Assembly: GCF_030684315.1 (NCBI RefSeq)
Contig: NC_081360.1
Span: 31,727,818 to 31,791,817 of the forward strand
DNA length: 64,000 nucleotides
Source: Stegostoma tigrinum
Taxonomy: Eukaryota
Direction of reading: 5' to 3'
The notes beneath the pieces were generated by a model. That model saw nothing but the letters and a program-made list of their open reading frames with translations. It was not told where the DNA came from and did no database searches. Positions 1-64,000 of the stretch are shown in pieces. Both the position numbers and the translations under genes were made by a program. Position 1 is the first letter of the stretch, and every line of letters begins with the position of its first letter.

Positions 1-1170
1 TCCTTAATGAGTTGGAAATTGGCCAGTGAAAGCAGCTGGAAGACAGGGTTTACGGCGATTATTTAAGTTGAAAGAAGCTCACATTCAAAAATAGCTTATT
101 TAATTTTTTTCTAACTTTGCTCTCCTTCTGACAAGGTGATTTTTTTGATAGACCCCTTGAAACTTTCAGGCTAACTGTCTATGTACCCCGACTGAGTCGT
201 CTTCTTGGGAATATAGGTTGGCCACAGACTGACTGGCAGTCGCTGTGCGGCAACTTTACATAAGGCCAGGCAGAAGACACAAAAATGGAGAAATATACCA
301 TTGTGTTCTGATGTAAGTAATTTTTTTTAAAAAGTTGTAATGTTTGGAACACTCATTGCAATCATTTTTAGTTGTTTTAGCTATGTACTTATGTAGGTAT
401 GCAGAAAATGTTAATTAGCACTGTTAAATCGTTGTCAGATTTTAGCTGTTACTCTTCAGAAATGAGGTTAAATGGGTCTTACAAATAATAATGCTGATCA
501 GTTTATTTGTTAAAAGACTGTAAAGGACGATAACAGATGTATTTGATACATTTAATGTTGTATTGTTTGTTTAGTGTTACAGAGGAAATCATGTACTAAG
601 ACATGTAGTATAAATTACGGGTAGTTGAGAACAGGTGGTAAAGCTGGAGTTTGGTCTCAGCATTCAAATGATATGATTGAAACCTTAAAAATGAAATCAC
701 AGCCTGACATTATTTTGAATATATATACATTATGATTTTAATGGAATTACAATAATATACTGCAGTACTTAGACTCAGTAATAATTCTGATATCATCACT
801 ACAGAGTGACATCCTCAAGCAATGATTGTCAGAAGTATTCAATGGAAAAGTCACTTTGCAGTTGATGAACAAAATTATAATGTTATGACTGTAGTTATTA
901 GGTCCATGTATTCTAAACATTATCTGAAGACTTTTTAATTATTGTATGCTGTAGTACAGTGCTTAAGGTTGTATTATTTGCCCTGCTCTGGTATTTCTTA
1001 ATGTAACTTGTTTTCCATTATAATTTTTAATAATTTTTATAATGTGTTCTGTTTGCATATTCAAAGCTGCAAAAATGTAAATGTAATATGTCCAAGTAAA
1101 TATTCTGACACTTCTTAAAATCTTCAGGTAGAAATAATAAAGAATAAAAGTTCGAACTCTATAAAGCCAT
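1..1170 (+). other. Probable 3' end/3'UTR of an unidentified plus-strand gene
   Basis: AT-rich, repeat-free UTR-like tract ending in tandem AATAAA (1136-1141, 1143-1148). Possible coding ends are ...LNELEIGQ* (TGA 27-29) or an exon 136-263 after a pyrimidine tract+AG (DFFDRPLETFRLTVYVPRLSRLLGNIGWPQTDWQSLCGNFT*). Gene not recognised. Confidence 0.35.
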
Positions 1171-2329
1171 GTGAAACATTGCAGTGACTAGGTACTACTC
1201 AATATACCTTTTACGATTATTACATGAGAAAAAACAGAAATCCACAAAATAACACTGAATATGTACATGCTAACCTTGCTGAATAATTTCAAAATAGACA
1301 ATTTATATTTTCTTTCACACTGCAAGCATAAAAATAATGCAACAGAGACTCAACTTCCGAAATAAAAATCAAAAAATGCTGGAAACACAAAAGAGAGAGA
1401 GAGAGAAACAGAGTTAATTAGCAGAAGGTTTTAAGGGGCCTGAACAACTGAGGCTATGGTGAGAGATGTAGCAGAAACTTGTATGAAGTCGTACAAGGCC
1501 TTTCTCGACATCAACAACATCTCACTGTATCTTTTATGCATCTACCAGGCAGCAGGAAGAGTTCCTTGATAGACAGTGGCAAGATGCCAATTAGGCAGCA
1601 TTACAGCTTGTCAAACACCCAATTAATGGCTGTCTTACCTGATTAATATTCAGTTTCCTATCTTACAAAAAATGCAAAATATTGAGACGTCAAGAATTCT
1701 CGACATGGACATCAGAGCGCCACTGCCAGCGAATAACCACCGTGTTGCTCAGCACCAACAGCATCTCAAGGCACAATCCACAGGGACTAACCGAAGTGTC
1801 CCTTGTCCATGGACATTCGCAACGAACATTTGGCATGGTTTCTCTTTGCATTTTTCAGAGCCACTTGCTGGAAACTCATGCGCACAAACCCACATCGCAG
1901 AGCGCCCTAGGAGTTTGGACTGAAAGGCTTTGTGAAAATGAACAGGCATCCAGCTCATTGATTCCTAGCTGCATGTATCCATATCTTGCATTGCTTTCCC
2001 TGTTAGCACTTTGATGCATCAGCCAGAGCTGAAGCCTATTGGTGCTGCCATTTTATTTTGCGCAAACAGGCAGCTTGACATGCCTGTCATTTGGGATCTA
2101 TTCAGGGTTGAGTACACTGAAGTGTCAGTCTAACACTTAAAATATATGGCACCTGCTTGGGTGGCAAACTCACAACATAACTTCATTCAAATTACTATGT
2201 TGGAAAGTGGGTGTGGACTAGTCCTCAGCCAAGCCATGGGTACGGCAGGTGGAGCACTGTCTTTGTCAGGGGCTTCTAGTACCGTCATTTGGGTCAGAAT
2301 CTGCACAGAGTCCAGGGGTTTGGCCAGAG

Positions 2330-3460
2330 TCAGTTGTCTGCTAAAGCAAGGCATGGTCAGCAGATATATCTGACTACAGACTGGGGAGAGGGCAACGGAT
2401 AGCCCTGTAATGCCATCACATGCTGTTAAGGAAGTGTGTAATATTCATCAGAAGGCTGTAAGCACAGTGGTCAGGATGTGATCAGTCATACCTAGCAACT
2501 GTTCATCAAAAGACATTAATCTATGATCTGGGTCAAATACAGTTTTTGGGGTGCTTATATTGATCTTTTGTGGGTGTGTGGAATGGCGTCCTGGCGTGGT
2601 GAAGGGATTGGGGTTGGGCTGGAAGGAAGAGATGGAGACAGGCGTTGTGACAAAGGAAACGCTACATGTATGGGTTTGGCAGAACAGCATTGGAGGAAAT
2701 GGTAGGCTATGGTAGGGTTATGTAATGGGCAATTACAACTACTGTGGCCTCCACAGAACGTGCATAGAGGATTAGCATGGTTATAATTATTGTCACAGTT
2801 GAGAGTAAAGGGAGGACAGTTTGTACTTTGCCTTGATATGGGTTTGAAAGCAAGTTTTGGCCAATACTTTATCAAACAGGAGGACGGAGGTAGAAATCAG
2901 TGAAGGTGAACAAGTGAAAGATTAAAATGGAAATCCCATCTGAGAGAAGAGCAGAACTTCTTTAAGGTTGGCAAATGTGGAGAAGTGGCAGTAAATTAAA
3001 CACTTAAATATAAGCAAAATACTGCAGATTCTGGAAATCTGAAATTAAAACAAGAAGTGCTGGAGAAACTCAACAGATCTGCCAGCATCAGTGGAGAGAG
3101 AAGCAAAAGTAACGTTTCAAGTCCAATACGATCTTTAGAACCAAAAAGAGTTGGAAAATGCTGGGGTGGGGCAAGGAGGATGGAAGAAAAATAGGGGGCA
3201 GAGGTGTCATAATCTGAATGTGTGGAATTCAGTATTGAGCCCCAGACATTATTATGTACCCAAGTGGAAAATAAGTTGTTGTTCCTTAAGTTTGCATTGA
3301 ACTTCATTGGATAATGTAGTATGCGCAAGATCTGAGGGAGTTTGGACAGACACCTGAGAGAGTACAGAAGACGAACAGAGAAAAAGAAATTGAAGTTGAA
3401 AAAAGAGTAATGTTGAGCAGAAGGAGGCTTGAAAAGGGAGGAATAAATAAGACAAGGGCC
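2330..3460 (-). mobile_element. Old degraded Penelope-like element fragments
   Basis: Minus-strand remnants resemble the RT motif (RLMSFD) and GIY-YIG C-terminus (LKEQQLIFHLGT). 3013-3140 resembles the pLTR tails found elsewhere in the window. Confidence 0.5.
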
Positions 3461-3759
3461 TGAGAAAGAAGAGTACTTGGTGTGTAGTGAAAACCTTCAG
3501 AGGAAGGGCAATAAGGGGGACAGAAAAGAATGTGAGTAACTAGCAAGAGGAAGAGAAATAGTGTGGGGAATGGTGGAGGGAAAACAAAGAGAGCTTTAGA
3601 GTTGGATGATGAGAAGAGGGAAAACCTATACAGAGTGGACTTAGAGGTACAGAGAGAAAGCTTTACGCCAGTCAGATTTGCAAAGAAAGGTTATTGAGGA
3701 TGACAGAAGAATTTATGATAGAAGGCAGATCCATTCAGTTCCACTAAACCGAATAATGG

Positions 3760-3875
3760 AGGGCTCTTGTGGCACAGTTGTGGTGTCCCTATCTCTGGGT
3801 CAGAAGACCTAGATTCAGGATCCACCAGCTCCAAAGGTGTGTCATAACATCTCTGAAGAAGTTGGTTTAAAAATA
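3760..3875 (+). mobile_element. Short tRNA-derived SINE
   Basis: A/B-box-like head. A related copy lies at about 55229-55340. Confidence 0.5.
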
Positions 3876-4094
3876 CAATGATATTACAAGTGCTCATATG
3901 AATTGGTGCACATATACTCTTCCCATCCCACCACCTATTTGTATCTTCGACTGACCTTGTATTAAAGGAATAGACAAAGATAGTGATGGAGAAAATCCAA
4001 ATTCAGAAAGAGAGATTAAGAGATCGACAAAGAAACAGTAAAAGCAAAACAGAAAGAGCTGAAAATAATTAAAGCCCAGTCTGCTTTGAAAGTG

Positions 4095-5350
4095 ATTAGG
4101 GATAGTCCGCATAGTTTTGTTTGAGCGAAATCATGCTTCACAAACTCAATTGAGTTTTTTGAGGAAGTATCCAAAAAGCTTGGTGAGGTTGGTGGAGTAG
4201 ATGGTGTTTACTTGTACTTTAGTAAAGCATTTGATAAGGTTCCACATGGTCAGCTAATTAATAAAGTTAGATCACATGGGATTCAGGGTGGGTTGCCAAT
4301 TGGATACAATATTGGCTTTATGATAGGAGACAGAGGGTGGTGGTCTTGGAAGCTTGTTTTTCACACTGTAGGCCTGTGACAAGAGGTGTTTCATTGGGAT
4401 TGGTACTGGCTCCACTTTTGCCTGTAATTTAATAATTTGGATGAAATATAGGAAGTACGGGTAGTAAGTTTGCAGATGACACCAAAATAGGTGGCTTAGT
4501 AGTCAATGAAGAAGGTTATCTAAGATTACAAAGAGATCTTAATCAGTTGTGTTAATGAGCTGAGGAGTGGCAAATGAAATTTAATTTTGCATTTTGGTAA
4601 AACAAACAAGGGCAGGACTTATACAATTAATGGTAGTGCCCTGGGCAGTGTTGTAGAACACCTCGAGATTCAGGTATATATTTCTTTGAAATATATGTCA
4701 CAGGTCAGCAGGGCAGTTAAGAAAGTGTTTAGCAGACTTGCCTTCATTGCTCAGATCTTTGAGTGTAGCAGTTGTGACGTCATATTGCGGTTTTACAGGT
4801 CATTGGTGAGATCTGCTTTGGTGTATGACGTGCCTACTAAGGTCGCCCTGTTATAAGGAGGATATTATTAAACAGGAGAGGATTCAGAAAAGATTCACTA
4901 GCATGTTGCGGGGATTAGAGGATTTGAGTTATAACATAGGCTGGGACTTCTTTCACTGGAGTATAGGAGGTTGAGGGGTGACTTATGGAGGTTTATAAAA
5001 TCATGAAGGGTATAGATAAGGTGAATAGCAAAGATCTTTTCTGTAAGGTGGGGGTGTTCAAAAGTAGGGGACATATTTTTAAGGTGGAAGGACAGAGATT
5101 TGAAAAGGACAATGGTCAACTTTTTTATAGAAGAGAATCATTAGTGTGTGGAATGAATTGCCAGAGAAAGTGGTGGATGCAGGTACAGTTACAACGTTTA
5201 AAGACATTTAGATAAGTACATGAATCAGAAAGGTTTGGAGGAATACGGGCCAAATGCAGGCAAGTGAGACTAATTTAGTTTGGGAACATGGTCTGCATGG
5301 GCTATTTGGACCAAAAGGTCTGTTTCCATGCTATGACTATGACTCTATGA
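4095..5350 (+). mobile_element. 5'-truncated CR1 LINE (RT C-terminal region and 3'UTR), degenerate
   Basis: Fragments read SKAFDKVPH, KFADDTKIGG, MHFGKTN, LYRSLVRS and MEVYKIMKGIDKV. It ends in a CR1-type tandem tail (ctatgactatgactctatga). Confidence 0.9.
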
Positions 5351-6129
5351 ATTAGAATGAATTTGAAGAGACTACTCAATTGGAATGTACAAATTAACTG
5401 TGAAGCTTTTGTGCAGAAATGGTACAAACAATTTAAGGCAGAAAGCAGATTTACTATTAAAACCACATCCAAAACTTCCTTTCTGAGCTGGGCCACTCTA
5501 CTATTATTTTTGCAAGAATAATATTTTGTTAAGTCCCTCATGATTGACACACATTGAATATCATAAGGTGAATTTAATTGCACAGTAGTTATGTACTGGT
5601 TGTCACAGAATGCCAATTCTTGTTTATTATGTGCAAGTATCATTTTAACAATACAATAAGTGTAAATTATCAACAATTAACTCTATGGCACTGAATTTTA
5701 GCTAATACTATTTCATTCCATAAGATATTAACTATTGGACATTCAAAAAAGTAAGAAAAATGCATTTCCTTTCTGTCCTTTTGGCTTTTTCTTCCCAATT
5801 CATCATTGAATTTGCACCTTCTATACTTCCGTCCCATTATTTCTGCTGTCTATTTCTCAATTCTTCAATTTGATTGGTTAAGGAGATGCGTCTTTCCATG
5901 GTCCATTCACTCAGCTCCAAGGTGATTGATCCATTTCCTGTGCTCTGCTGTTGTCAGTAGATTCAGCAGCTTGTCGCACAAAAAAATGTTTAAATTTAAA
6001 CCGATTTCTCAAAGTTGGAGAAGGCCATTTTGCCCTTTAAACCTGCTTGCTATTCAACACAATCATGGGTGATCTTCAAGCCCAACTCAACTTTCCTGCA
6101 CTGTCCTTGTACCCCTTCACTGCACATCT

Positions 6130-6633
6130 CCCTGCTGGGATATTGGTGCCTGTCCAGTTCAGGTGCAATCCATCCTTCTTATACACCTGCCCTGAAAGAC
6201 ATCCCAATGACCCACATACCTGAAGCCCTCCCTCCTACAGTAGCTCTTTAACCACATATTTAGCTGTACTATCTTCCTGTTCCTAACCTCACTGGCATGT
6301 GGCACAGTAAGTAATTCTGAGGTTACAACCTAGAGGTCATGCTTTTCAACTTCCTATCCAACTCCCTGAATTCCTTTTGCAGGACCTCATCTCTGCACCT
6401 GTTTTTGCTACCAATATGGACCACAGCCTTTGGCTGCTCACCCTTCCCCTTCAGAATTTCCTGTGCCCACTCAGAAACATCTTTGACCCAGGCACTGGGG
6501 AGCAACTCACCATCCTAAAATCCCGCAACCACAGAAATGTCTACTGTGCACTTGACTCTAGAGTCCCTATCATTACTGCTTGCTGAGACTTCAACTCTCC
6601 CTGCTGTACAACTGTACCAGTTGTGGTGCCACT
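6130..6633 (-). mobile_element. CR1 ORF1 (SGNH esterase-like) relic, distal part, split by a Penelope insertion
   Basis: ORF 6323-6505 (LPSAWVKDVSE...GEQPKAVVHIG...DEVLQKEFRELDRKLKS) matches the CR1 ORF1 esterase pattern. It continues after 8731. Confidence 0.75.
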
Positions 6634-6730
6634 GATAATGGGAACTGCAGATGCTGGAGAATCCAAGATAATAAAGTGTGAAGCTGGATGAACACAGCAG
6701 GCCAAGCAGCATCCCAGGAGCACAAAAGCT

Positions 6731-6758
6731 GACTTTTCGGGCCTAGACCCTTCATCAG
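6731..6758 (-). ncRNA. Minimal hammerhead ribozyme motif in Penelope pLTR (mutated stem III)
   Basis: The reverse complement reads CTGATGA-AGGGTCTAGGCCC-GAAA-AGTC. Confidence 0.6.
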
Positions 6759-8204
6759 AGAGGGGGATGCGGAGAGGGTTCTGGAATAAATAGGGAGAGA
6801 GGGGGAGGTGGACCGAAGATGGAGAGAAAAGAAGATAGGTGGAGAGGTAGTGAGGGGATAGGTCAGTCCAGGGAAGACGGACAGGTCAAGGAGGTGGATT
6901 GAGGTTAGTAGGTAGGAGATGGAGGTGCGGCTCGGGGTGGGAGGAAGGGATGGGTGAGAGGAAGAACAGGTTAGGGAGGCAGAGACAGGCTGGGCTGGTT
7001 TTGGGATGCAGTGGGGGGAGGGGACAAACTGGGCTGGTTTTGGGATGCGGTGGGGGAAGGGGAGATTTTGAAGCTGGGGAAGTCCACATTGATACCATTG
7101 GGCTGCAGGGTTCCCAAGCGGAATATGAGTTGCTGTTCCTGCAACCTTCGGGTGGCATCATTGTGGCACTATAGGAGGTCCATGATGGACATGTCATCTA
7201 AAGAATGGGAGGGGGAGTTAAAATGGTTCACGACTGGGAGGTGCAGTTGTTTATTGCGAACCGAGTGGAGGTGTTCTGCAAAGCGGTCCCCAAGCCTCCG
7301 CTTGGTTTCCCCAATGTAGAAGAAGCCACACTGGGTACAATGGATACAGTATACCACATTGGCAGATGTGCAGGTGAACCTCTACTTAATATGGAAAGTC
7401 ATCTTGGGGCCTGGGATAGGGGTGAGGGAGGAGGTGTGGAGGCAAGTGTGGCATTTCCTGCAGTTGCAGGGGAAGGTGCCGGGTGTGGTTCCCCCCACAG
7501 TGGTCGAGAACGCCCTTGACCGTGTCTCCCGCATTTCCCGCAACACATCCCTCACACACCGCCCCCACCACAACCGCCCCAAGAGGATCCCCTTCGTTCC
7601 CACACACCACCCCACCAACCTCCGGATACAACGCATCATCCTCCGACACTTCCGCCATCTACAATCCGAGCCCACCACCCAAGACATTTTTCCATCCCCA
7701 CCCCTGTCTGCTTTCCGGAGAGACCACTCTCTCCGTGACTTCCTTGTTCGCTCCACACTGCCCTCCAACCCCACCACACCCAGCACCTTCCCCTGCAACC
7801 ACAGGAAATGCCACACTTGCCCCCACACCTCCTCCCTCACCCCTATCCCAGGCCCCAAGATGACTTTCCATAATAAGCAGAGGTTCACCTGCACATCTGC
7901 CAATGTGGTATACTGTATCCATTGTACCCGGTGTGGCCTCCTCTACATTGGGGAAACCAAGCGGAGGCTTGGGGACCGCTTTGCAGAACACCTCTGCTCA
8001 GTTCGCAATAAACAACTGCACCTGCCAGTCGCGAACCATTTCAACTCCCCCTCCCATTCTTTAGATGACATGTCCATCATGGGCCTCCTACAGTGCCACA
8101 ATGATGCCACCCGAAGGTTGCAGGAACAGCAACTCATATTCCGCTTGGGAACCCTGCAGCCCAATGGTATCAATGTGGACTTCACCAGCTTCAAAATCTC
8201 CCCT

Positions 8205-8392
8205 TCCCCCACTGCAATTCAAAACCAGCCCAGTTCGTCCCCTCCCCCCACTGCACCACACAACCAGCCCAGCTCTTCCCCTTCCCCCACCGCATCCCAA
8301 AACCAGCCCAGTTCGTCCCCTCCCCCCACTGCATCACACAACCAGCCCAGCTCTTCCCCTCCCCCCACTGCATCCCAAAACCAGCCCAGCCC
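8205..8392 (+). repeat. 39-bp tandem repeat (13-aa NQPSSSPPPTASQ-like unit, about 5 copies)
   Basis: Repeated AACCAGCCCAG...CCCCCACTGCA units, visible in the translation of ORF 7359-8408. Confidence 0.9.
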
Positions 8393-8638
8393 GTCTCTGC
8401 CTCCCTAACCTGTTCTTCCTCTCACCCATCCCTTCCTCCCACCCCAAGCCGCACCTCCATTTCCTACCTACTAACCTCATCCCACCTCCTTGACCTGTTC
8501 GTCTTCCCTGGACTGACCTATCCCCTCCCTACCTCCCCACCTATACTCTCCTCTCCACCTATCTTCTTTTCTCTCCATCTTCGGTCCGCCTCCCCCTCTC
8601 TCCCTATTTATTTCAGAACCCTCACCCCATCCCCCTCT

Positions 8639-8666
8639 CTGATGAAGGGTCTAGGCCCGAAACATC
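8639..8666 (+). ncRNA. Minimal hammerhead ribozyme motif in Penelope pLTR
   Basis: CTGATGA-AGGGTCTAGGCCC-GAAA-CATC (CGTC changed to CATC, consistent with CpG decay). Confidence 0.6.
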
Positions 8667-8730
8667 AGCTTTTGTGCTCCTGAGATGCTGCTTGGCCTGC
8701 TGTGTTCATCCAGCTTCACACTTTATTATC

Positions 8731-9130
8731 GTGGTGCCACTGATCTGGCTGCTATTGCTGCTTTCATCTGAAAGGCCATCCCTCCCCCTCCCCAACCTCT
8801 AACAGTATCCAAAACAGTTTACCTGTTTGAGCAGGGGCTCCTACAGTGTCTGCCCATGCTTACTTGTCTTCCTGGTGGTCACCCAACTCTTCTCTGTCTG
8901 TCTAGCCCTTACAGATGATGTGACCAACTTGCTAAATGTGCTATCCATGACATTCTCAGCCTCATGGATGCTCCATTGTGAATCCATCCTCAGCTCTAGC
9001 CTCTCCATGCAAATCAGGAGCTGCAGATGAACACATTTCCTGAACATGTGGTCACCATGGACACCGGATGTGACCCTGATTTCTCACATACTGCAAGAGG
9101 AGCATTCCATGGGCCTGAGTTCTCCTGCCA
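8731..9130 (-). mobile_element. CR1 ORF1 N-terminal relic (continuation of 6130-6633)
   Basis: ORF 8841-9047 (CVHLQLL...RLELRMD...EAENVMDSTFSKLVT...WVTTRK) resembles the CR1 ORF1 Cys/leucine-zipper region. Confidence 0.65.
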
Positions 9131-9384
9131 TTTTGAGCCTTACCAACTAAAATCAACCTTATCAACTATAGCAACAGTCCAGAAACTGATTACACAACCT
9201 AATCCAATAGTCACCAAACTCAGGTCTTTCACTCCTAACAGACTACAACTACAAAAAGTAAGTCCTCATCTCATTAAGATTCTGCTTGTCCCTGAGCAGC
9301 CAAGCCTACGTCACTTTTTGAGTCATGATATCGGCTCCAGAGTTCCACCCCTAGATTCAGCTCCATGTTTACTCTGATGACTGG

Positions 9385-9647
9385 CACAGTGTGAAAGAGG
9401 TAGTTTGCCCCATTAAGTGTGCACCAATCCACAGACAGATTCCCCCCCCAGACCCAGCCTTCCATCCTATTCCTGTATTTACCATGGCCAATCCATCTAA
9501 CATGCACGTTTTTTGGACTGTGGGAGGAAATCGGATCACTGAGCAGAAGCAGGGAGAACGTGCAAACTCCACACACACTGTCAGCCAAAGCTGGAATTAA
9601 ACCTGGTGCTGTGAGGCAGCAGTACTGACTGCTGAGCCACCTTGCCA
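9385..9647 (-). mobile_element. HE1/V-SINE-like element
   Basis: Reverse complement has a GGTGGCTCAG head and the TGTGGAGTTTGCACGTTCTCC V-domain. Confidence 0.85.
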
Positions 9648-10663
9648 CTCACAGCACTAGGTTCTCTCTTTCAAGTCATGCTTCAGCAAGACATAGCCAG
9701 TTTATCTTTTCAATCAATGTAGCAAAAGTCAATGGGAAATCATGTTCTTTCAAATTCTGGAAAATTGCAGCAACTCTTATCAGTCTGTGACGTCAAAGTC
9801 CCACAAGAGCCAAGTAGCAGATTACACAAAATTTGTAAAATGAAGTAAATAGCTAAAAGCTTGTAATAAACTTTGAGAAAGCTTTGAAAAGTTGCTGCAA
9901 GGTGGATACTGTGGCATGTTTGTGCACTGGTCTTTGAAGGTGGCAGACCAGATTAACAAAGCAGATATAAATAGAGGCCAAAAGCCAGGAAGTTATATGT
10001 AAAATTTGTATCAAACAATTATTTAGAATATTGGGCAGAATTTGCTCATCTTAAATTAGTGTTTAGTTAAGATTCAAGGTTTAAAGCAACTTTTCTTGCC
10101 AAAAATTGTAAATGCCACCATCAGACCATTTATTACCTTTGGAATTGTGCCCTGTACCCCTAAATCCAAGTATTAGAAGTTCAAGTGATCGTACTACTGA
10201 GTGGCATAAGAGGATATGCAGGAACTATTCTAGCCATTGTCATAATCTTTCCTCATGGTCAAATTATTCAATTAGTGCTATAAAACAACAGAAGTAGAAA
10301 TTGTATAAAGATCTAACTACTTATTTGTCTGTGCAAATTACTCACGTGTTCTTCAGATCTGAAATTTCAGTTGATCTGCATAAATTCATGATAAACTCAG
10401 TTCAAGGATTTAACTTCACAGTGACATATGATCTCCAAGCCAAGGGGGAGAAAAGTCACATTTTCATTATCAGTACTATAACATATCACTCTTAGCACAA
10501 TACAGTTACTACCTTACATTGTAAGGTCAATACCACTTGAATAAATCAAATATGCAGTTGAGTAATCCCAATTATAGAACCACTAAACTGTGACACTTCC
10601 CTTTCACCCCCACTTCATCTCTGGCCAAAAGCTTTATATTCACATTAATCTATTTATATCGGT

Positions 10664-10983
10664 GGGGCAGCGTGGTGGCTCAGTGTTAGCACTGCTGTCT
10701 CACAGCGCCAGGGAGCCGAGTTTGTCTCCAGCCTCAGGTGACTCTCTGTGTGGAGTTTGCACATTCTCCTTGTGTCTGTGTGGGTTTCCTCCCACAGTCC
10801 AAAGATGTAAGTGAATTGGCTATGCTCAATTGCCCATAGTGCCCAAGGATGTTTAGGTTAGGTGGGTTAGACATGGGAAATGTAGGAGAATTGATCTGCG
10901 TGGGATGCTCTTCGGAGGGGCAGTGTGAGGTCATTGGGCCAAATGACCTGTTGCCACACTGTAAGGATTCTATGATTCTATGA
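10664..10983 (+). mobile_element. HE1/V-SINE-like element
   Basis: tRNA-like head GGTGGCTCAGTGTTAGCACTGCTG, V-domain TGTGGAGTTTGCACATTCTCC and a CR1-type GATTCTAT tail. Confidence 0.9.
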
Positions 10984-11379
10984 AGTATCAGTTTAAGAAT
11001 ATTAGCAACAACGAAGGAGTATGTTAACGGCAGTTTGGACTGAAATTACAAGTAACTGTAGTTAAGGCATAAACTTGATTGACTAGATTCAAAAACACAA
11101 ATTGCATTCATGAACCAACTCTCATGACTTCAGATAACAGAAGATTTGGAAGAGATGAACAGTATGCAGTGACAGCAATATAATATCAGCTATGATAGAC
11201 GCAGGAGAAGGATATAGTGTGGTCAGCAGTCCATACCGTAGAGAAGGTAAACTCAGAGAGAACATGAGGACACAGGAAAGAAAGATGCTGATTCAGACAA
11301 TGAACATAGGTAACCTTGATTTGGTTGCTAAAGGCAGGGACAGATAGCCAGATAGTGACAAAGTCCATGCGCACTCACA

Positions 11380-13070
11380 CTTGTCCATCTAAACTTATGT
11401 TCTCTCTCCTCTGATATTTACTGCCCTTTTATTGTCAGTCCTTCCATGTGACACTCTAACCCAGTTTGATGGTCACGCCCTTGACCTTGTCATTTTCATG
11501 CTGTCCTACTAGTCCTATCATATCAATTGCAGATAGGCTATCTCTGATCTCTTGCTTGCACCACTCACCATTCACATTCCCTCCATACCTCAAAACCAAC
11601 TTCCTTCCATATCTGTCTCTAGAAAAATCTATCCTGCAATTTTACTTACAGCTGCAATTTCAAAATCTGAAACATCAAGCCTTTAGCTCTCTATTAACAT
11701 TTCTGCAACTACTGATTTACTCAACTGCACCCTCATCTCCACCTTGGTGTCCTAGTCACTGTTAAACCATATGCCCTTCCACTGTGGCTGGTTCCTCAAA
11801 ATGAACCACATCTCCAACTCCAAGGAACACAACTAAAACAGCAGATAACTGCTTTAGCCATCACTGCCAAATCTGATTGAATCACTAGTGGTCCTGCTGT
11901 TGCCAGTTAAACTTTGTCACTATTCCTGGATCATACTGAGAAGCCAGATTTCAGCTTCTTTTCTGTACTGCAGACTGTATTTCTAAGCCCTTCTTCCTGT
12001 TCACTCCTATCTTCGCTTTGAATGAGAATTATAATACTCTTGTCACAGATGACACAATCTAACCAGCTTGTTCTGCAATGTTTTCCACTTCCATTTCCAC
12101 TAGCCCACCTGACTAAATTCCTTAAATGTTTCCCTGTGCCCGAGCACTGCACTCTCATTTTTCTATTTTCTGCCATTATCTCCTAAAGCCTTCAACTGAA
12201 TTCATTTTGTCCATGAGATCTACCTTCTGGTCAAACTGATTACCCCTGCTGGCACCCACATCTGCTAATATTATGAATATCAGTTCTCTCTTTCTTCAGG
12301 TGTTGTTCTTTCCTCCTTTAAGTCTGCTTTAAATTACTCTGACTTCAAAAAAAAACTTGCCAACTATCAATTCATCTCCAACCTGCTTTCCTTTCTGAAG
12401 TCCTCGAAGACCAAATTCATTCCAAATTTTTTGATTGCTCCAATTAGGTTTCCACTCCTTCTGCAACCTCTGACATTACCATCCTCCAACATCTCTGCAC
12501 TGTTACTCAGCAGATTGAAACTGTTCTCTAATGATTCTATTCTTATCTAAACATAACCAGAGAATCATTCAAAATGGAAAACCGAAAGAACTGTGAATGC
12601 TGGAGTCAGAAGCAAGACCTGAAATTGCTGGAAAAATTCACCTGGTCTGGCATCTTTGTAGAGAAAGCAGAGTTAACTCTTGAGTCCAGTGACCCTTCTT
12701 CAGAAATGAAACAAGTTCTGAAGGAGGATCACTGGATCCCTGGAACTGAAATGTTAACTGCTTTCTCTTCACTGATGCTGCCAGGCTTGCCTTGTTTTTT
12801 CCCGCAATTTCTGGTTTTGCTTATCATTTGGAATGGCTTCTCTTCCTGCTCCAACAACATTATCTCTCATTTTTTCTAGGATCGATCTTTGACAATGCCT
12901 TCCCATTTCTCGTCTACATGCTGCTTTTTTCAACATCAGTTAAAGACAATGCAATTTTTTTTACATGTAGCCTGATAACACCCAGTTCTATTAGCACACT
13001 TCAATCGTTGCCTTATTATCAGACTCATTATTTATCATCCATTCATGAAAGAAGAGTTACAGAGTGACAG
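11380..13070 (+). mobile_element. Highly degraded L2/CR1-clade LINE fragments
   Basis: Pyrimidine-rich tract with a GHALDL-like endonuclease remnant near 11470 and RT-like remnants. It is interrupted by a fold-back element at 12579. Confidence 0.45.
12579..12822. mobile_element. Miniature fold-back Penelope pLTR element (family 2)
   Basis: Inverted arms are centred on ...CCCTTCTTCAGAA / TTCTGAAGGAGG..., with degenerate hammerhead cores. Degenerate TSD atcatt..aatgg. Confidence 0.7.
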
Positions 13071-13099
13071 GACCTAATGCAAATTTAGACATACGTAGC

Positions 13100-13210
13100 A
13101 AAGAGACAGCAGTGATGTCATTGGACAAGTAATCCAGACTCTCCAAGTTAATCTTCTGGGAAACATGGGTTAAAATCCCACCATGGCAGTGGTGAAATTT
13201 GAATTCACAA
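13100..13210 (+). mobile_element. SacSINE/Deu-type SINE head fragment
   Basis: AGTAATCCAGA...GGGTTAAAATCCCACCATGGCAG...AAATTTGAATTCA. The reverse complement of the same head is at 61880-62000. Confidence 0.55.
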
Positions 13211-14443
13211 AGGGCTGTTACGGTAGCACCGTCTCTGGTCCAACATAGCTGGCTTCTCGTCCCATCTGCCCCAGTCACATCATGAACATGTCCAAAAAGG
13301 TCAAGTAAATTAAGTACACCTCTCCACTTCTCTACCTCACTTGCCTTTTTTGAGACACTCCTCAAAGCCTCCCACTTTGATCAATTGTTCATTTAATTTC
13401 ATGTAGCTCTGTGTCCTGTTTTTCTTAAAATAATGCACTGTCCCAACACCTTTAATGTTTCATTACATTAAAAAGGGCTCCAGATATTGTTTCAGGTATA
13501 GCTTTAAGAAAGCTGTTGATGAATAAACAACTATATATCCTTGTTTTTCCAGGATGATCCTGGTGTATGGAGCAATTTTAGTAGAAGTGAGCAAGATCCA
13601 ATAATGTTTCATATGATTACATCTAGCCTGACTGTGAATGGCCAAACCAGTTGTGCACCACATGTACTAAATACCCCTTGAACTGAAGTAAAGCTGGGGC
13701 TAAATAACCAGAGAGAAAGGACATTATGGAGGTGAAAATAATCAATCAACAGGGGAGGCGACAGAGCAAGTGCACAGATCAAAAGATGAAGTAGCGCGGC
13801 TAACAGAAGGCCAATGAGCAGCTGAAAATAGCATTTTAATTGGAGTTTCTTCCAGGTTATACCTGGAAGGAACTGAGGGTAGGAGAGAGCTGAGAGCAAT
13901 TAGAAAAAGCAGCAAACAGATGTTGTCATATATATTAAATGATGGAAACAGGTCACAAGACAACACAAAGGACTGCCTTTAAACAGAATTATAGGAAGAG
14001 GAGGAGAAAAAGCAGTGAGATTGTGATTGTTGGTGTTTTCAATGAGGCAAAGCTGAAGGATGTAAAGAATGAGCATCTTATAATTAGGGTAGTCTTGGAC
14101 GGACAGTACAGAATGAGGATTTTAAAAATGAGCAACGATAAAGAAAATTCCTCACTTAGAATGTATTGAAATACTTGTGTGTTTCATGCAAAATGAACTA
14201 GTACTTCTGCAGATCACTGTAGTCATATTGACAGTCTTAGATGCATTTTCCAGATGTCCATGGCACATTTACCAAGTGATTTTACTGCCACCCTTTCAAA
14301 AGTTGGAGTTTTCAAAGTGAAATGAATCACTTCTGAAACAAGTTGACTAGTTTAGATTCATAATTTTATGTTTATTATTGGAAAATTCAACTAGCAATGA
14401 GATCAATCACAGTAAAACAGAAACTTGTGTGTTTGACATTGAA

Positions 14444-14449
14444 TTTATT
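14444..14449 (-). terminator. hspe1 polyadenylation signal
   Basis: AATAAA on the minus strand, about 100 nt after the stop. A second one is at 14371-14376. Confidence 0.7.
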
Positions 14450-14548
14450 GTACCAAAGCTGGAAAAAGTGGTATTTACAGACTAAGACAAAAAGACAGCA
14501 ACTTCATGGAATGGCCAGTTTCTTAAAACTGAAAGAAACATCCAACAT

Positions 14549-14599
14549 TCATGCTGTGTATTTTCCAAGAATATCTCCATCTCTAAACAAGTAGTAATC
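14549..14599 (-). CDS. hspe1: hspe1 coding exon 4
   Basis: DYYLFRDGDILGKYTA* after a ttcctcag acceptor. Confidence 0.96.
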   Translation of the reverse strand, partial: DYYLFRDGDILGKYTA

Positions 14600-16096
14600 C
14601 TGAGGAAGAAAATAAAAATCATCAAGGAGAAAGAAATCAATTTCTAAATACAGTCAAAAGAACTACTAAGACAATAGTACCAACCTTATCATCCAAGACA
14701 ACTTTAGTCCCTCCATATTCTGGGAGTAGAACTGTTTCACCAACTTTTACATTAACGGGGTGAATATCACCATTCTGAAATGAAAATGCAAATGATCCAC
14801 AAATTAATGTTTGTGAACAGTGCTCTAGCCAAAGTTTATAATGCACCGTACAGAAATTTGCACTTTTTGCTTATCTGTGAATTTGCAGCAAGTTACAAGT
14901 AGTAGTACTTGTAACTTGCTGCAAATTCACAGATAAGCTTTCTAATTATACCTAAGAGAAATTATACCTAAACTTAATAAAACAAAACAGCAGGCCACTT
15001 TGGAACACAGTATAAAAATATAATCTATTGGATCAGACTTTGTTAATGTAATAATCACAAGCATTTAGTTGATTAGGATTTTGTTTTCAGAAAACTACCT
15101 TTACTCGGCTGCCAGGTCCAACTGCTACAACTGTTGCTTGAAGTACTTTACCCTGGGATTTTTCTGGAAGCATGATGCCACCTTTTGTTACCTTCTCTGC
15201 TGCCACCCTTTCCACCAAAACACGGTCAAAAAGGGGCAGAAACTTTTTAAATGCCTGTCCTGCCTGTTAAAATAAAACGTTTCAGTTACCTATTAACCAA
15301 CAGGTTACAGACCACATATTGAAAGCTTTACCACTTCTGAGATCTACAAATAAAAAGGTCAACCCAAAATGAATCTTGAGAGAAAAAGTGATAGCTGAAT
15401 TTTTTTGTTATAAAGAACTAGATAACCTGTCCTTAGACTGTTAGCTTAGTTTTCACAGCTATTATGAATATATATAAAATAAACTCCTAAATGTAACATC
15501 ATTAGAAATAAAAAACCATGATCCAAATGCTGAAAATGTAACATATTACCTTAAGAAGGGCGTAAAACAGCAGCTGAAGATATTAATATGGAAAAAAATT
15601 ATTTCTCAACATAAATGTTGAGGACATTTAAAAATCAAGCTCATTTGACCTTGAAACTGTCCCCAACATCAAATCTAAAATCGTTAAATAAGTTGCACGT
15701 AACAGATCATCATTTTTATCCAAATGTCGGTGTGGTTACATAGTAACAAACGTAGTTCTTCAATCCATTACTTTTGTTACAAACTGATCTGTAGTAGCGA
15801 GACAGGTCACAAGCACATTTGTCCTTTCATTCATCAGGATTGTAACCAGTCGGTGGCCTGGCGAATCATTTCCCTGCTAGAGTAGGAATATTTCAAAAGG
15901 ATCATATTCCCTGTTTGAACTGAGCTATCAAACACGATAAATTATTTTGTATCCAGCACATGCTCAACTGGATTTAAAACAACGCAACTTACCATTTCAA
16001 CATCAGGAAGTCACAAAAATACTTATCAAGAACAATACGTAAATCGGTTTATTCTTCTCATTCAGTATATCACAAACAAAAACGTAAGCTTACCAT
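14549..16096 (-). CDS. hspe1: 10 kDa heat shock protein, mitochondrial (Hsp10/GroES), 102 aa, 4 coding exons
   Basis: Join of complement(16094-16096, 15099-15263, 14685-14774, 14549-14599) = 309 nt. All introns are GT-AG. Protein: MAGQAFKKFLPLFDRVLVER...KGGIMLPEKSQGKVLQATVVAVGPG...VLLPEYGGTKVVLDDKDYYLFRDGDILGKYTA*. Confidence 0.98.
14685..14774 (-). CDS. hspe1: hspe1 exon 3
   Basis: NGDIHPVNVKVGETVLLPEYGGTKVVLDDK, 90 nt, AG/GT bounded. Confidence 0.97.
14869..14938. repeat. Perfect 33-bp inverted repeat with 4-nt loop (hspe1 intron 2)
   Basis: GCTTATCTGTGAATTTGCAGCAAGTTACAAGTA-gtag-TACTTGTAACTTGCTGCAAATTCACAGATAAGC. Confidence 0.95.
15099..15263 (-). CDS. hspe1: hspe1 exon 2
   Basis: AGQAFKKFLPLFDRVLVERVAAEKVTKGGIMLPEKSQGKVLQATVVAVGPGSRVK, 165 nt. 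Confidence 0.97.
16094..16096 (-). CDS. hspe1: hspe1 exon 1 coding part (ATG only)
   Basis: GGC ATG|GTAAGC, matching the vertebrate ATG-only first exon. An alternative ATG|GTAAG lies at 15993-15995. Confidence 0.75.
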
Positions 16097-16099
16097 GCC

Positions 16100-16650
16100 T
16101 GCTACCACTTCCAGAAAGCACTAGAAATAAGACACCTCCCTGCAGCAGCAATTATGGCAGTCTCTCCACGTGAGGAAATACCTTCGAACCCGAAGACATG
16201 ACCTCGAACGTCAGAGGAATGTTACATTTCAGAGGCATTTTCTAAACTGAAATCCACACCTGAGCAAAACTTTGGCAGCATTTTACACTCATAAACACCC
16301 AAAGTAAATTTTGTTGCAATTTTAGAGAAGAAATCAAGAAATAAAATTATTGCGCAATAGAACTGTGCACTTTGACCCAACCTACGTTAAGCGTCTGGAA
16401 GTTTCTGGAACTCGAACCCCTGAAGCTGTATATGAACTGCTTCGCGTGCCTGCTTTTAGTTACAAGTTGGTACTAAATCCTATGAGTCTGGTGCTGGGAT
16501 ATCCATTGGTGGTAGTGAGTAGGTGGCTATTTGCTTGTCGAAATGTTTTGGCAGCTGTGTACCTGGAAGTGTTGGTGGTGTTAGAGTATCCAGAGTAAGG
16601 GGCGGGCGGAGACTTCTCCCCGCTGCAAACCCACGTGTTCTCCGAGTGAG
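16100..16650. promoter_or_regulatory. Bidirectional hspe1/hspd1 promoter
   Basis: Lies between the divergent genes. HSE gGAAgtTTCtgGAAc 16397-16411, gapped HSE 16108-16127, C/EBP palindrome ATTGCGCAAT 16349-16358, E-boxes CACGTG at 16167 and 16632, ATTGG near 16505 and a GC box near 16600. It should include the non-coding hspd1 exon 1 (donor uncertain: 16595 or 16646). Confidence 0.85.
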
Positions 16651-17148
16651 ACTTGGGCTCAGTCCTGGCGGTTGTGTAGTTTGCGTAGCTGTGGAATTTG
16701 GTTGAAGCTAGGGCTATTACTGTCTTGTTTACTACTTGTTTTTCTAAATAAACATTTTAGTAAGTGGTATTATGCAGAAATCGGTTTGGTTCGTATATTT
16801 TTGAAAAATTTTGCAAGCTACAGGCGTTTCCTTCTATGCCAATGGATTGAGACAATGAATGAAGACGAGGAATCAGAGTTCCAATGCTGGATGTTAGACA
16901 GACTAGCAGTTACATGTTATCTTTACAGACCTGAAGTCTCTCTTAGTCTAATTTGAGGCATATTAGTTACTTTTGTTTTGCATTCCTCGTTATTTTGCGG
17001 ATTGTTGAAGTACTTTAATTTGACCTTGTGACGTGTGTCCCCTAGCGACGTGTGGGGAGGCCCATGTTACTGACACCATACGCTTTTAAAAAATTTAACG
17101 TGTAGTTAAAAGGTTGATCGGTATTATTTCTCTTCTCCACTGCAGATA

Positions 17149-34913
<17,765 letters not shown>

Positions 34914-35141
34914 TTCCTTGGTCTCTTTTCATAGGAAAAGAGTTAGACATGTTAAATATGGTCAATTGAATGGCTGCTTCCACTGAGATTACCAGATGAA
35001 TGAATATAAACTAGGCTGAACAGACATAGCTCTATTGAAATATTTCTAATTAAGTTAATGCAGCCATGTTGGACTGTGCTGGATCTCAAGCAATTTGTTT
35101 ACTGCCCTCAGTCAGTACTATTGTAATTTATTTTATATTGA

Positions 35142-35339
35142 ATTAAAAATCCACATTTGTACATTCCTTGAAGTACTGAAAGTGTAAACCACCTGAAAGG
35201 CATTGGTTATGGTAACAGTGCTGTGCTGATATTAAGTAACAAATTAAATGATCAAGGCAGGTTTTCTGTGAAAAACAAGACTGATCTGTACTCTTTCCAG
35301 TGCAGTATGAGTATATCATGTAATATTGCCATAAATAAA
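35142..35339 (+). terminator. Candidate hspd1 polyadenylation signals
   Basis: ATTAAA at 35142-35147 and AATAAA at 35334-35339. Confidence 0.55.
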
Positions 35340-36247
35340 GCAGATGGCTCACATTTTGACTTGTGGGGTAGTTTAATAGTTAAGTGTTTTTTTTTCCTAA
35401 AAGATCATGATTGCTATTAAAATGATCAGATTGAGCATAGACAATTTAATTGTGCATTCCTGAATGCTCTATATACACTCAGATGTCAGTTTGGAAACCT
35501 TATGGAACTTTAGAACATTTAATGGGTTTTGAAATTTGTTTGGGAAATCTTAGGCACCTGGGTGGGTATGAGTGGGGAGGTTAGCAGGGTGATACTGTCT
35601 AGTGTTGTAATTACCACCTCCACTTCCTCTAGTAGCTCCTTCAATGCATGCATTATTTTATTTAGAGAGGTCCCTTTAAAATCTCCCTGTTTAAACACAT
35701 ACCCTGTAGTTTTGCACATTCAATCTGCAAAAAGGACTTAGCTCTATACCCCACCTGATTATGAACAAAGGTCACCCCTCTAGAATGGAACCTAGTAGGC
35801 CTAACTGGTGTCTTTTATACAGCTAGAATGTGACATCTCAAATTCTTATACTCAATGCATTGAGCAGTAAAGGCAAGTGTACCAAATGCTGCCTTTTACT
35901 ATTTTATACACCTATGGATTTTCTTCAAAGGAACTAGACACCTACATATGGGCATAACCCATGATACTACCATTAAGGGTAGACAATTCCTGCAGCACCT
36001 CACATTTGTCTAAATTAAACTGCACATGCCACATCTCAGCCTCCTTCACTGTCCACTACAGTAGCACTTTGTCATCTGCAACCCTTTTTTATTCACCCAC
36101 TTTTTCCTAAAAATGCTGATTAAACCATTAATAAAGTTTACAATAATAATGCTCATTATTAAATCTAGTATTTCATCTTTTTGGAAGTAGCTTACAACAA
36201 AATCATGAGGCACAAATAACATTTTAAAATCATAAATACACCATAAT

Positions 36248-36253
36248 TTTATT
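36248..36253 (-). terminator. Candidate distal coq10b polyadenylation signal
   Basis: AATAAA on the minus strand at the end of a repeat-free AT-rich tract of about 1.1 kb following the stop. Confidence 0.5.
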
Positions 36254-37355
36254 GTCCCAGTTAAAAACTGGAGCTAGTTTCTATGGAATACAGGGGCAAT
36301 TAAATTATAACTGCCCAAAGATGACTTAATACTTCACAGTACTTACATGTGCACACTTTCATCCATGATTAAGTGAATGAGTGTTCCCTGTTTTGACCCA
36401 ACACACACACAGGTGTAACCAGTACAAAAAAGGTTTAACTCATGCAAATAGAAACTTATGCTACTTCTAACGTGGCCTATTTAAAAGGAGAGGACAACAT
36501 GTTCAAAGATTTCAATATCATACAAGGGGCTCAAGTTCAGAAGATTAATTTTAGTTCTTTGTGGAGGGGAGCAAGAATTAAGGAAACAAACTCACGTTGT
36601 ACTTGCACGTTATTGGCAAAGACTGGAGAACATGACAAGCTGCCATGCAAGACTGGCAAAGGAGAAAGGCTGAAATCTTACTTGTATTGGATAATTCATT
36701 TGTTAATCTACATTTAAAACAAGGTTTTAAGAGTTCTTGGTGCTTGAATGGAGCACTAAATTGAGACTAGCTATGAATTTTGTTTCCATAGATTAACACA
36801 AAATATTAAGCTGTTATGACAATTGGACTTGTAGATGCATTCATCTTAGGGGAGACAGACTTAAGAAAATAGTTAAGGCATACAGCTTAAAATGACATGA
36901 AAATCTGTCAGCCTTTGAATGTATAAAGTGTGACTTTCTGGAATTAGTGTTTGACACTAAAATTTAACTGCTCATGTTACCTGAACAGCCCAAAATATCT
37001 CTTCATAAATAGAAGGTTGACTGCCTTCTCCATCTGCACAGGTTACAAGTTATTGCAGCCAGTCCAGCTTAATGCTGCACAACATGTGGACAAATTACAT
37101 TTAGTTACAGCTGAAATATCTGCACTTTATATACATGTATACTTGCATCTATATAATGCATTTTCTATATATGTAACACTTTGCCAGAGGGGCTTTCCAA
37201 GATGATTACAGTGTCATATTATAAAATCAAGTTATACATGTAGGTAAAGAAAAAATCGCTCCCACATTTGCAGATGTGGAAAAGCACCACACTAATAAAT
37301 AAATTATACAACTTTTTTTTAAAGGGGACCTACAACGGCTCCTTCCAACCTTTAT

Positions 37356-37523
37356 TTACGTCTGATGCACCTCGTGAAGCATAAGTTCTCGTGGGATGTT
37401 GGTTTCTGGACCATACATTTTCTTTGCTCTTCTTTCAAAGGCTGCTACCATCTGCTTAACAACTTCATCAAAAAAAACAGTGGCAAGTTGAGAGTGCAGC
37501 AAAGAACGGAATTCAAAAGAAAT
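37356..37523 (-). CDS. coq10b: coq10b exon 5
   Basis: [55 protein letters not shown]. Confidence 0.96.
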
Positions 37524-40500
37524 CTGTAGGTTTAAAAAAAAACACAACATTAAACAGAGTTCTCTTTTACACCTCAGAACAGTACAGAAAACTAACTTGT
37601 TTAACTTAATACAAATTTAAAATCCAAAAGGCAATTACATCATCTGTGATCTAACCAAAGTTATGAGAACTTTTCCACATGTTCCTGGACTTGTCAGTTT
37701 ACACCAATTTTTTGCTTCCAGAATTAGGTCTCTGCTTTAATCACCACGGTCTTGGTCATCTTCCCATTCATTCTTAATCCATGTTGGTATGGTCAAGTTG
37801 GACCAAAGGGTCTGTTTCCATGCTGTACATCCCTTATGACTATATAAATTCCTGAGGGGAGGTGCTCAGATCTTAACAGTAGTTCGAGGAGGATATAAGC
37901 AGGGTTTGTATAACTGCAGCATAACTTCTGTATCCTTGTATTCCAGTCCTCTTGGTATAAAAGGCGAGCATTCATTAGCTTTCTTGGTTATTTTCTACAC
38001 CTGCTAGTGACATTTGAAAGATCTACACACATGAACTCCCAAGTAACTTTGGACATATGTATTCAACTTTATACCATCTAGAAAGTACCCTGATCTATCC
38101 TTAGATAAGGTGGTGTAGAGCTGGATGAACACAGCAGGCCAAGCAGCATCAGAGGAGCAGGAAGGCTGACATTTCAGACCTAGACCCTTCTTCAGAAATG
38201 ACTTCAGAAGAAGGGTCTAAGCTCGAAACGTTGGCCTTCTTGCTCCTCTGATGCTGCTTGGCCTGCTGTGCTCCTCCAGCTCTGCACCTGGTTATCTCGG
38301 ATTCTCCAGCATCTGCAGTTCCTACTATCTCTGATCTATCCTTAGATCCTATAACTATTTGATCACATCATAAGCAGAGAGAACAGACAGAATTATCAAA
38401 GATCAACCAAAACCACAACAGGAAACAATAGAGAAAAAAAATGACTGTTACAATGGCCTGGATGCAACTGACCTATGAGAAAATATGGAAGGTCAGCACA
38501 AGACAGGTGAATATCCACAGCTGTCAACCTTCAGAGAACATAACACCAATGCACAAACATCATTTACAGATCTTAAAACAATTTGAGGTATAGCTGAAAG
38601 GAACCTTTACAGTACAGTCACTGTTGCGATGCAAGAACCTGGAGGACATCTAAAAATTTCCTTTTATCCCTGATTTGCGCTAAATTATGTTTATACATCA
38701 CCCCTAAGCTCATTGACTTACAATGGCTCCAAGACCACAAATAATTCAAATTTTAAAAATTGTCAACCTTATTTAAAAATCTCTCTAGGGTTTCACCCTC
38801 TCCCTAGTCTACAATGCCGGAAGATTTGCGTTTCAAAGTTCTCTACCTAGCCAATTCTGGCTTTTTTTGTGTTTCTTAATCACTACAACTTTGATCGTCG
38901 TGTTCAGCAGTCTTGCCCCAAACGTATGAATCCCCTAACCTGGCCTCTGATATTCAGGCCACTCTTTGCACATTTATCCTATATCTCAACTGCAGCAAGG
39001 TGGTAGAAATCAGAAGCAAAAGAATCAGTATCTTTGAAGAAAGTCAAATGTTTCATAAAGCCTAAAAACATTAAGTAAACACAAATGTAAAAAAACAAAA
39101 AACCTGGATGCTGGAAATCTGGCAAAAACAGAAGTTGGTGGACATATTTACAGAGCTAATATTTCACATCCACTTGTTATCTCAGATTCTCCAACATCTG
39201 CAGTTCCCATTATCTCTGATTTCAAATCCAGTGATTCTTTTGCCGGACACAAAGTTCTATAGAAGGGTCACTGGACTCAACGTTAACTCTGCTTTCTCTC
39301 CATGGATGCTGCCAGATTGCCGAGTTTATCCAGGAGTTTCTGTTTTTCGTTGTACAAGTGCAATTAATTGTTTTGTAAAAGGCAAATACATTTCAAATAA
39401 TACTGATCAAAGAATAAGCATTGACTATGACACCAAAAAATATTGCCAAGGAATTAGAAAGAGCATTATGGGTTTTGTGTTTATATTAAGTGTTCACTAG
39501 AACAAATCTGTTTAATTTTGGAGCCAAAGACTACACTTCACCCAGAGCACAGCAGACCCTCATTACTGCTGTAATTAGCCTCAACTGTGCACTCAAATTT
39601 CTACAGTGGAACATGAATCCACAATCTTCTGACTCAGACAAGAATATCACCATCGAGCCACAGCTGACACTTAGATCAGGCGTTCCTTCTCCTGTGAGGG
39701 ATTATTCTTCCTCATCTTTTCCATTAACAGAAATAGGCACCAATGCAAGTTGAAGAGCTTTTATGACAAAGATAACCTTGTTACCACCTATTTCCAAATT
39801 GAGAGAATACACAGTTATAAGTCTGCACAAAACTATTAGATGAGTACTCAACCAATGACAGGACACTGTAAAACTCATAGGAGCAGAGGGATCTTGGGGT
39901 GCTTGTCCACAGATTCCTAAATGTGGCAGGACAGATTAATAGGGTAGTTTAGGCAACATACAGGACACTTGTAATCTATGTGAAGACTGATAAAAGCAAG
40001 TAGGGGAGGTCATGTTGGAGCTGTACAAAAAAAAACTTCGAAGGCCACAGCTGAAGTGTGCCTGGAATTTTGGTCAACGGACTATAGGAAGGATGAGATT
40101 ACACTGGAAGAGGTGCAGAGGAGATTGATCAGGATCAGCAGCCATTCCCCTTAGATGAAGGATCAACAACAAAAGGGGCATAATGAAAGACAGGTGGTAA
40201 AGAGGATTTGAGAAAGATTCTCCCTCTCCCCCAGCATCCAGAGGGTGGTAAAAAAACCTGGAATGCACAGCCCCGGAGGGCAGTTGAGGCAGGAAACCTC
40301 AACTTTTAATAAAGTACTTGGATGAGTAACCAAAAAGGTTGTCACATTCAAGTGCTGAGAAATGGAACTAATGTAGATTTAGAGTATTTTTTGTCAGTCC
40401 ACACCGGAAAAGCATCTTCTATATTGTAGCATTCTACGGAATATCTACAAAAGAAGTTAGAGGATATCCAACATTAAACTTCAGGGATGGAGCAACAGCA

Positions 40501-43500
40501 AAAAAAGTTAGGCACTACAGTCTCGTGAAAAATTAACTAGAATATGGCAAGGGAGTTGCAAAATAAAATTAAAGAGAAACTATCCATGATGAATAAGCAA
40601 CGGCTGCATATGATTTGCTGTTTGCCAAAGTGAGCACTTAGCAGCTCCTGAGCTCCTTGTGCAAGGGATTTTCAACAAACTCTTAAGCATTCCTAAAAGT
40701 TAACGTCCTGAATTGGGAGATGACCCATTATGAATGCAAGTTTTTTTCCAAGAGAATATGGCATTAAACTCCAAGAAGAGAAACACAATAACAAAATGCA
40801 ATGAAAGCACTTGCGCAAGGATTGCAGGGGAGCATGAGGGCACTATATGATAATTTTTGAAGGTGATTTCTGTGAAGCGTGCCAAGGTCCTGGTACTTGA
40901 TTAACAGTCTGTAGTTCGCAATGCGTTTTTGCCTCTGGATGTTGCCTTCCAACAATTATATGGTTAGAACATGGGGGAATTGAAATGTAAACTGCACTTT
41001 TGGCTTGATAAATTTGATGACATTTTCTCGTTCTTCTCTTAAGTTAATGCATTAAGTCAACTTTTGATTTGCCCAAACAAGACTAATAGGAGAATAAGGA
41101 AAAGTATCCTTAATAAATAAGTGTGGACAATACAACAGGTTAGAAAATACTAAACTCAACAATTGGTGTTAAGTCAGCTGTTCTACTGACTACAGGAATG
41201 AATAGATTCTTTCCAGTCAGTAAAAGTTACAGTCAGTCAATCTAAAACAAAATGAAGTCTGAGGCAAGTCTCACATAACCTACCGAAAAGTCAACAGTGC
41301 AGGTCCTTGGATATCCAGGAACCCCAGGGCTGAATCGCCAATTTGTCTCCAAATGATTAAATAGTCTCCCATCAGTACAAGAAGCCTGAAATTCATGTTT
41401 AACAATGTTAGTTATGTGATAAAATAAGCACCACAATTCAGTAATTCTTCATTTTAAAAATGAAATACTTCAACATATGCAAATTGTAGTCACATTATCC
41501 AAGTAAATATGCCAGGCTTCAAAGTTTCAGAATTTAATCATACTAGAGGTTCTTAGCTGGTCAGCCCAGTGCTGCAATCATTAAACAACTGAAACCTGCT
41601 TTACGAAAATGGAAATAACTGACCGACTCATTCTGGTCACATCTGCATATGAAACAGGATATGTTTAGAAAAGAAATTGATAAGATTTCTAGAGACTATA
41701 GGCATTAAGTGCTATAGAAAGAGAGCAGGAGTATGGCATTGAGATAGAGGGCTGTCTATGATTGTATTGACTGGCAGAGTGGGCTTGATGGTCTACATAG
41801 CATGCTCCTGCTCCAATTTTCCACATTTTTCAATGAAACAAGTGACAGGCCCTACCCAGGTCAACAGGTCATCAATCCACATGGTTTTTATCCCAGCCAA
41901 AATTACTTTAAAAATATTTGTGGGGAAAAAAAAACATTCCTGTCCACTAAGCTGCATAAATAGAAGATTAGAGAGATGGGGTTTGGTAGGAGGCAAAATG
42001 GTGATCAGCAAGCAAGATGCACCGTACACAACTTTATTTTTACAATAGGATATGGCTATCATTGGTTCAGCCACCATTAATGGTCAATTGTTTCAGAGAA
42101 ATTGGTAACGAACTGCCTTCTTAAACTGCTGCTGCATTTAGGTATTTGGACAGTTACTGTTCTGATAAGAAAGAAGTTCCACAATTTTAGCCAGATGACA
42201 ATAACAGAATGACAATATTCCATGTATCTGCTACCCTTGTCATTCGAGGTGACAGACTGCAGTTTTGCAAGTTGCTGTTCCATATGCAGTCATTTGCTAG
42301 GGCAGGCAGTTGAAAAGGAAGACTTGCTGGTGATTATGACTTGGAGTTAGTGCACGATCAAGGACTGTGAATAAGGCTGATTTAGGCTAGGTGCTAGACA
42401 CTGACCAATATCTAGAATGACAAAATGGTTACAGCACTGCAAGAGGCCATTCAATTCAACATGCCCAAGGAACCTTCATGAGAAATTGCAGTACAGTTTA
42501 TAGATGGCATACACTTCTGCCATTGCACATCAGTGGTGAAGGGAAATCAGGTCTCAGGGTGTCAATCAAGGTTCCAACTCTACCTTTAATGGTATTAAGC
42601 TTCTTCACAGCATATTTGGAACAAGCAGCCATCTAAGCCAATGGAAAGTCTCCCACCACACGCTGGATTTGTGCCTTTTCAATGGTGTACAGGTTATGAG
42701 GAGACAGGAGGACAGTTACTTGCTGCCGAATACCTAGCTTCTGTACTTATTCTTGTAGCCACAGTATTTATTTGGCTGGTCGAGTTCAGTTTCTGGTCCA
42801 TGTCCCCAGGGTGTTGGTAAGTGGGGTTTTGGCAATGTTCACGTCATTGAAAGTCAGGGGATGACGATTAAATCTCACTCACTGGAAATGGAAAATTTCT
42901 GCCATTCTTGCCTGGCAACGTTACTTACCAATGATTAGTCCAGGCCTTGTTGCTGTCCAGGTTTTGCTGCACATGAACAATTACTGCAGCATGATTGGAC
43001 AGTTTACAATTATGCTTTCTCAAAAGGGAAATGTCAACTGTGTCACCAAGGTGGAACGGATCTGACCAGAGTATTCCTCACAAGCAGGCAAGGAGGAAAA
43101 TTAACAGTAAACAAGACAAGACACAAGATTTATTTTGCTGCTTCTGTGCATGACAGAAACCTTGGATCTAGTCCCAACTCATCACTGCAGTCAGTGTTAT
43201 CAATGGAGGAGGAAGGAAAGTGTAAAGTTAGGGTTAAATTTAAATTTCTTCTTTCTGGTACATGTCTAAGTTCAACAATTAAGCTAGAAGAGAAGGAGAT
43301 ACTAAGCCATACAAGAAAGGTGGCTTCAAGTTGCATTTCTGATTTAGCTGATTTTACACAGGCATACAATTAGTACAATTGACTGTACAAATCTTTGTTG
43401 GAACAGGGAAGAGATGTCTAGGTTTTATTCTTGATGATTATCTAATGATTTCTTTCTGACAGTTGAGTATAGACAGCATCAAGTTTAGTTGTAAAAACCA

Positions 43501-46500
43501 GCATATACTGTCAAATACATATGGAACCTTGTATGGCACTGGAGGGTGGAACTCAGCAGTAAGAGCTCAAGAATGAGCGCTAGGAAAAATAAAAGAATAA
43601 AAATCTGCCAAAGATAGAGGATAGCAGTGCCTACCACCTATAGTCCACGCTTAGATTTCTAAGCGGAGTATCAGCTTAAACTCCTTTAACTATACACTGG
43701 ATGCTTCAACTTTCTGAAGGTCACCCATTTTAGAAAAAAAAGGGGTGAATTTAGGTAATGTGACATACAAGTAAACATCAGCTCATTGCTCAAATTAAGA
43801 CACTTTTGATTGAATTTTTTTTAAAAAAATACATGTGAAAATTTAAGCTTCCCCAATGGTTCAGTGTTTTAATTCAGTGGGGAACTGAATTATGCATACT
43901 AGTGATGTTCTGGATTTGATTGCCAGTCTGTGCTGATACAGTTGGGAAGTGATAAAAGTATAACAACAAGTCTCCATTCTCCTGCATCAGCAAGGAGCAT
44001 CAGGGTGGATGTACTTGATCTTAGCTCCTGCTTCCACATGCAGTCATTTGCTAGAGCAGCCAGTTGAAAAGAAAGTTGCTGGTGATTGTGACTTGAGTTA
44101 CTGCTCTAATCAAAGATTGCGAATAGGGTTTCAAGGAAAACCCATGAAAATAAGATTTCCAAATTGTGTAAAAATATCCAACTCAATTTTTAAATACACA
44201 AGTGAATTCTTAACATTGAAACATTACCTTAACTAAATGTGGTCGCACCAAAGTCACAACCGAGGTGTACCGTTCAACTATTGGTGGAAATCCTATTTCT
44301 AGCTGAGCTTTGGCGTACCCAGAGCGTTTAGATATGATGTCTGATTTCTTGCACCATGGTACAAAATGCTTGTAGTCAGCAACACCAGACACTACATTGT
44401 ACATTTCCAGCATTGAAAACCTAAAACAAATTAAGATTCAAATTTACTATCAAAATGGACATACAAATGACGAAATAAATCTTAAAACGACATCAAAACC
44501 ACGAACCCCATTACTCGTCTCTCAGAATACTCTTTCTTCTTGTTTATTAGCGGCCCAGCAAGGTTGAAAAAGTTTGTTTGTTGTATAGGGCAATGTCTTG
44601 GTGTCTTGAGTAATGGAGTTCTGTTCATTAGAATGCCACAAGATGACAGATACCTGTTGTTGGAAATATTAGAGTTACTAACGACATTAAAGCTGTATTC
44701 TGTTGTACATAAATCACCGAATTTAGCGCACAGTTTGTTACCTATAACAAACAAAATTGTCAATTTCCTTCCCCCACACTTAACCACTTTACCTATTTCA
44801 TTTTGGACCCAGAGCGCAAAATGATTTGAAATTGAACAAAATGAAACTTCACCTTTTGTCATTGCCTCTAACATGGACAGAAATTCATTTCACAGATTGG
44901 TTTCTTAGGTTGGTAAACTTAGATACATCAATTTAACTCCATTCTAAAGCCAATCCATCTGACAACTCAGCTGACACTGGCATGCTGACAGTACTGAGCC
45001 ACGAATAGAGTGCCAGTTGTCTTCAATACTCAACTGCTCATCAAGCCAGCTAAAACTGGATCAACATTCAGTTGATTTTGCATAAGATGAGAAAATAATG
45101 ATGAAGTTATGAAGGGGAAAATAAAATGCAAAACCACTGTCATTTGGCACAGGACTGAACCATAAACATCATAAAAGCCTAAAGTTCAAGCTTGCTGGCA
45201 TTTTGTCAGAAGATGATGATATCTGGGATACAAGGTTTTCGCTCAGTTCTTGGTTATGCAAGAACAAAAAGCAAAACAAAAACATAGATATCAGTTAGGA
45301 ACTGGAAAACTACGAAATCAATATCCAGTGCCAAAAGGATGTGGTTCGTCTGATGGATTCCACTACAAAATCTCTTCAAATCAATGTCTAAGGTAGGATG
45401 CAAGTACCCTTTGAATTAATGGCATCATTCATTGCATAGGGAGGTAGAAAAGTTCAAATGCAACAACTCAAAACAATTCAAAACATATGGATATTCTGTG
45501 CAACGTAGACTCAAAGGACCGGGGAGGACAATCTCCAGGTTCTTCTGTAAACATCCTCCCTTTTTTGGATAACCCCATATCTTTTAATCTTTGCTTTTCA
45601 AGAAAGGTATGATATAGACAATACCCTTAAGTGAGAGAATCACAAAATTATTTCAGCGTAGGAAACAACCATTTGGCCCACCATGAGCAAGACACTCAAG
45701 TACCATTCATTATAACCTTTCCCATTGTTCCTTTTTGGGTAAGTGAATTCCATCTTAACACCAAGCTGAACCTACCTCCACCACCTCGCAGGCTGTGTAT
45801 TCTAGATCTTAACCACCCACTCCATGGAAAAAAGTTTCCCTTCATAACTCCATTGCTTCTCGGAATAAAATGTATTTGGGGCAAAATACTGAGCTACAAA
45901 TTTATAATCAGAAGAAAGAACAGCTGCAATGTGAATTATAACCACATCACACAGATCCTGGCCTGTTGGAAAAGTAGTGCCAAATTGAAGCAATGTTAAC
46001 CATTATACAAAAATAAACAAAGAGATGGTAGAAGCATAAAATTCATGCTGGGAATATTCAAGTCAGTCATGTGACAACTGTACAAATAAACAGAATGGGG
46101 CAGGAAGAACAAAAAGGGAAGGGACATGTCACACAGGAAGCAAAATCAAGTAATACAAGGGACAATGGTATAAAAGCAAACAAGCGTGGTTAAAGGCAAG
46201 AAAAGAAAGAGAGTCAAGAGGAGGTATAAATGGAATTTTCACAACCACCACAAACATTTGTAATCTGAAAAAAAAGGAGCCTGTTGATGTGACAGTTGCA
46301 TTAAATGTGGATTCCAGAAGGTTACAAAGCATCTAAATGAAAAGGTCAGGTGCTGTTATTAATCTTACAATGAGCTTCATTGCAACAGCATAAGAGAACA
46401 GAAACAGAGGGGTCAGAGTGGGATCGAATTGAAGAACAAACATGACAGGCAACCAAAAGCTCAAGGCCACATTTGCTGGCTGATCTCAAATATTGATGAG

Positions 46501-49500
46501 CCCGCATCGTAAGCAACAATTAAGCTTACAATATTAGAATCACTAGTAAATTACTTTCTCACCTGGAAGGAATGTTTGGCCCTCTGGATGCCAGAAAGAG
46601 AGGTGGTTAAAGGGCAAAAGTTACATCGTCTGCTATTTAATTTCTGCCCTCCCATGTCCAAAGCCCAAGGACATGAAATTCCTCTGCACAGCTGTCTCTC
46701 ACTAAGGCAGCCCAAAGATGATCAGTTTGTGTATTGAAGCAGAGCTCAACCTGTGTCCATTCATTACATTCTTAAACTGAACAACTTTTCTTTTAACTCT
46801 ATTCATTTCCTCCAAAAATGTTTTTAAGTGATATTTGGAACACTTAAATCTGACTCAGGCCTAACTTTCTCCCGCTACAATAGTTTTGTTACTGTATCCA
46901 GCTTTTACCCTCAACTGGATAAAAGTTTGTCAACCTAATTTGCACTAACAGCCAACTTGTCTCACTGCCTGTGGGGAATCCTTTCTTTTCTCAGTTCCTC
47001 AGTGTCATCTGTACAGAAAATATAGCCTTCCATATCAGTAATTTTGTGGTGCTTTTCCTTCTTCACGACCCAATACCACTTCACCCTTCATAAAAACGAA
47101 ATGCTGAATATAGACAGCAGGCTTGACAACATTTGTTGAGGTGGAAGAAGAGATTTGCTCAAGAAAAACATCTTACCATTGTTCACTAATGCATTCATTC
47201 AAAAATGCGTAAGGTTGGAACATATTCCTTTTGTTTGAAGGGAACAGGTTCCTGTGTACAACATTATACTTGCGAGAAGCAACAAAGCTACATGATGAAC
47301 TTGATAGATTACTTTAAATTGGCACTTAGCATAACAATACTCTGGATCATTCAGCAAGCGCTACCCAATCACAGAATCACATCAAATATGAAGTTTTATT
47401 CAGAGTTTTAAAAGTTTAGATCAATAGAGTATAGTCTATAGTCTGCCTATGACAAAGAAAAAACACATTCCTGAATAACCTTGAATGCCTTTTGAACCAC
47501 TAAGCTGTACTGGAAGCCTATAGTTTCCTGTTTATCCATGATAATACCTCACCGGACAAATTGTCAAAGACAATCAAGACAATCATTTTATTGTGTGCTA
47601 CAACTTGAGATTTTGCATTTTTAAAATTTGTCCTGATGAATACAAGCTAAAAGCTTCAGTAACATGCAAGTTTTGTACTACCAAGGGACCACATATACTA
47701 AAAACAAAGATACTGTTTCAGGTCTATGATGTTTCAGCTTTCTCAGAACCCTGGACCATGCCCATTGCATTTGTAAAACTTGTGTTCCAATGCATTCCCC
47801 AACCACCTAAAAAAAATTATATGGCCACCCCAAACTCCACACTCAAAAGGATCAACTTCAATCCTTTTTGCCAATGCCAAACACTTTTCGTCCCATCTTC
47901 CTCAGTAATCTAAAGAGATATAGTTTTCTCCTGCTCCACTTAATTGCCTTACAAAATTTTCCCTTCTTGCAGCACCTTCCCATGGACAGAATGCAACACC
48001 TACCCTTTTATCTCCTTTCAAATGAAGCAAATATGTAATACACTTTCAATTTAACATAACGTATCCACTCCTCACAAAACTGTTGTAGCTCTAGGGTTTT
48101 CTAATTTCACAATGTCATCTACCTCAAACTATAACAGTCTCTCTCCTCCCCCCCCCTCCCCAAAAAAACAAAAAAGTGCTGGCTGACAAGCTGAGTATTC
48201 TGCTTTTATTTCAGTGTTATGTTCGTTTACCAAGTACAACATGCATCAAGGTTATCATTTGTCTCTATTGAGTCACCAACTGATCAGCTTGCACAACATT
48301 CCCAGAAAATCAGACATCCCTCCCTCTGACGTCTATTGTCCCTTGTAATACAGAAACACAATCCAGAACAAACTAAAGGAGTCAATTCTTTAAGAGAACA
48401 GAAGGGTGCTATTGTTAGTAAGGCACTAGAAAATCAGTTCGAGGTAAAGAGTGCTTTTCAATTTGTTAACACAAAATTCCAAAGAATTTGAGGAGATTTT
48501 ACAAAAAGTGCACAAGTAATTTGAGTTATGTAATAGGAAATGTAGTTTTCCTTCTAAATTAAGAGCACCCTTGGCTCGTCAGCTGCAATATTATTTTTGC
48601 AATAGAGGTAATATTCAAAAAGTAAAAGTGTATTGGAAAAAAACTACTTCCAGTTACAATATAACAGAATAATCTCATCATAAATACATCAGGATCCAAA
48701 TGTACTCTTGCAACATCCAATATGGCTTTGTCATCATTTGCCTTGATTTTTATCAGATTCTCATCTGATATTCAGTCCCACAGAAGCAGAAGCTTCTTCC
48801 TCCTAAATGTCAGGGAGCCCAAAGCCATGGAGTTAAATCTGGTTCTAAAAGCAATTTCCTACCCATTCCTCCTGAGCCATTGTCTCAAGCTAACAACCTC
48901 AGCGTTGTGTGGGATGCCATGCCACTGACCCCATGTGCCCCTCCATTCATTTGATGTTTAAAACTTTCATCCACAGTTTACTTTCCTCTAAATTTAACTG
49001 TTCCCATTCTTTGCCAACAAGCATCCTACGTTCCATGAACTTAAGCATATCAAAAATTGTATAGCTTGTATCCTCCCACTAAGACCTGTTTATCTATCAC
49101 CACTGTGCTTTGTGAATAATACCTTGATGAATTTCTGCACCTTCAAATGCCTCCTACCCATTATCTCTCCAAACTTACAACATTTCTAGAACTCAGCATC
49201 CTTGTAGCTCTGACCTTTATACATCCCCATTTTCCTTCATTTCACCATTGGAGAAAGTGACTTTAACCATTTAGTTCCCGAGTTCAAAATTCCCTTCCTA
49301 GCCCTACCTCTTCCTGAAAAGTAACTACACTGATCAAATGCTAGTGCTGGAATATGGACCATTTTCTGTGGCGGCATCTAGCACTCCAAGTCAGATATAG
49401 CACAAAGTGCATAGTACAATTCCACCTATGTCACTATATACTTCCACTACTTCAATACAACTCCATCTCCACACCAGTTGTTCACACTTCATTTTAAAAG

Positions 49501-52500
49501 TTTCAAATTCTCTTTTGCAACTGCATTTTTCAATCTCTCTTTAGCCTTCTCTTCCATTTCTCTATTCTGTGTCCTCAGTACAGTGCTCTGAAGTGCCTTA
49601 TCAAAAATTACAGAAACCTAACACTGATATTAGTTCTTTGCCCGTCAGATGGAGCTACCACACAAAATCATTAACATGTCACTTAACACTGTCAAATTGG
49701 AGCAAATTATAGAAAACATACGGAAGAATAGTTAAATAAACCTGCAAATTTTAATCAGCTTACAGTCTTAATATTTTAAGCAGGACAATATTTTAACAAT
49801 TACTTCAACTCTTGAAGCTGCACATGCCAGTTCTTAAGATGCTCATATACAGAATATATATTTTTTGTTCAATTTTTGCAGTTATATTTATTTCCAGCTT
49901 TTAAGTGATAGGTTATACTCTCAAGAATTTGCTTATGTAGCCAACCTCCACTTTTCAGCCTGGAGATGCAGGAAATGCAATTGGCAATACATGAAGGTAA
50001 CAGTGTTTTGTTGTTATGGTTGCCCTGGAGCATCCTCCTGCAAGAGGCAGGGATCCCATGTATCTCCATCCCAACTCCGTCACAGGTGTCAGCATCGGAA
50101 GACGAACCAGGACCCCATTAGTCGACGTCTAGCAGAGGAAGTGCAGGACTCACATGGCATGACCGTCTCCAGTTCAGAGGTGACAGACATGGAAGCGAAG
50201 GATGGAAGCAGAAAAGGAACACAATGTCCCTAGCGTCCTGGCAATGTTAGATAGTGGCGACTGGAGGAGCAGAGGTGGTGTAGATCGAGATGGAAAGTTG
50301 AACTTTAAAAGCTAATTCAGTTTTAGTAATATCAATTTAATATTAATTCATTATTTTACCACTTATACAATTTATTCAATAATTTATTCTGTAATCCAAG
50401 ACAGCACCAGAATGTGGTGACATTATCTACTTTTCACTGTACCTAGGTGTAAGTGACAAGATTAGGTTAATCTAAGAGAGCAAGACAGCATGCCAAGAAC
50501 AGCACTAGGCATACCTGGAAATTAGGTGCCAACTTACTAAAGCACAAAACAGGGCTACTTGCACATCAAACAACAAAAAGAGAGACAGAGCTAGGCGATT
50601 CCACAAACAACACATCAGATCGGAGTTCTGAAGTCCTGCCACATTTAGTTGCAAATGTTAGTGGACAATTAAACATAGAATCTTAGACTCAACATCTTTA
50701 ACTAATTCAATCACATCACCTCCATGTTAGGTCAGAAGCAGGGATGTTCAGCCATGATGCCACACGTTCAGCACATCCACAACTTCTCAGCTAATACAGC
50801 CCATGCCCAAATACAGCAAGACCCAGACAATAGGCAGGCTTCGGCTGAAAAGTGGCAAGTAACAATCAGACCACACAAATGCCAGGCAACGATCATTTCA
50901 ACAAAAGACAGCATAACTATCATCCTTTGATATTCAATTGCATTACTATCAACATCCTTGGGGGCTACCATTGACCAGAAACAGAACTAGACTAATTGTA
51001 AATACAGTAGCTACAAAAGCAAGTCAGTCAGAGACAAGGAATCCTACAAACTAAATCAATTCCTGACTCCCAAAGGCTGTCCTCCATCTGCAAGTTCCAA
51101 GTCAGGATGTGATGGAGTATTGCCCAGTTCCCTGCATGGGCACAGCTCTAATACAAGAAGCTCAGCATGATCCAGGTCAAGGCAGTCCACATGACTGGCA
51201 CCACATCCAGAAAATTCCACATTCTGCACCACTGATGCTCAGTGGTAGTAGTACATAGATGCTCTGCAGAAATTTCACCAAGGCTTTAAGAAAGCAAATT
51301 CCAGATCCATGACCATTACCATCCAGAAGGTCAAGGGTAGCAGACACTTGGCAACAGCACACCTGCAAGTACCTCTCCAAGCCACTTGCTATTCCAAGTT
51401 GAAAATAGTCTCCTATTTCTTCAGTGTTGCTGTTCAAAATCCCAGAACTCCTTAACTGCACCGTGGGTCTATCTACTGCATATGATAGACAGCAGTTCAC
51501 CACCACCATAAGGGCAACCAGGGATGGGCAATGTTGGCCTGGTCAGCAATACCCACATCCCACAAGTGAATTTAAAAAAAGAAAATAAAAATCAAACATT
51601 TTATTCAATAAGCTAATGAAAGGAATAGCTATGCTTCAATTTGAACTAAAAATACTATATTTCAGTATCAGAAGTGAAAACATATGGCAATGGCCATGAA
51701 AGTACATTTAATGCAACCACTGTAAGTGACAACCAAAAGAATTGCGGATGCTGCAAATCAGGAACAAAAAAAAACGAAGTTGCTGGAAAAGCTCGGCAAG
51801 TCTGGCAGCATCTCAGGAATGGTCATCAGTTAGTATTGTCTTAAAATAGGCCCATCATTATTAGCAAGATTTCGGCTTCCACTGGCAGTTAATGAAAAAG
51901 GATAAATAACAGTTAACCTTGACAAAGATAAAGATAAAGATAAAGATTCAAAACTTTTAAAATATTCAACACCACAACGTACGTCACTTACTTTCCCCGT
52001 CAACGGAATTATACCCACATGCTGTTAGTTTCACCATTGTTTTCAGTTCGATAACTGAAATTATTTAGTAATTCAGATAGAATACTCTATAAAACAGAAA
52101 CACCCGCTGTGCGATTTTAAAAACGGTAACGAGGATTGTGTGTAACGTGAAGCAGACCTTCCTGCAGTTTAACGACCCAGAGCGCCGGGGTGCAATCCAG
52201 TGATATGAACCCTGACTAGTTGCTGCAATTTAAAAGTCGCGCTGGCCCAGCCACACCGCCGGTCACACACAAAAAAAACATCAAAAATTGCGATCTAAAG
52301 TTGCAGGGAGTAGTACTGATGTCGGTCGCTTCGCCCGGTCAGCGGTGAATTCTATCCGCACCCTGACAAACGGAAATAGGCGAGCCGCCGGCCTTTGGGA
52401 CCGAAAACCGAAACTGATCCCCGAAACTTTCCAAGGTCGGCAGCCCGGGAGGGTTGGTTACGCCTTGGCAAGGCCAGACAGCAAACCAACAGTGCCAGAA

Positions 52501-52605
52501 AAGTTACCTGACGACGTGTTTAGACTGTCTCTCCCGGGCAAAGTGGGCCGGAAACTCGAAAACATCGCAAAAAACCCGCCGTAGAGGCCTACCGCTCCTC
52601 GCCAT
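37356..52605 (-). CDS. coq10b: Coenzyme Q-binding protein COQ10 homolog B, mitochondrial (START fold), 235 aa, 5 exons
   Basis: Join of complement(52508-52605, 44507-44653, 44228-44420, 41284-41385, 37356-37523) = 708 nt. Motifs [51 protein letters not shown] and [11 protein letters not shown]. Adjacent to hspd1 as in other vertebrates. Confidence 0.95.
38103..38332. mobile_element. Miniature fold-back Penelope pLTR element in a CR1 relic
   Basis: Inverted arms of about 90 bp meet at two degenerate hammerhead cores, with a one-sided tail. TSD CTGATCTATCCTTAGAT at 38090 and 38331. Confidence 0.88.
39088..39350. mobile_element. Family-2 fold-back pLTR element containing a roughly 46-bp family-1 tail insertion
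   Basis: Insert CTTGTTATCTC...CCCATTATCTCTG is flanked by ATTTCA(C/A)ATCCA at 39161 and 39219. Confidence 0.72.
39870..40440 (+). mobile_element. Degraded CR1 3' fragment
   Basis: [18 protein letters not shown] and [14 protein letters not shown] remnants. Confidence 0.65.
41284..41385 (-). CDS. coq10b: coq10b exon 4
   Basis: [34 protein letters not shown], 102 nt. Confidence 0.96.
42050..43000 (-). mobile_element. CR1/L2-clade LINE 3' fragment (same family as 28420)
   Basis: Reverse complement resembles 28420-29200. Degraded and interrupted. Confidence 0.6.
44228..44420 (-). CDS. coq10b: coq10b exon 3
   Basis: [26 protein letters not shown]...VRPHLVK, 193 nt. Confidence 0.96.
44507..44653 (-). 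CDS. coq10b: coq10b exon 2
   Basis: [13 protein letters not shown]...[24 protein letters not shown], 147 nt. Followed by an 86-nt intron with a GTTCGT donor. Confidence 0.92.
50500..51575 (+). mobile_element. CR1/L2-clade LINE fragment (same family as 28420)
   Basis: [19 protein letters not shown] remnant and a GGCAACCAGGGATGGGCA tail. Confidence 0.75.
51924..51947 (+). repeat. (AAAGAT)4 microsatellite
   Basis: Read directly from the sequence. Confidence 0.85.
52508..52605 (-). CDS. coq10b: coq10b exon 1
   Basis: GAAATGG Kozak context, Arg-rich presequence [18 protein letters not shown]...KHVVR, phase-2 donor AG|GTAACT matching exon 2, located in a CpG island. Confidence 0.85.
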
Positions 52606-52880
52606 TTCACCCTTTGTGAAGGCCGCCCGGCGCCCGCTCGCTCGCTGACGTCAACGGAGGCCCCGCCCATCCGTGCCGGCCGGTCCGCCCACAACTCTCC
52701 CGCAGGTCTCACGCCCCCGCCGGACTCTGCTTCCTGATTGGCCGCGACCTTCCCCGCCCCGGCGGAGGGGTGTGCCTGGTCGCCAGGCAACGTGGGACGT
52801 CAGGTCGTGCGACGTCATAATGTTTCCACTGGCAGGTTATGTCAAGGTTTGTCACGGGATTCGGCGGCGCTGCCAGTGGT
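52606..52880 (-). promoter_or_regulatory. coq10b CpG-island promoter
   Basis: Full CRE TGACGTCA at 52646-52653, further GACGTCA near 52796 and 52811, GC boxes near 52661 and 52752, CCAAT (ATTGG 52737-52741). Confidence 0.8.
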
Positions 52881-53619
52881 TGGATTCACTTCGAGACTAA
52901 CATGTCTTAGACATATATGGTAACTGCTTTTAAAAATACCCTGCAAATGTGTCCAACATAATATTCAGATAGCCAGAATTAAACTATTGCCCCATTACAC
53001 ATCAGATCCAATTTTGCTGTTCACACAGGTATTCCTTTCCACTTCCCATGAAGGGGAAATAAACTTTTTTTCTCAAATTTATTGAATAATCAGGGATTTA
53101 AAGTGTGAAAGGTCCAATTCTCGTCGAAATAAACAAACATGCCGAAAGTAGCAATTTGGGGAAATAAGTGTGCCGTGCTTTTGGAAATACATTTTATTTT
53201 CTTGACCACCTGCTGTGCGAGGGGTTGGGATGTTGTGTGTAATCCAAATCGAAGATTCCCTAACAATTCTAACCAAGAGGGTGCTAATAAGAATTGGGGA
53301 TGTAGTTAGCTCAAGGAGGCTAATTTTCAGGCGCCCCTGATATGCTTCAACGGTATAAAACAGTGAATTGTTTTAGATTATTCCTTACAATTTATTCTTA
53401 CCGCTATCATCATTATTAGAGCTTTATTGTGCACTTTGACACCCATGTGATAGTTTAAAATATTATGCTGTGCATATTGAAATCATAGCGGAGTCTTTTG
53501 AGAGGTCCATCAGTGTGGGGGTACACTTAAGTTGGTCCCATTCCGCAGGTGCTTGCTTACACAGTATCCATCATTCAAGAAAGTAAAGCAAATAGACCTC
53601 ACCCTAACGGCTTCCTCAG

Positions 53620-53900
53620 CAAAGTATCGGGGACTTGCATTCTTATAACGCTTTTGCCTCCTGGACGTCTTCAACCACTTTACAGCCAATGAAGTACTTT
53701 TCTGAAGTATAGTCACTGGTGTAATGGAAGACAAGTGGCAGCCAATTTGCATTGCAAATTCTCACAAATGGCAATGAGAAAGACTAATTGATCAATTTTT
53801 ATGCTAATTATGATCCACTATTGGACAACAGTTTTTTCAACTGTACCATGGGATCTTTCACATCCATCTGAGCATAATGCCTGGTCTGATGAGGAGACAT
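53620..53900 (-). mobile_element. Deu-domain SINE (AmnSINE/SacSINE-like) fragment
   Basis: CACTTTACAGCCAATGAAGTACTTT...GGCAGCCAATTTGCA matches the reverse of the Deu core as recalled, not searched. Confidence 0.65.
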
Positions 53901-54205
53901 GCATACTAAAATAATCAGATGCGGATTCTCATCTGATTTTCTAATTCCTCATCAGAGTTTGATGTGTTGTGAAGGTATCCCCTACAAGTAAGATAATAGA
54001 TGTGGATAACATATTTACCCCCACACCAGTTCCAAAACTGCAAGATCTGAGAATCTTTATATATTGACATGTTTAGAACATATATCAGGCATAATAGTTC
54101 TTGGCAAAGCCAATTTTGAATCACAGGTTCCCATCTTTTTAGGCTTATAGATTGAAAAGGATCAGGAAAGTTGAAATTTGAAAAAGCAGTTTGCTCCCTG
54201 AAATC

Positions 54206-54420
54206 ACAAGGTGAAGAGCTGGATGAACACAGCAGGCCAGGCAGCATCAGAGGAGCAGGAAGGCTGACGTTTCAGGCCTCGGCCATTCTTCTGAAGAAGG
54301 GTCTAGGCCCAAAACGACAGCCATCCTGCTCCTCTGATGCTGCTTGGCCTGCTGTGTTCATCCAGTTCTACACCTTGTTATCTCCAATTCTCCAGCATCT
54401 GCCGTTCTTGCTATCTCTGA
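54206..54420. mobile_element. Miniature fold-back Penelope pLTR element
   Basis: Inverted arms meet at CTGAAGAAGGGTCTAGGCCCAAAACG, with a one-sided tail. TSD TCC(C/A)TGAAATC at 54195 and 54421. Confidence 0.85.
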
Positions 54421-54841
54421 TCCATGAAATCCTCTATTTCTCCTAACCGCAATGTTTACTGTCTATTTAACCAAAGAGTGCATTCTATTCCACTTTGACT
54501 ACGTTCAACTTCATTTGGTTGTTAAATAACTCTCTGAACAATTAATTTGCTTTGTGGATGATCAGAGTCATAACACATAGAAAGAAAAGTTGTCTGACCA
54601 AATGTTAATTACTTAATTACTAGTCAAGATGAATTAATACGCGATACGACATTATTGGTCCATCATGTTTTGCAAATGATAGCCTGTACACTCTACACAG
54701 TATCGTAAAGCAAAACAAAATGTATAAAGTGCAGAACTAAGTAAAATGCTTAGGAATGAATTGTACAAATGAAAAGGAAAAGACATGCATTGTTAAAACA
54801 CATTTCATGATCACTTTGTATCCAAAAGTACTTTAGAACCA

Positions 54842-55172
54842 ATAGAACATAGAACTGTACAGCACAGTACAGGCCCTTCAGCCTAGGATGTTGTGCTGAA
54901 CTTTTACCCGAAACCTAAGGTCTATCTAACCTCCACCCCTACCTTATACTATCATCCATATGCCTATCTAATAGCCGCTTAAATGCCCCTAATGAGGCCA
55001 ACTCCACTACCTTCTCCAGCAATGCTTTCCACGCCCCTACCTTCTCTGAGTAAGGGATCTACCTCTGACATCTCCCCTATATCTACCCCCACTCACTTTA
55101 AAACTATGTGCCCTCGTAATAGCTACATCCATCCTCAGAAAAAGTCTCTGGCTGTCCACTCTATCTATACCT
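54842..55172 (-). mobile_element. CR1 3' end
   Basis: ATAGAAC tandem tail. Antisense reads GIDRVDSQRLF...HSFKVSGGRYRGDVRG. Confidence 0.85.
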
Positions 55173-55454
55173 TGGAGGAGTGTCATAACCTGGCTGAACA
55201 GGTAGTTAAAAAATAACCATAAACTTAATTGATGGGCTATGTGGTGCATTAGTACTGTCCATACCTCTGGGCCTAGAAGCCTGGGTTCAAGTCCCAACTA
55301 CAGCAGAGGTGTATTATAACATGTCTGGATAGGTTGATTTTTTTAAAATAATGGGCAGGACACATTGAAATAAATAGGAAAATTGCTTAAAATTGAGCAT
55401 ATGATCCATCATGCATATGATGGCTCTTTAAGAGATCTCATACATACAAACAGA

Positions 55455-55940
55455 TGATACAGCACAGAAACAGACCCTTCAATCCAACTTGTCCATGCCA
55501 ACTAGATATCCTAAATTAATCTACTCCCATTTGCCAGTATTTGGCCCAAATCCATCTAGTATTGTGTAATGAGGCAGAGTTAATTATTAATATCATAGAA
55601 AGGTGTCCACTAGGAAGTAGTGGTCATAATACAATTGCCCCTTGTAATTGTCCCTTAAATCCTTTTAATCTTTCCCCTGTCACCTTAACACTATGACCTT
55701 TAGTTTTGAACACCCCCCACCCACCATAGGGAAAAGACCTTGGCTATTCACCCTATCCATGCACCACATAATTTTATAAACTTTTATAAGGTCACCCCTC
55801 AGCTTTGGCTCCAGAGAAAATAGCTCCAGCCTATTCAGCCTCTCCTATAGCATAGATGCTCCAACCCTGACAACACCCTTGTAAATCTTTTTTGAACACT
55901 TTGAAGTTTTACAAATTCTTTCCTATGGCAAGGAGGCCTT
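55455..55940 (-). mobile_element. CR1 3' fragment
   Basis: Antisense remnants RLNRLELFSL and RGDLIKVYKIM. Confidence 0.7.
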
Positions 55941-56618
55941 TTTAAATTTCTAAAATAGCCCCGAGTCTCACAAATTTACTATTATACTTTGCAATACTAT
56001 ACACCTCTTGATTTAATTTATTACCATCTTTAAATTCCTTCGTGAAGCATTCATGGATCTTTCCCACAAATTTTTGGTTGAGTATTTTGAATTGTTTCTT
56101 TTATGGATTCCCACTGATTTTTTGTAACCATACCTTTTAGTCTATTTACCTAACCAACTAGAGCCAGTTTTCTCTCCACATGTTCATGATTGATTTTGTC
56201 TAAATTTAAGATTATTACAGTGATTAGTGTACGCCATTTCAAACTTTGGAACTCAGTTGTATTATGACCACTACTTACCAGTCGACCTCTTACTATGACA
56301 TTAATAATTAACTCTGCCTCATTGTACAATACTAGATCTAAAATAACTTTACCCTTAATTGATTCCATAATACATTGGTCTGGGGAACTGTCACAAAAAT
56401 ATTCTAAAACCTCATCTCCCAAACCTTCTTTGAAATTTGATTTGTCTAGACTATCTGTTTAAAGTTCCCCATAACTATTATATTTGCTATGTTACAAGCT
56501 ACAATAATTTATTGTTTAATGTTCTGTTAAATGATAAATAGTGTTAGGGAGCCTATTAACTACTCCCATGAATGTTTTCTGGCTCTTGATATTCCCAGAC
56601 TCTACCCACAGAGGAAGT

Positions 56619-56880
56619 GAATCATAGAATCCGTACAGTGTGGAAACAGGCCATTCAACCCAACAAGTCCACAGTAGTTTTCTGAGCAGCATACCATCCA
56701 GACTTGCCATTCCCACCTTTTCCCTGCAATCCCCAGGCTAATCCACCTAACCTACACATCCCTGGACACTATGGGTAGTTTAGCATGGCCAATGTATCTA
56801 ATCTGCACATCTTTGTATTGTGGAAGGAAACCAGAACACCTGGAAGAGACCCAAACAGACACAGGAAGAATGTACAAATT
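56619..56880 (-). mobile_element. HE1/V-SINE 3' part
   Basis: Reverse complement of the HE1-type tail and V-domain. Confidence 0.8.
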
Positions 56881-57051
56881 TTATTTCCTGATTTTTGGAG
56901 CAAAGGTCCTTCTATGCAATTAGTTCTATTTCCTTGTTCTTTCCCCATTGTCGTGCCAATTTTTATCCTTCAAATATTTATATTTCTCTTGAAAGCTCTT
57001 ATTGAATTAGCTCCCAACATCCTTTCAAGAAAAGCATTCCAGTTCTGCAAT

Positions 57052-60000
57052 GAATCAGAGAGCTATATAGCACTGAAGCAGACCCTTTAGCCCCATGCCA
57101 ACCCCATATCCTGACTAAATCTAGTTCCATCTGCCAGCATTTTGCCCATGTCCCTCTAAAGCTTTCTTATTCATTTACATATCCTGATGCTATTTAAATG
57201 TTGTAAATGTACCAGCCTCCACCATGGGGGTGGCACAACATTAGCACTGCTGCTTCACAGTGCCAGGGACCCAGATTCAATCCCAGACTTGGATGACTGT
57301 TTCCTTCCGCAGTCTAAAGACATGCAAGTTAGGTAGATTGGCCTTGCTAAATTGCCCATAGTATCTGGGGATGTGTAGATTAGGTGGATTAGCCATGGGA
57401 ACTACAGTGATAGGGAGTGGGGTGAGTCTGGATGGGATGCTTCTCTGTAAATTGGATGTGGACTTGTTGGTCTTAATGGCCTGTTTCCGCACTGTTGCAA
57501 TTCTGTGATTCACTTCTTCTGGCAGCTCTTTCCATCACCCTCTGCATGAAAAAGTTGCCCCATAGGTCCCTTTTAAATCTTGCCCCTGTCACCTTAAACC
57601 TATGATCTCTAGCTTTGGATTCCCCCAGCCTGGGGAAAAGACCTTGGCTATTCATTCTATCCATGCCCCTCATGATTTTATAAACCTCGATAAGGACACC
57701 CCTCAGCATCCAATATTCCAGGGAAAATAGCCCCAGCCTGTTCAGACTGTCCTGAAAGCTCAGACCCTCCAACCCTGGCAACATCCTTGTAAAAACCAAA
57801 AGAACTGAAGTTGCTGTAAATCGGGAAAAAAAAACAGAAGTAACTGGACCGGAAACATCAACTCTTATTTTCCTTTATGGATGCTGCCAGGCCTGCTGAG
57901 CTTTTCCAGCTACTTCTTTACTGAACTATTTCAATTTTCACGACATCCTTCCTAGAGCAGGGAGATAAGAATTGCACACAGTATTCCAAAAGTATCTGAA
58001 CCAATGTCCAATACAGCTGCAGCATGACCTCCCAACTCCTGTACACAATGCACTCACCAATAAAGGCAAACGTACCAAATGCCTTCTTCACTATCCTGCC
58101 TATCTGTGACTGCACTTTCGAGAAACTATGAACCTGCACTCCAAGGCCTCTTGGTTCAGCAACACTCCACAGGCTCTACCATAAAATGTATAAATTGCAT
58201 CCTGATTTGCTTTTCCAAAATGCAACACCTCATAATGATCTAAATTAAGTCCATCTGCCACTCTTCAGCCCATTGGCCAATCTGATTAAGATCTTCTTGT
58301 GCTCTGAGGTAACCTTCTTTGCTGTCCACTATGCCTCCAATTTTGGTGTCACCTGTAAACTTCCTACCTCTTATATTCACATCCAAATCATTTATATAAA
58401 TGTTGAAAAGCAGTGAACCCAGCACTGATCTTTGTGGCACACTGCTGGTCACACGTCTCCAGTCTGAAAAGCAACTCTCCACCACCACCCTCTGTCTTCT
58501 AACTTTGAACCAGTTCTGTGGCCAAATGTCTAGTTCTCCCTGTGTTCCATGCGATCTAAGCAGTCTACCATAAGGAACTGTGTTGAATGCCTTACTCAAA
58601 TCCATACAAATCACATCCACTGCTCTGCCCTCATCAATCCTCTTTGTTACTTCTTCAAAAAAACTCAGTTAAGCTAGTGAGACACGATTTCCTGCCACAA
58701 AGCCATGTTGACTATCCCTAATCAGTCCTTGCCATTCCACCTACATGTGAACCCTGTCCCTCAGGATTCCCTTCAACAACTTGCCCACCACCAATATTAG
58801 GTTTACTGGCCTATAGTTCCCTTGCTTTTCCTTACTGCCTTTCCTAGACTGTGGCATCATATTAGCCAACCTCCAGTCTTCTGCCACCTTGCCTGTGGCT
58901 ATCAACGATACAAATATCTTAGCAAAGGGCCAGCAATCACAGCACAATTTCATTACCTGCACCAGCTGAGGTCACTGTGAAAATGCCTCATCTCAAACTC
59001 TCCCCTCTCCTTAGGTAATGACAGATTAAACCCCACCAGAGTTCTAGGGTACACCTGATCAGGTGGCAGAGATTAATTCACCATTTTGTGTTTTCAGACA
59101 TCCAGCACCTCCTCTGCTGTAATATGGACAATTTTCGAGATATCGCTATGGGGATGGGGATGGGGATGTTCTCTATCTTTCATATCCTGCTCCACAGTAA
59201 ATGCTACGCAAAATACTTGTTTAGTATCTCCCCCATCTCTTACAGTTCCACATGTAGGCAACCTGCTAATCCTTAAGGGGCCCTATTTTCTCCCTAGTTT
59301 ACTTTTTTGGCCTTTATGTGTCTGTGGAATCCCTTTGGATTCTCCTTAGCCCTATTTGCCAAAGCTATCTCATGGCCTCTTTTTGCCTTCCCGATTTCCC
59401 ACTTAAGTATACTTCTACTGTCTTTCCACTCTTCCAGGCGTTCACTCAATCTCTGCTCTCTATACCTAACATATGCTTCCTTCTTATTCTTGACCAAAAC
59501 ATCCACTTCTCTAGTCATTCAGCATTACCCACACCTACCAGCCTTGGCATTCGCCCTAAAAGGAAAATACTGTCTCTGGACTCACGTCATCTCATTTTTG
59601 AAGGTTTCCCATTTTCCAGCCATTTCTTTACCTTCGAAAATCTGCCCTCCAATCAACTTTTGAAAGTTCTTGCCTAATACTGTCAAAATTGGCCTCCTCC
59701 AATTTAGAACTTTAACTTTTAGATCTGGTCTGTCCTTTTCCACCATTGTTTTAAAACGAATAGAATTATGATCACTGGCCTCAAAGTGCTCCCCCACTGA
59801 CACCTCAGTCATCTGCCCTGCCTTATTTCCCAAGAGAAGTCAAGTTTTGCTCCTTTAGTAGTAAGTACATTCACATACTGATTCAGAAAATTTTCTTGTA
59901 CACATTTAACAAAGTCCTCTCCATCCAAGCCCTTAACACTATGGCAGTCTCAGTCTGTCTTTGGAAATTTGAAATGCCCTACCATAACCATCCTATTATT

Positions 60001-60330
60001 CTTATAGGTAACTGGGATCACGTTACAAATTTGTTTCTCAATTTCCCGCTGACTGTTAGGAGAGTCTATAGTACAATACCAGGAAGGTGATCATCCCTTT
60101 CTTATTTCTCAGTTCCACCAAATAACTTCCCTGGACGCCTAAGTACAGCTGCAGTGCTTTCCTTAATAAAAAAAGTCACTCACCCTCCTCTCTTGCTCCC
60201 CTTTCTATAGCTTCTCTCCCTTGGAACAATAGGCCACTAGTCCTGTCCATCCCTGAGCCACATCTCTGGAATAGCTATTCCATCCCAGTCCTATATTCCC
60301 AACCATGCCCTAAGTTCATCTGCCTTACCT
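57052..60330 (-). mobile_element. Long degenerate CR1 LINE ORF2 (endonuclease to 3'UTR) with nested insertions
   Basis: Successive minus ORFs: EHFEASDHNSI, KENPKGF, EDWRLAN..GNYRPV, DLSKAF, YINDLD, KFTGDTKIGG, EVYKIMRGMDR. Nested SINE at 57226-57510 and pLTR element at 57793-57918. Confidence 0.92.
57226..57510 (+). mobile_element. HE1/V-SINE nested in CR1
   Basis: Head TTAGCACTGCTGCTTCACAGTGCCAGGGACCCAGATTCAATCC and an HE1-type tail. Confidence 0.8.
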
Positions 60331-60912
60331 GTAAAGTAAATTATTCGAATCTTGCCTCCTGTTCTTTTATAAGTTACCTTAATTGTATATCCTGCGATTA
60401 CCAACTCTCTGCCACTAGAAACTATTCCTTATAATTAATTTGAACAAAATGCTTCATAATTTTGAATAAGCCTATCTAACCTCCTCTTAATTTTCTGAGT
60501 TTTAAAGGAAACAACCCAGGTTCACATGTAACTGAAGTCTCACATTTCCAGTACTATTCTCCCAAATGTCCTCCAACCCTCCCTGAGATAGACATTGTTA
60601 AAGTATGGTGCCCACAGTTGGACATAATACTCCAGCTGATGCCTATCCAATGTTTTATGTATGTTTAGCACAACTTCCTTGTTTTTGCTCATTAAGTCCC
60701 AGCTTTTTTAAAGAGAAGGATCATATGTGTTTTTTGAACCTATCTTGCCAAACTCAAATATTGATTCAAAGATAGTAGAAACTGCAGATGCTGGAGAATC
60801 TGAAATAACAAGGTGTAGAGCTAGATGAACGCAGCAGGCCAAACAGCATCAGTGGAGCAGGAAAGCTGACGTTTTGGGTCTGGATTTCTGAAGAAGGATC
60901 CAGACAGGAAAT

Positions 60913-61144
60913 AGTATCAGAGATAATGGGAACTGCAGATGCTGGAGATTCCAAGATAATAAAATGTGAGGCTGGATGAACACAGCAGGCCAAGCAGCAT
61001 CTCAGGAGCACAAAAGCTGACGTTTCGGGCCTAGACCCTTCATCAGAGAGCTCTGATGAAGGGTCTAGGCCCGAAACGTCAGCTTTTGTGCTCCTGAGAT
61101 GCTGCTTGGCCTGCTGTGTTCATCCAGCCTCACATTTTATTATC
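60913..61144. mobile_element. Young miniature fold-back Penelope element: perfect 94-bp palindrome plus one-sided tail
   Basis: Arms 60955-61048 and 61051-61144 are exact reverse complements. TSD CAGACAGGAAAT at 60901 and 61145. Confidence 0.93.
61019..61080. ncRNA. Two back-to-back minimal hammerhead ribozyme motifs (one per strand)
   Basis: Plus strand 61053-61080 and minus strand 61019-61046 both read CTGATGA-AGGGTCTAGGCCC-GAAA-CGTC. Confidence 0.7.
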
Positions 61145-61674
61145 CAGACAGGAAATGTCAGTTTTCCTGTTCCTCTGTTGCTGCTTGGCCTGCTCTGTTC
61201 ATCCAGCTCTAAACCTTGTTATCTCAAACTCAAAGATTGTATGTCTACCCACAGGTTTCTCTGTTCCTGTATTCTTATCTCCCAACAGTCTTTAAGAGAA
61301 GTAAATTTAAATGGTAGAGACCAGTTGCACAAATGTAATACAAAGTATAACTTTAAAATAGCATTGCATCATAATTTTAAATAATACTTTGACTTGATAC
61401 ATATAGTTTAGCAAAACATGACAACTTAACAGATGAATAGATTTTTTTAACTCATAAGATGGCTAAACAATCGAAGGTGCTAGGAAATACAAGATTAAAT
61501 TGCTCAGAGATAGTAAGAACTGTCGACTAAATTGCTACTGTGTCAGAAATTTTATATTCTGTCAAGTTTAAATGGGAAGTTTAATCATTTGAGTTTAAGA
61601 TGCTCAAGATTTTGGTTATCTGTCATATGATCTTTTTATATGGTTACGTCAAATTTTGTTTGTTTCTTTAATTC

Positions 61675-62000
61675 CTTTGGGGGGCTAGGCCAGAATTTAT
61701 TGCTCATCTGTAATTACCCAGAGGACAGTTATGAGAGAAGCACGTTGTTGTGGTCTGGAATCATATATGTAAGCCAGACCAGATAAAGATGGCAGATTTC
61801 TTCCCCTACAGGGCATGAGTAAACCAGAAGGGTCTTCAACGACAGTCAAGAAACAAAGATTTCAATTGAGCTAGTTTGTTCATTGAATTCAAATTTCCCC
61901 ATCTGCGATGGTGAAATTGTGAACTCACATCCCCAGAACATTAATCTGGGGTTCTGTATTACTAGTCCAGTAACATTAACACTACACCACAGTGTCCCCC
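61675..62000 (-). mobile_element. SacSINE-like SINE
   Basis: Reverse complement has a GGACTAGTAATACAGAA...GTGAGTTCAC head and a LINE-derived tail shared with the 28420 family. Confidence 0.65.
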
Positions 62001-62398
62001 TTGTAAGCATCTTAGAGTCATAAAATGCTTGCAGTGCAGAAAGAAGTCATTAGGATATTTTACTATGCGAAAGGTTCTCTTGAAAATTTAATAGAAAAAT
62101 AAATTCTGCACAACAAGAATTATTATCTTCTGCAATGAACAAAACAAAGATTCATAACAGTTCCTAACTGTATCTTCAAGGTAATGTAATCACAAGATAA
62201 TAATGGTTTAGGCAGACCCTTTGATCAATTTTAATTGATCCATTCAGAAACAACCTACAGTCACTCCATTGTAGTATCCAATTTGTTTCTGAAATACATC
62301 CACCTCCAGCATTGTACCGAGGAGTCCATTCCAGACATAGCTGATGAAAGAGTCTTGAAACAATAGGCACAAAGAATATTCCAGGCCTTACCAAACTT

Positions 62399-64000
62399 AA
62401 GACCATAAGACATAGGAGTGGAAGTGAGGCCATTCGTCCCATCAAGTCCACTCCGCCATTTAAATCATGGCTGATGGGCGTTTCAACTCCACTTCCCTGC
62501 ACTCTCCCCGTAGCCCTTGATTCCTCCTGAGATCAAGAATTTGTCGATCTCTGCCTTGAAGGCATCCAACGTCCTGGCCTCTGCTGCACTCCGTGGCAAT
62601 GAATTCCACAAGCTCACCACTCTCTGGCTGAAGAAATATTGTCTCATTTCAGCTTTAAAATTACCCCCTCTAATTTTAAGGCTGTGCCCATGGGTCCTAG
62701 TCTCCCCGCCTAATGGAAACAACTTCCGAGCGTCCACCCCTTCTAAACCATACATTATCTTATAAGTTTCTATTAATCGCCCCTCAACCTTCTAAACTTT
62801 AATGAGTACAATCCCAGGACCCTTAGCCGTTCATCATATGTTAAACCTACCATTCCAGGGATCATCCGTGTGAATCTCCGCTGGACATGGTCCAGGGCTA
62901 GTATGTCCTTCCTGAGGTGTGGGGCCCAAAATTGGACACAGTATTCTAAATGGGGCCTAACTAGAGCTTTATAAAGCCTCAGAAGCACATCGCTGCTTTT
63001 ATATTCCAACCCTGTTGAGATAAACGACAACATTACATTTGCTTTCTCAATTATTGACTCTACCTGCCAGTTAACCTTTAGTGACTCCTGGACCAACACT
63101 CCCAGATCCCTTTGTACTTCTGCTTTACGAATTTTCTCACCATTTAGAAAATAGTACATGCCTGTATTCTTTTTGCCAAAGTGCAAAACCTCATATTTAC
63201 TCACATTGAATTTCATCAGCCATTTCTTGGACCACTCTCCTAAACTGTCTAAATCTTTCTGCAGCTTCCCCACCTCCTCAGTACTACCTGCCTGTCCACC
63301 TATCTTTGTATCATCGGCAAACTTTGCCAGAATGCCCCCAGTCCCTTCATGCAGATCATTAACATATAAGGTAGCAGCTGCGGCCCCAACACTGAACCTT
63401 GCGGGACACCACTTGTCACCGGTTGTCATTCCGAAAAACAGCCTTTTATCCCAACTCTCTGCCTTCTGTCAGACAGCCAGTCCTCAATTCAAGCCAGTAG
63501 CTCACCTCGAACACCATGGGCCCTCACCTTGTTCAGCAGCCTCCCATGAGGCACCTTATCAAAGGCCTTTTGGAAGTCGAGATGGATAACATCTACTGGG
63601 TTTCCCTGGTCTAACATACTTGTTACCTCTTCAAAGAATTCTAACAGGTTTGTCAGGCACGACATCCCCTTACTAAATCCATGCTGACTTGTTCTGATCT
63701 GACCGTGCACTTCCACGAATTTAGAAATCTCATCCTTGGCAATGGATTCCAGAATTTTACCAATTACCAAGTTTAGGCTAATTGGCCTATAACTTTCCAT
63801 CTTTTGCCTTGATCCTTTCTTAAACAAGGGAATTACAACAGCAATTTTCCAATCATCTGGGACTTTCCCTGACTCCAGTGACTTTTGAAAGATCACGACC
63901 AAAGCCTCCGCTATTTCCTCAGCCACTTCCCTCAGAACTCTAGGATGTAGCCCATCGGGGCCAGGAGATTTATCAATTTTTAGACCTTTTAGCTTTTCTA
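62399..64000 (-). mobile_element. Young CR1 LINE ORF2 (RT to 3' end), runs off the window
   Basis: ORFs 63489-63926 (YRPISL, QHGF, LDFQKAFDKVPH), 62773-63429 (YVNDL, KFADDTK, LVRPHLEYCVQFW) and 62483-62755, with few frameshifts. Confidence 0.95.

What the first reader, a model, noticed from the sequence alone, without database searches (positions are those of the whole stretch)
12579..61225. Family of miniature fold-back Penelope derivatives whose symmetry centre falls at the hammerhead
Seen: at least six short elements (12579, 30142, 38103, 54206, 60764, 60913; also 39088 and 57793) from two pLTR families share one plan. Inverted pLTR arms meet within or just 5' of the CUGA(U/A)GA core, a tail of about 33-40 nt is on one side only, and most have 11-17 bp TSDs. 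Inference: random 5' truncation would not place the turn at the same motif repeatedly. Possible explanations are RT fold-back at the ribozyme structure, a ribozyme-delimited template, or a true non-autonomous retrozyme/MITE-like family mobilised by Penelope in cartilaginous fish. I do not know whether this has been described.
Basis: partly seen in the sequence, partly recalled or inferred. Interest (0 to 1): 0.78.

Follow-up and report, generated by a model that had tools for sequence, protein, structure and literature searches.

The report
Penelope fold-backs mark the transcription start
These tiny mirror-image insertions of a Penelope jumping gene occur by the thousand and turn about 30 bases below a TATA-like box rather than at the ribozyme, so they are likely two short DNA copies that ran off the capped start of the element's RNA and were joined head to head.

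Summary
The elements are real; the ribozyme explanation is not supported. Head-to-head miniatures with a one-sided tail and target duplications are common: 5,728 exact near-symmetric copies of one subfamily. Their centres vary (29 types in 50 listed), so they are built anew at insertion. Arms end at a cliff 4 nt 5' of CUGANGA: 10,754 arms at -4, 39 at -9, 358 at +13 (filters differ slightly). Non-inverted copies start there too. A third hammerhead-bearing family, absent from the window, turns at -16 (298 elements; only 6 near the core). In all three families the end lies 29-31 nt below a TATA-like box. An extra G precedes the end in family B (48 of 100, p=5e-4) but not significantly in subfamily A2. 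Best reading: the turn is the pLTR transcription start. Reverse transcription primes internally at two sites about 95 and 130 nt downstream, runs off the capped 5' end, and the two cDNAs are joined. No RNA data could test this. New variant of the known inverted-pLTR insertion, with a testable mechanism.

The parts
60917..61144 (.). Young family-A1 fold-back miniature: tail-bearing arm (minus strand, -4..+130) joined to tail-less arm (plus strand, -2..+92)
   Evidence: 15-bp duplication at 60898-60912 and 61141-61155; 40 of 40 scored genome hits 99-100% identical over nearly the whole element (top-ranked of 763 candidates)
60764..61226 (.). Older family-A2 fold-back miniature (arms about +12 and -3), split by the 60917 insertion
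38107..38330 (.). Family-A2 fold-back miniature, 17-bp target duplication
54206..54418 (.). Family-A2 fold-back miniature, right arm from -2
30142..30283 (.). Asymmetric family-A2 miniature (arms -4 and about +13), 11-bp duplication
12579..12822 (.). Family-B fold-back miniature (arms -6 and -4), decayed 14-bp duplication
39088..39347 (.). Family-B miniature, right arm from -4, with a family-A tail fragment inserted at 39174-39220
57793..57917 (.). Family-B head-to-head pair without the hammerhead core (arms about +91 and +14)
6634..8734 (.). Long inverted family-A1 insertion; both arms pass through the putative promoter
8605..8611 (+). TATA-like box 34 nt 5' of the hammerhead core, 30 nt 5' of the arm cliff (inferred promoter element)
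   Evidence: the motif stands at -34..-36 in 51 of 70 long family-A arms
8635..8666 (+). Inferred transcription start (8635 = -4) followed by the minimal type I hammerhead motif (core from 8639; predicted cut after 8666)
   Evidence: sequence; motif features as in PMC4209133; cleavage not tested
24015..25772 (+). 5'-truncated family-A1 parent copy: RT, CX4CxxC linker, GIY-YIG, 3' pLTR with hammerhead and tail
   Evidence: Pfam RVT_1 E=0.0019 and GIY-YIG E=0.0021, both below the curated cut-off

Best explanation
The miniatures are Penelope insertions whose arms end at a fixed point 29-31 nt below a TATA-like box, likely because that point is the capped 5' end of the element's RNA and two short cDNAs would run off it and be joined head to head. 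Shown: the sharp common 5' end, its spacing to the TATA-like box in three families, its independence from the hammerhead position, two 3' ends about 35 nt apart, varied junctions, target duplications. Inferred: (a) the pLTR holds a TATA plus initiator promoter that starts 4-5 nt (families A, B) or 16 nt (family C) before the hammerhead core; (b) the element's protein cuts both target strands and primes one cDNA on each, at the two internal initiation sites, as reported in vitro for the anole element (PMC11167929); (c) when the sites used are those nearest the RNA 5' end, the cDNAs are at most about 135 nt, like strong-stop DNA; (d) the enzyme often copies the cap as an extra C, which leaves a G at the junction and lets two cDNA ends pair through GC; (e) end-joining trims or pads the ends, giving the shorter second arms and small fillers. 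The miniatures lack the TATA box, so they are predicted to be dead-end products, not a self-copying family.
For: Cliff: 57 of 210 family-A arms end in -9..-1, 5 in -60..-10, 68 in +1..+60, 70 beyond -60; family B 26, 9, 45, 11 of 96. Genome-wide exact patterns: 10,754 arms at -4 (12 of 100 listed rows are point variants of long arms), 39 at -9, 358 at +13. Solo, non-inverted copies start at the same place. Family C: TATA box at -47, predicted end about -16/-17 from the A/B spacing; farther arm ends at -16..-18 in 45 of 50 listed elements of 298, and only 6 elements turn near the core. TATA-like motif at -34..-36 in 51 of 70 long A arms, 6 of 13 long B arms, -45..-49 in 9 of 12 long C arms. The end shifts from -4 to -5 in subfamily A1b, whose box lies at -35 (3 listed junctions). 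Extra base before family-B arms at -4: G 48, T 24, A 28 of 100 (hand count) against background 0.32/0.25/0.43, p=5e-4; T, expected from snap-back, is not enriched. A1 at -4: G 70, A 4; control at +13: G 19, A 23 (hand counts, p=3e-9). Extra G from the cap is reported for full-length L1 insertions (PMC11702581, passages). 3' ends are bimodal near +90-98 and +123-130; tail on one arm only in 53 of 66 pairs. Pairing is assortative: long/long 17, short/short 45, mixed 9 of 71 (about 30 mixed expected at random, hand arithmetic). Two arms of one element are 0.94 alike against 0.87 between elements (42 pairs); one element has the same six A-to-G changes in both arms, as expected from one edited sense RNA. 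L187 shows pLTR, tail, then an ORF of 364 codons starting at +167, so RNA from -4 would be the mRNA.
Against: No RNA evidence: no raw RNA reads were on offer. The G excess is not significant in subfamily A2 (G 23 of 83, p=0.82; G against T p=0.10). In A1 and C the G can also be read as a templated base, a snap-back base or target microhomology: fillers G, AG, GAG, AGAG mirror the arm start, and in 4 solo copies the G is part of the target duplication. 12 of 49 A pairs and 6 of 15 B pairs have both arms ending downstream of +3, which needs trimming or early stops. Some elements have arms that differ at subfamily markers (36 one-sided against 73 shared variant sites), so two RNAs or later change are needed there. 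The family-A box is a non-canonical TATTTAT that also resembles a 3' splice region. TATA, initiator and TCT consensus and the 30-nt spacing are recalled textbook values, not tool results. Only 33 of 66 pairs show an exact duplication of 8 nt or more.
Confidence: 0.75

Rival explanations
1. The fixed end is an RNA 5' end or reverse-transcription stop made some other way (a processing cut, or a hard stop at a sequence or bound protein), not the transcription start.
For: A cliff shows only that copying ends there. In family B the end coincides with the outer base of hammerhead stem I. No RNA start data. G excess absent in A2.
Against: The end keeps a 29-31 nt distance to a TATA-like box while the distance to the core changes from 4 to 16 nt. 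The upstream sequence is C-rich in A but not in B or C. Long arms pass the point freely (at least 69,528 exact copies) and then truncate rarely. Extra G in B.
Confidence: 0.11
2. A non-autonomous, self-propagating palindromic family (retrozyme- or MITE-like) is copied as a unit by Penelope proteins.
For: 40 of 40 scored hits to the 60913 element are 99-100% identical including the centre, with unrelated flanks and their own duplications.
Against: Those hits were ranked by identity. Unbiased listing: 29 centre types in 50, the 60913 type 4 of 50. The same centre occurs with the tail on either arm (window 60917 against L149; L129 and L132 against L130) and on different subfamily backgrounds. No tandem units, no TATA box in the miniature. 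A minor share of re-copied miniatures is not excluded.
Confidence: 0.06
3. The hammerhead sets the turn, by fold-back of the cDNA on its hairpin or by self-cleavage of the template.
For: In families A and B the end lies 2-6 nt from the core; the core and stem III region can pair into a hairpin (z=0.5-0.7, not unusual); 1 of 66 pairs has the matching junction.
Against: Family C turns at -16. Starts at the predicted cut product (+29) are 2 of 210. In the anole element, ribozyme mutants did not change insertion products in vitro (PMC11167929).
Confidence: 0.03
4. Self-priming on an antisense template makes the junction palindrome, as proposed for rotifer Penelope (PMC3846280).
For: Junction fillers that mirror the arm start; published proposal.
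Against: Does not explain the sense-strand TATA spacing, the extra G in B, the two sense-strand 3' initiation ends on opposite arms, solo copies with the same end, or shared A-to-G changes read on the sense strand.
Confidence: 0.03
5. Miniatures are long inverted insertions that later lost their centre by deletion.
For: Long inverted insertions are common (17 in 1.02 Mb); shorter second arms could reflect later deletion.
Against: Deletion would not stop both arms at one base, add a G, or affect copies with no inverted partner; intermediates ending in -60..-10 are rare (5 of 210; 39 at -9 genome-wide).
Confidence: 0.02

Closest known systems
Inverted-pLTR insertions of endonuclease-bearing Penelope-like elements (PMC3846280, PMC8557442, PMC2377424)
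   Same: Head-to-head inverted 5'-truncated copy, 30-40 bp tail at one end, target duplication, palindrome at the inverted junction.
   Different: Here both arms are reduced to 95-135 nt, number in the thousands and end at one base tied to a TATA-like box; the passages read treat the truncation as variable and explain the palindrome by antisense self-priming.
Internal two-site priming of the anole Poseidon element PAc (PMC11167929)
   Same: Two initiation sites that bound the tail; both target strands cut and extended; uncleaved RNA as template; 5' truncation of the RNA shortens the product.
   Different: In the text read, inverted genomic products, a 5' cliff, the transcription start and cap copying are not discussed.
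Minimal hammerheads of metazoan Penelope-like elements (PMC4209133)
   Same: Minimal type I motif with an extra base after A9 and a palindromic stem III; pairs on opposite strands 100-700 bp apart were noted in Schistosoma.
   Different: No link to insertion junctions or transcription starts in the parts read.
Non-LTR retrozymes (bioRxiv 10.64898/2026.07.22.740005)
   Same: Short, non-coding, hammerhead-bearing, pLTR-derived.
   Different: Retrozymes are defined there as head-to-tail tandem units with a ribozyme in each; these are head-to-head and cannot be released by two same-strand cuts.
L1 twin priming and cap-derived G (PMC11702581); strong-stop DNA of LTR elements (recalled)
   Same: Two primings on the two target ends give an inversion; full-length cDNA carries an extra G; a short cDNA runs off the RNA 5' end.
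   Different: Here both cDNAs copy the same stretch from two programmed internal sites, so the product is a palindrome; the short cDNAs are integrated and not transferred.

Membership tests
Endonuclease-bearing Penelope-like element (parent, family A) | RT followed by C-terminal GIY-YIG endonuclease in one ORF | tested here: met
   RVT_1 and GIY-YIG hits in order in a truncated copy, both weak (below curated cut-offs)
Endonuclease-bearing Penelope-like element (parent, family A) | Partial tandem with pLTR preceding the ORF | tested here: met
   L187
Endonuclease-bearing Penelope-like element (parent, family A) | Hammerhead motif in the pLTR; optional 30-40 bp tail; inverted 5' copy | tested here: met
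   Rfam gave no hammerhead hit
Neptune/Nematis clades | CX2-5CxxC linker before GIY-YIG | tested here: met
   CX4CxxC in the ORF; feature from PMC8557442
Neptune/Nematis clades | Placement in an RT phylogeny | not tested
   no tree built; the clades of families B and C were not tested
Non-LTR retrozyme | At least two consecutive head-to-tail units each with a hammerhead | tested here: not met
   units are head-to-head
Non-LTR retrozyme | Circular or monomer RNA from self-cleavage | not testable with these tools
   no raw RNA reads
MITE (non-autonomous DNA transposon) | Uniform copies from one founder with terminal inverted repeats | tested here: not met
   29 centres in 50; ends are staggered by the tail
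MITE (non-autonomous DNA transposon) | Fixed-length target duplication of a DNA transposase | tested here: not met
   variable 8-17 bp
Copy of a capped Pol II RNA reaching its 5' end | Fixed 5' end about 30 nt below a TATA box | tested here: met
   consensus and spacing recalled
Copy of a capped Pol II RNA reaching its 5' end | Extra G at the 5' junction | tested here: inconclusive
   enriched in B (p=5e-4), confounded in A1 and C, not significant in A2
Copy of a capped Pol II RNA reaching its 5' end | RNA start mapped at that base | not testable with these tools

The most novel reading that the evidence does not exclude
Penelope elements integrate by programmed twin priming on a capped sense RNA: a two-headed RT-endonuclease starts one cDNA from each target strand at the two tail-bounding sites, both run to the cap, and cap-copied ends anneal. 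This one rule would explain the inverted pLTR, the one-sided tail and the junction palindrome across the group, and would let the promoter of any Penelope family be read to the base from genome sequence alone.
Probability: 0.45. Interest if true: 0.78.

Novelty: new variant of a known kind. Interest (0 to 1): 0.6.

Why it matters
How Penelope-like elements make their inverted ends and one-sided tail has been open for many years; the published proposal is self-priming on an antisense RNA. These thousands of miniatures act as a natural read-out: they point to a capped sense RNA, a TATA-type promoter just above the hammerhead, and two cDNAs joined at their 3' ends. That gives base-level predictions for 5' RACE and for the existing in vitro system. 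It would also show cap copying by a telomerase-related RT, and it warns repeat annotators that abundant near-identical palindromes here are not MITEs or microRNA genes. Not found in 7 literature searches; Repbase, Dfam and most subscription papers could not be checked.

Tried and rejected
RNA test: no RNA holder listed; laying four contig sets on 60500-61500 was swamped by other copies and showed neither starts nor an empty allele; no evidence either way. Rfam found no hammerhead, only sub-threshold microRNA-hairpin matches. Folding of the arm is not better than shuffles. The search for shared sequence after the tail in the unbiased sample found no ORF junction for A or B; L187 supplied one later. 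An apparent shared 5' end deep in the ORF was an artefact of my query's end. The long/short split failed (2 of 211 called long), so the A-to-G against T-to-C rates (12.2 against 6.2 per 1000) are for all young arms together and are not used as a test. Pfam gave no hit for two short host exons. Cap G in A2 was not significant. Snap-back as the sole source of the extra base was rejected for family B only. Three look-ups of earlier findings returned nothing. Supplements of the papers were not read; Fig. S2 of PMC11167929 may show 5' ends of anole copies and could bear on novelty.
Full report
Numbering: the C of the hammerhead core CUGANGA is +1; upstream bases are negative. Family names A (subfamilies A1, A1b, A2), B and C are my labels. 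The window lies at G000:C9:31727818-31791817 in a 3.2-Gb genome.

Observation. The eight places hold head-to-head arms of Penelope pLTR sequence. Seven have one arm ending at -6..-2; 57793 lacks the core. Exact target duplications flank 30142 (11 bp), 38103 (17 bp) and 60913 (15 bp); 12579, 54206 and 60764 have imperfect ones. The 60913 element is nested in the 60764 element. The parent family A has an RT, a CX4CxxC linker and a GIY-YIG domain (both Pfam hits weak), which fits the Neptune/Nematis description in PMC8557442 (passages). The arm carries a minimal type I hammerhead with the features given in PMC4209133 (parts 1-2 of 4); Rfam does not detect it.

Unbiased sample. I took ten 100-kb blocks at round coordinates on ten contigs (one has 43,869 N) and added the window: 1.02 Mb of sequence, 323 arms (A 210, B 96, C 17). 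Family-A 5' ends: 57 in -9..-1, 5 in -60..-10, 68 in +1..+60, 70 beyond -60; family B: 26, 9, 45, 11. This is a peak followed by a step, the shape expected from a template end. Of 66 close head-to-head pairs (6 from the window), the farther arm ends at -9..+3 in 31 of 49 A, 9 of 15 B and 0 of 2 C pairs; 53 have the tail on one arm only, 10 on neither, 3 on both; 33 show an exact duplication of 8 nt or more. Many solo arms start at the same place. 3' ends cluster near +90-98 and +123-130.

Genome-wide counts (exact patterns, so lower bounds; reversed-pattern controls 0). Near-symmetric A1 centres: 5,728. Long arms through the region: 69,528. Arms starting at -4: 10,754 (12 of 100 listed rows are point variants of long arms); at -9: 39; at +13: 358. 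The -9 and +13 patterns have three filter positions next to the junction and the -4 pattern one, so the ratio is approximate.

One family or many events? The identity search returned 40 of 40 scored hits nearly identical to the 60913 element, with unrelated flanks (9 compared) and their own duplications. But the first 50 elements listed by position show 29 centre types: -4/-4 seven times, +1/-4 five, -4/-2 (the 60913 type) four, -4/G/-4 four, two types three times, one twice, 22 single (hand count). The same centre occurs with the tail on either arm and on different subfamily backgrounds. Recurrence is what a sharp end gives; the palindrome is made at insertion.

Ribozyme or promoter? Long A arms carry a TATTTAT box at -34..-36 (51 of 70), B arms a TATA-like box near -35 (6 of 13, older copies), C arms a TATA box at -45..-49 (9 of 12). 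The bases at the cliff resemble initiator or TCT motifs (recalled consensus). From the A and B spacing I expected family C to turn near -16/-17 if the promoter sets the end, and at the core if the ribozyme does. Family C has 298 near-symmetric fold-backs; in the 50 listed the farther arm ends at -16..-18 in 45, further out in 2 and shorter in 3 (hand count; the pattern sees -5 to about -20). Only 6 elements turn near the core. Five inspected copies have the same plan with duplications, four with a clear one-sided tail. In C most arms are long (9 of 100 listed break between -10 and -28, 5 of them at -16/-17). A caveat: C has a templated GC at -17/-16 that can serve as microhomology, but the longer palindrome around it gives only 1 of 50 junctions. 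Starts at the predicted cleavage product (+29) are 2 of 210; the hairpin fold-back junction is 1 of 66.

Extra base. Before A1 arms at -4 the base is G 75, T 20, A 5 of 100 (G 70, A 4 without long arms), against G 19, A 23, C 58 at +13 (hand counts; p=3e-9). For a C-start this G can be cap, snap-back or microhomology: fillers are G, AG, GAG, AGAG, and in 4 solo copies the G belongs to the target duplication (50 loci examined, 6 not parsed). An A-start separates the readings: cap predicts G, snap-back T. Family B gives G 48, T 24, A 28 of 100, G above background (0.32, p=5e-4), T not. A2 gives G 23, T 11, A 49 of 83, not significant. So cap copying is supported in one family and open in the others. 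PMC11702581 (passages) reports an extra G at most full-length L1 junctions and its use as microhomology. A2 rows also show short direct repeats of the arm start, as from repeated priming at a physical cDNA end (resembles polymerase-theta joining, recalled).

One RNA or two? Inverted family-A elements pair like with like: 17 long/long, 45 short/short, 9 mixed of 71 (about 30 mixed expected at random; some mixed cases may be unrelated neighbours). Arms of one element are 0.94 alike against 0.87 between elements (42 pairs). One element (G000:C26:10072405-10072639) has six identical A-to-G changes in both arms, as from one edited sense RNA or one source locus. But 36 marker sites differ between arms against 73 shared, and L122 joins arms of two subfamilies, so two templates are used at times.

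Mechanism. L187 shows the pLTR and tail followed by an ORF starting at +167, so an RNA from -4 is the mRNA and carries both initiation sites within its first 135 nt. PMC11167929 (parts 1-2 of 4 and passages) reports for the anole element that both target strands are cut and extended, that synthesis starts internally at two sites bounding the tail, that 5' truncation of the RNA shortens the product, and that ribozyme mutants do not change it. Put together (inference): one cDNA from each target strand, one with and one without the tail; sites near the RNA 5' end give miniatures, sites at a downstream pLTR give long arms; the two 3' ends are joined. Whether the RNA is the mRNA of a tandem master or a short transcript from any truncated copy is not resolved.

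Known and new. Inverted pLTRs, the tail and junction palindromes are described (PMC3846280, passages and Discussion; PMC2377424 passages; PMC8557442), and opposite-strand hammerhead pairs were noted (PMC4209133). Retrozymes are tandem by definition (bioRxiv 10.64898/2026.07.22.740005, part 1 of 5 and passages). I found no paper tying the inverted junction to the transcription start or cap in seven searches; Repbase, Dfam, most subscription papers and the supplements were not seen. Earlier AI notes on other genomes, read after my tests, reach part of the same view and are not independent support. Verdict: real, a new variant of a known insertion type, ribozyme link incidental, promoter link likely (0.75), interest 0.6.

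Noticed in passing
L187 (G000:C9:64979326-64982477): Head-to-tail repeat with a period of 1,257 bp made of an internally deleted family-A1 unit (pLTR from -68, hammerhead, tail, 5' part of the ORF); a retrozyme-like tandem with two same-strand hammerheads.
   Followed up: partly
G000:C26:10072405-10072639: Fold-back miniature whose two arms share six A-to-G changes on the sense strand, suggestive of an A-to-I edited template; young arms overall show A-to-G about twice as often as T-to-C.
   Followed up: partly
rows, e.g. L146, L147: Five of 100 rows are long A1 arms with G in place of C at -5, possibly a small subfamily or a cap-derived base fixed by template switching.
   Followed up: no
window 14869-14938: Perfect 33-bp inverted repeat with a 4-nt spacer, A/T-rich, with no similarity to the Penelope arms; only sub-threshold microRNA-family matches.
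   Followed up: no
window about 27000-30580: Short open stretches at 29882 and 30471 look like exons of the mitochondrial chaperonin HSP60 gene (name recalled; Pfam gave no hit on the short pieces); the 30142 element lies between them.
   Followed up: partly
window 60898-61155, 39174-39220; L187: Penelope pieces repeatedly insert into other Penelope arms (young miniature in the hammerhead of an older one; family-A tail in a family-B element).
   Followed up: no
L176-L180: Family C, a third hammerhead-bearing Penelope-type family not in the window; the ATG inside its core opens a frame through the arm, as described for the anole element. Clade not tested.
   Followed up: partly

What the first reader, a model, noticed from the sequence alone, without database searches (positions are those of the whole stretch)
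60913..61144. Perfect 94-bp palindrome made of two back-to-back hammerhead ribozymes, nested three deep
Seen: the arms are exact reverse complements around a 2-nt centre, and each strand carries an intact CUGAUGA/stem II/GAAACGUC core. A tail of about 40 nt lies on one side and there is a 12-bp TSD. The element sits inside an older element of the same design with its own TSD, which sits in a probable CR1 relic. Known: Penelope-like elements carry minimal hammerheads with a palindromic ACGU stem III thought to act as dimers. Inference: a very recent, non-coding, ribozyme-bounded fold-back mobile unit whose transcript from either strand contains a hammerhead plus its own antisense.
Basis: partly seen in the sequence, partly recalled or inferred. 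Interest (0 to 1): 0.8.

Follow-up and report, generated by a model that had tools for sequence, protein, structure and literature searches.

The report
Mirror-image stump of a Penelope retrotransposon
This perfect DNA mirror is the shortest kind of scar a Penelope-like jumping gene leaves when it copies its RNA into both strands of a new site at once, and sister scars suggest that its tiny built-in RNA-cutting ribozyme really cuts in the living animal.

Summary
The palindrome, both hammerhead cores, the one-sided tail, the target duplication and the nesting are real. It is not a mobile unit of its own. Both arms are the ribozyme-bearing end (pLTR) of a young Penelope-like element (RT + GIY-YIG), with 79,764 exact core copies in this genome. 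It is the short end of a continuum of head-to-head insertions. Centres vary (27 types in 50 loci). Among 40 copies with this exact centre, the tail sits on either arm (21:18). In 93 of 98 pairs one arm is short and one is tailed. Best reading: two cDNAs, primed at two staggered target nicks from two fixed RNA start points, are joined afresh at each insertion. New here: arm 5' ends pile up at a likely capped start (-4) and exactly at the predicted hammerhead cut (39 of 89 listed; 43 of 55 tandem junctions). That is genomic evidence of cleavage in vivo, which the papers I read say is lacking. This scan reached the built-anew reading before in another genome (e1-7858806). No RNA or bench data.

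The parts
60898..60912 (+). Left copy of the 15-bp target-site duplication of the young insertion; its last 4 nt also match the element's own continuation beyond the tail (microhomology)
60913..60954 (-). Tail, +92 to +133 counted from the C of CUGA; in the full-length element it runs on into the coding region; its end marks the downstream RT start point (inferred)
   Evidence: tail defined by RT start sites in PMC11167929
60955..61050 (-). Long (tailed) arm: pLTR from -4 to +91; with the tail, 97% identical to the pLTR and tail at window 25639-25775
61019..61046 (-). Minimal type-I hammerhead core; predicted cut between 61019 and 61018 (after GUC)
   Evidence: cut position from hammerhead numbering and my count on the PAc sequence in PMC11167929
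61049..61050 (.). Unpaired centre: positions -4/-3 of the long arm, joined to position -2 of the short arm; one of at least 27 junction types
61051..61144 (+). Short (tail-less) arm: pLTR from -2 to +91; its end marks the upstream RT start point (inferred)
61053..61080 (+). Second minimal hammerhead core; predicted cut between 61080 and 61081
61142..61156 (+). Right copy of the 15-bp target-site duplication (first 3 nt shared with the short arm)
60766..60884 (-). Older insertion of the same build: tailed arm, 79% identical to the young one, 5' end inside stem II so no CUGA box
60885..61224 (+). Older insertion: short arm with a decayed core, split by the young insertion after 60912 and resuming at 61157
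60749..60763 (+). Left copy of the older insertion's duplication (14 of 15 identical to 61225-61239)
61225..61239 (+). Right copy of the older insertion's duplication
60528..60704 (-). CR1-like RT relic into which the older element inserted; continuation on the right only weakly supported
24040..25775 (+). 5'-truncated copy of the coding partner: RT (YIDD), CxxxxCxxC linker, GIY-YIG, 3' UTR, pLTR and tail
6634..8734 (.). Long head-to-head insertion of the same family (tailed arm from -776, short arm from -1060), 14-bp duplication at 6623-6636 and 8731-8744: the same build as the finding at nine times the length

Best explanation
The palindrome is a minimal insertion product of a recently very active endonuclease-bearing Penelope-like element, built at the moment of insertion. 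Positions are counted from the C of CUGA. (1) The element's RNA starts about 4 nt before the core, probably capped (inferred). A minority of molecules are cut by the hammerhead after GUC and start at +28 (inferred from a one-nucleotide peak). (2) The RT-GIY-YIG protein nicks both target strands about 14 nt apart (duplication length shown; two-strand nicking known in vitro for the anole element). (3) Each nick primes a cDNA inside the RNA, one near +92 and one near +130. This gives one short and one tailed arm (pattern shown; start sites inferred by analogy). (4) Each cDNA runs to the RNA's 5' end, or further into the 3' UTR and ORF on a read-through transcript. (5) The two cDNA ends are joined with a few bases of overlap, loss or filler, which gives a head-to-head repeat. 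When both stop near -4 the product is this 232-bp hairpin with a tail. The two arms usually come from the same RNA or the same source locus, sometimes from different ones. The copy itself is probably inert.
For: Partner: arm plus tail 97% identical to the end of an RT/GIY-YIG frame in the window; a full 3,528-nt unit in L103. Continuum: head-to-head pairs with 5' breakpoints from +62 to beyond -2,600; 93 of 98 pairs have one short and one tailed arm (this set includes palindromes picked by pattern as well as loci picked by the core alone). 3' ends fall in two clusters, +89 to +97 and +124 to +133. Duplications are 13-16 bp in 52 of 70. 6,574 back-to-back cores with 27 centre types in 50 listed loci. 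With the finding's own centre the tail is on one arm in 21 and on the other in 18 of 40 (1 without a tail). In 6 of 20 long pairs the short arm reaches more than 20 nt further 5' than the tailed arm, so neither arm can be a copy of the other. 7 of 93 pairs carry different subfamily haplotypes on the two arms (p<0.01 each; 59 discordant sites vs 17.3 expected). Cut site: 969 hairpins near it, 40 of 50 listed centred on the first four bases after the cut, against 2 of 50 on the neighbouring palindromic 4-mer; a control site has 154 hairpins, 6 of 50 exact. Other arms start at +26/27/28/29/30/31 in 6/10/39/8/16/10 cases (hand tally of 100 listed of 2,371; 11 intact copies with a 1-nt indel dropped; chi-square p 9e-10). 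43 of all 55 tail-to-pLTR tandem junctions begin at +28, 28 of them without microhomology ambiguity (hand tally); arrays of such units were seen. An extra G precedes 21 of 26 starts at -4 but only 6 of 39 at +28 (Fisher p 3e-7; hand tallies; test). PMC11167929: the protein nicks and extends both strands and starts at two internal sites that define the tail.
Against: No RNA or biochemical data for this family. Arms agree far more than random pairs do (27.6% discordance vs 77.7% shuffled), which fold-back copying or gene conversion between arms would also give. Diagnostic sites may be hypermutable, which would inflate the discordance. PMC11167929 found no strand difference in start-site use in vitro and no RNA-seq ends at the hammerhead cut. 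In the parent RNA stem I has only 2 base pairs by my reading, and RNAfold prefers a fold that pairs the CUGA box with the CGUCAG stretch. 15 of the 43 tandem junctions at +28 could be read as +29 through a shared A. The test in an older second family was noisy and did not settle anything. Pfam scores for RT and GIY-YIG are under the gathering thresholds. Most listed loci come from contigs C1-C6, taken in order, not at random.
Confidence: 0.8

Rival explanations
1. Self-priming or fold-back: one arm is made first and the other is copied from it, either by the cDNA folding back or by self-priming on an antisense RNA (the model of Arkhipova et al. 2013).
For: Arms are concordant at 72% of informative sites, against 22% for shuffled pairs. 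Many centres are perfect or near-perfect palindromes. This is the published interpretation of head-to-head junctions (PMC3846280).
Against: In 6 of 20 long pairs each arm holds sequence the other lacks. 7 of 93 pairs have different haplotypes on the two arms. Unpaired short and unpaired tailed arms occur about equally (30 and 32), and solo copies start near -4 too, so each arm type can arise alone.
Confidence: 0.12
2. A non-autonomous hairpin element copied as one unit from a master locus.
For: 323 copies share this exact 38-nt centre, and 40 copies match the whole 232 bp at 99-100%.
Against: Those 323 are about 5% of 6,574 back-to-back cores. Among 40 of them the tail side is 21:18 and at least four haplotypes occur. 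27 centre types in 50 loci. The top hits were selected for likeness to the query.
Confidence: 0.05
3. The insertion model holds, but the +28 peak is not ribozyme cleavage: it is an RT stall at an RNA hairpin that closes near +29, a second transcription start (C-A at +27/+28), or a joining bias from the self-complementary AGCT.
For: RNAfold pairs bases 0-5 with 24-29. +30 is the second commonest start (16 of 89). AGCT can anneal with itself. No RNA ends at the cut were seen in the anole.
Against: The peak is one nucleotide wide, at the predicted scissile bond, with +29 low (8 vs 39). It persists in tandem junctions where no self-annealing is possible and in solo copies. The neighbouring palindromic 4-mer is used 20 times less. 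The extra G seen at -4 is absent at +28.
Confidence: 0.18
4. Assembly artefact: a longer element collapsed or mirrored at this locus.
For: Perfect palindromes are hard to assemble; no contig of the four runs laid spans the locus.
Against: A 15-bp duplication brackets it. Thousands of loci show the same build with varied centres, mutations between arms and their own duplications.
Confidence: 0.02

Closest known systems
EN+ Penelope-like element insertions with an inverted 5'-truncated copy and a 30-40 bp tail (Craig et al. 2021, PMC8557442, passages; Arkhipova et al. 2013, PMC3846280, passages)
   Same: pLTR with hammerhead, inverted copy at the 5' end, tail on one end only, target duplication, partial tandems, RT followed by GIY-YIG; the Cys linker fits their description of Neptune/Nematis.
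   Different: The product here is reduced to two pLTR ends and occurs thousands of times. The junction data favour two separately templated cDNAs over the self-priming on an antisense template proposed in 2013.
PAc (Poseidon of the green anole) in vitro (Frangieh et al. 2024, PMC11167929; parts 1-2 of 4 read plus passages, supplements not seen)
   Same: Both strands nicked and extended, two internal RT start sites that delimit the tail, same GAAACGUC core, protein-assisted cleavage.
   Different: The text I searched does not discuss inverted insertions ('inverted' occurs once, for an oligo block). It reports no strand difference in start sites and no RNA-seq ends at the cut. Here nearly every pair uses one site per arm and genomic 5' ends peak at the cut.
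Minimal PLE hammerheads (Cervera and de la Pena 2014, PMC4209133; parts 1-2 of 4 read)
   Same: Type-I core without a real stem III, thought to act as a dimer; opposite-strand pairs 100-700 bp apart were noted in Schistosoma; a 2-bp helix I was noted in Drosophila.
   Different: They state that in vivo evidence is absent and propose circles. Here the 3' cleavage product appears to be used directly as a linear template; the tandem units lack the core and have ragged junctions.
Non-LTR retrozymes (Cervera and de la Pena 2020, PMC7229834, passages; Li et al. 2026, bioRxiv 10.64898/2026.07.22.740005, part 1 of 5 plus passages)
   Same: Short, non-coding, PLE-related, type-I hammerhead.
   Different: Retrozymes are direct tandem repeats with a whole ribozyme in each unit. 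The finding is inverted and one-off.
MITEs / fold-back DNA transposons (definition in Goubert et al. 2022, PMC8969392, passages)
   Same: Short, palindromic, flanked by a duplication, many copies.
   Different: Arms are retroelement ends, the ends are asymmetric (tail), the centre is variable and the partner is an RT, not a transposase.

Membership tests
EN+ Penelope-like element | Partner ORF with RT and C-terminal GIY-YIG endonuclease | tested here: met
   YIDD motif and GIY-YIG in one frame in L103 and in the window; Pfam GIY-YIG E 4e-4 and 7.5e-4, RVT_1 E 0.026, all under the gathering scores
EN+ Penelope-like element | pLTR formed by a partial tandem ahead of a full-length copy | tested here: met
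   L103: a 3' UTR piece, pLTR and tail, then the ORF, then pLTR and tail; core to core 3,528 nt
EN+ Penelope-like element | Minimal hammerhead motif in the pLTR | tested here: met
   Motif seen; Rfam models did not detect it
EN+ Penelope-like element | Inverted 5' copy and a 30-40 nt tail on one end only | tested here: met
   93 of 98 head-to-head pairs
EN+ Penelope-like element | Target-site duplication | tested here: met
   15 bp here; 13-16 bp in 52 of 70
Neptune clade of PLEs | Zn-finger-like motif between RT and EN, and placement in an RT tree | tested here: inconclusive
   CxxxxCxxC seen before GIY-YIG; no tree built; the motif is shared with Nematis according to PMC8557442
Non-autonomous family copied from a master (MITE- or SINE-like) | Copies inherit one fixed structure | tested here: not met
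   27 centres in 50 loci; tail side 21:18 with one centre
MITE | Symmetric terminal inverted repeats served by a transposase | tested here: not met
   Asymmetric tail; arms are the end of an RT element
Non-LTR retrozyme | Direct tandem units, each with a complete type-I hammerhead | tested here: not met
   The finding is inverted; the tandem arrays in L281-L285 mostly start at the cut and lack the core
Active hammerhead ribozyme | Self-cleavage after GUC shown biochemically | not testable with these tools
   Indirect only: peak of genomic 5' ends at that bond
CR1 retrotransposon (host relic) | Homology to CR1-type RT on both sides of the insertion | tested here: inconclusive
   Left side E 1e-6 to a window frame that I call CR1-type from recall of its motifs (Pfam gives only RVT_1); right side weak

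The most novel reading that the evidence does not exclude
This genome holds a record, thousands of events deep and at single-base resolution, of three unproven steps of the Penelope cycle. First, the protein primes both target strands and uses one of two fixed start sites on each, which explains the head-to-head and tail structures. Second, the minimal hammerhead does cut in the germ line, and its 3' product is a template. Third, an RT that runs off the cut end re-primes at the tail start site and adds the same unit of about 100 nt again and again, a telomerase-like repeat addition by telomerase's sister RT; this could also be how partial tandems and retrozyme-like arrays begin.
Probability: 0.55. 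Interest if true: 0.75.

Novelty: new member of a known kind. Interest (0 to 1): 0.57.

Why it matters
The object is ordinary for its class: a stump of a Penelope-like element. It matters as a readout. How these elements make head-to-head and tailed insertions is called undefined in PMC8557442. Whether their minimal hammerheads cut in vivo is open in PMC4209133 and PMC11167929. Tens of thousands of young junctions turn both questions into counts, with sharp predictions: capped RNA ends at -4, 5'-OH ends at +28, and one start site per target strand. For genome annotation, such hairpins should not be filed as MITEs or miRNA precursors; Rfam gave two older ones weak miRNA matches.

Tried and rejected
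- Rfam: no hammerhead hit; the minimal motif falls below the models.
- PDB sequence search with the RT-EN frame: 0 matches.
- Master-element reading: looked plausible, but those hits were selected for likeness; rejected.
- Targeting of older pLTRs: 3 of 70, no enrichment.
- Second, older family as an independent test of the cut-site peak: 175 matches, many of them decayed intact copies. By eye about 5 of some 13 inverted junctions among 30 loci start at the cut. Inconclusive.
- Sequencing runs: no RNA holder listed.
- Contigs of 4 runs laid on the locus: none spans it, so no result on polymorphism or collapse. Flank contigs of a second organism reach 24-28 nt into the older element, under the tool's 31-letter rule, so this is only a hint that the older insertion is shared.
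- Paper searches with no hit: Penelope+hairpin+inverted+shark+tail and Penelope+retrotransposon+head-to-head+twin priming. Penelope+palindrom+non-autonomous+shark gave one plant review. Searches listed no paper whose title or abstract start reports genomic 5' ends at the hammerhead cut.
- Not seen: Lunse et al. 2017 (not held), Arkhipova 2006, Evgen'ev and Arkhipova 2005, the Terminon paper, Repbase and Dfam entries, and the supplements of PMC11167929 (Fig. S2 maps genomic ends). Any of these could already note these features. I recall, from no call, that Terminon ends are tied to their hammerheads.

Full report
Observation. The arms 60955-61048 and 61051-61144 are exact reverse complements around 2 nt. 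Each strand carries a CTGATGA-stem II-GAAACGTC core. A 42-nt tail lies on the left only. The flanking direct repeat is 15 bp, 12 of them outside the arm. The older host element has its own 14-of-15 duplication and is 79% identical to the young one, but it keeps only one, decayed core. The left flank matches a CR1-type RT frame elsewhere in the window (E 1e-6); the right-hand continuation is weak. Nesting is chance: 3 of 70 insertions lie beside pLTR-like DNA, which covers 2.3% of the window. Positions below are counted from the C of CUGA (0); the predicted cut leaves a 5' end at +28.

The partner. The tailed arm is 97% identical to window 25639-25775, which ends a frame with a YIDD reverse transcriptase, a CxxxxCxxC linker and a GIY-YIG domain. 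L103 holds a whole unit of 3,528 nt between two cores, broken by frameshifts, in which the tail runs on into the coding region. The Pfam scores are under the gathering thresholds, so the call rests on the motifs and the layout as well. An exact 42-nt core occurs 79,764 times in the 3.2-Gb assembly. This is an endonuclease-bearing Penelope-like element, probably of the Neptune type (no tree built).

Not a unit of its own. The first search returned 40 near-identical copies; 28 of the 30 fetched were read out and showed one centre and unique flanks. They were selected for likeness. Without that selection, 6,574 loci have two cores back to back within 12 nt, and the 50 listed show 27 centres; the finding's centre is 4 of the 50 (counted by hand) and 323 in all. 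Of 40 of those 323, taken in list order from contigs C1-C4 and leaving out ones already fetched, 21 have the tail on one arm, 18 on the other and 1 has none, on several haplotypes. A master copy would fix the side.

The continuum. Loci picked by the core alone show head-to-head pairs of every length, with breakpoints deep in the ORF; window 6634-8734 is one. In 98 pairs (these loci plus palindromes picked by pattern), 93 have one arm ending before +110 and one after, 4 have two tails and 1 has none; 62 arms are unpaired, 30 short and 32 tailed. The 3' ends form two clusters, near +92 and +128. Duplications are 13-16 bp in 52 of 70. Inverted copies and one-sided tails are known for the class (PMC8557442). 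The anole protein nicks and extends both strands and starts at two internal sites that delimit the tail (PMC11167929).

One template or two. Arkhipova et al. 2013 read head-to-head junctions as self-priming. If one arm were copied from the other, it would be contained in it. In 6 of 20 long pairs the tail-less arm reaches more than 20 nt further 5' than the tailed arm; the tailed arm reaches further in 11, and 3 are level. At subfamily-diagnostic non-CpG sites, arms disagree in 69 of 250 informative observations, against 77.7% for shuffled pairs. After merging adjacent sites, 59 discordances stand against 17.3 expected from each pair's background divergence, and 7 of 93 pairs are significant alone. 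So arms mostly share a source, but not always. Two separately primed cDNAs fit all cases. Fold-back fits most short ones and needs added steps for the rest. Gene conversion and hypermutable sites are not excluded.

Where cDNAs stop: -4. 17,099 arms have foreign sequence at -9 to -7, and starts cluster at -4 to -1 in pairs and solos alike. Of the 26 listed rows that start exactly at -4 with CTCT, 21 have a G in front (16 of 21 without the perfect and near-perfect hairpins). I read this as a capped transcription start. That RTs copy the cap as an extra G, and that the site resembles a TCT initiator, are recalled, not tested. Drosophila Penelope has an internal promoter in its pLTR (PMC2377424, passages). 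The commonest centre (8 of 50) is what two cap-extended cDNA ends would give by pairing their last two bases; the finding's centre is a slightly trimmed form.

Where cDNAs stop: +28. 969 hairpins are centred near the predicted cut; 40 of 50 listed join exactly on +28 to +31, and 2 of 50 on the palindromic 4-mer five bases upstream. A control site has 154 hairpins, 6 of 50 exact. Those joints alone cannot separate +28 from +30, so I took arms with foreign upstream sequence: 2,371 in all, 100 listed, 11 dropped as intact copies with a 1-nt indel. The other 89 start at +26 to +31 in 6, 10, 39, 8, 16 and 10 cases (by hand; p 9e-10). The 10 at +27 are what chance matching of one base would add. Twenty of these loci were fetched: solos, lopsided hairpins, tandems and chimeras, plus one intact copy with an insertion and one internal deletion. 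All 55 tail-to-pLTR tandem junctions that one pattern finds in the genome were listed: 43 begin at +28 (28 unambiguous, 15 share an A with the tail), 6 earlier and 6 later (by hand; several come from the same array). Arrays of 2-5 consecutive such units with ragged junctions were confirmed in 5 of 8 loci fetched. A G precedes only 6 of 39 starts at +28 (p 3e-7 against -4), which argues against a second capped start. The cut position follows hammerhead numbering and agrees with my count on the PAc sequence.

Against the cleavage reading. Stem I has only 2 pairs in the parent RNA by my reading, and RNAfold prefers a fold closing at +29 that could stall an RT. Frangieh et al. saw no RNA ends at the cut. 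A second family gave a noisy, inconclusive result. No RNA evidence was obtained here. I put cleavage at about 0.8.

Mechanism, step by step. Shown: partner, arm boundaries, one short plus one tailed arm, stagger of about 14 nt, variable joints, two 5' peaks. Known from the anole system: two-strand nicking, two internal starts, protein-assisted cleavage. Inferred: cap at -4, cleavage in the germ line, one start site per strand, end-joining of the two cDNAs, re-priming at the tail site in arrays. A transcript of the finished palindrome folds at -199.6 kcal/mol with both cores buried, so this copy most likely does nothing further.

Known and new. The element is a new member of a known kind, and its layout is in print. 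I had stated the same reading before looking, tested it here, and took the Arkhipova 2013 reference from it. A search by sequence and one by place found no other notes. I found no paper reporting genomic 5' ends at the PLE hammerhead cut, or one start site per arm. The library lacks several key papers, and I did not see the supplements of PMC11167929, Repbase or Dfam, so priority is uncertain. PMC6765202 (passages) repeats the view that these ribozymes cleave as dimers, slowly in vitro.

Verdict. Observation confirmed; interpretation partly supported; best explanation 0.8; interest 0.57, carried by the mechanism that the family's junctions make testable rather than by the palindrome itself.

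Noticed in passing
L281-L285 (G000 C17, C2, C1, C6, C23) and L160: Tandem arrays of units of about 100 nt that run from the predicted cut (+28) to the tail end, often with a tail-less unit at the outer end; junctions differ unit by unit in L281.
   Followed up: partly
L148; three rows: Otherwise intact copies with a single extra base exactly at the predicted cut; could be an RT crossing from the 3' to the 5' cleavage product.
   Followed up: no
L092, L135: Internal restarts at -4 with an extra G in front, in tandem with a partial pLTR.
   Followed up: partly
L151, L153: Arms that start at +28 are fused to the core of an older family and to a sense piece of the ORF: template-switch chimeras.
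   Followed up: no
window 6634-8734: Long head-to-head insertion whose arms differ in the number of 3' UTR minisatellite units.
   Followed up: partly
window 38120-38335, 54218-54421, about 30130-30283: Older hairpin-plus-tail stumps, each with a different centre; Rfam gave two of them weak miRNA matches.
   Followed up: partly
window 17772-20652 and 18453: Older Penelope-like pieces with RT frames; 18453 belongs to a second family whose core ends GAAACGTT and has a longer stem I. It also forms hairpin-plus-tail insertions (L211-L240).
   Followed up: partly
window 28105-34143: Exon-like pieces of a Cpn60/HSP60 gene on the + strand (Pfam E 7e-8 for 33634-34140). Whether the finding lies inside a gene was not determined.
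   Followed up: no
window 14864-14946, 9595-9668, 12672-12750: Other palindromic stretches with weak miRNA matches in Rfam, all under the gathering scores; not checked against this family.
   Followed up: no
L103 5509-9218: In the full-length copy, the frame that opens at an ATG in the pLTR meets a TGA at the tail's end before the long ORF continues; the true start of the protein is unclear.
   Followed up: no
window 62773-63468: CR1-type RT frame on the - strand, part of a younger LINE copy at the window's right end.
   Followed up: partly
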